Source of the DNA: an uncultured Phycisphaeraceae bacterium
GTDB taxonomy: Bacteria > Planctomycetota > Phycisphaerae > Phycisphaerales > UBA1924
Reading direction: 5' to 3'
DNA length: 49,897 nt
NCBI GenBank assembly: GCA_964540295.1
Contig: CAZIMT010000001.1
Coordinates: 15,913 to 65,809, forward strand
Shown here: positions 1-49,897 of the stretch, one piece after another
Position numbering within the stretch: the first letter of the stretch is position 1
Layout of the letters: every line of letters begins with the position of its first letter
Program-made: the position numbers and the translations under genes
The notes under the pieces: generated by a model
Told to the model about the DNA's origin: nothing
Seen by the model: only the letters and a program-made list of their open reading frames with translations
Database searches by the model: none

Positions 1-27
1 GGGCGAAGTTCTGAATCGTTTTGTGTG

Positions 28-906
28 ATGTCGGTCCAATCTCTAGCGATGTCTGTGCCGGTTCAATCAACACATGCCGCCGCTCCCGCAGCGCTGCCGT
101 CGATCCGGTTGCTCGGCGTGCCGTTGCACTCGACGACACTGGCGGGCGCGGTGGACCACATCGCGCGATCCGCGCAGGCCAGCGTCGGCGGCTGGGTGAT
201 CACGCCCAACCTCGACATCCTGCGGCGGCTGGTGCGCGAGCCGGAGTTCGTGGCGCTGTCGTCGGGCGCGACGCTGCGGCTGGCCGACGGGCAGATCTTG
301 GTGTGGGCCAGTCGCTTGCGAGGATCACCGCTGCCCGAGCGGGTGGCAGGCTCGGACCTGATCTGGGCCTTGACCGCCCGGGCCGCGCATGACGGGCTTG
401 GTGTGTTCTTTCTTGGCGGGAACCCGGGGTCGGCGCAGTCTGCGGCTCAGGTGCTGACGTCCAAGAACCCCGGGCTCCGCGTCGCGGGAATCGAATGCCC
501 GCCGTTCGGGTTCGAGAACGATGCCGAGTACGGAGCACGGCTGCGCGAGATGATCCGTGCGGCCAACCCGGCGATCGTGTACGTGGCGCTCGGCTCGCCC
601 AAGCAGGAGAAACTGATCGCTCAGTTGCGTGAAATAGTCCCCGGTGCGTGGCTGCTGGGCATCGGGGTGACGTTCAGCTTTGTGAGTGGCGAGCTGCGGC
701 GGGCACCTGTTTGGGTCCGCAAGCTCGGGATGGAATGGTCGCACCGGCTGATCCAAGAGCCGCGTCGGCTGGCGAAAAGGTACCTGGTGCAGGGGCTGCC
801 CTTCGCTGGGCGCCTGCTCGGGGGTTCCGTGCTTGATCGCCTTACGGGGAAGCAACACAGCGACAGGCTGTCATCCTCGTCGGCGGCGTCTGGCGCGGCC
901 TCGTGA
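28..906 (+). CDS. WecB/TagA/CpsF-family (GT26) glycosyltransferase
   Basis: ORF 25..906 has GTG at 25 and its first ATG at 28. The translation carries the family pattern: ITPNLDIL, LADGQILVWA, VFFLGGNPG, VALGSPKQEKL and GELRRAPVWVRKLGMEWSHRLIQEPRRLAKRY. Confidence 0.85.
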   Translation: MSVQSLAMSVPVQSTHAAAPAALPSIRLLGVPLHSTTLAGAVDHIARSAQASVGGWVITPNLDILRRLVREPEFVALSSGATLRLADGQILVWASRLRGSPLPERVAGSDLIWALTARAAHDGLGVFFLGGNPGSAQSAAQVLTSKNPGLRVAGIECPPFGFENDAEYGARLREMIRAANPAIVYVALGSPKQEKLIAQLREIVPGAWLLGIGVTFSFVSGELRRAPVWVRKLGMEWSHRLIQEPRRLAKRYLVQGLPFAGRLLGGSVLDRLTGKQHSDRLSSSSAASGAAS

Positions 907-1222
907 CCGTCTCTCGGCGAGCCGCAGACGGGTGGAAAACTCGGGCGGCTTTGGGAAAGCTCGAACCTGAACCGGCTGGGGTACGTACGGTGTGAACACC
1001 GCGGCGTTGAGTGGTTCCCTCCATCGCGTGGATCTGTTCGGGGCAAAGAACGACCAATTCGAGACTGCGTACCGGCCGATGGAAGAAGAACGCTCGCGCG
1101 GCCGATGTTTTCGATTGATCGAATGATCCAGTGTTTTTTAGGGGCGATCGGTTCCAACGAGCGCGCCGAATCGCGGTTATCGCTCTGTCATCGGTGCGGG
1201 CGGCGGCGGCCCGATCGAGAGC

Positions 1223-2305
1223 GTGAGTCCTCGCTTCCATCTGGCGCACGCCTTGGAACGGCTTGGAATCTCGCCGACGCGGGGCGCGCGAGGTCGGAGG
1301 TCGCGTGAAGAGGAGAGTTTGCAGAACGTGAGAAGTCCAGGTTCCATCTCAGAAAGCGATGCACGGACGGACGGGGCGCTCGCTCCGCGATCGCTCGAGT
1401 CGATTCGTGGGCGCTTCCGCGGCCTGATCCTGCTGGCTGGTTCGCCGCGTGAGGGCCGGCTGGCGCGCGCCGTCGGTCGATCGGTCCTTGACCTGCCCGT
1501 TCGCTCGGGGAGTTCGATTCTGGCGGTGTGGGCCAAGCAGGCGGCCCAAGTCGCGGAGGCGTTGGGAGTACCCGAGTGCCGCGTGCGTGTGATCCTGAAC
1601 AAGGCCGCTCGCAAGCCCGAGGTGCTGGGCTTTGCGGAAAAGTTTCCTTCTGTCAAGCTGTCGGTAGAGTTTGATCGGGAAGAGTTCCGAGGGACTGGCG
1701 GGCTGCTGCGTGATTTGGCGGAAGACTACCTCCCGGGTGACTTGGTGCTGGTGTGCAACGGAAACCAAGTGGTCCTGGACCCGCTTGCGACGTTACTTGA
1801 ATCGCTCGTTCAGGTACCGTCGGACGTGGGCATACTCGCGTCCGAAGACGGGGCACCGCTCGGTCTGAAACTCTTTGACGCGGCTATTTTTCGTGAGATC
1901 AAAGCCAAGGGGTTTGTGGATCTGAACGAGCAGGCGCTCCCGGCGCTGGTGCGGACCCACGACGTGCGTGTGGTGACGTCAAATCGAACCGCCATCTACC
2001 CCGTTCGAGAATTGGACGATTACATCCACGCGCTGCACGCCGCGAACACTCCTGAATCAGAGACTCGTTCCGACCCGCTCGCCGAAGATTGGTTCGAGAG
2101 CTTCCGTCTGGTGGAAGAGGGCGCGACGATCGGGGCCGGGGCTCGCGTTCACGACTCGATCGTGCTTAAGGGTGGACGGGTTGGGGCGGGGGCGTTGCTG
2201 GTTCGTTCGGTGGTCTGTCCGGGCGCGGAGGTCGCGGCTGGGGAGGTTGTTTCTGACCAGGTTGTGTCGAGCGGCGCCTCGCGCGCGCGGGAGGCGTCGC
2301 GGTGA
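1223..2305 (+). CDS. Sugar-nucleotidyltransferase-like protein with a C-terminal left-handed beta-helix and a degenerate N-terminal signature
   Basis: LILLAGSPREGRLARAVGRSVLDLPV resembles the nucleotidyltransferase LAGGxGtRLxPLT...PKxxLPV loop but has lost the GxGtR core. EFRGTGGLLRDL resembles the E..LGTAGAL motif. The C-terminal hexapeptide-like run is GATIGAGARVHDSIVLKGGRVGAGALLVRSVVCPGAEVAAGEVV. There is no internal Met, so the start is non-ATG. GTG 1223 opens the ORF, and GTG 1328 lies 10 nt after GAGGAGAG as an alternative. The stop overlaps the exosortase start (GTGA at 2302-2305). Confidence 0.55.
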   Translation: MSPRFHLAHALERLGISPTRGARGRRSREEESLQNVRSPGSISESDARTDGALAPRSLESIRGRFRGLILLAGSPREGRLARAVGRSVLDLPVRSGSSILAVWAKQAAQVAEALGVPECRVRVILNKAARKPEVLGFAEKFPSVKLSVEFDREEFRGTGGLLRDLAEDYLPGDLVLVCNGNQVVLDPLATLLESLVQVPSDVGILASEDGAPLGLKLFDAAIFREIKAKGFVDLNEQALPALVRTHDVRVVTSNRTAIYPVRELDDYIHALHAANTPESETRSDPLAEDWFESFRLVEEGATIGAGARVHDSIVLKGGRVGAGALLVRSVVCPGAEVAAGEVVSDQVVSSGASRAREASR

Positions 2306-3180
2306 AACGTCATTTCCTGGCCCGGCAAGGTTGGACGATATGGCACCCGGCGGTCGCTCTCGCGCTGGCGGCGATCGGGGTGTTCCTCACCCGCGCCGCG
2401 TGGGATGACATCCGGAAGATCGCGATGGTCGACGAGGAACAGAGCCACATTTTCCTCGTGCCGTTGGTCGCGGCCTGGATGATCTGGGTGCGTCGGTTCC
2501 GGCTTCGGAACTGCGCCCCGGCCGGGACGATCGTGGGGCCAATTGTCGTGGCGGCCGGCTGGCTTTGCTCGTTCGTGGGGTACACCGACGCGATCCAATC
2601 GGTGTGGCACTTGGGCGCGGTGCTGGTGGCGGTGGGGTGTTTGTTGAGCGTGCTGGGTGTGAACGTGCTCTTCCGATTCATGCCCGCGTTTGCGGTGCTT
2701 GTCTTTCTGGTGCCGATGCCAAACGCAATCCGGCAGATGATCTCGATCCCGCTGCAGACCGCGACCGCCGCGACGACTCAGGTCATCCTGGAAACGCTGG
2801 GAGTCGCGATCGAACGCAACGGGAACGTGCTCTCGATCAACAACATTGAAGTGGCGGTGGCCGAGGCCTGCAACGGGATGCGCATGGTGTTCGCGCTGGT
2901 GCTGGTGTCCTACGCGTTCGCGTTCGGGATGCCGCTGCGGAACTTCATGCGTGTGATCGTGCTCGTCGCCAGCCCGTTCGCGGCGATCCTCTGCAACGTG
3001 CTGCGGCTGATCCCGACGATCCTGCTCTTTGGGTATTCGAGCAGCGAAGTGGCGACCGCATTCCACGATATTAGCGGGTGGCTGATGCTGCCGATCGCCT
3101 TTGGGATCCTGCTGGGCGTCGTGCGGACCCTGAGCTGGGCCCTGATCCCGGTGAACCGTTTTACACTCGCGTACCAGTAA
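2302..3180 (+). CDS. Exosortase (EpsH/Xrt family, about 8-TM transpeptidase)
   Basis: Polytopic membrane protein of 292 aa carrying the three exosortase signature motifs. They are AEAC190NGMR (Cys codon 2869-2871), CNVLR235LIP (Arg codon 3004-3006) and AFH255DISGWL (His codon 3064-3066). An EpsI gene follows directly. Confidence 0.9.
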   Translation: MKRHFLARQGWTIWHPAVALALAAIGVFLTRAAWDDIRKIAMVDEEQSHIFLVPLVAAWMIWVRRFRLRNCAPAGTIVGPIVVAAGWLCSFVGYTDAIQSVWHLGAVLVAVGCLLSVLGVNVLFRFMPAFAVLVFLVPMPNAIRQMISIPLQTATAATTQVILETLGVAIERNGNVLSINNIEVAVAEACNGMRMVFALVLVSYAFAFGMPLRNFMRVIVLVASPFAAILCNVLRLIPTILLFGYSSSEVATAFHDISGWLMLPIAFGILLGVVRTLSWALIPVNRFTLAYQ

Positions 3181-3218
3181 CCCCCTTGTGTGATCGATCA
3201 AACCTGCTCGGGAGTTTC

Positions 3219-3893
3219 ATGAAGTTCTTCGCACCAATCCTCTGCCTGGCGTTGCTCGGCGGCGTCTACTTCGAGACTCGCGGTCACCCGCGCCCCGAGA
3301 ACGCGGCCCCGTTCCACGCGGCGGTCGCCCGGAGCGTGGCGGAGATCCCGATGAACATCGGGCAGTGGGCGGGCACGGACCAGACGATGCCCCCTGCGGC
3401 CCAGGCGCTGCTCCGCCCCAACGCGGCGCTGTGCCGAACCTACCGCAGCACGATCTCCGGCCGAGAGGTGAGTCTGATCGTGATCCAGTGCAAGGACTCG
3501 CGCGACATGGCGGGGCACTACCCGCCTCGTTGTTACCCCGGCAGCGGCTGGGAAGAGTCCTCGGCCCAGAGGCCGTTATTGATGAAGGTCGCCGACACCG
3601 AGATCCCGGTGGTCCGCTACGAGTACCAGCGGCGCGGTCTGGGTGACGCGCAGAAGCTGGCGATCTACGGCTTCTTCGTTCTGCCCGGGCGTGGGATCGT
3701 GACGAGCATGACCGAAGTGTACAAGGCGGCGGAGTTTTACGCGGCCCGTCCGTTCGGCGCGGCGCAGATCCAGCTGGTGGTTGACGCGACGAGCGATGAC
3801 GACGGTGATGCGGTCGCGTTCAACGAACTCATGGCGCCGCTGTTGTCCACCGTGGCCAAGCTCCGCAGCTCGCCGGAAGAGGTTTCTCAATGA
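3219..3893 (+). CDS. EpsI-family exosortase-associated protein
   Basis: ATG at 3219 inside ORF 3078..3893 avoids overlap with the exosortase gene. It has an N-terminal membrane anchor (MKFFAPILCLALLGGVYF). The motif GHYPPRCYPGSGWE matches the EpsI HsPxxCLPGxGW-type motif. The gene sits immediately downstream of the exosortase, and its stop overlaps the next start (ATGA at 3890-3893). Confidence 0.75.
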   Translation: MKFFAPILCLALLGGVYFETRGHPRPENAAPFHAAVARSVAEIPMNIGQWAGTDQTMPPAAQALLRPNAALCRTYRSTISGREVSLIVIQCKDSRDMAGHYPPRCYPGSGWEESSAQRPLLMKVADTEIPVVRYEYQRRGLGDAQKLAIYGFFVLPGRGIVTSMTEVYKAAEFYAARPFGAAQIQLVVDATSDDDGDAVAFNELMAPLLSTVAKLRSSPEEVSQ

Positions 3894-6235
3894 CCCGAAC
3901 AGTGCAAGTCTCGAAGCTACCCGGATCAGGACAGAGCGGCGGTTCTGGACGTTACAGCTTTCCGGCCCTCCCAGATTCGTTCGGGGGCTTTGACATTCCT
4001 CAGGCTGCTCCGCAGACGCCGCACGCGGACGTTTTCCGAACGATCCACCGCCGCTTGCGCGGCCGATACCTGCTCGCCTCCGTGCTGGGTGTGATCTGCG
4101 CCGCGGCGGGCGGGGCGGCCGGGTACTTCTCGCAGAGGCCGATGTTCAAGTGCGAGACGTCGATCCGTGTCGTGATGATGGAAATGACCGTGCTCGGGCA
4201 GGATCATGAGTATCAGAACCGCATCAACCAGTTCAACACCATCATCTCGACGCAGGCGAGCTTCCTGCAGTCCGCGCGAGTGATCTCCAAAGCCATGGAG
4301 AGCGAAGCGTGGTCGGCGCTGGGCCGGCCAAGAACCAACGAGGTCGAGCAGCAGTTCCGCGACTCCCTCAAGATCATCCCTCAGCGTGATTCCCCCGAGC
4401 TCATCAGCGTGTCGTTCCAGGATCCCAACCCGCGTGCAGCCAAGGCCGGGCTTGAGAGCGTGGTGCTGGCGTACGACGATATTTATGTCAAGGCCGAGAA
4501 CGCCGGGGTTGACCAGTCGGCGATGAGGTTGCTCGAGGAAGAGCAGAAGACCTTCACCGCTGAACTCAAGGGCTATGAAGCCGAGATCGCCGCGGCGACC
4601 AAGGACCTTCCGACAAGCAACGCCGCGATGTTCCAGGAAAGTATCGTTTCCCAGCTCTTCCGTCTTGACGAGATCATCGCCGACCTCACGGTGAGAATCA
4701 CGAACGCGGGTGGGTCCGTTCAGGCCGTCGCAGGGGGCACCGGCGCCGCGGGCGATGGCGGGAAGTCCACAAGCCCGGGATCGTCTAGAGCGGCGACGCC
4801 CAGGTTGATGACGGCTTACGAGATCTATTCCGCAGGCGACGAGGAAATGATGGGTCTGCTCAACAAGCGTCGAGCCCTGGACGAGAAGCTCGACAGCGTC
4901 CGTGCCAACGGGGCCACCGAAGAGCACATGGATGTCAAGCGAATCAAAAAACTGATCGAGACCTCGGATCAGAAGATCAAGGACTACGTGAACACCTGGA
5001 ACGCGGACGGCGGCTTCGGGAAGGACCCCCAGGTAGTCGGCACCACTCGCCCCGAGACGCTCGAGCAGATGAGCACTCGCCTCCAACGCCTCGAGGAACA
5101 ACACAAGAAATGGAACGAAGAAGCGAAGAGCTATAAGCAGCTCGCCCTCTTGGTGGCGGACAAGCGAGATCTGATTCGACACAAGCGGGAGAGACTGGCC
5201 GAAGTTGAAACAGCGCTCTCCGGTTTCCGCATGAAGCTCCGGGCCCGCCAGGAGCAGCCTCTTGTTCAGATCGACCGCGATATCCCAACGCCTCGAGCGC
5301 CAGCCTTTGACCGCCGCAAAAAAATCGGTGCTATCGGCTTCGTGATGGGCGGCATGCTCCCCTTCGGTCTTTTCATGCTCTACGGCGTGCTCGACCGGCG
5401 CTTCCGCTACTCCGACCAGGCGGGTGAACAGAGTTCCGGGCTGCCGTTGCTGGGGATCCTGCCCGAGTTGCCCAGCAACCTGAGCGACCCCGAAGAGGCG
5501 GCCGCGGCGGCGCACTGCGTGCATCAGATGCGCACCATGCTTCAGATCAGCGGAGGAAGCCGGAAGGTGTACGCGATCACCAGCGCCACCTCGGGCGACG
5601 GCAAGACCTGCCTCACGCTCTCGCTGGGGCTCTCGTTCGCGGCCTCTGGGTCCAAGACCCTGCTCGTCGATTTCGACCTTGTCGGTCAGGGGCTGTCCTC
5701 CAAGCTCAAGATCCGCCCCGAGCACGGCATGGCCAGCTCGCTCGAAACCGGTCAGCCCGGCGACAGCATCGTGGCGACCAAGATCGATCGCCTTTTCCTG
5801 CTGCCCGCGGGCCGGCACGACGAAGAGTTCGTCTCACACCTCTCGCGCCCGATGGTCCAGCAGGCGATCGACGCGGTGCGCGACGACTACGACGTCATCA
5901 TCATCGATACCGGGCCCGTGCTCGGAAGCCTCGAAGCCAACTTCGTGACCTCGCAGGCCGAGGGCGTGGTGCTGGTGGTGGGGCGGAACCAGCATCGCTC
6001 GCTGGTGCAGCGAGCCGAGCAGCATCTGATCACCCTGGGTGCGCGAGTCATCGGCCAGGTGTTTAACCGGGCGCTCTCGACAGACTTCAAGTCTTCGATG
6101 AGTTCGGCGTCGATGCGGTCCACGCGGAGCACGCCGGGGAAACCGGTGACCGCGATCCAGATCGCCAAGGCCGACGACAGTTTGTTGGAGCTCGACCCCG
6201 TGTCACGTACGGTCGCGCTGGATATCCGCCGATGA
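3890..6235 (+). CDS. Polysaccharide co-polymerase (Wzz/GumC-like) fused to a BY-kinase-type P-loop ATPase
   Basis: Two TM segments (YLLASVLGVICAAAGGAAGYF and IGAIGFVMGGMLPFGLFMLYGVL) flank a long coiled-coil region. The C-terminal domain has Walker A ITSATSGDGKTC, Walker A' LLVDFDL and Walker B DYDVIIIDTGP. Confidence 0.85.
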   Translation: MTRTVQVSKLPGSGQSGGSGRYSFPALPDSFGGFDIPQAAPQTPHADVFRTIHRRLRGRYLLASVLGVICAAAGGAAGYFSQRPMFKCETSIRVVMMEMTVLGQDHEYQNRINQFNTIISTQASFLQSARVISKAMESEAWSALGRPRTNEVEQQFRDSLKIIPQRDSPELISVSFQDPNPRAAKAGLESVVLAYDDIYVKAENAGVDQSAMRLLEEEQKTFTAELKGYEAEIAAATKDLPTSNAAMFQESIVSQLFRLDEIIADLTVRITNAGGSVQAVAGGTGAAGDGGKSTSPGSSRAATPRLMTAYEIYSAGDEEMMGLLNKRRALDEKLDSVRANGATEEHMDVKRIKKLIETSDQKIKDYVNTWNADGGFGKDPQVVGTTRPETLEQMSTRLQRLEEQHKKWNEEAKSYKQLALLVADKRDLIRHKRERLAEVETALSGFRMKLRARQEQPLVQIDRDIPTPRAPAFDRRKKIGAIGFVMGGMLPFGLFMLYGVLDRRFRYSDQAGEQSSGLPLLGILPELPSNLSDPEEAAAAAHCVHQMRTMLQISGGSRKVYAITSATSGDGKTCLTLSLGLSFAASGSKTLLVDFDLVGQGLSSKLKIRPEHGMASSLETGQPGDSIVATKIDRLFLLPAGRHDEEFVSHLSRPMVQQAIDAVRDDYDVIIIDTGPVLGSLEANFVTSQAEGVVLVVGRNQHRSLVQRAEQHLITLGARVIGQVFNRALSTDFKSSMSSASMRSTRSTPGKPVTAIQIAKADDSLLELDPVSRTVALDIRR

Positions 6236-6314
6236 TTGATCGTGATCCGCACAACAACTTTGCCCTCGTGGCGGAGCGGGTGAACACGAACGCGAACGGA
6301 AACGACGAGCCACT

Positions 6315-7727
6315 ATGACCGCACACCCGAGTCTTCAGAAGTACACCGTGTGGGGGCTGGACCCGATCCAGCTGCACGCGCGGTTCTGGGCCTCACGCGG
6401 CGTGCAGATCGTGCGTCCCGGCGAGCTGACGGAGATCGTCCCCCACGCGGAACTTTTTCTGCTGCTCGACCCGCGCATGCTCACGGTCTTCCGCCTCGCG
6501 GCGATCCTCGACACGCTCAGTTGGCTCGAACCGGAGCTTACGACGGTGCGGGTGCGCGACGCCGCACGCGAAGGGTACCGCGAGCATGTGGTGACCAACG
6601 CGAGCGGGCGGTTCGTGCGTTTCAAGCGTGTGTACCACGGCTCGGACCCTCGTATGGCGCGGGTGGGCCTGACCTCGGATCGCGAACTGGCGCGGCTCTG
6701 GCAGGGGACGCTCGACGCCAAGGCCGGGTGGGCCCAGCTCCGGCGTTACGTGCGGAAGTCCGCCCGGTACACCGCGACGTTGAAGGGCAGAGTCTTCGAC
6801 GCCACACACCCTGAAGAGATCGCGGGCTTCACCCGCGAGTTGCTCCAGCAATGGACACGCCCCGACGCCACGGTGTCGCGTGTCCGTCAGGTCGGCGACC
6901 GAATCTGGGCGGATGATTCGGCCAAGGTGGCCCCGGGCCCGGGCATCCGCGGCCCGCTCTGGATCGGCGCGGGCCGAGACCTGGCCGCCGGGGCCACGGC
7001 GATCGGGCCCTCGGTGATGTGGGACGCGCCCGGCCAGCGGCCCGAAGACAAGGGTATCAAGTGGCTCGAACTCGAACCGTTGTCACAGCCGATCCCGCAG
7101 ATCGCGCGGCGAAAACTCGCGCCCTCGCGCGGGATCAAGCGGGCGTTCGATATCGCCTTCTCGCTCGTCGCGCTCTTCTTCACGCTCCCTCTTTACCCGA
7201 TCCTTGCCGCGGCGATCGTGATCGAGGACGGGTTCCCCGTCTTCTTCCGGCACCGCCGCGAGACCATGGGCGGACAAGAGTTCGGATGCCTCAAGTTTCG
7301 ATCGATGCGCAACGACGCGGAAAAAATGAAGGCCCAGCTCGTGGGCAAGAATCAGGCGGACGGCCCGCAGTTCTTCATGAAAGACGATCCCAGGAACACC
7401 AGGGTCGGCAAGCTGCTACGCGACCTGCAGCTCGACGAGCTGCCTCAGTTCATCAACGTCCTCCGCGGCGACATGTCCGTCGTCGGTCCCAGGCCCAGCC
7501 CGTTCAAAGAGAACCAGTATTGCCCGCCCTGGCGCGAGGCTCGGCTGAGCGTGCGCCCGGGGCTTACCGGGCTCTGGCAGATCAGCCGCACTCGGGCCGA
7601 GGGAACGGACTTTCAGGAGTGGATCAAGTTTGACATCGAATACGTCGAGCGTCAGTCGTTCTTCTTTGACCTGTGGATCATCTGGAGAACCGTCGCGATG
7701 CTGGTGCGGAGGCTCACACGCTCGTGA
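6315..7727 (+). CDS. Priming polyprenyl-phosphate sugar-phosphate transferase (bacterial sugar transferase family) with a soluble N-terminal extension of about 270 aa
   Basis: The C-terminal 200 aa match the family: KRAFDIAFSLVALFFTLPLYPILAAAIVIEDGFPVFFRHRR, GCLKFRSMRNDAE, DDPRNTRVGKLLRDLQLDELPQFINVLRGDMSVVGPRP and RPGLTGLWQI. I saw no hydrophobic segment in the first roughly 270 aa. Confidence 0.85.
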   Translation: MTAHPSLQKYTVWGLDPIQLHARFWASRGVQIVRPGELTEIVPHAELFLLLDPRMLTVFRLAAILDTLSWLEPELTTVRVRDAAREGYREHVVTNASGRFVRFKRVYHGSDPRMARVGLTSDRELARLWQGTLDAKAGWAQLRRYVRKSARYTATLKGRVFDATHPEEIAGFTRELLQQWTRPDATVSRVRQVGDRIWADDSAKVAPGPGIRGPLWIGAGRDLAAGATAIGPSVMWDAPGQRPEDKGIKWLELEPLSQPIPQIARRKLAPSRGIKRAFDIAFSLVALFFTLPLYPILAAAIVIEDGFPVFFRHRRETMGGQEFGCLKFRSMRNDAEKMKAQLVGKNQADGPQFFMKDDPRNTRVGKLLRDLQLDELPQFINVLRGDMSVVGPRPSPFKENQYCPPWREARLSVRPGLTGLWQISRTRAEGTDFQEWIKFDIEYVERQSFFFDLWIIWRTVAMLVRRLTRS

Positions 7728-7751
7728 AATCCTGTTTGTGAGAAGCTCGCG

Positions 7752-7779
7752 ATGAGAATGAACATATGAGAATGAACCC
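7752..7779 (+). repeat. Tandem 14-bp duplication of the TPR-gene start region that creates a 5-codon upstream mini-ORF
   Basis: ATGAGAATGAACAT (7752-7765) is followed directly by ATGAGAATGAACCC (7766-7779), identical at 12 of 14 positions. The first copy reads ATG AGA ATG AAC ATA TGA (MRMNI*). Its stop (7767-7769) overlaps the ATG at 7766 of the 1568-aa ORF, which itself starts MRMN. Confidence 0.8.
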
Positions 7780-10700
7780 GAAGACGGCCCGACGGTTGCT
7801 CCTCATCGCCGCCGTGGTGGTGGTTGTGGTCGCGTCTCTTGTGAGCGTGTTCGTCGTCCGCACGTGGCAGATCACACGCCGCGCCGACGCCCTGAGGTCG
7901 CAAGGGCTGGACCACTTCGAGAAGAAGGAGTACGCCAGCACGCTCGACAAGCTCGGGCCCTACCTCCGCGTCCTGGCTCACCAGACCGACCGACAGGCCT
8001 TGATCGTCTACGGCAAGGCGCGCGAAGCCATCGAGGAAGGAAATCTCCGCCATATCCGCGAGTCCATCGCCGTGTACCGCACGGCCTTCGAGCTCGATCC
8101 CACCGACCACGCGACCGGGCTCACCCTCCTCCGTCACTACAACACCATCGGCTTCAGCCCCGAGGCACGCGATCTGGCGGTCCGCCTGCGCCCCGCAAAT
8201 CTCTCGGACACGACCGCGCGAGATCTCGAAGCATTACGCGGGGAAGTGACCGCGCGGATCGTGCTCAAGGCCTACGACGCTCAACTCGACAAACTCCTCG
8301 GCCGCATCATCGAGCTGGCGCCCGACGACTTTGGAGCGCACCTGACCTGGATCCACGCTCTGCGTCAGACCGGCAGGCCCGAAGCCGCGGTGGTCCACAC
8401 CCGGGACATCGTTCAAAGGTTCAACACCGATCCACGATTCCAGTACATCGAGGCCATCGCGAAGCTCGACGATTCAGGCTCGCAGAACGGGAGCGTGGAT
8501 GCGTTCTTCAAGAGTCTGTGTACGCTCAGCGGGCTGGACCCTCAAAGCGCGGAGCGGCGTGAGGCGGTCACCTATACCGACCCCATGTTCATCGCGCGGC
8601 TCATCGGCTCGTTCGACGCGACCTTCCATTCCCCGCATTCGCTGGCGGTTCTTCGAGAGGCCTCGGCCCGCATCCCCGACGCGGACCTTCTTCGCGCGTT
8701 CGTCCGTCGCGCGTGGCAGGCGGGCTCCCACCAGGAAGTCGTCGACCGGCTCGCGTCGAACAACGCCCCCATATCCGGGACTCACTCAGAATTACTCGCG
8801 TTCAAGGCGATGAGCCTCACTCAGCTGGGGAGGGGGAACGAACTCGCGGCCATCGTCGAAGAGCTCAAGCGCCGGCGCGACGACTTCCGCGCGCGAGCTT
8901 GGGCGCTGGCGCTGGACAAGTTCACCGACACGAGCGTCGCCGGCCGGGTAGCGTCCGTGAAGAATCTTCAGGCCGCGCAGCGTGAAGACCCCTCCGAGCC
9001 GATCCTCGCATTCGCACTGGGCGAGGCGCTGGTCGCCCTGGATCGCACGGAAGAAGCACGCGAGCAGTGGCAGCTCGCGACGACCTCCCCGCTCTCTAAT
9101 GGCTGGGCCGCGCCACACTCACGCAACTCGGCGACGCTGGTGGGGCAAGGCAGGCTCGACGAGGCGTTGCGTGCGGCCGAGCGAAGCCGACAGATCTCGC
9201 CCGGAGACCCGGTGACGAACATCGCGCTGCTCGGTGCCAAGCTCGCCATGATCGAAGCGGGGTATCGTCCTCAAGAAGACCCTCAGGCCATGCTCGCGCA
9301 GATCGAGCGTGCTCTCGCGCAGACCGCCCGCGTCGCCGACGACAAAGCCTCCCGCGGTTTGCGCGAAGTGCTGATCCCCGGTCGTGTCCTGCTGCTGGCG
9401 TATATGGGTGACGCCGAGGGCGCGAGTTCAGCCCTTAAAGAGGAGCTCGACCGAACCCCGCCAGCCGATCCGAGCGTGCTGGCGCACTTGGCGCTCATCT
9501 CAGGCAGCTACAAGCTCGGGCACCAGTACGAGTGTCTTGATCTGGCGCAGAAGCTGAGCCCCAGCGACCCGGTGCTCGGACTGACTCGTGCGCTCTTGTT
9601 GCACCGCGACGGGAAGACCGAGGAGGGCTCGCGGTCCATCACGGCCGCGGCCGCACAGTCGGACCCGTCGCAATCCAAGGGCTGGAAGATCGCGGAGGCT
9701 CGTTACCTCGACTCCATCAACAGCGAGCGATCACTTCCGAATTGGATCGACCTAGCCGACGCCAACCCCGAGGACCTTCAGGTGCAGCTCGCGGCCATCG
9801 AGTCGCGCGCGGCATCCGCGGACCTGGCGTTCGTGGACCGAGTCGGCCAGCGAGTCGCGCGCCTAGGCGGGTCGGACTCGCAGCGTCCCACCATCACCGG
9901 CCGACTCGCACGCGTCCGCGCGATCCTCGCCTCGGACGTCACCAAGGACCGGCGCGACGAAGTTCTCTCACTCATCCGGAGCGTCACCAACGAAGCGCCC
10001 GACCTCCTCGAGCCCAGGCGGCTCATGGTTCAGGCCCTTCTGCTGGAAAACCCGGAGCGTGGGATCAAACCTGACTTCTCGGCCGCCGTCGAACAGCTCA
10101 AAGCGCTCTCGCAGATCGTGCCCGATCGATCAACGGTCTCGCTTCAGATCGCCCAGATCTATCAACGGCAGCGCGATCGAGACCGCGCACGCGACGAACT
10201 CAACCGAGTGCTCAGCGACGCATCAGCACCGCGGGCAGCGCGCGAGCGGGCCTTGGAGATGCTCCTGGCGCAACGCGAGTATGCGGCCGCGATCCCCTCG
10301 TTGCAGGCGGACGTCTCGGCCGCGGGGAAGGACGCCCCACCAGCGATGCTCCTGAACCTCGCGACAGCGCTGCGCGGATCGCGCCGCACGGATGAGGCTC
10401 TCACCGTGTTCCGTCGGCTTGCCGCGGGTCCGATCTCAAACGGCGAGCAAGTGTTCAGCATCGCGGACGGGCTGGCCACATGCGGCGATCGTTCCGAGGC
10501 CGTCGCCGTGATCGCCAAAGTCGATGCCCTCAAGCAGGAGCCCGGCGTCGCCGAGTGGATCCGAGGCCGATTCGAGGCTCGCCACGGAGACCCAACTGCG
10601 GCCGCGGCTCTGCTCGAGCGGTCGGTCGAGCTTGGCCCCAAGTCATCCGCCTTGTGGCATGATCTCGTCACGCTCCACCTGTCGCGGCGCGACTTTGCCA

Positions 10701-12472
10701 AGGCTCGGGACGCGGTGGAGCGCGGGCTCAAGAGCGTTCCCGAGAGCCAGGAATTAGCTGTGCTGCAGCAACAGGTTGCGATCGGCGCGGACGGCGAGAG
10801 TGCGAGCCTTGCGGCGCTCATCGAAACTCTCTCAAAGGATCCACGAAACGGCGATCGAGTTGCCGGGCTCAAGGCGGTCGAAGACGCGCGAGTACGCGGC
10901 CAACTCAGCGACGTGAAGTCGCTCTCGGAGTTGGCCTCCAAGTTCCCCGACGACGCGGGCGTGCAGGCTGTCGTGCTGCGTTCGTTGCTAGATCTCAGAC
11001 CGCCGCGGCTCGACTTGGCGGTGAATATCGCGAAGCGTTCTCAGGCTTCCTTCCCAGATTCCCCGGGGATTGCTCGCCTCTCGGTCGCGGCTTTCCGCGC
11101 TTCGGGTGATTGGACCAGGATGCAGGCCGCCGCTCTCGCATGGGAGCAGGCCGCAGGGTCCGTCGAGTCACGCCTAGCCCTGGCCGAGGCCGAGCTTCGC
11201 GGCGGGCGTGCGTCGCGCGCGATGAACTCGATCCTCCCCTTGATCGAGAGCGCCAAGGCCGCTCCTGACGAGTCGATCAACGCGAGCGTGCTCGAACTCG
11301 CGTGCCGGGCGATGATCGACCTCGACCGCGAGCCAGATGCGTTCGCGATCTTGTCGCCCCTTCTTGCCGGATCGAGCGCGGTGCGATCCAAGGTCTGGCC
11401 GGGGCTCGTTGCGTCCGCGATCAAGACCGGTGCCGCGGCCGAGCGATGGTCAAACCATCTTCTCGGCGTCGCCAAGCAAGACGACGCGACGGCCCGCGAA
11501 GCGATCGCGGGCGCGTGCCTCGACGCCGCGCAGCGCACTCCCGATCGGAAAACCGAACTGCTCAACCTCGCCAAGAGTGTGCTGAGCAAGCTGGCCGCCG
11601 CGTCTGCTCCCAGCGATATGGTGCTCGCGCGGCTCGGGCTTGCGCAGCAGATGCTGGGCGAGTCGCAGGCCGCGGCCGCGTCGTACCGTCGTGCCCTCGA
11701 AATCAATCCCAAGTCCGCCACAGCGATGAGCAACCTCACCGACCTCGCGATCGCGGGCGGCGCGGACCTCAACGAAACGCTGGCCGCCGCAGAGCGGGCT
11801 GTCGCCGCGGGCGAGGCTCAAGATGGGATGGTCCTGTTCGCGCTCGCAAAGCTCCAGACCGCCAAGGCCGAGGACACGAGCGGCGAGGCGGCCGGTGCCG
11901 AGCGTGAGAACCTGCGGAAGGCGCTCGCCAGCTACCGGTCGGCGCTGTCCCTGATCCCCGATCAGTTTGAGATCGCGCTCCGGGCGGGAGATCTTTACGG
12001 TCGTTTGGGAGACCAGGCGGCCGCTCTGGAGATGTTTGATCGCGTCCTGCTCACGCCGAATCTCGCTCCCCAAGTTGAGTCGATGGCGCAGAACAACGCC
12101 GCGTTCGCGCTGCTCCAGCTCAAACGAAACACCTCGGACCTGTCCCGGGCACGCGATCTCGCAAGGTCGGCCGTGAAGACCCAGGAGAATGCCAGCTTCC
12201 TCGACACGCTCGGCCAAGTCGAACTCGCCGTCGGGGACCGCCCGCAAGCTCAGGCCGCGTTCCGTCGCGCGCTGCAGTTAGAGCCCGCACTCGGCTCGTC
12301 TTTGCTCGGACTCGCCGCGGCGCTTCAGGGAGGAACGGACGTCGAGCGCACCGAAGCCTCCCAGGTTCTCGCTCGGGCAGAAAGCTTGCTCCTCACTCGC
12401 CCTCAGGAATACTCGGCGGAAGAGCGAGCGGCGATCAAGGCGTTACGTGCAAAGCTCTCTCAGGCAAACTGA
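7766..12472 (+). CDS. Giant membrane-anchored TPR-repeat protein (PrsT-like role in exosortase loci)
   Basis: A 1568-aa ORF with an N-terminal TM anchor (LLLIAAVVVVVVASLVSVFVV). The remainder is Ala/Leu-rich helical-repeat sequence with many TPR-like units, for example AAASYRRALEINPKSATAMSNL and AQAAFRRALQLEPALGSSLLGLA. It lies in the exosortase operon, and a hairpin plus T-run terminator follows it. Confidence 0.8.
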   Translation: MRMNPKTARRLLLIAAVVVVVVASLVSVFVVRTWQITRRADALRSQGLDHFEKKEYASTLDKLGPYLRVLAHQTDRQALIVYGKAREAIEEGNLRHIRESIAVYRTAFELDPTDHATGLTLLRHYNTIGFSPEARDLAVRLRPANLSDTTARDLEALRGEVTARIVLKAYDAQLDKLLGRIIELAPDDFGAHLTWIHALRQTGRPEAAVVHTRDIVQRFNTDPRFQYIEAIAKLDDSGSQNGSVDAFFKSLCTLSGLDPQSAERREAVTYTDPMFIARLIGSFDATFHSPHSLAVLREASARIPDADLLRAFVRRAWQAGSHQEVVDRLASNNAPISGTHSELLAFKAMSLTQLGRGNELAAIVEELKRRRDDFRARAWALALDKFTDTSVAGRVASVKNLQAAQREDPSEPILAFALGEALVALDRTEEAREQWQLATTSPLSNGWAAPHSRNSATLVGQGRLDEALRAAERSRQISPGDPVTNIALLGAKLAMIEAGYRPQEDPQAMLAQIERALAQTARVADDKASRGLREVLIPGRVLLLAYMGDAEGASSALKEELDRTPPADPSVLAHLALISGSYKLGHQYECLDLAQKLSPSDPVLGLTRALLLHRDGKTEEGSRSITAAAAQSDPSQSKGWKIAEARYLDSINSERSLPNWIDLADANPEDLQVQLAAIESRAASADLAFVDRVGQRVARLGGSDSQRPTITGRLARVRAILASDVTKDRRDEVLSLIRSVTNEAPDLLEPRRLMVQALLLENPERGIKPDFSAAVEQLKALSQIVPDRSTVSLQIAQIYQRQRDRDRARDELNRVLSDASAPRAARERALEMLLAQREYAAAIPSLQADVSAAGKDAPPAMLLNLATALRGSRRTDEALTVFRRLAAGPISNGEQVFSIADGLATCGDRSEAVAVIAKVDALKQEPGVAEWIRGRFEARHGDPTAAAALLERSVELGPKSSALWHDLVTLHLSRRDFAKARDAVERGLKSVPESQELAVLQQQVAIGADGESASLAALIETLSKDPRNGDRVAGLKAVEDARVRGQLSDVKSLSELASKFPDDAGVQAVVLRSLLDLRPPRLDLAVNIAKRSQASFPDSPGIARLSVAAFRASGDWTRMQAAALAWEQAAGSVESRLALAEAELRGGRASRAMNSILPLIESAKAAPDESINASVLELACRAMIDLDREPDAFAILSPLLAGSSAVRSKVWPGLVASAIKTGAAAERWSNHLLGVAKQDDATAREAIAGACLDAAQRTPDRKTELLNLAKSVLSKLAAASAPSDMVLARLGLAQQMLGESQAAAASYRRALEINPKSATAMSNLTDLAIAGGADLNETLAAAERAVAAGEAQDGMVLFALAKLQTAKAEDTSGEAAGAERENLRKALASYRSALSLIPDQFEIALRAGDLYGRLGDQAAALEMFDRVLLTPNLAPQVESMAQNNAAFALLQLKRNTSDLSRARDLARSAVKTQENASFLDTLGQVELAVGDRPQAQAAFRRALQLEPALGSSLLGLAAALQGGTDVERTEASQVLARAESLLLTRPQEYSAEERAAIKALRAKLSQAN

Positions 12473-12502
12473 CCGACTGATAGCCTCTAGATTAACACCT
12501 CA

Positions 12503-12531
12503 CCACGGCCCTGCGGCCGTGGTTTCTTTTT
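12503..12531 (+). terminator. Rho-independent terminator after the TPR gene
   Basis: CCACGGCC (12503-12510), loop CTGC, then GGCCGTGG (12515-12522) form a perfect 8-bp GC-rich stem. TTTCTTTTT follows directly, 31 nt after the stop at 12472. Confidence 0.65.
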
Positions 12532-12924
12532 GGACGACCGGGAAGCCTGTCAAGCCCTCGGGGGCAACGCCGATCGTAGCTCGCGTGGCTCGCGTCGAGC
12601 TAAAATAACTCCTAACAAAAATTTGCATTCGTGTCACGTCAATTTTGGCCATTCTGGCCGGAATTTTCTTGTAGATTCTGAAGTCACTCCCTGAACAGGG
12701 TAAAATCCCTTAAGTTGGAGCGCGCTGAGCCTTCCACCTGCCGTCTTCCTTTAAAAGAAGGAGCGTTCGGGCTGATCGGTTTAGCGCAGCAGAGAACGTT
12801 TGACGCACTGATTGAGTGGCCCGGGGCCGGTCGGATGGACTTGGCTCTTCGCGGTCATCAAAGCCAGTCTGTCTATGGTTCGCGATGTTTGGTTTATATT
12901 TGGATTGGTTGCAGAGAAGAGGCG

Positions 12925-13629
12925 ATGAAGAAGCTGCTCGAAAATGTCACCCGGACGGTTCTCGGGCCTCAGACCTTGGCTCTGGTCGGCTTGGTGATGT
13001 GGGCCTTGGTCGGTTCCGCAGCGTTGGCGGGCACCACCTCGATTGAAATGAAGAACGCTATCTTCCCGAGCCTTCGCGGCCCGAGTTTTCGCCCGCTTGC
13101 AGCGCCGCGTTCTCAAGGCTCGCTTTCGGAAATCTTTGCGGAGTCTCCCGCGAAGTTTGAGGGCGTCACGAGCCTCGGGCGAGGCGAAGTTGAGACCAAC
13201 GATTTTGGCGCGATGCTTTGGGCAGGCCGAGATGGCGGGGAGGACGAGTTGGGCACGCAGATCCCCTATCTCTCCGAGAAGTTCATCACCCACGCTCTCA
13301 TCGGTTCGGAGATCCGCGGCCTGGTGCTCCTTGATCGGAGCGCGGCCTCGGGTCAGTCTCGAGTACGGCTTGTCGAACTCAGTCTCGAGGCGGAGAAGTC
13401 GGCCAGCGAGACGAACTCAACCAAGGGCTCGAACTCATCGCTGGTCGACGGTTCTCGGAACCGGGGGTTTGTTCAAGCGGCCAACGTGTATTCTCTCGGT
13501 GTGACACGTAACGATTTTCAGAACTCGTTCGTCTACGTTCCGCTGCCGCCAGCCACCCATATCGGCGTGTTGGCTCTAGGAATGATCGGGCTGGGTCATG
13601 TTCGTCGGAACCATCGCCACAAGGCTTAG
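12925..13629 (+). CDS. Secreted protein with a VPLPPA-type exosortase (PEP-CTERM-like) C-terminal sorting signal (cargo 1)
   Basis: ATG 12925 lies inside ORF 12715..13629, which opens with TTG. The N-terminus is signal-peptide-like (MKKLLENVTRTVLGPQTLALVGLVMWALVGSAALAG). The C-terminus is VYVPLPPATHIGVLALGMIGLGHVRRNHRHKA, which gives a motif (VPLP at 13537-13548), a hydrophobic helix and a basic tail. Confidence 0.7.
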   Translation: MKKLLENVTRTVLGPQTLALVGLVMWALVGSAALAGTTSIEMKNAIFPSLRGPSFRPLAAPRSQGSLSEIFAESPAKFEGVTSLGRGEVETNDFGAMLWAGRDGGEDELGTQIPYLSEKFITHALIGSEIRGLVLLDRSAASGQSRVRLVELSLEAEKSASETNSTKGSNSSLVDGSRNRGFVQAANVYSLGVTRNDFQNSFVYVPLPPATHIGVLALGMIGLGHVRRNHRHKA

Positions 13630-14016
13630 CGTTATTGTTCTTTGTTTGTGCTTGATCTTGCTTGGACGTGCTCGTGATTCATCGAGTTCTCGGAGCTGCT
13701 TTGTGAATGAGGGCGTCAGATATTTCTCGGCGAAACGTACACTGGTAAGTTTTTTGTCTTTACGGGAACTGCAAAGAACTGCCTGCGAAAAGGCTGAGAC
13801 TTTGGAGAGTTTGATGCTGATTTTGCTTGGGACAATCTACCCAGATCGCCAAGGGAAAAAACCCTTGGACCTTGCATTCTTCGTCGATTGATGCATAGTT
13901 CGTATGTCTTGACTCAGATGGCTTTGAATCGGTTGGGTCTGGTAAGAAAACCTGTCAAAAAAGTGATCGTTCTTCTCGATTTTGGACGCGTTTGAGTGTA
14001 TCATACTTCGTAGCTC

Positions 14017-14030
14017 TAACCGATCGGTTA
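14017..14030. repeat. Perfect 14-bp palindrome TAACCGATCGGTTA in the leader of cargo gene 2 (candidate operator)
   Basis: The sequence reads identically on both strands and lies 142 nt upstream of the ATG at 14172, in an AT-rich intergenic region. The half-site-like ATCGGTT also occurs at 13928-13934, and GATCGGTT occurs at 12774-12781. Existence is certain; function is unproven. Confidence 0.4.
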
Positions 14031-14171
14031 CGACTCTTCTGAAGAACTGATCGAGGTCCGAGCTGGTTTTGAGTAATAGTTCTCGGCGTGAAGACTTTTT
14101 TAAAAACAGACCGCAAGGTCGGTGGCGTCAGGAAGACGTTCACAAGAGATGAGCAAGAGGAGATTTGAGAG

Positions 14172-14837
14172 ATGAAGAATTCTGTGTTGTTGTCAGCAGT
14201 AGGGTTGGCCTTGGTGGCGAGTAGCGCGGCGTCAGCCGCTACGATTCGCATGGACCTTTCCACTCACCCGGCCAACGGGATGCGCGGTCAGTACACGGCC
14301 ACGGTGCTCAGCGGGTTCGCGGGCATCATCGACGTGACCGGGGTCGGGTCGAGCTTCGACACGTTCTGCCTCGAGAAGAACGAGTTCTTCATTCCCGGCC
14401 AGAACTACTCCGCAACGCTCGACGTCGCGGCCCGCAACGGCGGCGTGTCGGGCGGCTCGAACGGTGCGGACCCGATTAGCCCCGCGACCGCGTACCTCTA
14501 CACGCAGTTCCGGGATGGCAATCTCGGTTTCAGCAGCTTCACGAACTCCAGCGACTCCGAAGCCCTTCAAGATGCCCTCTGGTTTCTCGAAGGTGAGATC
14601 TTCTCGGTCTCCGGGCAGGCCCAGACGCTTGTCAACCAGGCGCTCGCGGCTGGGTGGACAGACATCGGCAACGTTCGCGTCCTCAACATTATCGGGCCGA
14701 ACGGTTCCTCGGGCAACGGCAGCGCGCAAAGCCAGCTCGCCATGGTTCCTCTCCCCGCCGCCGCTTGGGCAGGGATCGCCGGGCTCGGTGGTGTGATCGC
14801 CCACAACATCCGCCGTCGCCGGGCTCTGAACGCCTAA
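14172..14837 (+). CDS. Secreted protein with a VPLPAA-type exosortase C-terminal sorting signal (cargo 2), carrying thioester-domain-like Cys/Gln motifs
   Basis: A strong RBS (AAGAGGAGA) precedes the ATG. The signal peptide is MKNSVLLSAVGLALVASSAASAA. The C-terminus is LAMVPLPAAAWAGIAGLGGVIAHNIRRRRALNA (VPLP at 14745-14756). Internal motifs are TFC66LE (Cys codon 14367-14369) and ALQ133DALW (Gln codon 14568-14570). Confidence 0.8.
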   Translation: MKNSVLLSAVGLALVASSAASAATIRMDLSTHPANGMRGQYTATVLSGFAGIIDVTGVGSSFDTFCLEKNEFFIPGQNYSATLDVAARNGGVSGGSNGADPISPATAYLYTQFRDGNLGFSSFTNSSDSEALQDALWFLEGEIFSVSGQAQTLVNQALAAGWTDIGNVRVLNIIGPNGSSGNGSAQSQLAMVPLPAAAWAGIAGLGGVIAHNIRRRRALNA

Positions 14838-15184
14838 TCGTTCGATCTGAGCCCTTTTAGGGCCAGATCACGCCTAGTACAGACTCAGCAAATGACAGCT
14901 TTCCACGATCGCTCCGGGCCTACCCGGGGCGATTTTCATTGTCTCAACCACTTTTTGCATCAGGGGGTGGCGCGTGCGAACAGATTCTGTACCATCATCA
15001 TTGGTAACGACTAGGTTGGAGTCTGGCGGGGACGGCGTTGCATTTGGGTGATCTGGCTTTTCTTCAGCGGCCGGGATAGGCCTCGAGTGAGGCACGAGAA
15101 CGCAGTCTCGCGTGGTCTCAGGAGTTTGGCCCGCTGGCGAAAGGCTCTCGTGGAGGGATGTGGGTGAGCGGATGGGAATTGACC

Positions 15185-16162
15185 ATGCCACGAATGTTGA
15201 CGGCGGTCGCGATCGCGATGACGCTCGTCTGGCCGCGGTGCTGTGACGCTCGCGAAGACTTCGTGAGCGCTCGGTACATCGGTCCTACAGACGGTTACAC
15301 GCGGAAGATCGCGATCCAGATCGAGCAGTCCTCGATCTACAGTGGCATCGTCGATGTTGGACCGATTGACTATCAGTTTTTCGGCCCCGCGGACGGGACC
15401 GGTCGTTCGCTGGTCGGTGCTGTAATGCCCACGTTCGGCGTGGAGGTGGAGACCCCGCTCCAGAGCGAGCGCCGTTACACGCTGACTGAGATCGCGTTCG
15501 GACCCGAGCCGGTGGTGACGAATCTGGCGAGCCCGGGCCATTACGGTCAACGGCGTCAATCGCTCGTCCACGCGGTGGTCGGCGCGGCGATCCAGCTCGG
15601 TTGGCTGCGTCTCGACGGCACGATCCAAGATTCACTCAATGACAACCTGAACCGAGATCGGATGGCGGCGGTGCAGTTGTTGGTGTGGGAGTCAGTGTTC
15701 GAAACGCGCGAGGCACCAGAGCGGTGGAGTTTGGCGGACGGGAGCTTCACGGCTTCAATGGGCCAGACTCCGGGCGTGAAGATGGAACTGGTGACTCTCG
15801 CGGAGCACGCGACGACGATGCTGGAAGGGAACCTTCGCGTCGAGGGCCTGCGGACGATGACCACTAGGGATTCGCAGGACCGGCTGGTGATCGTGAGGAC
15901 GCCGGAGCGTACACGAAGGCTGGTTCGCCGCGTCAATGGCGCGGCCGAGTACTTCGACAGTTCTGACACGAGTTCTCTGGATCCGAACGCGGCTATTCAG
16001 GGCCCGACCCCAGGGTCGCCCAACTCGGGCGGGTTCACGGTGTTCTCGCCGCCCCCGTTCCCGCCCACGTCGAACGTGGTGCCGCTGCCGCCAGCGGTCT
16101 GGCCCGGCATCGCTGCGATTATCCTCGTGGCTCTTTACCAGAGCCGAAAGCGTGCGGCCTGA
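15185..16162 (+). CDS. Secreted protein with a VPLPPA-type exosortase C-terminal sorting signal (cargo 3), a Cys-less paralog of cargo 2
   Basis: The ORF is 15158..16162. ATG 15185 gives the signal-like N-terminus MPRMLTAVAIAMTLVWPRCCDA, but the start is uncertain (15158, 15185 or 15194). The C-terminus is SNVVPLPPAVWPGIAAIILVALYQSRKRAA (VPLP at 16079-16090). TFGVEVE and AVQLLVWE align with TFCLEKN and ALQDALWF of cargo 2. Confidence 0.7.
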   Translation: MPRMLTAVAIAMTLVWPRCCDAREDFVSARYIGPTDGYTRKIAIQIEQSSIYSGIVDVGPIDYQFFGPADGTGRSLVGAVMPTFGVEVETPLQSERRYTLTEIAFGPEPVVTNLASPGHYGQRRQSLVHAVVGAAIQLGWLRLDGTIQDSLNDNLNRDRMAAVQLLVWESVFETREAPERWSLADGSFTASMGQTPGVKMELVTLAEHATTMLEGNLRVEGLRTMTTRDSQDRLVIVRTPERTRRLVRRVNGAAEYFDSSDTSSLDPNAAIQGPTPGSPNSGGFTVFSPPPFPPTSNVVPLPPAVWPGIAAIILVALYQSRKRAA

Positions 16163-16216
16163 GATCCATTCGAACCGGAAACGAAGCAGTGTTTCATATC
16201 TTCTGAGAGGCATTTC

Positions 16217-16822
16217 ATGAACAATTCCACTTCTGCTTGCATGGTCGCTCTTGCGGTTCTTGGTTTCGGGATCGCGATTGGCGGGTGCAAGGGGCGTGCG
16301 GCCACGGTTCGCGAGACGGTCTCGGCGGTTGACGTCAATTCACGCGATTCTCGACAGCAGACGCCTCTTCACCTGGCCGCGCTCGCCGATGACGCCGACG
16401 AGGTGCGTCAGTTGGTGTCGCGTGGGGCGGTGATCGACGCGCTCGACCGCAAAAACCGCACGCCGCTGCACTCGGCGTGCGCCAAGGAACGAGTGAAGGC
16501 CGCCAGGGCGCTGATCGAGCTGGGCGCGAGCCTGAGCGTTCGTGACGACGACGGTAGCGTGCCGCTGCACTTCGCGGCCAGCAAGGGGCTTCCGGAGATC
16601 GCGCGAGCGATGCTGGACCGCAAGGCGGAGATCGACGTTCAGAACAAGCGCGGGTTCACGCCGTTGCACTACGCGGTGTTCGAGAACGAGATCGAGATGG
16701 TGCGAGTGTTGCTCGCGGCCGGGGCGGACACGACGGCTCGAGACAAGGACGGACGCACGGTGAGAGACTTGGCGGTGGTTAAGAAGCGTACGGCGATTCT
16801 GCCGCTGTTGCCGGGAAGTTAA
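16217..16822 (+). CDS. Ankyrin-repeat lipoprotein
   Basis: Signal peptide with a lipobox-like GIAIGGC. It has 4-5 ankyrin repeats, including QQTPLHLAALADDADEVRQLVSRGAVIDA, NRTPLHSACAKERVKAARALIELGASL, GSVPLHFAASKGLPEIARAMLDRKAEIDV and GFTPLHYAVFENEIEMVRVLLAAGADTT. Confidence 0.85.
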   Translation: MNNSTSACMVALAVLGFGIAIGGCKGRAATVRETVSAVDVNSRDSRQQTPLHLAALADDADEVRQLVSRGAVIDALDRKNRTPLHSACAKERVKAARALIELGASLSVRDDDGSVPLHFAASKGLPEIARAMLDRKAEIDVQNKRGFTPLHYAVFENEIEMVRVLLAAGADTTARDKDGRTVRDLAVVKKRTAILPLLPGS

Positions 16823-16929
16823 AGGGACCAATCGCGCACACGTGAGATTCCTCACGCTGGGGCGGTGCACTCGTCTCGCGCTTGCGCGTGGGCTTTTATC
16901 CAAAGACGCACGACCGAACCAAACGTGCT

Positions 16930-17694
16930 CTACCGGCGTGTAGCGGTGTACTCGGAGAAGAGCCCGAGCGAAACGGAGCGACGGACTTCCGCCAGTCCGG
17001 CCCGGGTCATCGCGTCGAGCACGCTCTCGGGCGAGACGCAGCGCTCGATGGTCTCCCAGTAGTACTTCCAGAGTTCTGACGTGCGGGGCGCACGGCCGAC
17101 GACGCGGGCGGCGATGGGGAAGACGACCTTGAAGTGTGCCTTGAGCACGAGGCGTTTAAGAGCGCTGGCTGGCCTCGAGACTTCGAGCACGCACATCCGG
17201 CCGCCGGGGCGCAGGGTTCGGGCCATCTCGGAGAACGCGGCGTCAAGGTCGGAAACGTGCCGGAGCGCGTAGCCCATGGAGACAAAGTCGAAGCGGCCTG
17301 ACTCGACGGGGATCGCCTCGGCGCTGGCGACGATCGTGGGGATCTGGAGCCCGTCGCGAGCGTGCTGGAGCATGGCGGTGCTGGGATCGACGCCGACGAC
17401 GGTCCCCGGTGCGCCGTTGGCTTGGACAATCGCGAGAGCCTCGCGAGCGAGCAGACCAGTTCCGGTGGCGACGTCGAGCACGGACATTCCGGGCCCCAAG
17501 CCGGCTCGGCGGAGAGCCTGCCCGCGGTACCATCGTCCACTTCCGAACGAGGCGATCGACTCCATCCGGTCGTAATCCTGGGCGGTCTCGTCAAAGATCT
17601 CGCGTAAATACTCGCGTTTTTCGGTCGAATCGCGGTAGTATGGATCGAGGATCGGGTGCGGTGGGAGAGAAGTTTGAGTCACAGCGTGCTCCAA
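16930..17694 (-). CDS. UbiE/MenG-like class I SAM-dependent methyltransferase
   Basis: FDETAQDYDRMESIASFGSGRWYRGQALR matches the UbiE-type YDxMNxxxSxGxHRxWR motif. SVLDVATGTGLLA is SAM-binding motif I. The start is non-ATG (TTG 17694 or GTG 17682). It may be a housekeeping menaquinone methylase or the methyltransferase of the adjacent pigment cluster; the sequence alone does not decide. Confidence 0.75.
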   Translation of the reverse strand: MEHAVTQTSLPPHPILDPYYRDSTEKREYLREIFDETAQDYDRMESIASFGSGRWYRGQALRRAGLGPGMSVLDVATGTGLLAREALAIVQANGAPGTVVGVDPSTAMLQHARDGLQIPTIVASAEAIPVESGRFDFVSMGYALRHVSDLDAAFSEMARTLRPGGRMCVLEVSRPASALKRLVLKAHFKVVFPIAARVVGRAPRTSELWKYYWETIERCVSPESVLDAMTRAGLAEVRRSVSLGLFSEYTATRR

Positions 17695-17757
17695 TCAGGG
17701 CCAGTCTACAGGACAGGCGATGCTCCGGCAACGGCCGACGCTCGCGGGTCGGGCGCG

Positions 17758-18552
17758 ATGGTCGCGGCGCAGACCGGCGTGCGTGTTCCGTCGTTCGTGG
17801 TGATCGCGCCAACTTTTAACAACGCGGGCACGCTCGAGGCCGTGCTGCGATCGGTCGAGGGACTCGGGTTCGCGTTGATCGTGGTGAACGACGGCTCGAC
17901 TGACGCGACCTCGAAAGCTCTTGAGGCGTGGTGCGGCGAACGCGGGACAGGTGAGAATCGTAACGTGATCCACCACGATCACAACCGTGGCAAGGCGGAC
18001 GCGCTGAGAACCGGGTTCGCGGAGGCTGTAAGGCTGGGCTTTTCGCACGCGATCACGATCGATACCGACGGGCAGCACGACGCGGCCGATCTTGTGAAGC
18101 TCGTAGCGATGGCGAAGAGCAACCCTGCGGCGATGGTGGTGGGGGCCCGGCCAACGGACGGCGGCGCGTACCCGATCAAGAGCCGTGTGGGGAGATCGAT
18201 CTCGAATGCGCTCGTGCGCGCCGAGAGCGGGGCGCGAGTGAGCGACAGCCAGTGCGGGATGCGGGTGTACCCGCTCGCGAGCACGAGGACGCTGGCGTGT
18301 GCGGCGGGGAGGTACGGCTTCGAGACTGAGATTCTCGCGCGTGCGGCGTGGGCGGGGATCGCGCTGATTGAGGCGCCGATCCGCTGCATCTATCACGTCG
18401 CGGGCGGGCGCGTGAGTCATTTCAGGCCGGTGCGCGATTCGATGTCGGCAATCGCGATGCACGCGCGGCTGCTTCTTGCGTCGATCGGGAAACGTGCGAA
18501 GGGTCGGCGTGCGCGGAAGGCGTGCCCTGCCCCCGCGGCGTTGCGCGCGTGA
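17758..18552 (+). CDS. Family 2 glycosyltransferase
   Basis: ATG 17758 lies inside ORF 17656..18552. FVVIAPTFNNAGTLEAVLRSVEGLGFALIVVNDGSTDAT is the GT2 N-terminal signature. ITIDTDGQHD is the DxD region. Confidence 0.8.
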   Translation: MVAAQTGVRVPSFVVIAPTFNNAGTLEAVLRSVEGLGFALIVVNDGSTDATSKALEAWCGERGTGENRNVIHHDHNRGKADALRTGFAEAVRLGFSHAITIDTDGQHDAADLVKLVAMAKSNPAAMVVGARPTDGGAYPIKSRVGRSISNALVRAESGARVSDSQCGMRVYPLASTRTLACAAGRYGFETEILARAAWAGIALIEAPIRCIYHVAGGRVSHFRPVRDSMSAIAMHARLLLASIGKRAKGRRARKACPAPAALRA

Positions 18553-18582
18553 TGCGAGCGGACCTGGTTTCCTTGCTGCGTG

Positions 18583-21138
18583 CTATCGCCGCGCTCGCAT
18601 CGCCGCCCACAGGCTCAGGGGCCAGACGCCCGCGAGCATGACCAGCACGCACACGATAAGCCCGACGTTGATGAGCGTTCCCAGCGAGCGCACGGCGGGG
18701 ACGCTCGTGAGCACGAGCGAGCCGAAGCCGAGGATGGTGGTACTAGCGCAGACGATCATGGCGGTACAGCCGGGCGAAAACTGCCGGAGCAGCGTGCGCA
18801 GGTCGGGGCGGTTCTGGACGAGCGACGCGGCGAAGACGCCATAGTCGACGGTGATCCCCATCAAGAGCGGGAGCATGACGAGGTTAACCAAGTTGATCCG
18901 TTGCCCGACCAGCCGCATGAACACGAGCAGGCCGAGCAGGCTGATGATCGCGGGAGCGGCGGCGATCAGAGCAAGCCGCAGAGACCGGAAATGAACGAGC
19001 AGGAAGATCAAGATGGCAAGCATCGCCACGGCGAGCAGCGTCGGGACCTCGTGCTGGATCGCGGCCTCGACATCGTGGGTGATCGCAACGGTGCCGGTGA
19101 CGGAAACGCCGTCGAGGCCGGTAAGCGAATCGCGGAGCGTGGAGAGCAGATCCTCGCGTGCGGCGTGGGATTCGACCGGCGCGGCGAGCACTACGGTGAC
19201 GAGGCTCTCCGTCGCGGGTGCGCCAGCGAGGGCCGCATAGGGGAGGAGCATGCGACCGACCGACGAGTAGCGCGACAGATCGGCGATCGTTGGCGGCGGA
19301 CCGGGCGTGAGCAGTTGGCTCAGGAATGTTGAATACGCGGCGAACGCGCTGGCGCGGAACGCGCTTGACTCTGCCGCCGTTTGGAAATCGCTGGTCACCC
19401 GTCCGGCCCAGGCAGGATCGATCTCGTGAGCGCGAGCGGCGGCGCGATCCGGATCAGGAAGGAACGACGCGAGGCTGAACGAGCCGCGCACGCCGACGGA
19501 TTCCATGCGCTGGCTGGAGAGACGTTCGCGGACGCGGTGCGCGAGCCGAAGTAAGTCATCGGAAGAATCGGCGCGGAGGTGGATGAGCACCGAGTCGGCG
19601 GGGAGGCCCATCCGTCGCGTGATCTCGCGCTGCGCATCGAGCGGCGGGTTGGGTCTGGGGTGGAGCGAGGTCAGTTCTGAGTCCACGTTGGGCCGAGCAC
19701 CGCCCGCGACCCATGCCGTGATGACGAGCGCGGACGCGATGGCCGTGAGCGTGACGAGCGTACGGCTGTGTCTGGTCAGCCACACGGCGAGAGACCTTGG
19801 GGCGACCCATCGCGCGGTGACGGCCTTGGATTGCCAGCCGATTCGATCGAGAAAGATCAGGGCCGCGGGCAGCACGACGAGCGTGGCGAGCCAGCACGCG
19901 AGCAGGCTGATCGATCCGATGACCGCAAAGTCGCGGAGCACCCGCACGGGCGAGAACACGATCGCCGCTAGCCCGATGACCGAGGTGATGCACGCGGCGA
20001 ACATGGGAGCCTTCATGTGCGTGATCGTGAACGCCGCGGATTCGGCCGATGTGTGTCCGCGTCGGCGTGCTTGTTCGTAGTGGGCGAGGAAGTGGATGGA
20101 GTAGTCGATGCCGATGCCGCTGAGCGTGCCGCCGACAACGGCCGCGAGCGGGGTGATGCTGGGGGTAAACGCGGCGTACGCGCCGAAGCCGCAGACGAGG
20201 CCGAGCGTGACGGGGAGCATCGCGAGCAGGAAGATCCGGATCGGCTTGCGATAGAGCACGGCGAAGAGGACAACGAACGAGACGAGCGAAGAGGAGATGC
20301 CGAGGATCGAATCAGAGCGGATCGCTCCGACGTTGTAGGCGGCGATGGCGTACGCGCCAGCGAACGAGACCTTGAGCGTGCCGGGGTCGGCCTTGTTGAC
20401 GCACGTTGCGACCAGCGCGGTGAGATCGCGGCAGAACTGAAGATCATCGGGACCTTTAAGGCCGGTGACGCGGATTAGCAGGGCGCGGCCGTCGGTCGAG
20501 AGCAGGAGGCCGTCGTTGCCGAACTGATCGGCGGCGAGCGCGAGGGCGGACTGGCTGAGCGTGGCGCGGAGGAACTCGTGAAGTCGAAGCGGGTCTTTGA
20601 GAATCGCCTTTCCCAGGCCTTCGGAGCCCGGGCCCGGGACTGTGAGCACGGCCTTGCTGCGCGCGAGCTGGGCCCGCATTCCTCCCGGCGTGAGTCGCTC
20701 TTTCAACTCGGTGAAGACGGAAGAGTCGAGGTAGTACAGGCCACCCGGCACGACGACGCGCTCGAAGAACTCGCGTGTTTCCGGGTCGGTACGAAATCCA
20801 ACGCTGGCGACGAGCGTGCCCGCGTTCGGCTGCGCATCGATCGCGGAGCGGAGCCTCTCTGCAAAGGCCACGAGGGGCGCGGGGTCGTTGGACGTCGCCT
20901 CGGGCGAGAGTTCGGCGAAGACGAGCAGATCGTTCACCACGGGAAAGTCGTGCATCACACGGCTCATCGCGGCGACGCTCGGGTCGCGCGCGTCGAGCAA
21001 TTTTTGGAGTGACGCTTCGGGGCGCAGCCGCAGCATGGACAGGCCCGCGATGAGCGTGACCAGCGCGGCCAGCGTGAGCACGAGGGCCGGTCGTCGTACA
21101 ACGAACGGCAGCGGCGTGGGCGGACGAAGTGCGTTCAT
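18583..21138 (-). CDS. MMPL/RND-superfamily exporter
   Basis: An 851-aa protein with two blocks of about 6 TM helices, each preceded by a large soluble loop. This is the MMPL/HpnN-like architecture. The start ATG overlaps the stop of the upstream lipoprotein gene (ATGA on the minus strand, 21135-21138). Confidence 0.85.
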   Translation of the reverse strand: MNALRPPTPLPFVVRRPALVLTLAALVTLIAGLSMLRLRPEASLQKLLDARDPSVAAMSRVMHDFPVVNDLLVFAELSPEATSNDPAPLVAFAERLRSAIDAQPNAGTLVASVGFRTDPETREFFERVVVPGGLYYLDSSVFTELKERLTPGGMRAQLARSKAVLTVPGPGSEGLGKAILKDPLRLHEFLRATLSQSALALAADQFGNDGLLLSTDGRALLIRVTGLKGPDDLQFCRDLTALVATCVNKADPGTLKVSFAGAYAIAAYNVGAIRSDSILGISSSLVSFVVLFAVLYRKPIRIFLLAMLPVTLGLVCGFGAYAAFTPSITPLAAVVGGTLSGIGIDYSIHFLAHYEQARRRGHTSAESAAFTITHMKAPMFAACITSVIGLAAIVFSPVRVLRDFAVIGSISLLACWLATLVVLPAALIFLDRIGWQSKAVTARWVAPRSLAVWLTRHSRTLVTLTAIASALVITAWVAGGARPNVDSELTSLHPRPNPPLDAQREITRRMGLPADSVLIHLRADSSDDLLRLAHRVRERLSSQRMESVGVRGSFSLASFLPDPDRAAARAHEIDPAWAGRVTSDFQTAAESSAFRASAFAAYSTFLSQLLTPGPPPTIADLSRYSSVGRMLLPYAALAGAPATESLVTVVLAAPVESHAAREDLLSTLRDSLTGLDGVSVTGTVAITHDVEAAIQHEVPTLLAVAMLAILIFLLVHFRSLRLALIAAAPAIISLLGLLVFMRLVGQRINLVNLVMLPLLMGITVDYGVFAASLVQNRPDLRTLLRQFSPGCTAMIVCASTTILGFGSLVLTSVPAVRSLGTLINVGLIVCVLVMLAGVWPLSLWAAMRARR

Positions 21139-21950
21139 GGCAGCTTCCGCGCCCGAAACGGCGGCGTGAATGCGGACTCCGGCGCCGCGTTGACGCTGAG
21201 GGTGCGGGTGATGATTGTCATCCGGCCCGAGCTGCTGACGGCGTGGATCTCAAGCGGCCAGGTGACGCCTTCGAGTTCGTGATAGTCCATCATTTCCAGC
21301 GAGAACACGCTCTTGCCGGTTGGATCGATGACGTCGGCTCGCGTGGTTGTGAGCGTTGATCGCGCGACGACGGTGCGGAGGACTCGACCCGCGGCGAGCG
21401 ATCGCGTTGTGATGAGCGTGTCGCCCATCACCATCGGCGGCGCGACCTCGGTCGCCTTCGCGTCCGCGCGCTCGCGCACAATGTCGTTCGGAACAGCGCG
21501 ACCCCACAGCACAGCCATCCAGTCGGGTAAGGCTTCGGATGTTCTCGCGAGCGAATCCGAGAGTGGCGAGGGAGCTTCGTTTGGCTGGTTGCTCGTGGGC
21601 GTTGTGGCGGTCGGTTCTTCGGCGGAATAGAGCCAAACTCCTTCGGGAACGACGGTGAGATCGAAGACGGCCTGGCCGAGCTTCCAGGCTCGCACGCGAG
21701 CGCGATCGGGTGGCTGCATGACGTACGCCGCTTCGAACCGCACGTTGCCGTGCGTCGGATCGTCGAGCACGAGTTCGCCGCGGCCTGAGAGCGTGCGGAT
21801 CTGCGCCATCCGGTTCTGCATGGTCGCGATGGACGCTCGAGCGTCCGTCGGCGCGTACGTTGGGAGCGGCTTTGAAACGCAGCCCGATAGGGGAGCGAGC
21901 GCGAGGATCGCGGTAACGCAGAGCGAGCCGGTCGTGTCGCGAAGGTTCAT
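21135..21950 (-). CDS. LolA/LolB-fold-like lipoprotein (outer-membrane lipoprotein-sorting-protein-like)
   Basis: ATG 21950 lies inside ORF 21135..22166 and overlaps the stop of the ligase gene by 4 nt. The lipobox is LAPLSGC. The sequence pattern is typical of LolB/DUF4292-like beta-barrel halves (IRTLSGRGELVLDD...VRFEAAYVMQPPDRARVRAW). The fold assignment is inferred, not proven. Confidence 0.55.
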   Translation of the reverse strand: MNLRDTTGSLCVTAILALAPLSGCVSKPLPTYAPTDARASIATMQNRMAQIRTLSGRGELVLDDPTHGNVRFEAAYVMQPPDRARVRAWKLGQAVFDLTVVPEGVWLYSAEEPTATTPTSNQPNEAPSPLSDSLARTSEALPDWMAVLWGRAVPNDIVRERADAKATEVAPPMVMGDTLITTRSLAAGRVLRTVVARSTLTTTRADVIDPTGKSVFSLEMMDYHELEGVTWPLEIHAVSSSGRMTIITRTLSVNAAPESAFTPPFRARKLP

Positions 21951-23464
21951 GGTTCTTCCAAGGCGGCGCGGAGGACTTTGCCGCTGGCCGAGCGGGGGAG
22001 TGAGGGCGCAAGTTCGATGATGCGTGGGAGCTTGCCAGCGGCGAGGCGGCCGCGCGCGAAACTGCGCAGGGAATCTTCCGTCGGCGGCGCGGCCGGATCG
22101 CGGGGGACGATGATCGCGCGCAGACGATCGACCGTGCAGCTCTGGCGCATCGGCAAAACAAGGCATTCCGCGACTCCCGCGTGTTCCTGAAAGACAGCCT
22201 CGACTTCGAGCGGGTTGACCTTGAGCCCGCCGGTATCGATCAGCAAGCGGCGGCGGCCCGTGATCGTGACGCGGCCTTGGAGATCGACGCGGCCCAGGTC
22301 TCCGGTGACGAAGTGACCGTGCTCCATCGGAGCGGGCTCTCCGACGTACCCGCAGAGCATCGACGGAGAGTGGACCAGCAGCTCGCCCTCCGCGCCCTCG
22401 GGCGCGCCCGCGCGCGAATCCGGGTCCACGACCAGGATCGACACGCTGCGCATGGGGCGGCCGACGCAGCTGGCGTCGAAGTTCGCATCGCGCGGATCGT
22501 TGAACGTGACGGACCCGATCTCGGTCATCCCGTAGACCTGGCCGATTTTGAGCGAGCAGTGCTGGGTGAATTGATCGCGGACCGACGCGGGGAGCGGTGC
22601 GCCGGCCGAATAGATCAATCGAAGCGTCCTCATGCTTGCGACTGGAGAGTTCGTGCCGCAGAGGATTTCGATCATCGCGGGGACCGCCGGGAGGATGGAG
22701 ATGTCGAACCCGGCAAGCCGCGCGAGTGATGCGAGGTCCATCCCGTCGGTGAGAACGACCGATGCTCCAGCCGTCAGCGGGCCGAGCAGCCCGTGCTCGA
22801 GGCCGTAGGAATGCGTCAGCGGAACAGCGGCGAGCACGCGGTCGTGCCTGGTCAATCCGATGGCTTCGACCATGTCTCGCGCGACCGCATCGAGCGATTC
22901 AACGGATCGATGGACGATCTTCGGAGCGGACGTCGTCCCTGAGCTTGCAAGAAGAATGCCGGTCGAAGGCGTTTGCCGGGTGAACTGTGCGAGATCTTTG
23001 GGAGATAAGGCGATCGCGAAGTGTGTCGCAGAGTTCTCTGTGCCGAGAACTCGCGGCGTCAGGGATTCAGCGTCAACGCGACCGCGGACTGTGGTCACGA
23101 TCGTCTTCGCGCCCGACTCGATCACGAGCCGATCTACTTCGAGCTTTGGAACGGCCGGGGACACCGGGAAAACTGAAACTTTCACCACGAGCGCTGCGAG
23201 GAACCAGATCGCGAAGTCGACGACGTTCGCGCATTGAAGGATCATCGGCCTTCGATCAGCAGCGATGACGAAGAGGTGGTCCGCCGCTTCAGTGACTCGC
23301 TGCCAAAGTTCCGCATACGAGAGCCCATCGCCGGACCGAGCGTCGATGTACGCGGGGTGGTTCGGCCTGTCTTGCGCGGTGCGCGCGATCGCTCGAAGAA
23401 GTTCCGAGGCGTCGGTTTCGGCGGTGCGAGAATGGATCTTCAACCTCCGGGTTCTGGTCAGCAA
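21947..23464 (-). CDS. AMP-dependent synthetase/ligase (aryl-acid:ACP/CoA ligase candidate)
   Basis: LASSGTTSAPKIV is the AMP-binding core SSGTTGxPK. Also present are GQVYGMTEIG, FVTGDLGRVDLQGRVTITGRRRLLIDTGGLKV and SASGKVLR. Confidence 0.85.
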   Translation of the reverse strand: MLTRTRRLKIHSRTAETDASELLRAIARTAQDRPNHPAYIDARSGDGLSYAELWQRVTEAADHLFVIAADRRPMILQCANVVDFAIWFLAALVVKVSVFPVSPAVPKLEVDRLVIESGAKTIVTTVRGRVDAESLTPRVLGTENSATHFAIALSPKDLAQFTRQTPSTGILLASSGTTSAPKIVHRSVESLDAVARDMVEAIGLTRHDRVLAAVPLTHSYGLEHGLLGPLTAGASVVLTDGMDLASLARLAGFDISILPAVPAMIEILCGTNSPVASMRTLRLIYSAGAPLPASVRDQFTQHCSLKIGQVYGMTEIGSVTFNDPRDANFDASCVGRPMRSVSILVVDPDSRAGAPEGAEGELLVHSPSMLCGYVGEPAPMEHGHFVTGDLGRVDLQGRVTITGRRRLLIDTGGLKVNPLEVEAVFQEHAGVAECLVLPMRQSCTVDRLRAIIVPRDPAAPPTEDSLRSFARGRLAAGKLPRIIELAPSLPRSASGKVLRAALEEP

Positions 23465-23467
23465 CGC

Positions 23468-24802
23468 TCACACGCTCGCGGCCAACTCTGGGTGTGCTCG
23501 CTCGTGCGTTCGTTCCGGCGACGGCGCGACAGGACGCTCACGCAGGAGTGAGAAGCTGCGCCGGTGCGGCACGAGCGGGACGTGCTCCTGGAGTTGTACG
23601 CAGACCTCGAAGAACTTGAGCCGCCAGCGGAGCGACCATACGGGCCTCGGGAAGACCTGCCCGGCGAGGATCGAGATGATCGCCGCGTGGACGCGCACCG
23701 GGCCGGTGCCGTTCATGAACAGTTCGCGGAACGAGTGCTTGTAGTACATTCGGATGAGATTCCAGAAGACCGAAGTGCTGCCCTTGATGAACGTTCGGTA
23801 CTGGTGCTGGGCACGCGAGGGCGAGATCGTGCCGCGGAACATGGCATCGGCGAGCGTCGCGGCGTGGTTACCTCCCATCATCGCGAGAGTCACGCCGGTC
23901 GAGAAGATTGGGTCGAGGAAACAGCCCGCGTCGCCGACCATAAAATAGCCGGGCCCGGCGAAGGGCTCGCAGGTGTAGCTGAAGTCCGACAGCACCCGGT
24001 TGTCCGTGCTGCCGACGGCGTTGCGCATGCGATGACGGACCACGGGGCAGCGTGCGATCGCCCACTGAAGGATCTTGTTGGCGGGCACGCCGAGCTCGCG
24101 CACGAAGGAGGGGCGCGTCACGAAGCCCACGCTGGTCTTGTCGGTGCCGATGCCGATGAGCCAGAACCACCCCTCGTCGCTCATGATGATCCCGGGGTGG
24201 CCGCCGTCCTCGCCTTCGAGACGCTCGACGCCGTCGAAGTGCTCAAAATACGCGACTTTCTGGAGTTCGGGCTCGTCAAACGTGCGGCGCTGGCCGAGGT
24301 GTCGGCCCACAACCGTGCCGTGCCCGCTGGCGTCGATAAGCAGTCGCCCATGAACCGGACCGCGGTCGGTGTCGATGGTGACGGCTCCATCGCGCAGCTC
24401 GCGGATCGCGCGTGCGGGTCGGTCCTCGAAGATCATCGCGCCAGCTTTGCGCGCCTCGTTGAGCAGCATCGCGTCAAAGTGCGAGCGTTCGACGTTGAAC
24501 ACCGGGAACCCGGGGAGAAGCCCGTCGGTGAAGCGGAATCGCCGCGTGTTGAAGTCGTCGCCGAAGCCGAACTCGGCACCGTACTTCGGAACGTGCGGGA
24601 GAGCGCGCACCGCCACTTCGAGCCCCAGTTCCTTGATCAGCGGCATGTTGCGGGGCAGGATCGACTCGCCGATGTGAAAGCGAGGGTGCTGGTCCTTCTC
24701 CAGCACGCAAACCCGGTAGCCGTCGCGCGCGAGGCGGAGTGCGGCGATGGAACCTGCCGGGCCGCCGCCAATCACGATGACGTCGTGCCGTTCGTGGGTC
24801 AT
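23468..24802 (-). CDS. FAD-dependent halogenase-like oxidoreductase
   Basis: HDVIVIGGGPAGSIAALRLA is the GxGxxG FAD fold. PRFHIGESILP is present. EGWFWLIG (24152-24169) corresponds to the flavin-halogenase WxWxIP motif, with Gly in place of Pro. MVGDAGCFLDPIFSTGV is the GD / FxDPxFSxGV motif. Confidence 0.75.
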   Translation of the reverse strand: MTHERHDVIVIGGGPAGSIAALRLARDGYRVCVLEKDQHPRFHIGESILPRNMPLIKELGLEVAVRALPHVPKYGAEFGFGDDFNTRRFRFTDGLLPGFPVFNVERSHFDAMLLNEARKAGAMIFEDRPARAIRELRDGAVTIDTDRGPVHGRLLIDASGHGTVVGRHLGQRRTFDEPELQKVAYFEHFDGVERLEGEDGGHPGIIMSDEGWFWLIGIGTDKTSVGFVTRPSFVRELGVPANKILQWAIARCPVVRHRMRNAVGSTDNRVLSDFSYTCEPFAGPGYFMVGDAGCFLDPIFSTGVTLAMMGGNHAATLADAMFRGTISPSRAQHQYRTFIKGSTSVFWNLIRMYYKHSFRELFMNGTGPVRVHAAIISILAGQVFPRPVWSLRWRLKFFEVCVQLQEHVPLVPHRRSFSLLRERPVAPSPERTHERAHPELAASV

Positions 24803-25818
24803 AGGTACTTCCTCCTGGTCATCGACGAGGTTCTTGACGAGCCCGCAGAGGTTTTCAAGGCGGTCTTTCTGGCCACCCTTGCCACCGCTTCGATCTCCAC
24901 CAGCAGCTCACTCCTGCAGAGCTGCGCTGGGAGAATCTCGATCGTTTGCGAATCGGGAAACGAACGCCGCGACCACTCGCGGACGCTTTGTTCGTCCTCG
25001 GCTCTCGCCATGTAGATCCGGGCGTGGTCGACGCGGCGGGGGGGAACGATCAGCCCGTCGGTGTCGGCGTGCTCGATCACGCGAGAGATGTTGTTGATCG
25101 TCGCGTCCCACTGTGCGCGGGCGTCCCCGTCGTGCACGCTCTCTTCTCCGATGACGGCCGCGGTGCCGGAGATGAGAAGCGTGCGGTCTTCATCGTTGAT
25201 CGCCGTGGCACGCGCAAAGCATGGCGGGACACGGCCCCAGCGCGACGAGTAGTGATACGCGGGGATCTGGGCAGGATTCTCGACTGAGATGCCCGCCCGC
25301 TCCATCGCGAGCGCGTGAATGAACAGATCCGTCCCGAGATGGCCCACGCCCGAAGCCGCGGGAGCGTTTGCGGCGATGCCCGCCTTTCCTCTGTGCAAGT
25401 CGGAGAGAGCGGAAAAACGGCCTGCGTTGAAGGTCATATAGCGCGCTTCCCCCCCGGCCATACGGTCGTGGATCCCCGGGATGAAGTTCCACATTCGAAC
25501 GACGTGGCGGTGCGCAGGGGCTTGGAGTGCGCTGTCATGTAGCGCCGACCGAACGAGCGCGTAAGCAGACGCGGTCAGATCGCCGAAGCGACCATCTCGA
25601 ACTTGCCGCGCGCCTTGGACTCGCACACTGACCAGCGTGGCCACAGGCCCGCGCCGGATCCGCGCCGTCATCTGCTGGGTCGAAGTCTCAGGGCACACAA
25701 ACTCTGCGGGCGTGATCTCATCATCGAGCCACGATTCCAGCCAGGGAGGTGGCGCAAGCTCGTCCGTCGGTTCGAACGTCTGCGGCAAAGCATCGAGATG
25801 GCGAGCGTGCGTCGTCAT
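24799..25818 (-). CDS. FkbO/Hyg5/XanB2-family chorismatase (hydroxybenzoate synthase candidate)
   Basis: LISGTAAVIGEESVHDGDARAQWDATINNISRVI matches the family core ISGTASIxGxxxxHxGDxxxQ....NI. Also present are VRMWNFIPGI and YHYSSRWGRVPPCFARAT. It sits between the KS and the halogenase, with 4-nt start/stop overlaps on both sides. Confidence 0.75.
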   Translation of the reverse strand: MTTHARHLDALPQTFEPTDELAPPPWLESWLDDEITPAEFVCPETSTQQMTARIRRGPVATLVSVRVQGARQVRDGRFGDLTASAYALVRSALHDSALQAPAHRHVVRMWNFIPGIHDRMAGGEARYMTFNAGRFSALSDLHRGKAGIAANAPAASGVGHLGTDLFIHALAMERAGISVENPAQIPAYHYSSRWGRVPPCFARATAINDEDRTLLISGTAAVIGEESVHDGDARAQWDATINNISRVIEHADTDGLIVPPRRVDHARIYMARAEDEQSVREWSRRSFPDSQTIEILPAQLCRSELLVEIEAVARVARKTALKTSAGSSRTSSMTRRKYL

Positions 25819-28214
25819 GCGAGGAGTTGGGCGGTATCGTACCGCGAACCCGGCCGGGCGTTCGGTCCTGACTCAACTTCAACCGCGATCCCTGTCGCGA
25901 TTCCTCCCCAGTCGGTCGCGAGCACAGTGAACGAGCCGGTGTTCGTTTGGTCGTGCGGGAATAGCGCCCCCCGAGGTCTCACGCCGAGGCAGGCCGTCGC
26001 GAGGCTCGCGAGCGGGGTCGCCGAATAAAGCTCACCAACGTGACGGTAGACGCTGCCGAGATTTCCTCCGCACTCGGCCGCTTTGATCCCGCTGGCCTCG
26101 GCCTCGTCGAGCCAGGTCCCGCTAGCCGATCCAAGAATGTTGGTGGGCCTACCGAGTTCGACCAGCGCCCCTGCAACCGCCGCGGGCAAGCCCTCTGGTG
26201 AGGCCGTGCGCGACGCACTGCCCATGACGGTCGCGTATCGCTTCGCGCCACGCTCGCGTGCGGCTTCCGCGGATTCGAGTAGTATCGCGACTGACCCGGG
26301 AGAGCTTTGAAATCCTGACGGCAAGGGAGCGTGCGCGAAGTCGCCCTTGAGCGCTTGCAGCCCGCACGCCGTGTAGGCGCGGTCGATGACGGCCTGAGTT
26401 TCTTCGGTCGCGGCGACCAGGACTCGATTGCAATCGCCATTGCGGATCCGAAGCCACGCCAATCGCAGCGCGTCGAGCCCCGAGGTTCGTGTGCCGATAA
26501 TCGTTTGGCAGCCGCCGCAGATCCCGAACGCCGCGCTGACATGGGCCGCGGCCGCGTTCGGCACGCCCTCCGCGAACAGCATCGGATTGGCCGCAAGGAT
26601 CCCTTCACGCACGATCTGTTGGTAGTACTCCAAGCAGTAGTGTGGAGAGCCGTGCATGCTGGCCAGTATGGCCGACATGGCCGAGAGCGCCACAGGCTGA
26701 TCGGAGAGCCCCGCGTCCGCGAGCGCGAGAGTCGCTGCGGCCACGGTCATCTTGACGCACGGGCTCATCCGCCGGGCGCGCCGGACGGTGATAAGCGAGT
26801 CCAATGTCACGTCGTCGATCACGCGGTGGTCGGCGGATCGAGCCATGTCCGACGCGGCCCCGTTCTCCTTCACGAAGACTCGTTGTGCGAGCGCGTCAAG
26901 CGTGCAGATGCCCGGGAGAACGACGCCGAGTCCTGTGATGCACACCTCGTGCGGTTCGATGCTGCGCACGACGTGAAGTGAGACGTCGTTCACGGTCCGC
27001 GCACGCGCGCCCGGGGGTAACAGGACGACGCACGTGTTGGCTCCGCCGAACCCGAGCGAGGTGTTTAGCGTGGCGCGGATTGGACGAGGCTCCGCGACGC
27101 CGACGCTCAGCCGGAGCGAGGGGTACTCGACCTCTTCGCGTGAGACGTTCGCGCACGGCGGGACGACCTGATCGCGCAGCGCGAGTGACGACAAGATCAA
27201 TTCCACCGCGCCCGCCCCGCCCAGCGTGTGCCCGAGGTGGCTCTTGAAACCAACCACCGGCACCTCGGCCGTTCTCGCCCCCAAGGTCGCGGACATTGCG
27301 ATGTACTCCGACGCGTCGTTGTCAGGCGTGCCTGTTGCGTGCGCCGCGATCATGTCGATGTCCCAAGACGTGAGCGAGGCGCGTGCGATCGCGTCGCTCA
27401 TCGCGCGGATTGCGCCGAGGCCCTCGGGATGCGGCTTGGTCAGGTGGTAGGCGTCGGCCGATTCACCCCACCCCGCGACCACCGCGTGCGGCACGGTCCC
27501 TCGACCAGCCGCGTCGCCATGCCGTTCGAGCACGACAACCCCGTACCCCTCGGCCAGCTTCATCCCCTCGCGGCTCTTTGCAAATGGGCGCAGAGGCCCC
27601 TGCGCCACGACACGCAGCGCGTTGAACCCGCCCCACGCGTACTCGCTGATCGTGTCGTACCCGCCAGCCACCACAAGATCCGCAGCGCCGGTTTGCAGGA
27701 GCGTCACTCCCAGCGCGATTGCGCCCAGACTCGACGAGCACGCGGAGCAGGTCGTTGCGGAACCGCCGCCGAGCCCCAGATCGGCCGTCGCGTGCGCGGC
27801 GGTAGCGCCCGCGAGAAAATGCCGAAGTTCCTCGGGGTTGTCGGTACGCAGGAACCTGCCACCGGCGCGGATGCCGTGCAGCGTCGTGCCGAGCATCGTT
27901 GCGCAGCGTTCGGGGCGATACGGGAGTGAGTCCTCAGCGCCAGCCATGCGCAGAGCTTGCCGCACCGCGTACCGCAAGTACCGCGTCTCGCGTGGGAGCT
28001 GCGGCTCAAACTCCGGCGGAAGCTCGGGGGCCTGACCGCCGTCACGGTCAAGTGGCAGCACCGCCTCCATCGCGCTCATCAGACCCGAACCGCATCGGCC
28101 CGCGAGCACCTCGCGCCAGACAGTCTCGGCGTCGAGCCCCAGCGATGAAACCAGGCCGAACCCGGTGATCACAATCGGTTCGCGCGAGCACCGCGGCCCT
28201 GATTCACTCCACAT
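25815..28214 (-). CDS. Fused beta-ketoacyl synthase and chain-length-factor-like didomain (KS-CLF)
   Basis: The N-terminal domain has a complete Cys-His-His triad. It consists of SATTCSAC159SSSLG (Cys codon 27738-27740, minus strand), AAHATGTPDND and FKSHLGHTLGGAG. The second KS-fold domain (from about residue 415) has GGCQTIIGTRTSGLDAL at the equivalent position, with no active-site Cys, and lacks the His motifs. Confidence 0.85.
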   Translation of the reverse strand: MWSESGPRCSREPIVITGFGLVSSLGLDAETVWREVLAGRCGSGLMSAMEAVLPLDRDGGQAPELPPEFEPQLPRETRYLRYAVRQALRMAGAEDSLPYRPERCATMLGTTLHGIRAGGRFLRTDNPEELRHFLAGATAAHATADLGLGGGSATTCSACSSSLGAIALGVTLLQTGAADLVVAGGYDTISEYAWGGFNALRVVAQGPLRPFAKSREGMKLAEGYGVVVLERHGDAAGRGTVPHAVVAGWGESADAYHLTKPHPEGLGAIRAMSDAIARASLTSWDIDMIAAHATGTPDNDASEYIAMSATLGARTAEVPVVGFKSHLGHTLGGAGAVELILSSLALRDQVVPPCANVSREEVEYPSLRLSVGVAEPRPIRATLNTSLGFGGANTCVVLLPPGARARTVNDVSLHVVRSIEPHEVCITGLGVVLPGICTLDALAQRVFVKENGAASDMARSADHRVIDDVTLDSLITVRRARRMSPCVKMTVAAATLALADAGLSDQPVALSAMSAILASMHGSPHYCLEYYQQIVREGILAANPMLFAEGVPNAAAAHVSAAFGICGGCQTIIGTRTSGLDALRLAWLRIRNGDCNRVLVAATEETQAVIDRAYTACGLQALKGDFAHAPLPSGFQSSPGSVAILLESAEAARERGAKRYATVMGSASRTASPEGLPAAVAGALVELGRPTNILGSASGTWLDEAEASGIKAAECGGNLGSVYRHVGELYSATPLASLATACLGVRPRGALFPHDQTNTGSFTVLATDWGGIATGIAVEVESGPNARPGSRYDTAQLLA

Positions 28215-29229
28215 CGGCGCGGTCCTCTTCGAAGGCTGGCGTCAGCACGAGCCACTGCTCTGGGTCGAGAACAACCATCGCTTCGATCGCCCGGCCCACG
28301 GCCTTCGCTCCCTCCTCGATCGCGGATGCCGCGTCGATGTCGTCTCGCAGCACGATCGCCTCGCTCATGCGAAGCACGAACCGATGACGCCCCCGTCCTT
28401 TCACGCCACTCCGAGTCGTGCTTACCGGGATGATCGGACTGCCGGTCAGATGCGCGAGCCGGATCGGCCCCAGCGGGAGCCGCAGGTGCCCGCCGCGGAA
28501 CGGCACGACCTGCGAGCGCTGCCCGGGCATGGCGCGGTCACCCTGCATCACGACGACCTCGTCACGCAGGAGCGCATCGCGCAGCCGGAGCCACGCGTCC
28601 CAACCGTCGTCGATGGCGGCTTCGTGCACGCCGAGTATCTGCCGGAAGTGAGATCGCAGCGACTCAAACAGCGCCGAGCCATCGCGCTTGAATACCACAT
28701 GCACGTTCCGCTCGGGCACGGTGAGCCTGGCTAGGCCGACCTCGAACGAGCCCATGTGCGCGGTCACGATCACGCAGCCGCGTTTGAGCGCGCGGCACGC
28801 GTCGTACCCCTCGCGTCCTTCGACCTTCTCGATGAGCGCGAGCAACTCGGCCGCGGATCGTCGCTGCGATCGACCCATGTCCGCGACAAAGTCGTAAAAG
28901 TTCCCAACCACCGCGAGCGAAAAGCGAAACGCTTGAAGCCATGAGAGCTTTCGGACCATGATCCGCTCGGCGTTCGCACGCGTGCCGCGACGAACGCGAG
29001 GCGAGCAGGCAACGGTCAGAACCACGGCAAGTGGCCGGAGTAGCGCGAGAACCCACGGCGCACGCCTCGAAAGCCCGAACAACGCCCCGAGCCAAACGCG
29101 GACCAGCATCCCCTGGGCTGTTCCCGCGGCAGAGGTGGTGCGATGGGCAACCGCTGGCGGCGATTGAAGTTCGACGACGGGTCGGTTCACGCGATGGTCC
29201 CTTGCCCGTTCAGCGTACGAGCTTTGCAT
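28204..29229 (-). CDS. LpxL/HtrB-family (lysophospholipid / lipid A-type) acyltransferase
   Basis: VIVTAHMGSFEV is the HX4E dyad of the LpxL family. It has an N-terminal TM segment and a family-typical length. The start is uncertain (29229, or Met41 at 29109). Confidence 0.7.
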   Translation of the reverse strand: MQSSYAERARDHRVNRPVVELQSPPAVAHRTTSAAGTAQGMLVRVWLGALFGLSRRAPWVLALLRPLAVVLTVACSPRVRRGTRANAERIMVRKLSWLQAFRFSLAVVGNFYDFVADMGRSQRRSAAELLALIEKVEGREGYDACRALKRGCVIVTAHMGSFEVGLARLTVPERNVHVVFKRDGSALFESLRSHFRQILGVHEAAIDDGWDAWLRLRDALLRDEVVVMQGDRAMPGQRSQVVPFRGGHLRLPLGPIRLAHLTGSPIIPVSTTRSGVKGRGRHRFVLRMSEAIVLRDDIDAASAIEEGAKAVGRAIEAMVVLDPEQWLVLTPAFEEDRADVE

Positions 29230-30112
29230 CGAAAGGCCTCACCAGGCGGGCGTCGGTCGGGGCGCGGAGATCAAGCTGGTCGTCGTCGATGCCCTTGCTC
29301 ACGGCGATCGACGAGAACCGGATTGTCGTGCGTTCGCCGTCGGGATCGGTCACCTCGAAGACCAGCACGGTGCCACGCTCGGCATCCAGCAGCACACGCA
29401 CCGAGCCCACGTGCTTGCGAAGGTCCGACGAGATTGGTGTCAGCTTGACGCCCAGCCTCTGCTCCGCGGCCTGCAGCGGCGCCATCCCTTCGCACGCGTC
29501 CGGCGCGATCGTGAACATCGCGCGAAGTGTTTCCAGCTTCGGCAGCGGCGTGGCCGCCATCGAAGCCAGCCCGCGCTCGATCGAGTACTCCTCGATCACG
29601 TTGCTTTTCACGTAGTACACCCGCATGCTCGCCTGATCGATGCGCATCCGCGTCGCGTCGGGCTCGGTGGTGGACCAGAGCGTGACGCCGCCCTTGGCGA
29701 TCACCTCGCCCTTGCTCACCAGCGGCTCGACCAGCAGTGAGGAGTGTTTCACCTGCTCGAACTTCGCACGCACGTCGGTGATCTTGGCGGCCTTGGCGTC
29801 GATCTCGGCGAGTTGACGATCGAAATCCGTGAGGGACTTAGAATCGGTCGAGGTCGTCAAAGGTGCCGCATCAAAGGTCGGAGGTTCCGCGATCGCAACC
29901 AGAACCGTTTCGTTGCGTGCCGCAGGGACGACGCTCGCAAGCGATGAGCCGCTGGTCGATCCAAGCAACGTGCCGGTAAGCACGAGCAGGCTAGCGCGGA
30001 ACCCCGATCGATGTATAGATGTGGTTCGACGACCACGACCACGACCCGCTTCCGCTTCCGGGCGATCACACGGTTGATCGAGCCTGCGATTCGTGGGAAA
30101 GTTCAGGTCCAT
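29210..30112 (-). CDS. LolA-like outer-membrane lipoprotein-carrier-family protein
   Basis: ATG 30112 lies inside ORF 29210..30301. Using it implies a 47-nt overlap with the upstream ACP-DH gene, so the start is uncertain. The N-terminus has a hydrophobic signal (FRASLLVLTGTLLG). The pattern is LolA-like: VRAKFEQVKHSSLLVEPLVSKGEVIAKGGVTLW...MRIDQASMRVYYVKSNVIEEY. Confidence 0.6.
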   Translation of the reverse strand: MDLNFPTNRRLDQPCDRPEAEAGRGRGRRTTSIHRSGFRASLLVLTGTLLGSTSGSSLASVVPAARNETVLVAIAEPPTFDAAPLTTSTDSKSLTDFDRQLAEIDAKAAKITDVRAKFEQVKHSSLLVEPLVSKGEVIAKGGVTLWSTTEPDATRMRIDQASMRVYYVKSNVIEEYSIERGLASMAATPLPKLETLRAMFTIAPDACEGMAPLQAAEQRLGVKLTPISSDLRKHVGSVRVLLDAERGTVLVFEVTDPDGERTTIRFSSIAVSKGIDDDQLDLRAPTDARLVRPFDAKLVR

Positions 30113-30881
30113 GGAGGTGAATAGTAACCGTTCCGGACGCGACGCAGATCCCCTCGACCTCGGCCGCGACGTCGTACTGGTGCAGGCCCCCCAGTGTGTT
30201 GCGGACCACCGTGCGGAGAGCGATCTGTGCCGGGGGCTTGACCGCGTGCATGAAACGCACGTCCACGTGCGCCAGATGACCGCCGCGCTGGTTCCCCGCA
30301 AGATTACGGGCGGCGTCCGCGCCCGACGCCGCGGTGAGCCCCGCCAGCTGCGCGAGCGCTTCGGAGATCAGCACGCCGGGCACGATCGGCCTGCCCGGGA
30401 AGTGGCCCGTCAAAAAAAACTCGTCCCCCATCACCCGCCAGATCCCGTCGGCGCGGCGGCCCGGATCGATCGAGCGCACTTCGGAGACAAACCGAAACGA
30501 GGGACCGTGTGGCAACGCGGTCAACCACTCCACGCCGCTCCGCACGCTGGACGCCGGTGCTTCAACCGGCCGGGCGTGCTCGCGCGTCTGCTCAACGAAC
30601 GCCACCAAGGTGCCAACGGTTTGAAACGCCGACTTGCTGACCTTGTCGCTCGTGAGCTGAACGCCGAACTCCTTTTCAAGGCTCGTCAGCACCAGCAGGA
30701 TGTCGATGGAATCCATGTCCATGTCGCCGCCGATGAGCACGGTCTGCTCGCTGATCGCCGCGGACGGCCCGAGCTTGAGATCACGGCGCAAGAGCGAAGA
30801 GATTCGATCAAGAAGAGCTTGGTCCACAGCGTCGCTCGGCCTCACAAAGAAAAACCAACGCCGCCCCGCGTGGACGGTCAT
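30066..30881 (-). CDS. Acyl carrier protein fused to a FabZ/FabA-type hot-dog dehydratase (ACP-DH)
   Basis: The N-terminal ACP has GGDMDMDSIDILLVLTSLEKEFGV, a DSx phosphopantetheine site. The C-terminal dehydratase has FLTGHFPGRPIVPGVLISEALAQLAG, matching HFPxxPxxPGVLxxEAxxQ. The ORF opens at TTG 30920, and the first ATG is at 30881. Confidence 0.8.
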   Translation of the reverse strand: MTVHAGRRWFFFVRPSDAVDQALLDRISSLLRRDLKLGPSAAISEQTVLIGGDMDMDSIDILLVLTSLEKEFGVQLTSDKVSKSAFQTVGTLVAFVEQTREHARPVEAPASSVRSGVEWLTALPHGPSFRFVSEVRSIDPGRRADGIWRVMGDEFFLTGHFPGRPIVPGVLISEALAQLAGLTAASGADAARNLAGNQRGGHLAHVDVRFMHAVKPPAQIALRTVVRNTLGGLHQYDVAAEVEGICVASGTVTIHLHGPELSHESQARSTV

Positions 30882-30919
30882 TTCAGCACGCAGGCTACCC
30901 GTTTCGGCGGTCCGGGTCA

Positions 30920-31681
30920 ATGAGCGATAGGCTTCAGGCCAACATCCTAAAGCCCATCGAGCAGCCTCGCCCAGACGCTCGGCCTTCTCGGCGAGCTTCC
31001 ACAGACCCCCGGTCCACCATGAGCACCGCGTTCTACAACCTCTGCAAGCTCGGATGCACGTTCGTGAAGCTTCAATGCGTGCGCGAGTTCGTGCTCGCGC
31101 CCGAGCGGGCGCATAGACCCGGCGGGTTCATCCTGGCCTGCACGCACCTCAGCCATCTCGAGCCGATCATCGTGTCTTGCGCCGTTCGCCGCCATGTGCG
31201 ATGGATGGCCCGCATCGAGTTCTATAAAGCGCGGTGGGGGGCCTCGATGCTGAACTGGGGAGGGGCTTTCCCGGTCGATCGATTTGGGTTTTCACTGCCC
31301 GCCGTACGCAACGCGATCCGGCTCGCGTCGCAGGGCGAGGTCGTCGGGATCTTTCCTGAGGGCGAAGTCTCCAAGGGCGAGCGCTCGGCCCTGCGCGGCG
31401 CGGCGATCAAACGCGGCGTCTGCGCCGTCGCCATTCACGCGAAGGTTCCCGTGGTCCCCGTCGTCGTGCTCGGCACGGACAAACTCAACCGTGTGCCGCC
31501 CTGGCTGCCATTCAAACGAGCCCGCGTTTGGATCGCGTTCGGAAACGAAATCGTGCCTGACCTCGCATTGCACCGCCGAGCGGCTCGCTTCGAGATGGCC
31601 GACCGGCTCCGCGCTGAGTACGTTCGCACCTACCGCGAATTGCTTCAGGCCGCGGGCCTACGCGATGATCAGGTCCCGTAG
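30920..31681 (+). CDS. PlsC-family 1-acyl-glycerol-3-phosphate-type acyltransferase (HX4E variant)
   Basis: CTHLSHLEP gives H-X4-E at 31145-31162. The FPEGEVSKG block III motif and VPVVPVVV are present. An alternative start at ATG 31019 (MSTAFYNL) would leave a more normal divergent intergenic gap. Confidence 0.7.
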   Translation: MSDRLQANILKPIEQPRPDARPSRRASTDPRSTMSTAFYNLCKLGCTFVKLQCVREFVLAPERAHRPGGFILACTHLSHLEPIIVSCAVRRHVRWMARIEFYKARWGASMLNWGGAFPVDRFGFSLPAVRNAIRLASQGEVVGIFPEGEVSKGERSALRGAAIKRGVCAVAIHAKVPVVPVVVLGTDKLNRVPPWLPFKRARVWIAFGNEIVPDLALHRRAARFEMADRLRAEYVRTYRELLQAAGLRDDQVP

Positions 31682-31726
31682 AAGCGCCCCTGAACCGACC
31701 CAGCGACTGAACCGATCGTCTCCGCC

Positions 31727-32407
31727 GTGCCAGGCCTACTCGATGAACGAGCTTCTTATCAAACTTCGGAGTTCGCACCGCTCGTGAGCGATCTTTTCTA
31801 CCAAATTATCCGCACGCTCGGCACGCCCGCCTTCTGGGTGAGCAGCTCGCCAGTGGTCCTCGGCCTCGAGAACCTGCCGCGGCAAGGCCCCTTCATCCTC
31901 GCGGCGAGTCACACCTCGCCCTACGACGTGCCGTTGCTTATCCGGCACTCACCCCGCCCGCTCGACTTTGTAAGCATCGTTGAGGTCTTTCGTAACCCGC
32001 TCGTCGCGTGGTTCTACGGCTCGCTCAACGCGTTCCCGCTCGACCGAGGCCGGGCCGATTCCAAGACGGTGCGCGTGATCCTCGATCGCCTCGGCCGCGG
32101 GCGCGTCGTCGCGATGTTCCCCGAGGGCGGCTTCCGTCGCGGCGCCGATTCCGTGTTTGTCTCTCGAAAAATCAAGCCCGGGACCGCCCGACTCGCGGCC
32201 ATCGCCGCGGTCCCGATCGTCCCCTGCGTCATCATCAACTCCGAGGCCTACTCACGCATCGCAAGCTGGCTCCCGCTCCGTCGCACGCGTTACGGCCTGA
32301 TCTTCGGCCCGCCGCTCGCCGCGCGCGATGACCCCGCGCTCGTCGAGTCCATGCTTGTCGATGCGCTGCTCGCGCTCCACGACCGTCTCACTCAGGAACT
32401 CAAGTAG
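31727..32407 (+). CDS. PlsC-family acyltransferase
   Basis: ASHTSPYDVPLL is a canonical HX4D. FPEGGFRRG and VPIVPCVI are present. The start is GTG 31727, with GTG 31784 as an alternative. Confidence 0.8.
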   Translation: MPGLLDERASYQTSEFAPLVSDLFYQIIRTLGTPAFWVSSSPVVLGLENLPRQGPFILAASHTSPYDVPLLIRHSPRPLDFVSIVEVFRNPLVAWFYGSLNAFPLDRGRADSKTVRVILDRLGRGRVVAMFPEGGFRRGADSVFVSRKIKPGTARLAAIAAVPIVPCVIINSEAYSRIASWLPLRRTRYGLIFGPPLAARDDPALVESMLVDALLALHDRLTQELK

Positions 32408-32416
32408 GATCTGCCT

Positions 32417-32770
32417 ATGGCCGGACTCTTCGACGGAACAAACCTGCAACGCCCCGTGACTTGCGAGCTCTGCGGCACACCGCTCGAACGCTGCAAATGT
32501 CCGCGCAACACCGCCGGTAAGCTCACGCCCCCCAAGCTCCAGCTCGCGCGCGTGCGCCGCGAGAAGCGGCGCGGCAAGCTCGTCACCGTGATCGCGGGCC
32601 TCGACCCCGCCGCGACCGATCTCCCCGCATTGCTCAAAGAACTCCGCACCACGCTCGGCACCGGCGGCACGATCGCCCAGAACGAGATCGAAGTCCAGGG
32701 CGACCACCGCGAGAAGATTCTCGCCAATCTCATCGCGAAGGGTTATCCAGCCAAGGGCTCGGGCGGATGA
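32417..32770 (+). CDS. yciH: SUI1/YciH-family translation initiation factor-like protein
   Basis: A 117-aa protein. RREKRRGKLVTVIAGL...LKELRTTLGTGGTIAQNEIEVQGDHREKILANLIAKGY matches the SUI1 domain pattern. Confidence 0.85.
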   Translation: MAGLFDGTNLQRPVTCELCGTPLERCKCPRNTAGKLTPPKLQLARVRREKRRGKLVTVIAGLDPAATDLPALLKELRTTLGTGGTIAQNEIEVQGDHREKILANLIAKGYPAKGSGG

Positions 32771-32794
32771 AGTGAGCACGATCGAAAGCTGCCA

Positions 32795-35700
32795 TCAGCT
32801 GCGCCGGGCCGTCATCCCGCGCCACACGCTGACCAGAACGATGGAGATCGGCAGCATCGCGAGCCACGCGAACCCCGAGCTCGATCCCTCCGCCTGCGCG
32901 TTCGCTTCAACAGCCTTGGTCGGCGTGTGAGACGCTTCGACCACTGCCTTTGGCGATCCCTTCAGCGTCCTCAAGTACGCCACCACGTCGCGTACCTCGC
33001 GCGCAGAAAGGAACTGAGCCATCGGCAGCATCGTCGACACCGCGCCGTACCCGGGCGCGACGACCGCGTTAGGTTCCACGATCGACTCGACGAGCTTGTC
33101 CGCCGTCAATCTCGACGCCACCGCCGACAGATTCGGCCCCGCGTTGCCGCCCGTATCCCCGACCACGTGGCACCGCACGCACTCGGCCGACCCGTGATGC
33201 AGGAAAATCTCTCGTCCAAGAAATGCATCACCACCGTTGCGCAGCAGCCCGCCGCTGTACCCCGCGGGGCGATTGGGTGCCACACCGAACGGCGCGACCG
33301 CACGCCGCGTCTCCGACTCGGCTGGCAACTTCATCGCCGCCTCGTACACGTCCAGCGCCACCGCCCCGCCCAGCAGCCCGGCTTGCAACCGGTCCGTCAG
33401 CGCCGACAGCGCGTGACCGGCCTCGGGCGTCGAGATCGATCCAAGAATCTTCACCGCACGTTGCCGATCAACAACATCACCAGATCCCGCCGATTTGGCG
33501 AGAAACTCCACCGCCTCGGCCGGGCTGGACTTCGCAAGAATCTCCTCGGCCTTGCCGCGCAACACTCCGCGAGTGTCCGTGCTCAAGAGCGCCTTGGACG
33601 ATGAGGCCGCCGCTTCGGGCGAGCGCCGCGACAACTCATCCAGCAGCGCCACACGGTCGTCCGAAGCGATCTTGTCGTCAAGAATCTGCGCCGACACGTC
33701 CGCCACCGTCGACGCGTGCCGCGCTTGCAGACGCCGGGCCCGCGCCAGCACCCCCGGCATTTCCTTCGCCGATTCGAGCACCGCCTCGATCCGCGACTTC
33801 ACCGCGTCCGCCGCCGCCGCGACCGATCGGCCCGGCAGATTGGCCCAGTTCCCCCACACGCCCTCACGCTTTAAGGGACGATCCCACGCTTCGACCACGT
33901 CCAGCGCGAGCTCTCGCCATTCCGGCGCGATCTCGGCCCGGGCCGCGAATGCGACCAACCGCGCCGCGCACTCGTCGGTCCCAACCAGCACGTTCGCCTC
34001 GATCGCACGCCGGAGCAACGGCTCGATCGCACGCTCCACCTCGATCGGCTTGTCAAGCAAGCTCGCGAGCACGGTCATCCCTGACTTAACCCGATTGTCG
34101 TACACCGCGCGAGCCGCTTCCACGGCCACCGTCGCGTCCGCGTCATTCAAGAACCGACCGACCGCCTCGTGGTTCAACCGGCGCAACACCACCACCGCGC
34201 CAAGCCGCCCCGCCGCGTTCAAACCGCTGGCCCGGCTCGCGATCGCATCCGCCACTCCCGCGCTGCGCTCGCCGATCATCGTCAACGCGTAGACCAGCCC
34301 GTTCCCCAGCACGAGATCCGCGTTGTTGTTCTTCTCCAGCGCCGCGAGCAGAACCTCGACCGACGAAGAGTTTCCAAGCTTTCCGAGCGCGATCGCCGCG
34401 TACATCCGCGTCCGTTCCGAGAGATCCTCCAGCAAAGACACGTACCGGGCCGAGCCCGCCGTGGATTCCTTGCCACCGACATCGCCCAGAACTTTCAACG
34501 CCTGGGCGCGAACCTCCGTGTCACCATCGTCCAGCAGGCTCCGCAAGGCCGCAGCCGCGGAATCATCAGCCCGCGCGATCTGTCCGAGCGCCCACATCGC
34601 GTGCACGCGCTTCACGATCCTGGCCTCTTTCGAACTCGCGATCGCTGCCAACCGATCGACCACCGCGTGCCCGCGCTTGGCCAGCTCGTACTGCGCTTCA
34701 AGCCGCGCGCGCTGATCGCGGTGCCCCAACAATTCAAGCAACTCCGCCTCCGGCCTCGAGGCGAACCCGGCCTTGAACATCGCCCGCACCTGCTGGATCG
34801 CGGCCGCCTCGCCAGCGTCCGCGTGTACCGATTTGTTCGTGATCGTGAAAACGTTCCCGTTAGGGTTGGGCTGCCACCCGCCGCCCCAGTCGCTCAGGTA
34901 CAGCCGCCCGTCGTACCCCCACGCGATGTCCGTGACCGTCGTCCCGCGATAAAACTCCTGGTGATCGGCGAGCGTGAACCCGGCCCCGCGCGGCACGCAG
35001 CGGAACGAGTGCACCTTCGCCCCTGAACCATAGAAATCCACGAGAAAAAGGCACCCGTCGTACGCGCGCGACTCGCCCGTCCCGGGGTACAACGCCATGC
35101 CCGATGGCCCGTCGCCCAGGTACTCCACCGGCGGCAGCGACCACGCTGGCCGGGCCGGGCCCGACACGTCCTTGAGCGTCTTCCACATCGCTTCACGGTT
35201 CCAAGGCCCGCGCGACGGCAGCGACTGCACGTCCTGCCGCCAGCCCGAATCGCCGCCCTCGACCACGTGTACCACTCGCGCCCGATCGCCCGAATCGCAG
35301 TTGTTGTCGCCGGTGAACAGCTCGCCCATCTCGTCAAACGCTAGCTCCTGCGGGTTCCGCAGCCCGTCGTAGAAAAGCTCGAGCCCCGTGCCGTCGGGCC
35401 AGCACCGGAAGACCCCGCCGCGATCAGAACCCACCAGGTGCTTGCCCTCTTTGGTGGTCACGTTGTACCCGCGATCGCCCATCGAAAAATAAATCCGCCC
35501 GTCAGGGCCGTTCACCAGCCCGTGCAGGTCGTGGCCGTAAAAGCACCAGCGCACGCCGTACCCGAAGGACAAGCTGTCGCGTGTTTGCGCCACAAAGGGA
35601 TCCGCCCCCGGCTTGAGCGCCCACAAGTTGGGGATGCAGGTGTAGTACAGCGTCTCGTTGCGCCACAGCACGCCCGCGCCGATCCCGTCTAACTCGTTGT

Positions 35701-36238
35701 TGAACCCGCCCGCGAAGACCCCCGCCCAGTCCGCCACGCCCTTGCCAGCGGTGTCGCGCAGCACGCGCACACGCTCCTCGGTCTTGCTGAAATAATCTGG
35801 CGCGAACGCGCCCTGCGCAACCCACCGCTTGATCTGGGCCCGGCGGTCCTCCACCGATTTCATCTGCAGGTCTTCTTCCACCGCGTTCAGGTGCCCGATC
35901 TGCCTCGTATCCTGCACCGCGTTCCCCGCCCGGTCCGATTCCGCAACGTACACGTTCCCCTGCCAATCCAGCGTCAACGACACCGGGTTCCTCGTCATCC
36001 CCTTCGCGGCCCACGGCGTCGCCACGCGCTCCTGCCCGTCCTTCACAAACGTGGGGGGGTCGGCCAGCGCCGTCCCCGAAAGAGCGAGCCCCGAGACAGC
36101 GAGCCCAGATAGCGCCAGGGGCACCCCGATCGACCAGCGCGTGCGCTCGCCTGCGCGCCCGGGAATTGTTGAAAACAATCCACAAGCGAATTGCCCGACA
36201 GCCCGGGCCACAAGATGACCGATGAAATGATGGCTCAT
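32795..36238 (-). CDS. PVC-type heme-binding CxxCH protein (dehydrogenase-like beta-propeller, HEAT repeats and a cytochrome c domain)
   Basis: ATG 36238 (MSHHFIGH...) lies inside ORF 32795..36691; the upstream part of that ORF would overlap gnd. The architecture is an N-terminal signal, a propeller-like region (FYGHDLHGLVNGPDGRIYFSMGDRG, DGRLYLSDWGGG) and HEAT-like repeats. A C-terminal cytochrome c motif follows: SAECVRCHVV (CVRCH at 33167-33181, minus strand) ...GPNLS. It ends in a terminal TM segment plus the basic tail WRGMTARRS. Confidence 0.85.
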   Translation of the reverse strand: MSHHFIGHLVARAVGQFACGLFSTIPGRAGERTRWSIGVPLALSGLAVSGLALSGTALADPPTFVKDGQERVATPWAAKGMTRNPVSLTLDWQGNVYVAESDRAGNAVQDTRQIGHLNAVEEDLQMKSVEDRRAQIKRWVAQGAFAPDYFSKTEERVRVLRDTAGKGVADWAGVFAGGFNNELDGIGAGVLWRNETLYYTCIPNLWALKPGADPFVAQTRDSLSFGYGVRWCFYGHDLHGLVNGPDGRIYFSMGDRGYNVTTKEGKHLVGSDRGGVFRCWPDGTGLELFYDGLRNPQELAFDEMGELFTGDNNCDSGDRARVVHVVEGGDSGWRQDVQSLPSRGPWNREAMWKTLKDVSGPARPAWSLPPVEYLGDGPSGMALYPGTGESRAYDGCLFLVDFYGSGAKVHSFRCVPRGAGFTLADHQEFYRGTTVTDIAWGYDGRLYLSDWGGGWQPNPNGNVFTITNKSVHADAGEAAAIQQVRAMFKAGFASRPEAELLELLGHRDQRARLEAQYELAKRGHAVVDRLAAIASSKEARIVKRVHAMWALGQIARADDSAAAALRSLLDDGDTEVRAQALKVLGDVGGKESTAGSARYVSLLEDLSERTRMYAAIALGKLGNSSSVEVLLAALEKNNNADLVLGNGLVYALTMIGERSAGVADAIASRASGLNAAGRLGAVVVLRRLNHEAVGRFLNDADATVAVEAARAVYDNRVKSGMTVLASLLDKPIEVERAIEPLLRRAIEANVLVGTDECAARLVAFAARAEIAPEWRELALDVVEAWDRPLKREGVWGNWANLPGRSVAAAADAVKSRIEAVLESAKEMPGVLARARRLQARHASTVADVSAQILDDKIASDDRVALLDELSRRSPEAAASSSKALLSTDTRGVLRGKAEEILAKSSPAEAVEFLAKSAGSGDVVDRQRAVKILGSISTPEAGHALSALTDRLQAGLLGGAVALDVYEAAMKLPAESETRRAVAPFGVAPNRPAGYSGGLLRNGGDAFLGREIFLHHGSAECVRCHVVGDTGGNAGPNLSAVASRLTADKLVESIVEPNAVVAPGYGAVSTMLPMAQFLSAREVRDVVAYLRTLKGSPKAVVEASHTPTKAVEANAQAEGSSSGFAWLAMLPISIVLVSVWRGMTARRS

Positions 36239-36401
36239 GCTTCGAAAAGTGTACGACTTGCAATCTCCGCCCCGCACGCTGCCGTCCGGGTATTCTTGAC
36301 CACTCGCGCTAGCGCAAGATTCAGCCCGGTAACGGATCGCTCCGGACACCATCGAACCGCACGAGGCCCGGCACTCGGGCCCACACTTGGGAGTTTCACG
36401 A

Positions 36402-37316
36402 ATGGAAATCGGAATCATTGGCCTCGGAAAAATGGGCGCGAACATGGCCGAACGTCTGGCCCGCGGCAAGCACCGCGTCGTCGCCTTTGACCGCACCCCC
36501 GCGGCCGTCGCCGACGCCAAAGCTCGCGGGGCCGTGCCCGCCAACTCCTTCGACGAACTCATCGGCCAGCTCAAGAGCCCCCGCGCCGTGTGGATGATGA
36601 TCCCCTCCGGAGCTCCCGTCGATTCCACCATCGCCGAACTGCTCCCCAAGATGTCCAAGGGCGACACCTTCATCGACGGCGGGAACTCCAACTACCAAGA
36701 CTCCATCCGCCGTGGCAAAGACCTAAAGGCCAAGGGCTTCAACTACATCGACGTCGGCACCAGCGGCGGGATCTGGGGCCTGAAAGAAGGCTACAGCCTT
36801 ATGATCGGCGGCGAAAATGATGCCGTTGATCGCCTCCGCCCAGTCTTTGAAACACTCGCACCCTCACCCACCACCGGCTGGGGGCACGTCGGCCCGAGCG
36901 GCGCGGGGCACTTTGTGAAGATGGTCCACAACGGCATCGAGTACGGCATGATGCAGGCCTATGCCGAGGGCTTCGCGATCATGAACAAAAAAACCGAACT
37001 CAAGCTCGACCTGACCCAGATCTCGCAGATCTGGCAAGTCGGCAGCGTGGTCCGCTCGTGGCTTCTCGATCTCACGGTCGCCGCCCTCAAAGCCAACCCG
37101 ACCCTCGAAGGCATCAAGCCGATCGTTTCGGATTCTGGCGAAGGCCGCTGGACGGCTAAGGAAGCCATCGACCTCGGTGTCGCCGCGCCCGTCATCTCGC
37201 TCGCGCTCCAGGCTCGCTTCATGTCACAAGACGATAACTCGTACTCCGACCGCATGCTCGCGGTCATGCGCAACCAGTTCGGCGGCCACGCCGTCACCAA
37301 AGGCCCGGGGCACTAA
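36402..37316 (+). CDS. gnd: 6-phosphogluconate dehydrogenase, decarboxylating (short form)
   Basis: [19 protein letters not shown] is the NAD(P) fold. Also present are [19 protein letters not shown] and [27 protein letters not shown] 36402 lies inside the ORF that starts at TTG 36387. Confidence 0.9.
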
Positions 37317-37324
37317 GCACAATC

Positions 37325-38779
37325 ATGACCAATAGCCACGCCCAACCACATCTTCTCATGGTCTTCGGCGCAACCGGCGACCTGGCCCACCGCAAGGTTC
37401 TCCCGGCGCTGTACCGACTCGCCAGCGACCCGCGCCAGGCCGAGCCGCACGCGATCCTGGGTGTCGCTCGCGCCAAACTCACCGACGCCGAGTACCGAGC
37501 CCAGGCCTGCGCAGCCCTCGTCGCCTCCGGCATCGACCAGGCCGGGGCTCAACGCTGGTGCGACACTCGCCTCTCCTTCCAATCTTTGGGCGACTCTTCG
37601 CCAGCCGCGTACCGCGAGCTGGGCGCACGCATCCAGAGGATCGAGGCCGAGCGAAAGCTCCCCGGCAACCGCGCTTTCTACCTCGCTCTCCCGCTCCCGG
37701 CCTTCGCACCGACCGTGCAATCACTCGGCGATGCAGGCCTGAACAAGAGTGCCGGCTGGACTCGTCTGGTCATCGAGAAGCCCTTCGGCAACGACCTCGA
37801 ATCCGCCAAGGCCTTGAACACGCTCATCCACAAGTTCTACGAAGAGTCCAGCGTCTACCGCCTCGACCACTACCTCGGCAAAGAGAGCGTTCAGAACCTG
37901 CTCGCGTTCCGCTTCGGCAACGCCCTGTGGGAGCCGCTCTGGAACCGCGACCGCGTCGAAAAGGTCGAGATCACCGTCGCCGAGTCCATCGGCATCGAAG
38001 GCCGCGGCGCGTTCTACGAAGGCGCCGGTGCCCTTCGCGATTTCATCCAGAACCACATCACGCAGTTGCTGTGCCTGACCGCCATGGAACCGCCCGCCGC
38101 TCTCGAAGCCGACCAGATCGCCAACGAGAAAATCAAAGTCCTTCGCGCCATCCGCCCCATCACGCCCGAGCACGTCGTCTATGGCCAATACGCCGCCGCA
38201 AAGTCCAACGGCGAACAACTCAAGTCCTACCGCCAGGAAGCTGGCGTCGCGCCCGGCTCCGACGTCGAGACCTATGCGGCCGTGCGCCTGCAGATCAACA
38301 ACTGGCGCTGGCAGGGCGTCCCGTTCTACATCCGCACCGGCAAGCGCCTGCCGCGCCGCGTCTCGCGCATCGTCATCAGCTTCCGCTGCCCGCCCGTTTC
38401 GGTCTTCCATCCCTACGACGCCTGCCTTTTGCAGAGCAACCGCCTCGAAATCACGCTCCAGCCCAACGAGGGCTTCAACCTCAGTTTCGAAGTAAAAAAG
38501 CCCGGGTCGGCCATGGAAGTGCAGACTCAGCAGATGCGCTTCCGCTACGCCGAGGTCTTCGGCCCGCTCCCCGACGCTTACGAAACCTTGCTCATGGACG
38601 TTCTTCGAGGCGACCGCACGCTCTTCGTCCGCTCCGACGAGATCGAGGCCTCGTGGGAGCTCTACGACCCGCTCCTCAAACTTCGCCCTGCTGTCCGCCC
38701 CTACGCCGCTGGCTGCTGGGGCCCGCCCGAGGCCGACGCCCTGCTCAGCGAGTGGGGCACGACGTGGACGAACCTGTGA
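37325..38779 (+). CDS. zwf: Glucose-6-phosphate 1-dehydrogenase
   Basis: [33 protein letters not shown] and [11 protein letters not shown] are classic Zwf motifs. Confidence 0.95.
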
Positions 38780-39525
38780 ACGCGGCACGCCGACTGTTCA
38801 TCCACACATATCCGACCGCAAACGACACCGTCCACGGCGTCGCCAACCGCATCGCCGCGCTCGCGCAGCGCGCTATCGCCAAACGCGGTTTCTTCTCACT
38901 CGCTCTCGCTGGCGGCAGCACCCCGAAAGCGCTCTACACCCTCCTCGCGCGCGATTTTCAAACCTTGATCGACTGGCCCAAAGTCCACGTGTGGTGGAGC
39001 GACGAACGCTGCGTCTCGCTCGACCACCTCGACAGCAACACGCGCATGGCCCGCGAGTCGCTCTTGGCGAACGTGCCGATCTCAGAGTCCAACATCCACA
39101 CCATCCGCACCGAGCTCGGCGCCGAACGTGCCGCCGTCGATTATGAAGCCCAGCTTCGGGCCTTGGACCCGCAGGCACCATTGGACGTCACGCTGCTGGG
39201 CATGGGGACCGACGGTCATACCGCGTCACTCTTCCCCGGCGGGTCCGCGATACACGAGAATCTTCGCTGGGTGGTCGCTGCGGAGGCACCCCCAAAGTCC
39301 CCGATCAAAGAACGTATCACCTTCACCGTGCCGCTCATCGAGTCGAGTCAATCGGTCGTGTTCCTGGTCGTCGGTCCCGAAAAGCAACGGTTGGTTCAAC
39401 ACGTTCTCAGCGATCCGTTCGGCGAAGTGGAGACGAGGCCGCCCCTCCCAGTTCAGCACCTCCGGGCCGCGGCCTTGGTCGAATGGTTTCTCGACGCCGA
39501 GGCCGCCGGTTCGGTCCGCCCATAA
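38776..39525 (+). CDS. pgl: 6-phosphogluconolactonase
   Basis: GTG 38776 overlaps the zwf stop (GTGA) and is in frame with the 3' end of track ORF 37558..39525. The motifs are [24 protein letters not shown] and [16 protein letters not shown]. Confidence 0.85.
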
Positions 39526-39611
39526 GTCCGCCGAGCGATTGTTCAGTACCAAAATCCTGAAGGACCGTGTATGCTGTTCGGGCGTGCGCCACGCCCGCAA
39601 AGGATCCTCAC

Positions 39612-40814
39612 ATGCCCCCCCACTCGCTCACCGCCACGCTCCGCCGCCTGACCTCCCTCGCCCTTCTCGCCGCGTTCCTCACGCAAGCACCTTCCGCCTC
39701 CGCCCAGATCAATCGCCTTGGCGTCCTGGGCGACAGCCTCAGCGATGAGTACGCCGAGCAGTCCTACTCCTACGCCAAAAACTGGACTATGCAGCTCGTG
39801 CTCTATCGCGGCGTGAACCTCGGCCCGACCGCCGCCGCCGCGGGCCAGGCTGGCGGCACCTGGGGCGAGCCACGCCGCACTCGCTATCAGACCAACTGGG
39901 CTCGCTACGGCGCGGACAGCTCCACGCTCCTCTCCCAAGGCCAGCACACCGGCGTCGCGGCCCAGGTCAGCACCGCTGGCGTCACGCAGGCCGTCCTCGC
40001 CATCGGAGCCAACGACTTCGCGCCCGCCCTCGGCGGCGCGTATTTCAATATCTACAACGCCCTCTGGTCCAACTCCCAGATCGATTCCTACGTCGCGGGC
40101 CGAATCGCCAACATTCAGACCGTCGTCAACACGCTCCGCTCAACCGGCTGCGGGCTCGTCCTCGCCAGCTTCCCCGACTACGGCGTCGCGCCCGCCACCT
40201 GGATGAGCATCTTCTTTAGCAACGCCACCAAACGCGAACGCGTCTCGGCCGTCATCCGCCGCGTCAACACCGGCGTCCGCGGCATTGCCCAGACCGAACG
40301 ATGCCTCTATGCCGACCTGAACGGCCTCGGAATCGCCATCTTCGGCACCAACGGCGCGCCGCGTCAGTTCCTCAAAATGGGCAACCAGAGCATCCAGCTC
40401 TGGGTCGCCGACACCGCCTCCAACAGCAACCCGCTGGCTGGCACGGTGGACGACGGCGTACACCCGCACACCACGCTGCAAGGCCTCTTTTCCAACGTGA
40501 TGATGACCGCTCTCAACCTCGGCTTCGGCGCGAGCCTCGTTCCCTTCACCGAGACCGAGATGCTCCAGCACGCCGGGCTGGCCTACGGCGGCTCCGACAC
40601 CCTCGAAGCCCAGATCGGCCGGACCGAAGACTTTGTCACCAACTTCCGCTGCCAGGCCGACTATGACAAAGACGGCTTCCTCACCGGCGACGACTTCGAC
40701 CGCTACATCAGCGATTTCGAGGCTGGCAAGAAGTCCGCAGACTTCAACGGCGACGGCTTCGTCACCGGCGAAGATTTCGACGACTTCGTCAACGATTTCC
40801 AGATGGGGTGCTGA
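39612..40814 (+). CDS. Secreted SGNH/GDSL-family hydrolase with a C-terminal dockerin/EF-hand-like repeat pair ending in Gly-Cys
   Basis: ATG 39612 lies inside ORF 39567..40814. The signal peptide is LTSLALLAAFLTQAPSASAQ. LGVLGDSLSDEY is GDSL block I, AIGANDF is block III, and DDGVHP is the block V DxxH. The C-terminus (40650-40811) is DYDKDGFLTGDDFDRYISDF...DFNGDGFVTGEDFDDFVNDFQMGC. Confidence 0.75.
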   Translation: MPPHSLTATLRRLTSLALLAAFLTQAPSASAQINRLGVLGDSLSDEYAEQSYSYAKNWTMQLVLYRGVNLGPTAAAAGQAGGTWGEPRRTRYQTNWARYGADSSTLLSQGQHTGVAAQVSTAGVTQAVLAIGANDFAPALGGAYFNIYNALWSNSQIDSYVAGRIANIQTVVNTLRSTGCGLVLASFPDYGVAPATWMSIFFSNATKRERVSAVIRRVNTGVRGIAQTERCLYADLNGLGIAIFGTNGAPRQFLKMGNQSIQLWVADTASNSNPLAGTVDDGVHPHTTLQGLFSNVMMTALNLGFGASLVPFTETEMLQHAGLAYGGSDTLEAQIGRTEDFVTNFRCQADYDKDGFLTGDDFDRYISDFEAGKKSADFNGDGFVTGEDFDDFVNDFQMGC

Positions 40815-40829
40815 TCGATTCGAGCGTGT

Positions 40830-41606
40830 TCACTGCGGCGCAACCGCAGCCCGCACGATGCTCACAAAGTCCGCCGGCTTCAAACTCGCTCCGCCGATCA
40901 ACCCGCCGTCGATATCTGGCTGCCGAAAAAGTTCCACCGCGTTCGACGGCTTGACCGACCCGCCGTAGATAATCCGCACCCGCTGGGCCGTGTCCTCGCC
41001 GTAGAGATTCCCGAGCAGCTTCCGCAGCTTCGCGTGCACCGCCTGCGCATCCTCGGGCGTGGCCGTCTTGCCCGTGCCGATCGCCCACACCGGCTCGTAC
41101 GCCACCGTCAGCCGCTCGATATGGTCGCCCGGGACGTCGGCCAATCCCGTGCGCATCTGCCGCTGGTTCACCGGGTCGGTGTGCCCGGCCGTGCGCTCAT
41201 CGAGCGTCTCGCCCACGCACAAAATCGCCTCAAGCCCGGCCTCAAGCGTTGCCCGCACCTTGAGATTGACCAGCTCGTCCTTCTCACCGATCACATGCCG
41301 CCGCTCGCTGTGCCCGCACAGGACAACTCCCGTGCCGCAGTCCTTGAGCATGTCCAGCGAGACCTCGCCCGTGAACGCCCCGTCGGGCTTGGGGTAGCAG
41401 TCCTGGGCCCCGAGCTCGATCGACGACGAACGGTCGCGCAAAATCGAGCGCACGCTCAGCAGGTACGGGAACGGCGGAAAAATCGCCACGTCCACGCCCT
41501 CGATCCGCGTCAGCCCGTCCACCACGCCGCGCGTCAGGTCCGCCGACGTGGCCCGGTTCGTGTACATCTTCCAGTTGCCACCGACATACGGCTTGCGTTC
41601 TTTCAA
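40830..41606 (-). CDS. tpiA: Triosephosphate isomerase
   Basis: GGNWKMY, LCGHSERR, AYEPVWAIGTGKTA and IIYGGSVKP are present. Confidence 0.95.
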   Translation of the reverse strand: MKERKPYVGGNWKMYTNRATSADLTRGVVDGLTRIEGVDVAIFPPFPYLLSVRSILRDRSSSIELGAQDCYPKPDGAFTGEVSLDMLKDCGTGVVLCGHSERRHVIGEKDELVNLKVRATLEAGLEAILCVGETLDERTAGHTDPVNQRQMRTGLADVPGDHIERLTVAYEPVWAIGTGKTATPEDAQAVHAKLRKLLGNLYGEDTAQRVRIIYGGSVKPSNAVELFRQPDIDGGLIGGASLKPADFVSIVRAAVAPQ

Positions 41607-41829
41607 TGCGGGTCTCCTGCCAGTGATATCGGCCTTTCAGGCCGCGCTGATGGGCTTTTCGGGCTTCTTCGTGGAGTCTAGCGTCGTCGTTCGCAGGAAT
41701 GAACCTTCCACACGCCCCCGAGCCTACCCTTCCGGCCTTCCGGGTTTGCACCAGCCTAAACGCCAGAGCCCAGATTTCGCCGCCAGCCCCGCGTCAGCTC
41801 CTTTACCACTCGATCACGGAGATTTTCGC

Positions 41830-42300
41830 ATGGAAACCACCCTCATCATCCTCAAGCCCGACGCCGTCCAGCGCGGGCTCGTGGGCCGCATCCTCACCCG
41901 CTTCGAGGACAAGGGGCTGCAGGTCGTCGGCTGTAAGCTCATGCAGATCAGCCAGCAGCTCGCGGCCACGCACTACGAGGCCCACCAAGCCCGTCCGTTC
42001 TACCCCGGGCTGGTCAAGTTCATGACCAGCTCGCCCGTCCTCGTCCTGGCTGTCCGCGGCATGGGCGCAATCGGCATCGCCCGCAATTTGATGGGCGCGA
42101 CCTTCGGCTCCAAGGCCAACCCCGGCACCATCCGCGGCGACTTCGGCGTCTCCAACAGCTTCAACCTCATCCACGGCTCGGACAGCCCCGAGGCCGCCGA
42201 ACGCGAACTCGGCCTCTTCTTCCAGCCCGGCGAAGTTCTCAACTTCACACGCGCCAGCGAGGTCTGGGTGTACGACATGAGCGGCGGCAAGCCCGAGTAA
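41830..42300 (+). CDS. ndk: Nucleoside-diphosphate kinase
   Basis: ATG 41830 lies inside ORF 41548..42300. The motifs are ETTLIILKPDAVQRGLVGRILTRFE, PFYPGLVKFMTSSPVLVLAV, GTIRGDFG and NLIHGSDS. Confidence 0.95.
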   Translation: METTLIILKPDAVQRGLVGRILTRFEDKGLQVVGCKLMQISQQLAATHYEAHQARPFYPGLVKFMTSSPVLVLAVRGMGAIGIARNLMGATFGSKANPGTIRGDFGVSNSFNLIHGSDSPEAAERELGLFFQPGEVLNFTRASEVWVYDMSGGKPE

Positions 42301-42344
42301 ACTGGTTCGCCGTTTTCTTCACTTTCAATCTCGCAACCTTGTGA

Positions 42345-42372
42345 AGCAGGCGCCCCGCCTGCTCTGTTTTTT
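42345..42372. terminator. Rho-independent terminator between the convergent ndk and dinB-like genes
   Basis: AGCAGGCG (42345-42352), loop CCC, then CGCCTGCT (42356-42363) form a perfect 8-bp stem. CTGTTTTTTG follows. A T-run follows on the + strand only. Confidence 0.65.
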
Positions 42373-42429
42373 GTACGTCTTCATTTCTACGTCTTCGCCT
42401 CTGATCGCAGACGCTCGGCTGGCGTGCGC

Positions 42430-43674
42430 TCATAGCGCCTCGCGCGAGCTCGGTATCCTCCCGAACGCGATTTTGTCGTCCATCGGCTGCCGCACGTGGT
42501 GCATCGACCCGACATAGATTGACGACAGCCCCCATTTGCCGTGGATCGCGTCGATCGTGCGCGAGAGCCGCACCGAACGGTCCGCGCGCTCGAACAAGTT
42601 CCCCGCCACCTGCCCGACCGGGACCAGCCCCGACACCACCGCGCCCACCTGCCACGGCGGCCGCGCTCCAACCTCACGTCGTTTCCAAAGCCGGTAGAAC
42701 GCTTCCAGAAGACTCGCGTTGTCCTGCACCGACGGCAGTTCGAGCGAGCTTGAAAAAGCCTCGTCGCGGTCGTCCGACACGCTGACGCTCAGCGCCGTGG
42801 CGAGGTACCCGTCGCTCCGCAGCCGCCCGCCAAGCCTGCACACCAGCCGCGTCAGGATCCCGCGGGCCCCGGCCTCATTACGGAAGCGTGGCTCCAGCAC
42901 GTTCGAGTGGCTCATCGATCGCCGCCGCGTCGAGATTTCCGGCTCGTCGATCCCATGAAACCCGGCCCACCACTGCGCCCCCGACACCGACCCCCACACG
43001 GCGACGCTCTGCCGCCGATCTAGGCCCCACAGGTCGCGGATCGTGCGCACGCCGTTCGATTCAAGCCGCTTGACCATCCCAGCCCCGATACCGACCAGAC
43101 TCTGAAGAGAGTGCCCCTCGAACCGGTCGGGGAGATCGCGGATTTCGAGCACCGTCATTCCGTCAGGTTTTTGCAGATCGCTGCCGATCTTGGCGAGCAG
43201 CCGCGTCGGCGCGATGCCGATCGAGCAGGTGATGCATGCCCCGTGATCCTGAAGAATCTGCGCCTTAATCTGCTGGCCGAGTTCTACGGCTTGATGCGCT
43301 CCCCGCTGGGCCTTGCAGAGCCTGATCGCCCACTCGTCGATCGAGTACGCCTTGTGGATGAGGGCGTGGCGGTTGATAGACACCGCGATCGCGTGATGGC
43401 TGCGCACATACTCCGCAGGCCTGGCTTTGACGAACCGGATACCTGGGCACAGCACGCGAGCCTCACGCACGCCCGTGCCGGTCTTGATCCCGAACCTCTT
43501 GGCCTCGCGGCTCGCGGCGATCACGCACGAGCCGTCGCTCTCGACCGGGATGACCGCGACCGGCATCTCGCGCAGCTCGGGCCGGAGCTGCTGCTCGACG
43601 GAGGCGAAGAACGAGTTCATGTCCACAAAGAGCCAAGCCAAGGGCAGCGAATCGATGGACGGTCCGGTCTTCAT
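42430..43674 (-). CDS. dinB: Y-family DNA polymerase (DinB/Pol IV-like)
   Basis: WLFVDMNSFFASVEQ is the catalytic DxxxF(F/Y)AxVE motif. SIDEWAI and SIGIAPTRLLAKIGSDLQKPDG are present. The first ATG is at 43674, and the ORF opens at TTG 43695. Confidence 0.8.
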   Translation of the reverse strand: MKTGPSIDSLPLAWLFVDMNSFFASVEQQLRPELREMPVAVIPVESDGSCVIAASREAKRFGIKTGTGVREARVLCPGIRFVKARPAEYVRSHHAIAVSINRHALIHKAYSIDEWAIRLCKAQRGAHQAVELGQQIKAQILQDHGACITCSIGIAPTRLLAKIGSDLQKPDGMTVLEIRDLPDRFEGHSLQSLVGIGAGMVKRLESNGVRTIRDLWGLDRRQSVAVWGSVSGAQWWAGFHGIDEPEISTRRRSMSHSNVLEPRFRNEAGARGILTRLVCRLGGRLRSDGYLATALSVSVSDDRDEAFSSSLELPSVQDNASLLEAFYRLWKRREVGARPPWQVGAVVSGLVPVGQVAGNLFERADRSVRLSRTIDAIHGKWGLSSIYVGSMHHVRQPMDDKIAFGRIPSSREAL

Positions 43675-43840
43675 TACCGAACAAAGTACTATCAAGTTGA
43701 GCGTCAGTCAACGGTTTTGTGCGAAATTCGCCGCACTAAGGTGGTTGAAAATCTTTACGAGCCAACGCCGGGCGCGCGGAGAATGACGGACCACTTTTCA
43801 AGGGTGCCGTGTTACCACGCGAGCTCAGGTTTGAAATCGC

Positions 43841-44104
43841 TTAGCCGATCGGCGCGGGACTGGCGTTGGACTTGACGATCACTTCCACGGTCATGCCGTC
43901 GCTGGTGTTCACGACCGAGCCAGCCCCGTCTTGGGCGAGAATCTGGTCCGCGATTTCGCGGCGGTGGATGTCCACGTCGCGCGGGAAATCGAACGCGATC
44001 CGCACGCGATCACCCTTGACCGAGGCGATCCGCAACACACCGAGCGGATTCTTGGGGTCGCCGATAACGACCTCCTCGCCCTCTCGCCTCGTGATCACCA
44101 ACAT
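43841..44104 (-). CDS. csrA: Carbon storage regulator CsrA with a C-terminal extension
   Basis: ATG 44104 lies inside ORF 43841..44209. MLVITRREGEEVVIGD...IASVKGDRVRIAFDFPRDVDIHRREI matches the CsrA fold sequence. The protein is 87 aa, about 25 aa longer than the core domain. A GGAAGGAG RBS lies upstream. Confidence 0.9.
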   Translation of the reverse strand: MLVITRREGEEVVIGDPKNPLGVLRIASVKGDRVRIAFDFPRDVDIHRREIADQILAQDGAGSVVNTSDGMTVEVIVKSNASPAPIG

Positions 44105-44439
44105 TCTGCGACTCCTTCCGTCACTCCGCGAACATCCAGCGCCCACCAGCGACTCGGTCGTTCGCGTTCCGATCCCTCGGGTATGATTTATACCGCGCCG
44201 TGGCGGCAAAGAGAAGAGACAATGCTAGAAAAGTGCGGCGCGATATTTCCAAGACCGATTCAAACCCTTTGTGAGACTGCGTTTGCGGAATTCTGAGGTC
44301 GCGCCGCCGGTGTGGGGTGTAAACCCTGTGCGTAACTAGGTGCGGACGTTTAGGCAACACGGCACGGTGTTGAAATGGCGATGCTGCGTGGTCTGGGTGA
44401 CCTAAAGATCTGCCGCCAAGATTAAAAGTCGGGCTGCTC

Positions 44440-44706
44440 TTATGCCACCGCTTCGACCGCCAGCACCTCTGGAACGTGGGCCTTGAGGTTTCGCTCGATT
44501 CCGACCCGGAGCGTAATCGAGCTGGACGGGCAGCCGACGCACGCGCCGTGCAGGCGGATTTGCACCACTCCGTTGGGGGTGACGCCGACGAGTTCGAGGT
44601 CGCCGCCGTCGGCTTGGACGGCGGGTCGGATCAGGTTGATGACCTTGGCGACGCGCTCGTGCAGCGGCTTGGGGTCGGCGTTGAACTCTTGGGCGGCAGT
44701 AGACAT
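44440..44706 (-). CDS. NifU C-terminal-domain (Nfu-type) Fe-S cluster protein
   Basis: An 88-aa protein. IRPAVQADGGDLELVGV...VQIRLHGACVGCPSSSITL carries the CxxC motif. Confidence 0.85.
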   Translation of the reverse strand: MSTAAQEFNADPKPLHERVAKVINLIRPAVQADGGDLELVGVTPNGVVQIRLHGACVGCPSSSITLRVGIERNLKAHVPEVLAVEAVA

Positions 44707-44775
44707 GTTCAGACGAGATTGTAGAGGGGTGCGACGGCTCGCGTCGGTCGGTGAGGCGAGGCTTAGACTCCGGTC

Positions 44776-46407
44776 ATGAGCATCGTGAGATTCCCGGGCG
44801 TGCGGACGGCGTGGGTGAATGTGGGGCTGGCGGTCGGTGCGGCGATTGTGCTGATGATCAGCGCGGGCTGCTCGGGCACGTCCAAGCGGCAGGCTGCGGA
44901 CCCGACGGTGGAGATGCAGAACGCGGGGATCGACTCGGTTGATCGGGCGGCGGCGTTCGAGCGAGCGTGGGCGAGCACGAGCGATTCGCCCAAGGACCGG
45001 GCCGTGCTGCGTGAGGCGGCCAAGACGCTGGCGTGGAAGGTCTCGACGCCGATGGTTGTGCGCACGCGGATCGTGACGACGCTGGTGAACGACACGGACC
45101 CGGCGGGGGCGGCGGACGCGCGGACGATGGCGCGGCTGATGATCTCGCGCGAGACGAGCCGGGCGATGGTGGCGTTTTTGTGCGAGTTGGTTTCGACGCG
45201 GGGGTGGGCCGAGTGCGGTCCTGAGCTCATCCGGAGTTACGCGCGGCCCGTGCGCGAGGTGCCGGATTTGCAGCGCGGCGAGCGTGTCGCGTTGACGATG
45301 CTGTTCCCGGATCGGAAGCTCGAGGACCTGGTCTTTGACTTATTCCTGCATCCGGAATCTGGCTCGCGCGCGGGTGCGGGCGCGGGTGAGGGCGCTGGTC
45401 TGATCGCGGAGAAGTCGGGGACTTCGGCGCGGGTGGACGCGAGAAACTGGGACGAGCTGCTGCGCTCTGACTGTTGGGACTTGCTGGCGCGGCTGGACGC
45501 GGACGGCACGTATCGAGCAGAGATTTTGGTGGGGCCGGTCGGGGCGTCGTCGAGTGAGCCGATTGTGAGAGATTTACGGGCGTGCGTGGCGGAGTTGAAG
45601 GCCGTGCCGTTGACGGGGAATGAATTGAAGTGGGTGCGTTCGCTGCACGACGCGAGCAAGGCGGGGAATGCGGGGTGGTGGGCGGAGGCGTCCTCGGCGA
45701 TCGCGGGGCTTCGGACGGAACAGACGAAGGTGTTGCAGGTGCGGCACGCCGAGCCGGTGCGGTGGGCCAAGGCGCATCGGGCGGCGTGGCTGGCGATGTC
45801 GCGGGCGGAGTTGTTGTCGGAGATCAGCAAACGGATCGAGGCGCGCGACCGTTATTCGCGGACGGGCGACGACGCGACAAACGGCATCCCGGTGCGGCAG
45901 GACCTCGCGTTCTGGGCGGGCTCGATGCGGTGGGGCGATCTGCTGACGATGCTGGTGCTCGATGACGCGACGCGGCAGCCGCTGATGGTCGCGGAGTTGT
46001 TCCGGCACGCGGAGGTCGATCGGCGCGATACCTCGACGGAGATGGGCGGGCTGATCGAGCCAGCCGCGGCGCTGAAGTCTGGAGAGACGGGCAGGAGCGA
46101 CGATCAGTTCCGGGCGCGGTTGTTCCGGCCTCGTTCGGCGGAGCGGCGTGGTGATGAGCAGTTCGTGGCGTCGGACGACATGGTGGCGGCGGCGGACCGA
46201 TCGACGGCGAGCTATCACTTTCACGCGCAGAACGCGCGGAACGGGGAGTACGCGGGCCCGAGCGTGGGAGACTTGCAGTTCGCGGCCCGGTCGGGGCGGA
46301 ATTGCCTGGTTTTTACGACGGTTTCGCGAACGCGGATCAACGTGGACTACTACCAGCCAGATGGGGTGGTGGTGGACCTGGGGTCGATCGATCAGGCGTC
46401 GCGGTGA
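44776..46407 (+). CDS. Hypothetical lipoprotein with a C-terminal JAMM/MPN-like motif
   Basis: A 543-aa ORF with a lipobox-like LMISAGC. The C-terminal region contains STEMGGLIE (Glu codon 46039-46041) and YHFHAQNARNGEYAGPSVGD (46216-46272), which reads H-x-H-x12-S-x-x-D. I recognised no other family. Confidence 0.55.
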   Translation: MSIVRFPGVRTAWVNVGLAVGAAIVLMISAGCSGTSKRQAADPTVEMQNAGIDSVDRAAAFERAWASTSDSPKDRAVLREAAKTLAWKVSTPMVVRTRIVTTLVNDTDPAGAADARTMARLMISRETSRAMVAFLCELVSTRGWAECGPELIRSYARPVREVPDLQRGERVALTMLFPDRKLEDLVFDLFLHPESGSRAGAGAGEGAGLIAEKSGTSARVDARNWDELLRSDCWDLLARLDADGTYRAEILVGPVGASSSEPIVRDLRACVAELKAVPLTGNELKWVRSLHDASKAGNAGWWAEASSAIAGLRTEQTKVLQVRHAEPVRWAKAHRAAWLAMSRAELLSEISKRIEARDRYSRTGDDATNGIPVRQDLAFWAGSMRWGDLLTMLVLDDATRQPLMVAELFRHAEVDRRDTSTEMGGLIEPAAALKSGETGRSDDQFRARLFRPRSAERRGDEQFVASDDMVAAADRSTASYHFHAQNARNGEYAGPSVGDLQFAARSGRNCLVFTTVSRTRINVDYYQPDGVVVDLGSIDQASR

Positions 46408-46536
46408 TGGCGTAGCAGCGACGTGCCAAGAGCGTGCGGCTTGCTACGAACCCTGCCGTGGGAGTGGAGCATGTTTGCGTGAGAGTGCCAATCTCAAGCT
46501 CGCGCGCGAGGTTCGTTGAGAGACGATGAACTGTGT

Positions 46537-47277
46537 TCACGGGCTGGGCACGAGGATCGTTTGCCCGCTCTCGGCGTCGCGTTCACCGGTTGCGCACTGA
46601 ACGATGACGCTCGCGACGGCACGAGGCGTCAAGGTTCTCGTGCGTGGTAAGGCATCTTTAGAGATGATTGCGCGGAGCATGTCGGTTTCGACAGCGCCGG
46701 GAGCGACGGCAAAGGCGCGGATGCCGTGCGTGCGGCCTTCGTTGGAGGCGGCGAACGCCAGCAGGTTCATCGAGGCCTTGGCTGCGGAGTACGCGAAGAA
46801 GCCGGGGAATGGATCGACGGCGGCCAAGGAGGAGACGTTGACGATGCGGCCGGATTTCTGGCGGAGCATGGTCGGCCAGACGGCGGCGATAAAGATCGCA
46901 GGGGCGATGGCGTTGATGGCGAAGACCTCGCGGATGAGCTGGGGATTGTGCTGATCGATCGCGGCCATGGGCGCGAAGCCAGCGTTGTTGATGAGCGCGT
47001 CGATGCGGCCGAAGCGGGCGAGGGTGGATGTGATCACTGATTGGAGTTGAGTTTCGTCGGAGACGTCGGCGGGCGCGGCGAGCCATTGAGAGTTGAGCAT
47101 CGCGCCGGTTTCCGTGAGGCGATCGAGACGGCGGCCGACGAGGACGAGGCGGTGGCCGCGGGCGGAGAGGAGCTCGCTGGTGGCGCGGCCGATGCCCGAG
47201 CCGGCGCCGGTGATGATGGCGACGAGGTGTGAAGTTTCGGCTTCGCGCGCGAGGTCGGTTGGTGCGTTGCCTGGCAT
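46537..47277 (-). CDS. Short-chain dehydrogenase/reductase (classical SDR)
   Basis: ATG 47277 lies inside ORF 46537..47670. VAIITGAGSGIGRAT is the TGxxxGxG motif, NNAG is present, and YSAAKAS is the YxxxK motif. Confidence 0.85.
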   Translation of the reverse strand: MPGNAPTDLAREAETSHLVAIITGAGSGIGRATSELLSARGHRLVLVGRRLDRLTETGAMLNSQWLAAPADVSDETQLQSVITSTLARFGRIDALINNAGFAPMAAIDQHNPQLIREVFAINAIAPAIFIAAVWPTMLRQKSGRIVNVSSLAAVDPFPGFFAYSAAKASMNLLAFAASNEGRTHGIRAFAVAPGAVETDMLRAIISKDALPRTRTLTPRAVASVIVQCATGERDAESGQTILVPSP

Positions 47278-47374
47278 GGGTGTGATTGTAGAGAGCGGCG
47301 TGTGAGGCGCTCGGGAGCGAACGGTTGCGCGGTGCGTGGGCTGTTCACGAGCGGAGCGGCCGTACACTCCGGCC

Positions 47375-48964
47375 ATGCCGTGGTTGCGTGTGATCCTGCC
47401 GTTGGCGATGCTGTTGATTCTGGGTGTGCCGTTTTTGCTGCGTCCTGCGGGGGTGGGTGAGAAGGACGTGCCAGCGGAGCAGACGGTGGTGATCGTGACG
47501 CCGCATGTGACGCAGTTGCGGTACGAGTTCGAGCTCGGATTTGGGCGTTGGCACCAGCGTGTGTACGGCAAGCCAGCGCGGGTGGTGTGGCTGGTCCCTG
47601 GCGGGACGAGCGAGATCGTTAAGCAGTTGCAGGCCAAGTACAACGCGGCGCTGCGGACGGGCGAGATCAAGCCTGATGGATCGTGCGAGGCGGGGACGAT
47701 CCCGATCGACCTGATGTTCGGCGGCGGCTCGTTCGATCACATGCGGCTCAAGAACGGCGACGGTGTGGAGATCGAGGTTGCGGACTCGGCGGGCGGGCTG
47801 GCGAAGAAGGTGAAGATCTCGATGTCGGTCCCGGCGAGGTTCTCGAAGGAGCAGCTCGACGGGTGGTTCGGCGAGAATCTGGTCGGGGTGCAGAATCTGT
47901 ACGACCCGGGGCAGTACTGGATGGGCACGGCGTTGTCGGGGTTCGGGATCGTGTACAACCGCGAACTGGTCGCTAAGCTGGACCTGCCCGAGCCGGCGGC
48001 GTTCGAGGATCTGTGCAGGCCCGAGTATTTCGGGTGGATCGGGCTGGCGGACCCGCGGCAATCGGGGTCTGTGACGACGACGTTCGATGCGATCCTGTCG
48101 AGTTCGAAGTGGACGCAGGGGTGGCGGATCCTTCGTGACATGACGGCCAACGCTCGGTACTTCACGAACTCGTCGACCAAGCCGCCGATCGATATCGGTC
48201 AGGGGGACGCGGCCGCGGGTCTGGCGATTGATTTTTACGGGCGGAATCAGTCGCAATCGATCCTGCGCGACGGGCAGGACCCGGCGACAAGCCGCGTGGG
48301 GTATGTGGACCCCAAGGGCGCGGTGAGCATCGATGCGGACCCGGCGTCGATCTTGCGCGGCGGGCCGAACCCGGTGATGGCAACGCGGTTTGTTGAGTTT
48401 TGTTTGACGGAAGAGGGGCAGGCGTTGTGGCAGTTCAGGCCGAGCACGGACTCGGCTTCGGCGGGCAACCCCGTGGGCGCGGACGGCGTGAAGATGGGTC
48501 CGGAGCGTTACTCGTTGCGGCGGATGCCGGTGCGGCGCGTGATGTTCGAGAAGTACTGGTCGCACTTGACGGACCAGGTGAACCCGTTCGAGCTGGCGAG
48601 CAAGACCAAGCCAGCGGGGTGGCGGAACGCGATCGGGATCATGATGGGCGCGTTCGCGATCGACACGGCCGACGAGCAGAGAGAGGCGGCGGCGGCGCTG
48701 CGTGCCGCGCGTGGGCGTGCCGGGTTCCCGGCGCAGACGCTGAGCGAGATGGAGGGGCTGTTCTACGCGTTCCCGAGCCAGACGATGGTGGACGGCCGGA
48801 CGCTTGAGTTCACGGAGGCGAACTTCTCGGCGTTCAAGGAACACTGGCGCGACGCGGAGCGCACGAGCCTGGCGAAGGTTGACTACACCACGTTCTTCCG
48901 TGCGAACTACCGGCGGATCGTCGAGCTTTCGAGGAGTTCCGGGGTTGTCGCGGGTTCGCGTTGA
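47375..48964 (+). CDS. Extracellular solute-binding protein (ABC-type, family 1-like) with an N-terminal membrane anchor
   Basis: ATG 47375 (MPWLRVILPLAMLLILGVPFLL). The composition and motifs are SBP-like: VVIVTPH, GGTSEIVKQL, GFGIVYNRELVAKL, IGLADPRQSGSVTTTFDAIL. No permease or ATPase gene is adjacent in this window. Confidence 0.65.
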   Translation: MPWLRVILPLAMLLILGVPFLLRPAGVGEKDVPAEQTVVIVTPHVTQLRYEFELGFGRWHQRVYGKPARVVWLVPGGTSEIVKQLQAKYNAALRTGEIKPDGSCEAGTIPIDLMFGGGSFDHMRLKNGDGVEIEVADSAGGLAKKVKISMSVPARFSKEQLDGWFGENLVGVQNLYDPGQYWMGTALSGFGIVYNRELVAKLDLPEPAAFEDLCRPEYFGWIGLADPRQSGSVTTTFDAILSSSKWTQGWRILRDMTANARYFTNSSTKPPIDIGQGDAAAGLAIDFYGRNQSQSILRDGQDPATSRVGYVDPKGAVSIDADPASILRGGPNPVMATRFVEFCLTEEGQALWQFRPSTDSASAGNPVGADGVKMGPERYSLRRMPVRRVMFEKYWSHLTDQVNPFELASKTKPAGWRNAIGIMMGAFAIDTADEQREAAAALRAARGRAGFPAQTLSEMEGLFYAFPSQTMVDGRTLEFTEANFSAFKEHWRDAERTSLAKVDYTTFFRANYRRIVELSRSSGVVAGSR

Positions 48965-49094
48965 GCGGGCGTGGCGACAATCCGATGAACGTTTCATAAG
49001 TTCAAGCTCTTTGGTGCCGCGGCCTTCCTTGTTGTCGTATTTGATCGTGGAGAAAGTTGGAACATCGAGCGCCGTTGGGCGCAAGGGAGAGGCC

Positions 49095-49897
49095 TTGGGC
49101 GAGCAGTTACAGGTTCACACGCTGGCGAAGGTTGTTGCGACGATCGGTCCGGCGAGCGATTCGCCGGAGATGGTTCGCAAGCTGATCGAGGCCGGGGTGG
49201 GGATCTTTCGTTTCAATTTTTCGCACGGCGATCTGGCGGGGCACAAGGCGCGGCTGGACACGGTGCGTTCGGTGGCGGCGTCGATGGATCGTCCGATCGC
49301 GTGCCTGGGAGACCTGCAGGGGCCCAAGATTCGCGTGGGGAAGGTCGCGGACCCGGGGATCGTGGTCGAGACGGGGCAGGACGTGATCTTCCGCGCGAGG
49401 TTGGGGGTTGCGCAGGTGGAAACGATCGGCGGCCAGCGCGTGGCGGTGTTCCCGACCACATACGAGAAGCTGATTGACGAGGTCGAGGCCGGGCACAAGG
49501 TGCTGATCAACGACGGCGCGATCCGGATGCTCGCCGTGGATGCGGACAAGGGCAAGGGTGAGCTGCGGTGCCGCGTGGTGGTGGGCGGGCTGGTGACGTC
49601 GGGCAAGGGGATCAATCTTCCGCAGAGCGTGATCTCGGCGCCAGCGATCACTGAGCGTGACTGGAAGTGCGTGGACTGGGCGTACGACAACGAGATAGAT
49701 TTTCTGGCGTTGAGCTTCGTGCGGCGGGCGGAAGAGGTGCTGGAATTGAAGGCGTATTTGGCGAAGCGTTGCCCGATCGGGTGCGAGGACGACCCCAAGT
49801 ACGCGGGGGCGTGGACGCCGCTGATCGCCAAGATCGAGAAGCCGCAGGCGGTGGCGGATATTGACCGGATCGTGGCGGCGGCGGACGGGTTCATGGT
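49095..49897 (+). CDS. pyk: Pyruvate kinase (5' part; continues beyond the window)
   Basis: This ORF is not in the supplied track because it has no stop inside the window. The frame through 49131 translates as KVVATIGPASDSPEMVRKLIEAGVGIFRFNFSHGD...CLGDLQGPKIRVG...GKGINLP...DFLALSFV...LIAKIEKPQAV...ADGFMV. The likely start is TTG 49095, 5 nt after AAGGGAGAG. The track's minus ORF 49115..49894 is its antisense shadow. Confidence 0.85.
   Translation, partial: MGEQLQVHTLAKVVATIGPASDSPEMVRKLIEAGVGIFRFNFSHGDLAGHKARLDTVRSVAASMDRPIACLGDLQGPKIRVGKVADPGIVVETGQDVIFRARLGVAQVETIGGQRVAVFPTTYEKLIDEVEAGHKVLINDGAIRMLAVDADKGKGELRCRVVVGGLVTSGKGINLPQSVISAPAITERDWKCVDWAYDNEIDFLALSFVRRAEEVLELKAYLAKRCPIGCEDDPKYAGAWTPLIAKIEKPQAVADIDRIVAAADGFM

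Follow-up and report, generated by a model that had tools for sequence, protein, structure and literature searches.

Gene content and conservation of the locus

The window, a stretch of DNA of 49,897 nucleotides, comes from a Phycisphaerales bacterium (Planctomycetota) and opens with what is likely the core of a locus for exopolysaccharide (EPS) biosynthesis and exosortase-based protein sorting. Seven co-directional genes on the forward strand are followed, on the same strand, by a hairpin and three genes for secreted cargo proteins. The preliminary description had reported the seven genes with two start/stop overlaps, the hairpin 3' of the last of them and three VPLP[PA]A-tailed genes, and all of these lie where it had placed them.

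The first gene (25-906; start at 49 in the public gene call) encodes a GT26 (WecG/TagA/CpsF family) glycosyltransferase, matching PF03808 with 190.4 bits and TIGR00696 with 134 bits (cut-off 69); it is found at the equivalent place in 59 of the 84 related loci. The NTP-transferase-like/LbH protein (1223-2305), which gives weak LbH matches, has an uncertain start (1223, 1319 or 1430), with public gene calls ranging from 259 to 328 aa. It carries a left-handed beta-helix at its C-terminus; a profile built from 24 homologues finds the LbH domains of eIF2B-gamma and GMPPA (E about 1e-3), and the AF2 model of the protein is confident at residues 240-290 only. The gene lies immediately 5' of the exosortase gene in 83/84 loci, and its stop overlaps the exosortase start in a GTGA at 2302-2305, read directly in the sequence. 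The exosortase (2302-3180) comprises 292 aa. EpsI, the exosortase-associated periplasmic partner (3219-3893; PF11984, 65.4 bits; TIGR02914, 41.4, just under its cut-off of 42.8), is a separate gene here and is found in 84/84 loci, while fused exosortase-EpsI forms of 520-590 aa occur among some relatives of the same radiation. Its stop overlaps the start of the Wzz/P-loop gene in an ATGA at 3890-3893, likewise read in the sequence.

The Wzz/P-loop protein (3890-6235), found in 81/84 loci, combines a Wzz-like polysaccharide co-polymerase part, whose two TM segments span approximately residues 60-78 and 479-497, with a BY-kinase-like P-loop ATPase domain in one fused chain (PF13614; TIGR01007, 99.1 bits, cut-off 108). 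Its earlier designation as a chain-length/BY-kinase protein holds for the Wzz and P-loop ATPase parts, but the C-terminal tyrosine cluster is absent, the final 70 aa being free of Tyr; in 109 of 142 homologues the last 40 aa are equally devoid of Tyr. The priming polyprenyl-phosphate sugar-phosphate transferase (6315-7727) contains a Bac_transf domain at residues 275-464 (PF02397, 207.5 bits) and is conserved over its whole length, at 49-67% identity across the class, including a 270-aa N-terminal domain with no significant match in Pfam or PDB. The TPR protein (7766-12472), located 3' of the priming transferase in 73/84 loci, matches multiple TPR Pfam families, reaches 83.5 on the PrsT model (cut-off 312) and, as proposed earlier, is both TM-anchored and very large, with 1568 aa and a single TM segment near its N-terminus (residues 5-23).

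The order NTP-transferase-like protein, exosortase, EpsI, Wzz/P-loop protein, priming transferase and giant TPR protein is kept in 73 to 84 of the 84 loci. A variable set of sugar-modifying and glycosyltransferase genes precedes the cassette, and one to four genes for small secreted proteins with tails follow it. Here the upstream flank includes a polysaccharide deacetylase and a FemAB-like protein, accessory families also seen in XrtA loci; the Fontivita cassette has an asparagine synthase upstream, again an XrtA-locus-like family.

The hairpin (12502-12533), 30 nt beyond the TPR stop, is GC-rich, with a 9-bp stem of 7 GC pairs followed by the T-run TTCTTTTTGG. It had been described as a terminator; the hairpin is present, but since the total of terminator-like sites in this region equals the shuffle expectation, its position alone is suggestive. 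Beyond it lie cargo 1 (12925-13629; 234 aa in the public gene call; tail VYVPLPPATHIGVLALGMIGLGHVRRNHRHKA), cargo 2 (14172-14837; 221 aa; tail MVPLPAAAWAGIAGLGGVIAHNIRRRRALNA) and cargo 3 (15158-16162, start 15158 or 15185; tail VVPLPPAVWPGIAAIILVALYQSRKRAA).

The preliminary description saw no PrsK/PrsR, Wza, flippase or polymerase gene, and examination of the upstream sequence for the missing export and polymerase genes recovered none: the window and 10 kb upstream of it in public contigs hold no match to the PrsK/PrsR, Wza, Wzx or Wzy families and no polytopic membrane candidate. With no flippase, polymerase or outer-membrane exporter near this copy, the polysaccharide pathway is therefore incomplete as seen. 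Fontivita, which also has the cassette, carries a 9-TM ORF upstream, so that the absence of Wzx/Wzy/Wza from the window is weak evidence. ManNAc(A) is a probable constituent of the polysaccharide itself, judging from the GT26 gene and a UDP-ManNAc-dehydrogenase-like gene.

C-terminal tails and cargo proteins

The three cargo proteins carry VPLPPA, VPLPAAAW and VPLPPAVW near the C-terminus, ahead of a hydrophobic stretch and a cluster of basic residues, and are alike in their tails only. Scanning all six frames of the window returned these tails and one stretch of an 89-aa ORF (18372-18641), which was judged spurious because a chance 'VPCP' passes the loose filter. Across 48 unique tails encoded beside the cassette, almost all just 3' of the TPR gene, the consensus is [VI]PLP[PTA]AAWAG[LM]..GL…RRRR. 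Within this set P2 and P4 are invariant (48/48), L3 occurs in 41, G10 in 38, A6 in 42 and W8 in 33, and E3 in none.

The tag lies outside every named NCBIfam sorting-signal model. Phycisphaerae tails, scored as the preliminary description had suggested, stay under the cut-off of both relevant models: their maximum is 15.0 for PEP_CTERM, where 16 is required, and 7.2 for VPLPA-CTERM (TIGR03370), where 25.35 is. The positive controls pass, a Roseobacter tail scoring 37.4 on VPLPA-CTERM and a PEP-tailed homologue 30.4 on PEP_CTERM.

That the tails go with the exosortase, as claimed earlier, is borne out by their co-location, within stretches of about 20 kb, across numerous independent genomes and metagenome contigs, with PEP in 0/48 tails; the putative pairing of enzyme and tail rests on this gene adjacency. 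A strict detector places a tail gene in 21 of the 42 loci whose sequence continues for 1.5 kb or more beyond the TPR gene; about five others carry degenerate SPLAAWQ tails. Homologues of cargo 2 lie directly 3' of the TPR gene in other genomes, including a Phycisphaerae MAG. Instead, the tails might simply anchor the proteins in the membrane by their C-termini, or be processed by a different enzyme, and adjoin the cassette only because both serve the cell surface; half of the loci lack a tail gene directly 3', and genes homologous to the cargo are also found at genomic sites away from the cassette. This reading is nonetheless improbable, since in divergent genomes arrays of one to four tail genes recur 3' of the cassette and on its strand, and the tag swaps with genuine PEP-CTERM within one passenger family. 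Moreover, the 10-residue signature at the extreme C-terminus is kept across unrelated passenger domains, which argues for a recognition tag rather than a simple anchor.

The swapping is seen in the passenger family of cargo 2, whose homologues (lineage known for few) carry PLP (36), PEP (31), PAP (29), PTP (9) or PVP (6) tails; the Pfam PEP-CTERM model matches 26/31 of the PEP tails and 0/36 of the PLP tails. Because PEP, PLP, PAP and PTP alternate by homologue within one family, the VPLP-type tag is, on the evidence of these sequences, a variant of the PEP-CTERM signal and not a separate one. The proposal of a distinct exosortase subsystem thus stands for an unnamed enzyme lineage with its own tag, but not for separateness from the PEP-CTERM signal.

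An exosortase lineage outside the named subfamilies

The exosortase appears in a crude scan as a polytopic membrane protein with seven hydrophobic segments, and Cys190, Arg235 and His255, described earlier as intact, are invariant across 18 homologues. It passes generic exosortase models only (PF09721, 170 bits; TIGR02602, 123.8 against a cut-off of 105.55; the TIGR04178 signature, 46.7 against 23) and falls below the cut-off of all 19 named NCBIfam subfamilies. Scoring against the subfamily models, proposed as a check, thus assigns it neither to XrtA nor to any other named subfamily, and the same is true of 18 members of its clade and of 10 relatives further away.

NCBI lists about 1,200 close homologues, of roughly 292 aa, as 'exosortase/archaeosortase family protein' only. 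Those with an organism name belong to Phycisphaerae or Planctomycetota, save one MAG labelled Bacillota, in agreement with the earlier placement in a PVC-type genome. Species-representative genomes contain 526 matching stretches; the 80 listed come from Phycisphaerae-type MAGs and isolates, Fontivita pretiosa and Mucisphaera among them, with a few labelled Planctomycetaceae, Bacillota or 'uncultured bacterium'. In a simple NJ tree, with few XrtA/XrtD references and most other named subfamilies unrepresented, the clade and its relatives group in 99/100 replicates, XrtA in 97 and XrtD in 100. Judged by sequence, then, the exosortase is a member of an unnamed Phycisphaerae lineage outside every named NCBIfam exosortase subfamily.

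The closest described counterpart is the XrtA/PEP-CTERM/EpsH-EpsI system of Proteobacteria (Haft et al. 2006, PMC1569441; TIGR03109, TIGR02595, TIGR02914, TIGR02917). In both, exosortase and EpsI share an EPS locus with a chain-length determinant, a kinase-like ATPase, a priming transferase and a TPR protein (PMC1569441); the cargo bears a tripartite C-terminal signal of motif, TM helix and basic cluster; cargo genes stand singly behind long intergenic regions with little mutual homology beyond the tail; and deacetylase, FemAB-like and AsnB-like accessory genes lie close by. The locus could accordingly be taken for an ordinary XrtA/PEP-CTERM system, its VPLP tails a trivial local deviation with standard PEP-CTERM cargo abundant elsewhere in the genome. 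XrtA is indeed the top-scoring named model and the nearest named group in the tree (41/100 replicates), the priming transferase is EpsB_2-like and the ATPase tyrosine-kinase-like as in XrtA loci, and some tails fall close below the PEP_CTERM cut-off (15.0 and 14.4). However, where the XrtA model requires 208 bits, the exosortase scores 128.2 and the top clade member about 141 (E 5.3e-41); sequence identity to XrtA lies at 20-27%, and the NCBI pipeline gives generic names only. In the tails, Leu replaces the near-invariant Glu of PEP and a conserved AAWAG follows. PrsK/PrsR were not found, nor was a sigma-54 motif upstream of the cargo genes. The TPR protein, far under the PrsT cut-off, is a TM-anchored giant whereas XrtA systems have a lipoprotein of some 900 aa; the tyrosine cluster is missing from the kinase-like domain; and the conserved NTP-transferase-like gene 5' of the exosortase and the N-terminal domain of the priming transferase are peculiar to the present cassette. 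Ordinary XrtA identity is therefore very unlikely. The locus extends a known kind of system, with an enzyme lineage and a tag that are widespread and unnamed by current annotation models.

The XrtD/VPLPA-CTERM system of Rhodobacterales (TIGR04152, TIGR03370) likewise places an exosortase in an EPS locus with adjoining cargo genes and shares the tag core VPLP[AP]. That the locus is this system divided into two genes is very unlikely: EpsI and exosortase both match the XrtD model, fused relatives match it best (97-145 bits) and NCBI names one Planctomycetota fragment 'VPLPA-CTERM sorting domain-containing protein', but XrtD is an EpsI fusion of about 530 aa, the exosortase (114.6 bits) and the fused relatives fall far short of the cut-off of 400, identity is 22-23%, the tails are far below TIGR03370 where a genuine Roseobacter tail passes, and the core is followed by AAWAGL..GL...RRRR here against SALLL.GLGGLGAMRGFGRKS in Rhodobacterales. 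As the tree sets the clade and its relatives apart from XrtA and XrtD and joins them to XrtD in 1/100 replicates only, the likeness to XrtD cargo is probably not inherited, and the VPLP common to both is probably convergent.

Proposed sorting mechanism and precedents

By analogy with the PEP-CTERM/exosortase and PGF-CTERM/archaeosortase systems, the exosortase would act as a membrane cysteine transpeptidase with EpsI as its partner, recognizing the PLPxAAW tag on the periplasmic side of the membrane and cutting off the anchor. The cargo would then be released or handed to an acceptor on the surface, coordinated with production of a polysaccharide that the adjacent priming transferase would start. 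This exosortase lineage may not need the PEP glutamate, accepting Leu in its place.

The archaeosortase ArtA of Haloferax volcanii, acting on PGF-CTERM proteins, offers experimental precedent for tail cleavage and covalent re-anchoring, with a lipid as acceptor; it is reportedly treated by Haft et al. 2012 in J Bacteriol. The present enzyme belongs to the same homologous superfamily (TIGR04178 signature), and its cargo shares a tripartite C-terminal signal, whereas ArtA is archaeal, has another motif and is not known to be linked to an EPS locus. For Cyanoexosortase B of Nostoc punctiforme, genetics ties an exosortase system to surface phenotypes (PMC12188702); together with the flocculation PEP-CTERM protein PepA, it links enzyme or cargo to motility, biofilm and floc formation. 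These represent other subfamilies (46 bits on the CrtB model here, cut-off 300) with classical PEP tags.

Locus layout and subfamily assignment of the exosortase

The ORF list and translations recover, all on the + strand, the gene set outlined in the preliminary description, and Pfam and NCBIfam bear out each of its family assignments. The set comprises a GT26 transferase (25-906), a 360-aa ORF with an NTP-transferase-like product (1223-2305, called from the ORF list), an exosortase (2302-3180), EpsI (3219-3893), a 781-aa Wzz/P-loop protein (3890-6235), a 470-aa Bac_transf priming transferase (6315-7727) and a 1568-aa TPR protein (7766-12472). The start/stop overlaps described for it, GTGA at 2302-2305 and ATGA at 3890-3893, are present in the sequence, and a candidate for the terminator placed 3' of the TPR gene is a GC-rich hairpin with a T-run 30 nt past the TPR stop. 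Public gene calls do not use the longer EpsI ORF from 3078, and a look-up found the 360-aa product absent from public protein records because those calls take a later start.

A six-frame scan locates three secreted-protein genes on the + strand, cargo 1 (12925-13629, tail VPLPPA), cargo 2 (14172-14837, tail VPLPAAAW) and cargo 3 (15158/15185-16162, tail VPLPPAVW), each ending, as had been proposed, in an exosortase-type signal of VPLP tail, hydrophobic stretch and basic cluster. Their mutual likeness is confined to the tails, and their N-termini are signal-peptide-like, the signal peptides being called by eye. Spacers between the cargo genes measure 320-540 bp, and G+C is 0.57 at 12-14 kb, which covers the first cargo genes and spacers, versus about 0.65 in the rest of the window. 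A 201-aa ankyrin-repeat protein (16217-16822, +) with a lipoprotein-like N-terminus (…GGCKG) and no sorting tail adjoins cargo 3 downstream. An 89-aa ORF stretch (18372-18641) passed the loose filter of the scan only via a chance 'VPCP' and was judged spurious.

The exosortase scores 170.4 bits against PF09721 (cut-off 25.7), 123.8 bits against TIGR02602 (cut-off 105.55) and 46.7 bits against TIGR04178 (cut-off 23), and these three scores, together with the conserved Cys, Arg and His, place it in the exosortase/archaeosortase superfamily. The motifs at Cys190, Arg235 and His255, previously read as intact, hold up, since all three residues, proposed as catalytic in the literature, are invariant among 18 homologues. 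Within NCBIfam (release 20) only the generic models TIGR02602 and TIGR04178 are passed. In line with the earlier suggestion of a distinct subsystem, there is no clean score for XrtA or any other named subfamily, all falling below cut-off, with 128.2 bits for XrtA (TIGR03109, cut-off 208), 114.6 for XrtD (TIGR04152, cut-off 400), 102.5 for XrtW (cut-off 425), 84 for XrtV (cut-off 313) and 68 for XrtB (cut-off 275). The top XrtA match among 18 members of the clade, the Phycisphaerae lineage that includes the window protein, reaches E 5.3e-41 at about 141 bits, below the cut-off, and ten more distant relatives (33-52% identity) stay below every subfamily cut-off, with XrtA scores of 78-126 bits.

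Searched exhaustively, a set of 1.84 billion representatives contains 184 clusters at E<=1e-30. Their identity declines gradually from 60% to 33%, and exosortase-EpsI fusions of 520-590 aa are numerous among them; three of the ten relatives looked up carry names (Phycisphaeraceae, Humisphaera, Planctomycetota), and all three are annotated generically. In a simple, sparsely referenced neighbor-joining (NJ) tree of the exosortase domain (60 sequences, 100 bootstraps), with XrtA and XrtD references taken from annotated plasmids, the window clade and its relatives are monophyletic in 99 of 100 replicates, as are XrtA in 97 and XrtD in 100. Of the replicates, 41 place the clade as sister to XrtA and 1 as sister to XrtD; it shares 20-27% identity with either group. 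In the tree, split forms (about 290 aa, with EpsI as its own gene) are intermixed with fused forms (520-590 aa), which implies that exosortase and EpsI have fused or separated more than once.

The C-terminal tag and its relation to PEP-CTERM, XrtA and XrtD

The genome loci stop almost exactly at the TPR stop, and the next ORFs caught end in VPLPPAAW, IIPLPPAAW, VPLPTAAF and similar. Scanning metagenomes with the alignment of the priming transferase yielded 80 loci reaching about 5 kb past the TPR gene, and arrays of one to four tail genes lie there downstream of TPR on the same strand. With a strict detector, at least one tail gene is present in 21 of the 42 loci that continue for 1.5 kb or more past the TPR gene, and about five further loci of these 42 carry degenerate SPLAAWQ-type tails. 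The profile of 48 unique cassette-adjacent tails begins with V (36) or I (11), followed by P (48), L (41, with V in 3 and E in none), P (48), P (29, with T in 6 and A in 5), A (42), A (34), W (33, with F in 5), A (32), G (38) and, at position 11, L (30) or M (8); position 14 is L in 39, and the profile ends Arg-rich. The VPLP[PTA]A core occurs in 41 of the 48. The absence of Glu from all 48 agrees with the claim that the local cargo carries VPLP rather than PEP signals.

Both tail models exclude these tags, which score at most 15.0 bits against PEP_CTERM (TIGR02595, cut-off 16) and at most 7.2 bits against VPLPA-CTERM (TIGR03370, cut-off 25.35), whereas the control tails pass, a PEP-tailed protein at 30.4 bits for TIGR02595 and a Roseobacter VPLPA-CTERM tail at 37.4 bits for TIGR03370. 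The Phycisphaerae tails have the build of a broad PEP-CTERM-type signal, with motif, TM helix and basic cluster at the extreme C-terminus; the signal is also modular, being shared by unrelated proteins with N-terminal signal peptides (by eye). A tail-only profile search of a 5.8-billion-protein database returned only gene fragments of 27-81 aa, the few names among them fitting Phycisphaerae and Tepidisphaeraceae, and this return has no value as a census. No enrichment of the sigma-54 promoter consensus was found and no instance upstream of the cargo genes, and no convincing repeat is shared upstream of them.

The family of the cargo 2 passenger, the protein without its tail, has 160 detectable homologues, and among the 120 listed there are 36 PLP, 31 PEP, 29 PAP, 9 PTP, 6 PVP and 4 PIP tails. 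Pfam PF07589 is recorded for 26 of the 31 PEP tails and for not one of the 36 PLP or 29 PAP tails listed. Because these tails are mixed within one passenger family, the Glu position of the PEP motif, 'near-invariant' in Haft et al. 2006 (PMC1569441), varies there. The difference apparently follows lineage, which is known for few homologues: by source name, two PAP tails are from Sedimentisphaerales and one PEP tail from Syntrophus, and PLP tails are tied to Phycisphaerae because they adjoin the cassette, with one PLP-tailed homologue directly after the TPR gene in a Phycisphaerae MAG. Judged from these tails, the Phycisphaerae tag is one variant form of the PEP-CTERM signal. A PAP-tailed (Sedimentisphaerales) homologue has no exosortase within 10 kb on either side. 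Another PLP-tailed homologue lies away from any exosortase (5530-16228 of the stretch examined), beside PAAR, VgrG-like Phage_GPD and ClpV-like AAA genes, which we take to be type VI secretion-like.

The overall system shares its way of working with that of XrtA, the proteobacterial PEP-CTERM enzyme, but the clade departs from XrtA in score, motif, regulators and tree. The cognate XrtA tail passes TIGR02595 and PF07589, whereas the Phycisphaerae tails do not, and XrtA loci have PrsK/PrsR, a PrsT lipoprotein and a sigma-54 site, none of which turned up in the window or in the 10 kb ahead of it; the TPR protein reaches 83.5 bits against the PrsT model (cut-off 312). Scores, tails and the NJ tree together lead us to reject XrtA. 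Membership in XrtD/VPLPA-CTERM of Rhodobacterales is rejected by score, architecture, tag model and tree, since the XrtD architecture is an exosortase-EpsI fusion of about 490-530 aa (529-534 aa in the genuine XrtD proteins) whereas the window has two genes, the 114.6-bit match to the XrtD model is confined to its N-terminal half, and XrtD cargo reads VPLPASALLL.GLGGLGAMRGFGRKS, continuing SALLL, so that likeness to the Phycisphaerae tag is limited to the five-residue core VPLP[AP]. On sequence evidence, the clade is a new exosortase subfamily that no model covers; it has a tag of its own and belongs to a class of systems that is well known. Some two dozen exosortase/tag pairs are already catalogued, and full-text searches of the literature found no description of an exosortase system in Phycisphaerae.

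Cassette conservation, component proteins and upstream genes

A scan of species-representative genomes, one per species, gave 526 matching stretches. The best 80 of these are Phycisphaerae-type MAGs and isolates (Phycisphaerales, Tepidisphaerales), including the cultured Fontivita pretiosa, Mucisphaera and strain ZRK34, except for a few MAGs labelled Planctomycetaceae, Bacillota or 'uncultured bacterium'. Large assemblies that contain the cassette include F. pretiosa NZ_CP191258.1, strain ZRK34 CP050848.1, Mucisphaera NZ_CBDIIJ010000002.1 and the 2-3 Mb MAG contigs JAXMAJ010000001.1 and CBDIPV010000001.1. Searches by tblastn with the window proteins show the same gene order and strand over 84 loci, with the exosortase and, directly after it, EpsI in all 84, the NTP-transferase-like gene in 83, Wzz/P-loop in 81, the priming transferase in 76, TPR in 73 and GT26 in 59, the lower counts arising partly because some contigs are truncated.

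EpsI passes PF11984 (65.4 bits, cut-off 26.1) and lies 1.4 bits below the TIGR02914 cut-off (41.4 vs 42.8). The priming transferase contains the catalytic domain (PF02397, 207.5 bits), which makes it a Bac_transf member, and falls short of TIGR03025 (250.7 vs 295.6 bits) because the usual N-terminal part is replaced. It is kept over its full length across Phycisphaerae, including a 270-aa N-terminal domain (6315-7124, +) with many invariant Trp, for which profile searches of PDB sequences and Pfam gave no significant relative and single-sequence AlphaFold gave pLDDT 33, too poor for a fold search. The NTP-transferase-like protein (mean pLDDT 41, single-sequence AlphaFold, the LbH part alone confident and the model likewise too poor for a fold search) carries at its C-terminus a left-handed beta-helix resembling that of eIF2B-gamma, GMPPA and GDP-mannose pyrophosphorylases, and a degenerate N-terminal G-x-G-x-R-like motif, and BLASTP and hhalign detect no homology between it and the priming-transferase N-terminal domain. 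The strict conservation of the NTP-transferase-like protein, the priming-transferase N-terminal domain and the giant TPR protein suggests that they are system-specific subunits. The P-loop domain of the co-polymerase (3890-6235, +) scores 99.1 bits against TIGR01007 (cut-off 108), and the protein has no Tyr in its last 70 aa, as 109 of 142 homologues have none in their last 40 aa. The sub-cut-off score and lack of a C-terminal tyrosine cluster exclude it from the BY-kinases (Wzc/EpsG type), and its P-loop domain may be an ATPase, not an autokinase.

The exosortase protein is recorded on 16 public contigs, including JGI Ga0105047_10000226 (87.8 kb), and a look-up with the GT26 protein finds the locus again on an ENA contig of 306 kb (ERZ27246993 k141_1960242). 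The named close homologues come from Phycisphaerales, Phycisphaerae or Planctomycetota MAGs, and the guess of a PVC-type genome was therefore correct. Public contigs lengthen the locus by 10 kb upstream, where the added genes encode polysaccharide deacetylase, GT2, FemAB-like Acetyltransf_6, an uncharacterised 220-aa protein, GT2, a formyltransferase/GINT1_N protein, GT4, GT2 and a UDP-ManNAc-dehydrogenase-like nucleotide-sugar dehydrogenase. The reported lack of PrsK/PrsR, Wza, flippase and polymerase genes in the window is upheld by family and membrane-protein searches, and the suggested inspection of the sequence 5' of position 1 for export and polymerase genes reveals none in the added 10 kb: the Wza, Wzx, Wzy and PrsK/PrsR families are absent from both stretches, as is any polytopic membrane candidate from the 10 kb and the rest of the window.

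Upstream of the cassette in Fontivita pretiosa, a 501-aa ORF (2340-3845 of the examined stretch) that matches nothing in Pfam and has about 9 TM segments is a possible polymerase or flippase, and an AsnB-type amidotransferase (6876-8846 of that stretch) belongs to a family typical of XrtA loci. Divergent cassette copies with 54-58% priming-transferase identity occur on Ga0105047_10004867, from the metagenome of the window contig, and in the sister sample Ga0105046, so several Phycisphaerae populations with the system coexist there.

Proposed mechanism, annotation and adjacent gene clusters

Exosortase systems are abundant in environmental bacteria, and very few are known to have been tested by experiment. 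The archaeosortase precedent serves here as an analogy for tail removal. The cargo would be exported by Sec and held in the membrane by its C-terminal helix and basic cluster, the exosortase and EpsI would recognise PLPxAAW, and the tail would be removed, with release of the protein or its transfer to an acceptor; this processing would be coordinated with the polysaccharide primed by the adjacent transferase. The parts list, cassette conservation, co-location of tag and enzyme and exclusion from the named subfamilies are direct observations, and the mechanism is drawn from that precedent together with the PEP-CTERM sorting hypothesis (PMC1569441).

A joint reading that we consider rather improbable would make the Phycisphaerae radiation, in which exosortase and EpsI are split or fused (about 184 clusters at 50% identity), a separate family co-evolved with Glu-free [VI]PLPxAAW, with PAP and PTP tags read by sister lineages and the six-gene cassette (including the NTP-transferase-like protein, a Tyr-less co-polymerase ATPase and a priming transferase with a unique N-terminal domain) acting as a self-contained apparatus by which cleaved proteins are joined to an acceptor of their own, either a glycan or lipid-linked. 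If true, it would offer a natural set of cases for studying tag reading by exosortases. The mixed-tail passenger family itself can help to identify the exosortase residues that recognise the tag and to ask whether the PEP Glu takes part in catalysis. The concept of an exosortase system is unchanged by the finding.

Exosortase annotation proceeds almost wholly via subfamily-specific models, and a class-wide gap is seen here in which the enzyme, where named, is an 'exosortase/archaeosortase family protein' and the cargo a 'hypothetical protein'. Since both carry generic names only, Phycisphaerae surface proteomes are probably under-called. A pair of HMMs, one for the enzyme clade and one for its [VI]PLPxAAW tag, would annotate many proteins in a single step and make phylogenetic profiling possible.

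Beyond the cargo genes, 16930-32407 (mostly - strand) holds an aryl-polyene, xanthomonadin or flexirubin-like lipid-pigment cluster, with a UbiE-type methyltransferase, GT2, MMPL exporter, AMP-ligase, FAD halogenase-like enzyme, FkbO/Hyg5 chorismatase, 799-aa KS/CLF fusion, LpxL-like acyltransferase, LolA-like protein and two PlsC acyltransferases. In a 1298-aa protein (32795-36691, -), HEAT repeats and DUF7133 occur together with a glucose/sorbosone-dehydrogenase-like domain and, at the C-terminus, a cytochrome c; the protein is followed by the oxidative pentose-phosphate genes gnd-like (36387-37316), zwf (37325-38779) and pgl (38779-39525).

Follow-up and report, generated by a model that had tools for sequence, protein, structure and literature searches.

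Three putative exosortase substrates with a thioester-domain-like region downstream of a Phycisphaerae exopolysaccharide operon

In a Phycisphaerales (Planctomycetota) bacterium, three secreted proteins with a shared C-terminal tail are encoded in tandem behind an exosortase operon, which raises the questions of whether that exosortase sorts them and of what kind of proteins they are. As part of a joint reading that we consider fairly probable, the window (the whole 49,897-nucleotide stretch of DNA analysed) carries a class-wide Phycisphaerae exosortase/exopolysaccharide operon followed by three separately transcribed substrate genes. The features upstream of these genes are:

25..906, plus strand: WecG/TagA/CpsF-family glycosyltransferase (PF03808 190 bits; TIGR00696 134, cutoff 69)
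1223..2305, plus strand: conserved operon gene, no family at cutoff, with only a weak C-terminal hexapeptide-repeat-like stretch
2302..3180, plus strand: exosortase, a polytopic membrane protein of 292 aa (PF09721 170 bits; TIGR02602 123.8, cutoff 105.55)
3219..3893, plus strand: EpsI/DUF3485 exosortase-associated protein (PF11984 64.7 bits; TIGR02914 40.8, cutoff 42.8)
3890..6235, plus strand: fusion of a Wzc-like chain-length determinant with a tyrosine autokinase (TIGR01007 99 bits; AAA_31 match)
6315..7727, plus strand: polyprenyl-phosphate sugar phosphotransferase (PF02397 207 bits; TIGR03025 250.7)
7766..12472, plus strand: PrsT-like TPR protein (1568 aa), closing the conserved operon (multiple TPR families match)
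12502..12523, plus strand: terminator-like hairpin, a 9-pair stem with 7 G-C followed by a T-run (consensus match only)

This operon was collinear in 80 Phycisphaerales and Tepidisphaerales loci. The WecG-family gene, where present, opens the operon and in most of the 80 loci precedes the exosortase; the EpsI gene is collinear in related loci; and of the 80 loci, nearly all that reach far enough have the TPR gene behind the sugar transferase. With tblastn, a homologue of 1223..2305 was placed immediately before the exosortase gene in essentially every related locus. The EpsI ORF opens at 3078, and translation probably starts at the ATG at 3219, which has GGGAG in front of it and leads into an N-terminal signal anchor. 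Judged by its family matches, the 6315..7727 product is the predicted priming transferase for the exopolysaccharide. The hairpin sits right behind the TPR stop codon, between the operon and the cargo genes, which begin 9.7 kb downstream of the exosortase gene and are predicted to be separate transcription units behind it.

We compared this layout with the PEP-CTERM/exosortase A (XrtA, EpsH) system, in which EpsI and PrsT belong to the exopolysaccharide locus (Haft 2006, PMC1569441). In both, the exopolysaccharide operon encodes, besides the exosortase, EpsI, a chain-length determinant and tyrosine kinase, a sugar transferase that primes synthesis, and a large TPR protein. The scores differ, however: the exosortase reached 128.2 bits against an XrtA cutoff of 208, the Wzc-like protein matched the XrtA-associated TyrKin and ChnLen models far below their cutoffs, and the TPR protein, whose best NCBIfam match was the XrtA/PEP-CTERM system PrsT, did likewise (83.5 bits, cutoff 312) and is 1568 aa long versus 899 for that profile. 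By sequence comparison the enzyme belongs to a Phycisphaerae clade without a named subtype, its more than 1195 homologues being typically about 292 aa long, 60-69% identical and generically named, with relatives in 526 stretches of a species-representative genome collection. Residues C190, R235 and H255 are invariant.

Behind the hairpin, the three cargos and their predicted sorting tails are:

12925..13629, plus strand: cargo 1, 234 aa; signal peptide, degenerate thioester-domain-like region without Cys, VPLPPA tail
13537..13626, plus strand: cargo 1 tail; VPLPPA, then THIGVLALGMIGLGHV, then RRNHRHKA
14172..14837, plus strand: cargo 2, 221 aa; signal peptide, thioester-domain-like region at about 23-191, VPLPAA tail
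14745..14834, plus strand: cargo 2 tail; VPLPAA, then AWAGIAGLGGVIAHNI, then RRRRALNA
15185..16162, plus strand: cargo 3, 325 aa; signal peptide, thioester-domain-like region (Gly in place of the Cys), Pro-rich linker (about 65 aa), VPLPPA tail
16079..16159, plus strand: cargo 3 tail; VPLPPA, then VWPGIAAIILVALY, then QSRKRAA

These three ORFs exist as originally predicted, with C-termini ...FVYVPLPPATHIGVLALGMIGLGHVRRNHRHKA (stop at 13629), ...LAMVPLPAAAWAGIAGLGGVIAHNIRRRRALNA (stop at 14837) and ...SNVVPLPPAVWPGIAAIILVALYQSRKRAA (stop at 16162), VPLP codons at 13537, 14745 and 16079, and an N-terminal signal peptide on each. Starts were set by homologues, at 12925 for cargo 1 (P0241, 234 aa), 14172 for cargo 2 (P0002/P0004, 221 aa) and 15185, not 15158, for cargo 3 (P0246, 325 aa). 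By inspection the N-termini look like Sec signal peptides: in the order in which the cargos are listed, MKKLLENVTRTVLGPQTLALVGLVMWALVGSAALA before G, MKNSVLLSAVGLALVASSAASA before A and MPRMLTAVAIAMTLVWPRCCDA before R. The syntenic relative L001, at 80% identity, keeps the three-cargo arrangement. Against it, cargo 2 (80% identity) and cargo 3 (59%) both gave a dN/dS of 0.17, so these genes are real and under constraint, and cargo 1 kept 34% identity overall and 20 of 31 tail residues (our own count), its tail being more conserved than its passenger. Cargo 2 has 160 homologues; cargo 1 has only 5 representative homologues, all ending in YVPLP[PQ]A, and cargo 3 five, all with a VPLP tail.

The original prediction had taken the cargos as three independent proteins, and here hhalign points instead to one domain family. 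Cargo 1 aligned with the cargo 2 family over 205 columns (probability 99.7, E 2e-26). For cargo 3 the evidence is weaker, the default alignment covering 27 columns only at probability 78.6 and the greedy one reaching probability 86-89 (E 5e-6 to 2.5e-7), collinear over 205 columns and spanning PTFGVE, VQLLVW and SQDRLVIV; its AF2 model had a pLDDT of 43. These alignments suggest that the three cargos descend from a single domain of about 170 aa and have diverged as paralogues.

Structure prediction for cargo 2 (AF2 pLDDT 82, pTM 0.77) revealed what that domain may be. The top six Foldseek PDB matches were all Gram-positive thioester domains (5a0g/5a0d and 5a0n) with probabilities of 0.98-1.00 and target-normalised TM-scores of 0.45-0.58, and the next match had a probability of at most 0.03. 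The secondary-structure elements of the model follow one another as in the published thioester-domain topology. The cargo domain resembles those of class I, with a predicted beta-barrel and three-helix bundle. To our knowledge, the thioester adhesin domain has so far been reported in Gram-positive bacteria only. Three motifs stand in the corresponding places in cargo 2:

14367..14369, plus strand: Cys66 codon in TFCLE, candidate thioester Cys (Cys in 119/120 homologues)
14568..14582, plus strand: Q133-D-A-L-W137 codons, TQxx-phi-W-type motif (Q in 119/120, W in 120/120)
14727..14729, plus strand: Gln186 codon in AQSQL, candidate thioester Gln (Q in 120/120)

Cys66 is the sole Cys of the protein, and exactly one Cys follows the signal peptide in 90 of 120 family members; its context F-C-[LVI]-E fits the thioester-domain motif [YFL]C-phi-zeta (PMC4450167). 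The second motif, of the TQxx-phi-W type (defined with the others in PMC4450167 and PMC6194298), lies on the second of three helices in the AF2 model (residues 126-139). Gln186, always followed by D, S or E (120/120), lies on the last beta-strand (residues 184-191), six residues before VPLP. The model is confident over all three (pLDDT of 91, 96 and 88 for the blocks over C66, the Q133 helix and Q186), and the Cys-to-Gln spacing is 120 residues versus 129 in CpTIE (PMC4450167). Among the profiles, Pfam TED gave weak but collinear matches in 6 of 120 family members (residues 64-142 of P0072 match positions 3-70, from FCVE on), TIGR03934 (TQXA) weakly matched P0068, no member reached the TED gathering score of 22, and cargo 2 itself was unmatched.

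Set beside the class I domains of Gram-positive TIE adhesins (CpTIE 5A0G, PnTIE 5A0N, SfbI, Cpa; PMC4450167, PMC6194298), cargo 2 thus shares the predicted fold, the single conserved Cys, [YFL]C-phi-zeta, TQxx-phi-W on helix 2, phi-Q-zeta-phi-phi on a late strand, and secretion with a C-terminal tripartite sorting signal. It differs in that its host is a diderm planctomycete, its anchor signal is of exosortase type rather than LPXTG/sortase, the Thr of TQ is replaced by Leu, Pfam and NCBIfam thioester models stay below threshold, the cargos have no isopeptide or ester stalk (the cargo 2 domain abuts the sorting motif), and the Cys is missing from two of the three paralogues. Cargo 1 has no Cys anywhere and cargo 3 has Gly at that position, so both would be non-reactive relatives; cargo 2 keeps the Cys66/Gln186 pair and could therefore form an internal thioester and covalently bind a target nucleophile.

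It is possible, though on balance unlikely, that the passenger merely resembles a thioester domain and that the thioester never forms, the single Cys serving instead in an intermolecular disulfide, in metal or lipid binding, or in catalysis. The moderate TM-scores (0.44-0.58), the 9-13% sequence identity to PDB thioester domains, the failure of profile searches against PDB sequences to find any such domain, and the sub-threshold TED matches all fit this alternative, as does the persistence of Gln186 in the Cys-less cargos 1 and 3, which means that its conservation does not speak specifically for a thioester. Known thioester domains, however, share as little as 12% identity with one another (PMC4450167), the only confident fold matches were thioester domains, the three motifs occur in the right order and secondary-structure context with similar spacing, and no conserved His or Asp suggests a Cys protease.

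All three tails show the predicted tripartite layout, in which VPLP[PA]A leads into some 16-18 hydrophobic residues and then a cluster of Arg and Lys, at the end opposite the signal peptide as in PEP-CTERM proteins. Six-frame translation of the whole window held 3 matches to VPLP[PA]A, each of them a cargo tail, against a mean of 0.1 (maximum 2) in 200 local shuffles, which excludes chance, and a loose six-frame scan of the window for tripartite tails gave no further credible one. The VPLPPA-encoding DNA of cargo 3 matches that of cargo 1 at 16 of 17 bases (repeat D5).

Existing models did not recognise these tails: PF07589 gave 10.1 bits (cutoff 20.7), and TIGR02595 and TIGR03370 were both below cutoff. 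In the cargo 2 family (n=120), the two tail prolines are kept in 120 and 119 members, and the residue between them is L in 36, E in 29, A in 29, V in 10 and T in 9. Scanned singly, four of four VPEP-type homologues passed TIGR02595 (20.6-27.5 bits, cutoff 16) and six passed PF07589 (27.6-31.9 bits), their true PEP-CTERM domains occupying the same alignment columns as the cargo tails. In this lineage PEP-CTERM takes the form of this tail, Leu standing where Pro-Glu-Pro has its near-invariant Glu, and current HMMs miss it. With the signal peptides and the exosortase locus immediately upstream, this column match and an arrangement that recurs across Phycisphaerae (below) back the original reading of the cargos as exosortase substrates.

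Were the tails ordinary C-terminal membrane anchors, the proteins would remain attached to the inner membrane on its periplasmic side, and no exosortase would ever process them. Scores under every curated sorting-domain cutoff and the plain helix of the cargo 2 tail in the AF2 model (residues 196-220) agree with this, but we find it improbable: a generic anchor needs neither the invariant P-x-P nor the [VI]PLPxAxWxG signature (position 10 is Gly in 49 of 56 tails), PEP-CTERM domains above threshold occupy the same columns in homologues, and the same tail occurs on undetectably related passengers right behind the exosortase operon in many genomes.

That last pattern emerged from the related loci, where exosortase operon, TPR gene and tail-bearing secreted genes recur in this order across Phycisphaerae. 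Complete, plausible signal-peptide ORFs right after the TPR gene all end in [VI]PLP (three in L001, and L037, L039, L040, L059, L062, L063, L077, L079 and L080) or VPVP (L026); in 13 further loci such an ORF runs off the locus end. The tail behaves as a module, being found on at least five passengers undetected by the cargo 2 profile (L037, L039/L059/L063, L040, L062, L026), and no VPEP tail was seen in the related loci scanned.

Another enzyme encoded elsewhere, such as an exosortase paralogue or an intramembrane protease, could read the tails as its sorting signals, making the adjacency incidental. VPLP-tailed homologues do exist far from any exosortase, L004 encodes an Rce1-like (PF02517) protein some 6 kb away from its cargo 2 homologue, and the cargo 2 tail touches MYXO-CTERM weakly (14 bits, cutoff 20). 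MYXO-type signals, however, demand an invariant motif Cys (Haft preprint) that the cargo tails lack. Tail-bearing genes moreover hold one fixed position, right behind the TPR gene, in different orders of Phycisphaerae, a pattern typical of functional linkage, with nearly all credible tails in about 1.4 Mb of related loci found there. We therefore hold a different enzyme to be quite improbable.

Of the original suggestion of a VPLPA-CTERM variant, the motif resemblance stood and the family membership did not: in both systems Val-Pro-Leu-Pro-Ala precedes a small residue and Trp, whereas here the tails and enzyme fall below every subtype cutoff, a pairing unrecognised by current HMMs. A diverged but true member of the VPLPA-CTERM/XrtD system (TIGR03370/TIGR04152) is highly improbable, since the closeness of VPLPAAAW to that signature, the sub-threshold alignment of relative P0045 along the full length of TIGR03370 (positions 1-25, 17.6 bits), the 16 of 120 cargo 2 family members touching that model at E up to 10 and the 114.6 bits on the exosortase half of the XrtD model (cutoff 400) stand against a cargo 1 score of 6.4 bits on TIGR03370 (cutoff 25.35) with cargos 2 and 3 unmatched, an XrtD score below that of XrtA, an enzyme of 292 aa with EpsI as a separate gene in all 80 loci versus the exosortase-EpsI fusion of about 486 aa, and operon partners best matching XrtA-system models (PrsT, TyrKin, ChnLen, EpsB_2). 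A further difference lies in the spacing between PLP and the first basic pair, which is 15-19 residues here (median 18).

For the cargos as exosortase substrates, we propose that Sec would export each through its N-terminal signal peptide, leaving the Arg/Lys cluster in the cytoplasm and the [VI]PLPxAxWxG motif at the periplasmic face. The co-encoded exosortase would recognise the motif, with C190, R235 and H255 as candidate catalytic residues, and, by analogy with PEP-CTERM/XrtA and PGF-CTERM/ArtA, would cleave off the helix, so that the protein may be released or re-anchored in the envelope or polysaccharide matrix.

Whether these are dedicated cargo, as originally proposed, is another matter. 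The genes are predicted to be transcribed apart from the operon, at some distance from the exosortase gene, and within the neighbourhood data (the window and 10 kb flanks) the distant VPLP-tailed cargo 2 homologues of L003 and L004 have no exosortase within 10 kb. Adjacency alone therefore cannot prove which enzyme acts, and because such homologues lie away from any exosortase, the enzyme probably serves a wider, dispersed substrate set. Taken as a whole, the best explanation, and one we think has a good chance of being right, is an exosortase-sorted paralogous trio built on a thioester-like domain, of which cargo 2 is possibly reactive.

Translation of the window confirmed three plus-strand open reading frames with the C-termini quoted in the original prediction, and we refer to their products, secreted proteins that bear a common type of tail, as cargos 1 to 3:

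12925-13629, plus strand, cargo 1 (234 aa)
14172-14837, plus strand, cargo 2 (221 aa)
15185-16162, plus strand, cargo 3 (325 aa)

The starts at 12925, 14172 and 15185 were set from homologues, with an upstream ATG at 15158 being rejected for cargo 3. Inspection bore out the N-terminal signal peptide claimed for each cargo: predicted by eye from N-terminal features, each opens with a short, positively charged stretch, continues into a hydrophobic core and has small residues at -3 and -1 relative to the likely signal-peptidase site, and the N-termini of orthologues agree. Six-frame translation of the 49.9-kb window revealed three matches to VPLP[PA]A, each of them a cargo tail (mean in shuffled sequence, 0.1), and a permissive scan of the window for tripartite tails found no further credible tail beyond the three cargos. 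Comparison with L001, a syntenic relative with all three cargos (taken from a public run), gave dN/dS values of 0.17 for cargo 2 (80% identity) and 0.17 for cargo 3 (59% identity). Cargo 1 shares only 34% identity overall with its L001 counterpart but keeps 20 of 31 tail residues (counted by hand), such that conservation is higher in the tail than in the protein as a whole. Both cargo 1 and cargo 3 are lineage-restricted; each has 5 representative homologues, every one of which has a VPLP tail.

The region around these genes has a G+C content of 0.57-0.61 (12001-14000 together with the spacers 12473-12924, 13630-14171 and 14838-15184) against 0.65-0.67 in the flanks, and its intergenic spacers, at 348-543 bp, are of unusual length. 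In these spacers, searches for Rfam families and repeats returned nothing but a shared VPLPPA-coding 17-mer, and a promoter scan was uninformative. An ankyrin-repeat protein with a lipoprotein-like N-terminus (…AIGGC) is encoded 55 bp past cargo 3 (16217-16822, plus strand); its gene is missing at this position in the otherwise syntenic L001.

The extreme C-terminus of every cargo is tripartite: a motif is joined to a hydrophobic helix of some 14 residues or more and to a basic cluster. All three cargos, their orthologues and the tails from related loci have Pro-Leu-Pro in place of Pro-Glu-Pro, and this motif extends to a wider Leu-type signature, [VI]-P-L-P-[PASQT]-A-[AV]-[WL]-x-G, with the Gly present in 49 of 56 tails and a basic cluster or pair lying 15-19 residues past PLP across 55 Leu-type tails. 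Set against the definition of PEP-CTERM (Haft 2006; PMC1569441), the cargo tails agree in their features except for the Glu. The corresponding models did not recognize them: PF07589 gave 10.1 bits for cargo 1 (cutoff 20.7) and no match for cargos 2 and 3, and TIGR02595 matched no cargo tail. The original prediction had read the tails as exosortase signals, which we retain, and their motif as resembling the VPLPA-CTERM variant, a family assignment that we do not, as TIGR03370 scored 6.4 bits for cargo 1 (cutoff 25.35), did not match cargos 2 and 3, and reached at best 17.6 bits among relatives (in P0045, a cargo 2 family member). A tail-only NCBIfam scan returned matches at noise level, namely this VPLPA-CTERM score and MYXO-CTERM at 14 bits, the latter being rejected since the tails are without Cys.

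The enzyme that would read these tails lies 9.7 kb upstream, within the following run of features:

25-906, plus strand, WecG-type glycosyltransferase
1223-2305, plus strand, conserved gene of unknown function
2302-3180, plus strand, exosortase, 292 aa
from 3219 (likely start), plus strand, EpsI/DUF3485 as a separate gene
after EpsI, plus strand, Wzc-like chain-length determinant with tyrosine kinase
after the Wzc-like kinase, plus strand, priming sugar transferase
after the sugar transferase, plus strand, TPR protein, 1568 aa
12502-12523, after the TPR stop codon, terminator-like hairpin

The best NCBIfam match of the TPR protein is PrsT of the XrtA system, at a sub-cutoff 83.5 bits. Spacers of 453, 543 and 348 bp stand before cargo genes 1, 2 and 3, and together with the hairpin they indicate that the cargo genes are neighbours of the operon rather than members of it.

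The exosortase passes the general superfamily models PF09721 (170.4 bits, cutoff 25.7), TIGR02602 (123.8, cutoff 105.55) and TIGR04178 (46.7, cutoff 23), whereas none of the named subtypes (A, B, C, D, H, J, N, Q, T, V, W, X and the cyanoexosortases) reached its cutoff. For XrtA, the score on TIGR03109 was 128.2 bits against a cutoff of 208; the system would work like PEP-CTERM/XrtA yet fails both the XrtA and the PEP-CTERM HMM tests. XrtD, the partner implied by a VPLPA-CTERM reading, scored 114.6 bits on TIGR04152 (cutoff 400), with XrtW, V, B, C and others lower still. Judged by NCBIfam model names and lengths, XrtD is an exosortase fused to an EpsI-like C-terminal domain, of about 486 aa; the enzyme here has 292 aa with EpsI as a separate gene, and we rejected that identity.

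This exosortase has more than 1195 homologues, typically of about 292 aa and 60-69% identical, whose public names are only "exosortase" or "exosortase/archaeosortase family protein". A one-genome-per-species scan revealed 526 relatives. Of the best 80, almost every one is assigned by its label to Phycisphaerales, Tepidisphaerales or another group of Planctomycetota; Fontivita pretiosa, strain ZRK34 and a Mucisphaera MAG are among them. C190, R235 and H255 are invariant in 18 exosortase sequences spanning 60-100% identity; these candidate catalytic residues fit the Cys/Arg/His set proposed for the exosortase family (Haft preprint). The gene order unknown gene-exosortase-EpsI-kinase-sugar transferase-TPR is collinear in essentially all related loci of sufficient length. 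The system is best described as an unnamed exosortase subtype reading a Leu-type signal, and the literature searched contained no prior description of this pairing of tail and exosortase clade.

Evaluating the same position across genomes, we found the linkage of exosortase and cargos in at least 11 related genomes. Among 80 related loci, the complete signal-peptide ORFs directly after the TPR gene all end in [VI]PLP or VPVP ([VI]PLP in ten loci and L001; VPVP in L026), and in 13 further loci such an ORF runs off the end of the fetched DNA. No VPEP tails were seen in the 80 loci. Several of the passengers that carry this tail after the TPR gene are undetected by the cargo 2 domain profile, while the window itself holds three copies of the tail on apparent paralogues. 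In four Tepidisphaerales-type loci (L034, L039, L059 and L063, at about 20070-20440 in each), a small protein follows the TPR gene, of 118-123 aa by called starts in the last three; the four tails are related to one another and distinctive, reading [VI]PLP[SAP][GA][EA]WTG[LM], followed in three of the four by xCLxGLAL, which places a Cys within the helix.

Cargo 2 has 160 detectable homologues, and a PxP tail ends 119 of the 120 that were listed. The first proline of the motif is conserved in 120/120 and the second in 119/120, with the middle residue being Leu in 36, Glu in 29, Ala in 29, Val in 10 and Thr in 9. When scanned singly, four Glu-type members pass TIGR02595 (20.6-27.5 bits, cutoff 16) and six pass PF07589 (27.6-31.9 bits, cutoff 20.7), whereas the Leu-type members scanned matched neither model. 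Among the homologues P0024-P0119 the middle residue tracks subfamily, a pattern suggesting that the exosortases of different lineages are each matched to a signal variant of their own. VPAPGA-tailed members include some publicly labelled Sedimentisphaerales. All 27 Ala-type tails share a motif-to-basic-cluster spacing of 16.

Positional homology, operon linkage, modularity and a shared signature beyond PLP all argue that these tails are sorting signals, and we consider it fairly probable that the cargos are exosortase-sorted substrates of a Phycisphaerae-specific subtype. This part of the finding, tail and enzyme, is solid yet incremental. The further suggestion that the three proteins are cargo dedicated to the adjoining operon was not supported, as they are probably not the exosortase's only substrates: cargo 2 homologues at 49% and 40% identity keep VPLP tails, yet the 10 kb on either side of them contain no exosortase gene. 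The locus L004 encodes a 518-aa Rce1-like (PF02517) membrane protease (8251-9807) at a distance of about 6 kb from such a homologue. Rce1-like enzymes process other C-terminal signals, and this proximity is probably coincidence.

Other features of the window include a 415-aa protein (39567-40814, plus strand) ending in a GC-type dockerin (NF041540, 38.2 bits, cutoff 29), a C-terminal anchoring module different from the VPLP tail in the same genome. A cluster at 18583-31681, mostly on the minus strand, resembles an aryl-polyene (xanthomonadin- or flexirubin-type) pigment or lipid pathway, with genes for an MMPL exporter, an AMP-ligase, a Trp-halogenase-like flavoenzyme, an FkbO/Hyg5-type chorismatase, a double ketosynthase, an LpxL-type acyltransferase, a LolA-like protein (a weak flexirubin LolA2 match) and an AGPAT-type acyltransferase; its MMPL-to-chorismatase part is syntenic in L001. 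A 1298-aa protein (32795-36691, minus strand) combines a PVC-type heme-binding CxxCH N-terminal domain (TIGR02604/TIGR02603, both sub-cutoff) with a SoxX-like cytochrome c end.

Profile comparisons suggest that the cargos resemble one another over more than their tails. Aligned to the cargo 2 family with hhalign, the cargo 1 family gave a probability of 99.7 (E 2e-26) over 205 columns. Cargo 3 aligned over 27 columns at a probability of 78.6 under default settings, and a greedier alignment was collinear over 205 columns with a probability of 86-89 and E from 5e-6 to 2.5e-7, pairing PTFGVE with TFCLE, VQLLVW with LQDALW, GNLRVEGL with GNVRVLNL and SQDRLVIV with AQSQLAMV. Judged by these alignments the three cargos appear to be paralogues, with cargo 3 differing by a Pro-rich insert of about 65 aa ahead of VPLP, where the cargo 2 domain abuts the motif.

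No Pfam or NCBIfam family covers the cargo 2 domain, and the "PEP-CTERM protein" families that match do so at the tail only. NF038129 and other such families match many cargo 2 relatives solely via the tail ends of their profiles, not the passenger, and are therefore uninformative on the passenger domain. An AF2 model of cargo 2 built with 36 homologues had a pLDDT of 82 and a pTM of 0.77, and searching it against the PDB with Foldseek revealed that the top six matches were thioester domain (TED) chains of the Gram-positive adhesins CpTIE of C. perfringens (5A0G/5A0D) and PnTIE of S. pneumoniae (5A0N), with probabilities of 0.98-1.00 and target-normalised TM-scores of 0.45-0.58; the seventh match had a probability of 0.03, and all others were at or below 0.07. 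The class I TED fold, a beta-barrel with a three-helix bundle, was thus seen for cargo 2 alone and in a predicted structure, the model of cargo 3 (5 sequences, pLDDT 43) having been left out of the fold search.

TEDs are marked by three motifs: a strand carries [YFL]C-phi-zeta, the second helix of the three-helix bundle carries TQxx-phi-W, and a late strand carries phi-Q-zeta-phi-phi. Universal conservation is limited to the Cys and the late Gln (PMC4450167, PMC6194298). Cargo 2 carries all three in the same order and the same structural contexts. TFC66LE follows strand 61-64, with F in 117, C in 119, L/V/I in 118 and E in 116 of 120 family members. LQ133DALW137, in which Leu replaces Thr, lies on the middle one of three helices (104-114, 126-139 and 148-159), with Gln133 conserved in 119/120 and Trp137 in 120/120 homologues. 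AQ186SQL lies on strand 184-191, where Gln186 is kept in 120/120 and followed by D/S/E, and L189 in 115/120. Exactly one Cys past the signal peptide is found in 90 of the 120. In cargo 2 the Cys and the late Gln are 120 residues apart, compared with 129 in CpTIE (PMC4450167).

Sequence models gave a weak signal in the same direction. Cargo 2 itself had no match to the TED HMMs, and its family consensus sequences had no match in Pfam. PF08341, the Pfam TED family, matches 6 of 120 relatives with E from 0.0067 upward, three of them scoring 14.4-15.6 bits when scanned singly (cutoff 22); in one relative, P0072, residues 64-142 align with profile positions 3-70, from the FCVE motif on. TIGR03934 (TQXA) gave 12.6 bits (cutoff 30.4) for another, P0068. 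PDB sequence searches with profiles A2 and A5 and with P0068 returned no TED, only chance matches such as insulin-degrading enzyme.

The putative reactive Cys is particular to cargo 2, as cargo 1 has no Cys at all, with Thr/Ser at the Cys66 column, and cargo 3 has Gly at that column and Cys solely in its signal peptide. Under the thioester reading, cargo 2 alone would be reactive, and the trio would comprise one Cys-bearing reactive copy and two Cys-less paralogues. Within the 120-sequence cargo 2 family, P0005 (related locus L003, 6618-7292) is the sole member with Ser for Cys (TFSLIR); it keeps Gln186 and a VPLPPG tail and is a natural Cys-less variant in an otherwise putatively reactive subfamily.

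This thioester part of the finding is the more surprising and rests on prediction, and we propose only tentatively that cargo 2 is a thioester-forming adhesin. TED papers to 2026, including PMC4450167 and PMC6194298, treat the domain as a feature of Gram-positives (Firmicutes and Actinobacteria), and the literature searched contained no description of TEDs with exosortase signals or in Planctomycetota. It is quite possible, though short of probable, that diderms (Phycisphaerae, and VPEP- or VPAP-tailed relatives in other lineages) have true covalent-binding TED adhesins delivered and anchored by exosortase rather than sortase, with the VPLP tail and the unnamed clade forming an unrecognised signal-enzyme pair. 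Were this so, it would be the first TED family outside Gram-positive bacteria, and no biochemical activity would have been suggested before for a class of exosortase cargo adjoining its sorting operon. The architecture would also differ from that of Gram-positive TIE proteins, which hold the TED on a long stalk, whereas in cargo 2 Gln186 lies six residues ahead of VPLP, such that the reactive domain would sit right at the processed C-terminus.

From gene content, the tails and their conservation, operon linkage, the fold prediction and the motifs, we infer each step of the following mechanism. The cargos would be exported via Sec and retained in the membrane by the C-terminal helix, with the Arg cluster on the cytoplasmic side. 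At the outer face of the inner membrane the exosortase, with EpsI, would read [VI]PLPxAxWxG and cut off the helix, and the protein would be freed or passed to an acceptor within the cell envelope or the polysaccharide matrix. In cargo 2 a Cys66-Gln186 thioester would then form spontaneously, and attack by an amine of the target would yield a covalent link.

These observations give an exosortase clade, represented by 526 stretches in a species-representative collection, a probable cognate tail, [VI]PLPxAxWxG, which goes unrecognized by present-day Pfam and NCBIfam models and whose bearers are labelled "hypothetical"; a dedicated HMM pair would recover this Phycisphaerae surface proteome. Because the middle residue of PxP varies by lineage (E/L/A/V/T) within one protein family, the family offers a natural experiment in signal recognition by exosortases. 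Exosortase cargos have a reputation for lacking any recognisable function, whereas the operon-linked cargo here looks, in its predicted structure, like a covalent-binding TED. If confirmed, this would extend covalent adhesion to environmental diderms and would suggest a route by which proteins of the polysaccharide matrix may be cross-linked to their targets.

Follow-up and report, generated by a model that had tools for sequence, protein, structure and literature searches.

The question raised by this locus is whether a compact operon in a planctomycete makes and exports an aryl-polyene-type lipid pigment of the xanthomonadin kind, as an earlier note on this DNA had proposed, or whether its genes serve another purpose. 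The window, i.e. the whole stretch of 49,897 nucleotides that was analysed, belongs to a host of the Planctomycetota (class Phycisphaerae). Judging by its gene content, the cluster is fairly probably a biosynthesis and export system of the xanthomonadin/aryl-polyene (APE) kind, in a compact architecture specific to Phycisphaerae.

Gene content and layout

The 12.3-kb minus-strand operon of nine genes with overlapping start and stop codons is present as the earlier note had listed it: Pfam and NCBIfam searches confirmed the coordinates of every gene given below, with the nine operon genes first, in order of transcription, followed by the flanking genes.

30066-30881/30920, minus: ACP fused to a FabA/FabZ-type dehydratase (Pfam PP-binding and FabA-like domains)
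29210-30112, minus: LolA-like carrier (Pfam LolA)
28204-29229, minus: LpxL/HtrB-type acyltransferase (Pfam Lip_A_acyltrans)
25815-28214, minus: fused KS-CLF, 799 aa (ketoacyl-synt N and C)
24799-25818, minus: FkbO/Hyg5 chorismatase (Pfam FkbO_Hyg5-like_N)
23468-24802, minus: flavin-dependent halogenase-like protein (Pfam Trp_halogenase)
21947-23464, minus: ANL-superfamily AMP-binding ligase (Pfam AMP-binding and AMP-binding_C)
21135-21950, minus: LolB-fold lipoprotein, 271 aa (family-level Pfam matches and AlphaFold model)
18583-21138, minus: MMPL/HAE3-type RND exporter, 851 aa (Pfam MMPL)
17758-18552, plus: GT2 glycosyltransferase, convergent with the operon (NCBIfam PpgS/AglJ; Pfam Glycos_transf_2 on public gene calls)
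16930-17694, minus: UbiE/MenG-like SAM methyltransferase (Pfam Ubie_methyltran)
30920-31681, plus: PlsC-type acyltransferase 1 (Pfam Acyltransferase)
31727-32407, plus: PlsC-type acyltransferase 2 (Pfam Acyltransferase)
16217-16822, plus: ankyrin-repeat lipoprotein at the cluster border (Pfam Ank 1.9e-30)

The operon (18583-30881/30920, a span of 12.30-12.34 kb) is translationally coupled through four ATGA overlaps of 4 nt and overlaps of 11, 20 and 47 nt (the last between the LolA-like start, ATG 30112, and the upstream ACP-dehydratase gene), with a single gap of 3 nt, and its reading frames are intact, with zero frameshifts. The ACP-dehydratase probably starts at ATG 30881, while its open reading frame begins with TTG at 30920. 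From the 3' end of the chorismatase gene to the GT2, this map is matched by independent public calls on six metagenome contigs, which give the GT2 a length of 264 or 288 aa and the ligase one of 505, 498 or 432 aa; near-identical copies occur on 21 metagenome contigs. A minus-strand open reading frame at 17695-18462 was rejected as a shadow ORF without family match; the true GT2 lies on the plus strand.

The N-terminus of the ankyrin-repeat lipoprotein ends in an IGGC lipobox, and homologues stand at the cluster edge in loci L001, L022, L029 and L043, in differing arrangements; it is a possible accessory of the cluster.

Conservation across related loci

Of 80 related loci, 21 contain all nine operon genes and at least 18 have them in colinear order, the latter all in genomes labelled Planctomycetota (mostly Phycisphaerae), which means that the arrangement is not due to chance. 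Chorismatase, halogenase and ligase are kept beside the KS-CLF in 32 of the 46 roomy loci, and the catalytic residues show little or no variation (41/46 or better) across 46-76 homologues that share 35-60% identity in the motif comparison. Near-invariant motifs, a kept gene order, intact coupling and near-identical copies together point to purifying selection.

These observations bear on the idea that loss of the essential ketoreductase has turned the cluster into a cryptic or decaying remnant without product. Compared with characterised systems, it does lack a ketoreductase, a second dehydratase, a second ACP and a thioesterase; against decay stand the motifs retained in such divergent homologues, the gene order kept in 18 loci, the unbroken ATGA coupling and the copies on 21 contigs, so that a remnant is very unlikely.

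The aryl starter

The chorismatase matches Pfam FkbO_Hyg5-like_N (3.9e-15) and, among solved structures, is closest to Hyg5 of Streptomyces hygroscopicus (a CH-II enzyme, PDB 5AG3/5A3K; 5ag3 at 4.8e-31), followed by FkbO (4bps, 1.7e-30). The likeness is distant, the Hyg5 alignment spanning residues 75-312 only and the TIGR04444 score (157 bits) lying under the cutoff of 325 bits. Equivalents of Hyg5 Gly240, Cys327 and Glu334 are nevertheless invariant in 55/55 homologues, JGI labels homologues 'chorismate lyase/3-hydroxybenzoate synthase', and a Gly/Cys signature of chorismatases that form 3-hydroxybenzoate has been described (PMC7170507). The enzyme is therefore predicted to make 3-hydroxybenzoate from chorismate, possibly with some 4-hydroxybenzoate in the manner of XanB2 (CH-III). 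That it might be a RidA/YjgF housekeeping protein, the doubt raised in the earlier note, is ruled out by the family match, the catalytic Glu and the Gly/Cys signature.

The ligase (AMP-binding 3.9e-51, plus AMP-binding_C) has oxalyl-, malonyl-, benzoate- and 4-coumarate-CoA ligases and a salicylate-AMP ligase among its PDB neighbours, and is predicted to be a hydroxybenzoate:ACP (or CoA) ligase like XanA2/ArcT. The flavoprotein described as halogenase-like bears out that name: it matches Trp_halogenase (6.2e-23), its best PDB matches are all halogenases (8zop 1.4e-57, CmlS 3.3e-46, Bmp2, RadH, CndH and PltA), and it retains WxWxI, the conserved FxxPxxSxG and Lys73 (invariant in 49/49 homologues). 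It deviates from WxWxIP, with Gly at the Pro position, where homologues have Pro (31/49), Gly (15/49), Ala (2/49) or Gln (1/49). Such features suggest a halogenase-like enzyme of the phenol/pyrrole type that would act on carrier-bound substrates.

The methyltransferase (Ubie_methyltran 9.6e-34) falls under all NCBIfam UbiE/MenG equivalog cutoffs. It is divergent from the GT2 in the window and adjoins the cluster in L001, L008, L017 and L021. What ties it to the pathway is its in-frame fusion to the ligase in eight distant loci (L066, L067, L070, L074, L075, L077, L079 and L080). It is the candidate O-methyltransferase for the aryl hydroxyl.

Chain building

The ACP-dehydratase matches NCBIfam FabZ (1.5e-20), with FabZ proteins as best PDB matches, and 41-46 of 46 homologues retain its phosphopantetheine Ser71 (DSL/DSI) and dehydratase His motif (HFPxxPxxPGVL); in the distant locus L080, ACP and dehydratase are separate genes. 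The protein would hold the aryl starter and the chain as it grows, and would dehydrate 3-hydroxyacyl intermediates. The N-terminal half of the KS-CLF is FabF-like (NCBIfam, 9e-98) and its triad Cys159/His292/His329 is invariant in 75-76 of 76 homologues, while the C-terminal half (NCBIfam PRK06519, 2.5e-24) has a KS fold without any of the three catalytic residues and is, as judged from these residues, a non-catalytic CLF. Against PDB, the protein matches FabF-type enzymes (4e-51) more closely than ApeO (6qsp, 2e-34), which counts against the APE reading. According to the gene calls, the cluster contains no second KS, second dehydratase, second ACP or thioesterase, and it encodes no enoyl reductase.

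Could these simply be ordinary genes of fatty-acid synthesis or lipid A remodelling (FabF, FabZ-ACP, LpxL, PlsC, LolA) next to an unrelated hydroxybenzoate/quinone module of chorismatase, UbiE-like methyltransferase, flavoprotein hydroxylase and CoA ligase? The earlier note had named closest similarity to such genes as what would undo its reading, and in part this similarity exists: taken singly, the KS, dehydratase and acyltransferase domains are closest to FabF, FabZ and LpxL-family proteins (LpxL/PIM acyltransferase), with PlsC and UbiE/MenG as further best single-domain matches. XanB2 of Xanthomonas, moreover, reportedly also supplies ubiquinone synthesis, as far as the title of Zhou et al. 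2013 tells. The coupled operon, the CLF and the halogenase do not fit, however, since the genes of both supposed modules are intermingled within a single unit that is translationally coupled and co-inherited, the KS protein ends in a non-catalytic half, the flavoprotein has the Lys, the motifs and the structural neighbours of a halogenase, and the methyltransferase misses every UbiE/MenG cutoff and in other loci shares one open reading frame with the ligase. This explanation is thereby largely refuted and most improbable.

The ketoreductase and the question of pigment

No ketoreductase is found in the operon or consistently linked to it in any of the 80 loci; SDR homologues occur in only three, at non-conserved positions, and the sole SDR of the window is generic and 14 kb away. 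In X. campestris the cluster ketoreductase FabG3/XanH is essential, with FabG1, FabG2 and E. coli FabG being no substitute (PMC6859482). In addition, colonies of Fontivita pretiosa B-254, a cultured carrier of the full operon (locus L016), are described as creamy or beige, which weakens the case for a conspicuous polyene pigment. Colony colour is weak evidence, though, because E. coli that carries an APE cluster shows no visible colour either.

With the same starter and export logic, the product could instead be a colourless saturated or partly unsaturated omega-(halo/methoxy-hydroxyphenyl) fatty-acyl lipid, for which the dedicated ACP would need the housekeeping reductase FabG of fatty-acid synthesis; FabI may also reduce the enoyl intermediates, so that no long conjugated polyene would form. 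This would agree with the absence of a ketoreductase across 80 loci, with a KS half that is most FabF-like and a dehydratase that is most FabZ-like, and with the colonies of F. pretiosa. It is nonetheless rather unlikely, as the cluster encodes no enoyl reductase, a dedicated KS-CLF with dehydratase and ACP is a hallmark of polyene-making highly reducing type II PKSs, colour says little, and the gene for a dedicated ketoreductase may just lie at another site, as happens with the split clusters of Azoarcus. Of the pigment claimed in the earlier note, the starter, halogenase and export parts stand, whereas the polyene part is weakened by the lack of a linked ketoreductase and the creamy or beige carrier.

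Acyl transfer and export

The LpxL-type acyltransferase (Lip_A_acyltrans 2.3e-12), whose gene adjoins that of the KS-CLF in 72/80 loci, is the candidate acyl-ACP-dependent enzyme for attaching the completed chain to its acceptor, a lipid or a sugar. PlsC-1 (lysophospholipid acyltransferase type; Acyltransferase 4.2e-16; TIGR00530 2.6e-19; start at 30920 or 31019) is divergent from the operon, as it is in 16 other loci, and is co-conserved with PlsC-2 (1.3e-22 and 1.3e-17). The GT2, detected in 27 related loci and separated from the convergent MMPL gene by 30 nt, resembles polyprenyl-phosphate-sugar synthases (NCBIfam PpgS 8.5e-17, AglJ 2.3e-15); in clusters of the xanthomonadin type, a dolichyl-phosphate-mannose-synthase-like glycosyltransferase is conserved next to the KS pair (PMC3691225).

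The proposed export set of LolA-like, LolB-fold and MMPL proteins is complete. The LolA-like protein slightly exceeds the Pfam gathering score (LolA, 4.4e-5) and remains below the cutoffs of NCBIfam LolA (1.5e-9) and flexirubin LolA2 (2.4e-9; 36.8 vs 125 bits); its N-terminus has a signal-like hydrophobic stretch without lipobox, and its homologues start with signal peptides. The lipoprotein, identical to public gene call P0131, has no Pfam match of its own, but its family members match DUF4292 (7/12) or LolA_like (4/12), and the family aligns with that of the LolA-like protein (hhalign, 76% probability, E 2e-5). Its lipobox is LSG-C24, with Cys24 invariant among homologues. The AlphaFold model (pLDDT 86.5, pTM 0.80) has as top Foldseek matches the LolA-superfamily protein 3buu (2e-9), P. 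gingivalis LolB (9tpm, TM 0.59/0.67) and E. coli LolB, and by this model the protein is a LolB-fold outer-membrane lipoprotein, in line with its earlier description as LolA/LolB-like. The MMPL protein (MMPL 1.6e-24; NCBIfam HAE3 6.7e-42 and HpnN-like 3.9e-33, both below cutoff) appears to be an MMPL/HAE3-type RND inner-membrane lipid exporter.

Comparison with known systems

In a comparison of published gene content rather than of aligned protein sequences, nearly every gene of the repertoire has its counterpart in the xanthomonadin/arcuflavin and Lysobacter clusters (PMC3949708 Table 1, PMC3691225), which upholds the earlier assignment. The relatives are Xanthomonas pig/xan, Lysobacter enzymogenes ORF1-17 and Azoarcus sp. 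BH72 arcA-X (arcuflavin; arcA-V in the gene-content match). Shared with them are an FkbO/Hyg5/XanB2 chorismatase for the hydroxybenzoate starter, AMP-ligase, ACP, a KS with non-catalytic KS-like partner, FabA/FabZ-type dehydratase, halogenase, methyltransferase, dolichyl-P-sugar-synthase-like GT2, two kinds of acyltransferase, LolA-like carrier and exporter. Where characterised systems carry two dehydratases and two ACPs, the window has one of each, fused together; it differs from these relatives also by the 799-aa KS-CLF fusion, a LolB-fold lipoprotein, the lack of a cluster ketoreductase and a planctomycete host.

The likeness to APE_Ec of E. coli CFT073 (apeA-R, locus L082, 33728-48749) is distant, with identities of 23-35%: GT2 to the N-terminal (GT2) half of ApeJ (34%, 3e-38), LpxL-type acyltransferase to its C-terminal acyltransferase half (26%, 6e-4), KS to ApeO (31%, 9e-44), MMPL to ApeM (23% over 774 aligned positions, 9e-11), ligase to ApeH (24%, 4e-7), LolA-like protein to ApeL (1e-4), ACP to ApeE (6e-5) or ApeF and, weakly, PlsC to ApeD; the CLF half is functionally like ApeC. 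APE_Ec has neither the chorismatase nor the halogenase; its own set comprises a ketoreductase (ApeQ), a second KS (ApeR), two dehydratases (ApeI and ApeP), two ACPs, a thioesterase (ApeK) and the DUF3261 lipoprotein ApeN, to which the lipoprotein of the window shows no similarity. Flexirubin synthesis begins with tyrosine and an ammonia-lyase, and the product bears a dialkylresorcinol (DAR) ester; the window has no DAR genes and no ammonia-lyase. Both do pair a soluble LolA-like protein with a LolB-like lipoprotein, the flexirubin locus of Flavobacterium johnsoniae having a specific LolA2/LolB2 pair inside the pigment lipid cluster (PMC11885536).

Proposed pathway and significance

In the proposed pathway, for which enzyme classes are taken from the sequence and the chemistry is inferred, the chorismatase would convert chorismate to 3-hydroxybenzoate, which the ANL ligase would adenylate and load onto the ACP domain of the ACP-dehydratase. 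The ring would be halogenated by the flavin-dependent halogenase, probably on the carrier, and O-methylated by the UbiE-like enzyme. The KS-CLF would then extend the starter with malonyl units, with the FabZ-type domain dehydrating each 3-hydroxy intermediate, and each cycle would have to rely for its ketoreduction on an enzyme from outside the cluster (FabG or an unlinked paralogue); as no enoyl reductase is encoded, the default product would be an aryl-polyenoyl-ACP. Without a thioesterase, the LpxL-type and the two PlsC-type acyltransferases would take the chain from ACP and hand it straight to a lipid anchor, the GT2 may add or prepare a sugar-linked group, and the MMPL pump, soluble LolA-like carrier and LolB-fold lipoprotein would form a relay from inner to outer membrane.

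Of the novelty expected by the earlier note for a PVC version, the fused-enzyme architecture holds; the rest is tempered, because earlier reports list antiSMASH 'arylpolyene' regions (uncharacterised) for a verrucomicrobium and for isolates of Phycisphaerae (Phycisphaera mikurensis, Terricella alpina and Algisphaera). The cluster differs from the known xanthomonadin type by its fused enzymes and missing linked ketoreductase, and its product is very probably a lipid with a halogenated aromatic head that is carried to the outer membrane, in the manner of the yellow xanthomonadin pigments.

Gene content of the cluster

The assignment of this cluster to systems that make an aryl-primed outer-membrane lipid of the xanthomonadin/aryl-polyene (APE) kind by means of a type II synthase is well supported. 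Every gene that the earlier note had named in it was borne out by the ORF listing together with Pfam and NCBIfam scans. Only the position of the GT2 gene beside the operon had to be amended, in that it lies on the plus strand, convergent with the MMPL gene, and the minus-strand ORF overlying it has no match in either family collection.

Genes of the cluster (positions in the window, strand, product; operon products according to Pfam/NCBIfam unless stated otherwise)
30066-30881/30920, minus, ACP with FabA/FabZ-like dehydratase (ACP-DH)
29210-30112, minus, LolA-like protein
28204-29229, minus, Lip_A_acyltrans (LpxL-type) acyltransferase
25815-28214, minus, double ketosynthase-fold protein of 799 aa (KS-CLF)
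24799-25818, minus, FkbO/Hyg5-family chorismatase
23468-24802, minus, Trp_halogenase-family flavoprotein
21947-23464, minus, AMP-binding ligase
21135-21950, minus, lipoprotein of 271 aa (own sequence without Pfam match)
18583-21138, minus, MMPL/HAE3 transporter
17758-18552, plus, GT2 glycosyltransferase, convergent with the MMPL gene
16930-17694, minus, UbiE-like methyltransferase, divergent from GT2
30920/31019-31681, plus, PlsC-type acyltransferase 1, divergent from the operon
31727-32407, plus, PlsC-type acyltransferase 2, divergent from the operon

The nine operon genes span 12.30-12.34 kb and are joined by four ATGA overlaps, three longer overlaps (11, 20 and 47 nt) and a single gap of 3 nt. 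On six metagenome contigs of nearly identical sequence, the public gene calls agree with this map over the stretch they cover (from the 3' end of the chorismatase gene to GT2), differing among themselves in the start of the ligase (505, 498 or 432 aa) and the length of GT2 (264 or 288 aa). No promoter-like sites were found, terminator-like sites were uninformative, and Rfam and tRNA scans were empty.

Several neighbouring features were also recorded. At the cluster border lies a gene (16217-16822, plus) for a small protein with ankyrin repeats and an IGGC lipobox. As its homologues recur at the cluster edge in four related loci (L001, L022, L029 and L043), in differing orientations, it may be a cluster accessory. 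On the other side, the cluster is directly adjoined by a gene (32795-36691, minus) for a 1298-aa protein with a DUF7133/GSDH-like beta-propeller, HEAT repeats and a C-terminal cytochrome c, which is syntenic in L001 (74-89% identity over two aligned segments). Further out lie an exosortase-type exopolysaccharide locus (25-12472, plus; WecG/TagA glycosyltransferase, exosortase EpsH, EpsI-like DUF3485 protein, Bac_transf sugar transferase, a P-loop chain-length-determinant/tyrosine-kinase-like protein and a 1568-aa TPR protein) and a stretch of lower GC (12000-16200; 0.57-0.61 versus 0.64-0.68 elsewhere) with three ORFs lacking a Pfam/NCBIfam match (12715-13629, 14172-14837 and 15158-16162). A housekeeping block (36387-39525, plus, and 40830-43695) encodes first a 6-phosphogluconate-dehydrogenase-like protein, glucose-6-phosphate dehydrogenase and 6-phosphogluconolactonase, and then triosephosphate isomerase, nucleoside diphosphate kinase and a DinB/ImpB-family polymerase. 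Two large ORFs (44776-46407, plus; 47345-49084, minus) have no family match.

Starter and tailoring enzymes

The chorismatase matches the Pfam FkbO_Hyg5-like_N domain above its gathering score (its NCBIfam score is below cutoff), and its best solved-structure matches are Hyg5 (4.8e-31) and FkbO. Residues matching Hyg5 Gly240, Cys327 and catalytic Glu334, the hallmark of 3-hydroxybenzoate-forming chorismatases (PMC7170507), are kept in 55/55 homologues, and homologues are named 'chorismate lyase/3-hydroxybenzoate synthase' by JGI. The enzyme, which the earlier note had called FkbO/XanB2-type, is therefore predicted to be of the XanB2/Hyg5 type and to supply 3-hydroxybenzoate (3-HBA), while its FkbO N-domain and catalytic residues rule out a RidA/YjgF housekeeping protein. 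When plasmids were searched for reference xanthomonadin clusters, the chorismatase gave 11 matches, and the two contexts inspected (Caballeronia and Aureibacter) were not APE-like. One public homologue (P0086), binned to Acidobacteriota, was set aside, its gene context being unrelated.

In the putative halogenase the GxGxxG and FxxPxxSxG motifs are conserved, as is the catalytic Lys73 (49/49). The WxWxI motif is followed by Pro in 31 of these 49 sequences, by Gly in 15, Ala in two and Gln in one; the window protein is among those with Gly, its WxWxIP site (residues 211-219) reading WFWLIG. The closest structural neighbours are all halogenases, except 3nix; those of the phenol or pyrrole type are 8zop, CmlS, Bmp2, RadH, CndH and PltA, and several of these modify substrates bound to a carrier.

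The methyltransferase gene adjoins the cluster in several arrangements. In eight loci (L066, L067, L070, L074, L075, L077, L079 and L080), belonging to a distant freshwater group of Phycisphaerales, ligase and UbiE-like methyltransferase lie in one frame without an intervening stop (~ 800 aa, e.g. L080 13969-16386, plus), and this Rosetta-stone fusion shows that the methyltransferase acts in the pathway. No MMPL or LolA gene was detected near the cluster in this group; L080, its only locus to be examined closely, has ACP and DH as two distinct genes. The contig of L077 (CAYMSD010000006.1) is labelled 'uncultured Klebsiella sp.', yet carries a Phycisphaerae-type cluster with this fusion; it probably comes from a MAG that was wrongly binned or labelled. 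GT2 shares 34% identity (3e-38) with the GT2 half of ApeJ from E. coli and was detected in 27 loci. The divergent position of the two PlsC genes is kept in 16.

A fused synthase without a linked ketoreductase

According to family alignments built from the related loci, the Cys-His-His triad of the KS half is intact (Cys159, His292 and His329, invariant or nearly so), whereas the C-terminal half has lost all three catalytic residues, which makes it a CLF-like partner fused to its own KS. The combination of a KS with a non-catalytic KS-like/CLF partner, as in Lysobacter ORF17/ORF16, is thus present as a single protein. ACP Ser71 and the DH motif HFPxxPxxPGVL are likewise invariant or nearly so, and the ANL ligase and the ACP domain with its conserved Ser, candidates for a hydroxybenzoate:ACP ligase (XanA2/ArcT) and its dedicated ACP (XanC), are conserved together. 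There is one hotdog DH domain only, fused to the ACP; queries with ApeI and ApeP gave no second FabA/FabZ-like copy. A literature look-up for the best structural matches of KS (PDB 9S5H) and halogenase (8ZOP) found no paper.

A plasmid search with KS-CLF returned fused KS-CLF genes in Bacillus and Priestia and adjacent KS genes in Streptomyces (26-30% identity). The plasmid proteins of the Bacillus cereus group and Priestia megaterium (matches H13-H41, e.g. CP003693.1 216603-218426) are single proteins over which 75-82% of KS-CLF aligns at 26-28% identity, one being annotated 'synthase / chain length factor'; by sequence, KS and CLF seem to have been fused independently in Firmicutes.

No SDR or ketoreductase (KR) was found by Pfam in the operon or beside it. 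The sole SDR in the window (46537-47265, minus) lies 14 kb off and is a generic SDR, not FabG, according to NCBIfam. The operons of four related loci (L001, L006, L016 and L026) contain no ketoreductase either, nor do the ORFs of L080, and when all 80 related loci were queried by tblastn, using ApeQ and the window SDR, an SDR came up in three, at unrelated, non-conserved positions; a linked ketoreductase was therefore rejected. This matters, since in X. campestris deletion of the cluster ketoreductase FabG3/XanH abolishes xanthomonadin and neither FabG1, FabG2 nor E. coli FabG rescues it (PMC6859482).

Export proteins

The lipoprotein had been described as LolA/LolB-like, which its relatives, a profile comparison and a structure model all corroborate. 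Relatives match DUF4292 (7/12) or LolA_like (4/12) in Pfam, and comparison of its family with that of the cluster LolA-like protein points, with fair probability, to a relationship. An AlphaFold model from a 62-sequence alignment, of high confidence both per residue and in overall fold, has 11-12 strands plus helices, and Foldseek matched it with the highest probability to 3buu, 9tpm (P. gingivalis LolB), 1iwm (E. coli LolB) and 9rlg. With its invariant lipobox Cys24, the protein is thus modelled as a member of the LolA/LolB superfamily, i.e. an unclosed beta-barrel with embedded helices. ApeN (DUF3261) was ruled out as a homologue, the hhalign probability being negligible.

Comparison with known systems

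By published gene lists, the cluster matches the arc (arcuflavin) cluster of Azoarcus, whose table comprises KS, KS-like, DH, KR, GT, acyltransferases, XanB2, halogenase, methyltransferase, exporter, LolA, ligase and ACP (PMC3949708), as well as the Lysobacter/Xanthomonas clusters (PMC3691225). The halogenase, methyltransferase, GT2, acyltransferases, LolA-like protein and exporter correspond to arcA, arcM, arcE, arcD/arcR, arcQ and arcP, respectively, so that the tailoring, anchoring and outer-membrane localisation set of a xanthomonadin-type cluster is present, as judged by family matches. Similarity to the APE cluster of E. coli CFT073 is distant.

Similarity of cluster proteins to the E. 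coli CFT073 APE cluster (protein, counterpart, identity and/or E-value)
KS, ApeO, 31%, 9e-44
MMPL transporter, ApeM, 23%, 9e-11
Ligase, ApeH, 24%, 4e-7
LolA-like protein, ApeL, 1e-4
ACP, ApeE, 6e-5
LpxL-type acyltransferase, C-terminal half of ApeJ, 6e-4
PlsC-type acyltransferase (LPLAT), ApeD, 5e-3 only (BLASTP)

The APE lipid-anchoring and export set (ApeJ, ApeD, ApeL and ApeM) thus has counterparts here, with ApeD the weakest match. Of the APE synthase set the window has just the ApeO-like KS and the CLF-like half, without equivalents of ApeR, ApeQ, ApeP and ApeK, and the dedicated XanH/FabG3 ketoreductase and one of the two FabA/FabZ-like dehydratases of xanthomonadin-type clusters have no counterpart in the cluster. 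The cluster differs from both references in that KS-CLF and ACP-DH are fused, the KR, a second KS and a thioesterase are lacking, and DH and ACP are each present once rather than twice. Its LolB-fold lipoprotein, unrelated to ApeN, forms with the LolA-like protein a pair resembling the dedicated LolA2/LolB2 pair that is confined to flexirubin loci in Bacteroidota (PMC11885536).

Distribution in Phycisphaerae

With KS-CLF as the query, 185,579 species genomes yielded 80 loci (32-63% identity), nearly all labelled Phycisphaerae, Tepidisphaerales or Phycisphaerales, and including one from a cultured carrier, Fontivita pretiosa B-254 (L016). All nine operon genes were detected by tblastn of the window proteins in 21 of these loci, colinear in 18, and chorismatase, halogenase and ligase lie beside KS-CLF in 32 of the 46 with enough flanking DNA. 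The nearest genome, a Phycisphaerales MAG (L001), shares the flanking genes too (48-82% identity). The conserved loci, together with a uniform GC across the cluster (0.64-0.68), indicate an inherited trait that is widespread in Phycisphaerae, rather than a chance juxtaposition or recent island. A horizontal-transfer island is unsupported, as the GC is uniform and L001 shows synteny at the flanks, with the HEAT/cytochrome gene as well as the ankyrin gene.

In some genomes of Tepidisphaeraceae and other Phycisphaerae there is the core only, i.e. just ACP-DH, LolA-like protein, LpxL-type acyltransferase and KS-CLF (L014, L034, L038 and L063, and also L008 and L021). In L014 and L034, both of which were inspected, unrelated housekeeping genes adjoin the core and there is no alternative starter module (e.g. 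an ammonia-lyase), so that the starter and export modules are either separable or located elsewhere.

Proposed pathway and nature of the product

With enzyme classes taken from sequence and the chemistry deduced from them, the chorismatase would make 3-HBA, which the ligase would load onto the ACP of the ACP-DH protein, while halogenase and methyltransferase would decorate the ring. KS-CLF and DH would build an unsaturated chain, together with a reductase provided in trans. As a thioesterase is absent, the LpxL- and PlsC-type acyltransferases would transfer this chain from the ACP to a lipid anchor, GT2 would contribute a sugar-linked group, and the MMPL transporter, LolA-like protein and LolB-fold lipoprotein would relay the product to the outer membrane.

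This full aryl-polyene model is, in our judgement, moderately probable. Where the earlier note had proposed an aryl-polyene-type pigment, the family assignment holds, but the polyene pigment is less secure, because the KR must come from elsewhere, FabI might act, and F. pretiosa B-254, the sole cultured carrier identified, has the complete operon and forms creamy or beige colonies. The same points speak for a reduced variant, in which the product is a colourless aryl fatty acyl lipid: if housekeeping FabG services the ACP, FabI might do so too. We consider this variant unlikely, since the cluster encodes no enoyl reductase and has a dedicated set of KS-CLF, DH and ACP, as is typical of type II systems that form polyenes. 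Pale colonies need not decide the matter, as APE carriers are often not visibly coloured. Split clusters are, moreover, known from Azoarcus (PMC3949708), so that a reductase encoded elsewhere would have a parallel. A cryptic remnant, which is hard to reconcile with the strong purifying selection seen at every active site, and ordinary lipid metabolism are left with small residual probabilities.

Novelty and implications

Few specialised metabolites of Gram-negative bacteria are as common as the aryl-polyene and xanthomonadin lipids, which protect against damage by light and oxidation. In the Phycisphaerae strain descriptions consulted, colony colour is ascribed to carotenoids. APE-like loci in PVC bacteria are not new, as earlier publications list, but do not analyse, antiSMASH 'arylpolyene' regions for Phycisphaera mikurensis (PMC8882080), Terricella alpina (two regions, similar to Algisphaera agarilytica; PMC13514998) and a verrucomicrobium (PMC9865893). 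The literature searched contained no paper linking xanthomonadin to planctomycetes in substance, and no description, for these genomes, of the xanthomonadin-type starter and halogenase module, the fused KR-less architecture, the spread across many Phycisphaerae lineages, the LolA/LolB pair or the ligase-methyltransferase fusion.

The retention of a streamlined version by an entire class of Planctomycetota takes the system into a phylum without prior characterisation. The conserved absence of the KR, together with the KS-CLF and ACP-DH fusions and, in a sister group, that of ligase and methyltransferase, amounts to a natural experiment on which type II parts are required. With the LolA-like/LolB-fold pair, the specialisation of Lol-like proteins to pigment lipids, noticed only recently, reaches a third phylum. 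The cluster is a compact 13-gene target for heterologous reconstitution, and with F. pretiosa B-254 as a cultured carrier its chemistry is directly testable. It is conceivable, if rather doubtful, that Phycisphaerae rely on a fused type II synthase pared down to KS-CLF and ACP-DH, lacking a KR and borrowing one or more reductases of housekeeping fatty acid synthesis, for a halogenated, O-methylated, aryl-headed outer-membrane lipid with a dedicated LolA/LolB/MMPL relay, instead of a classical yellow polyene. If so, the cluster would represent a clade-wide class of planctomycete envelope lipids and not a sporadic pigment.
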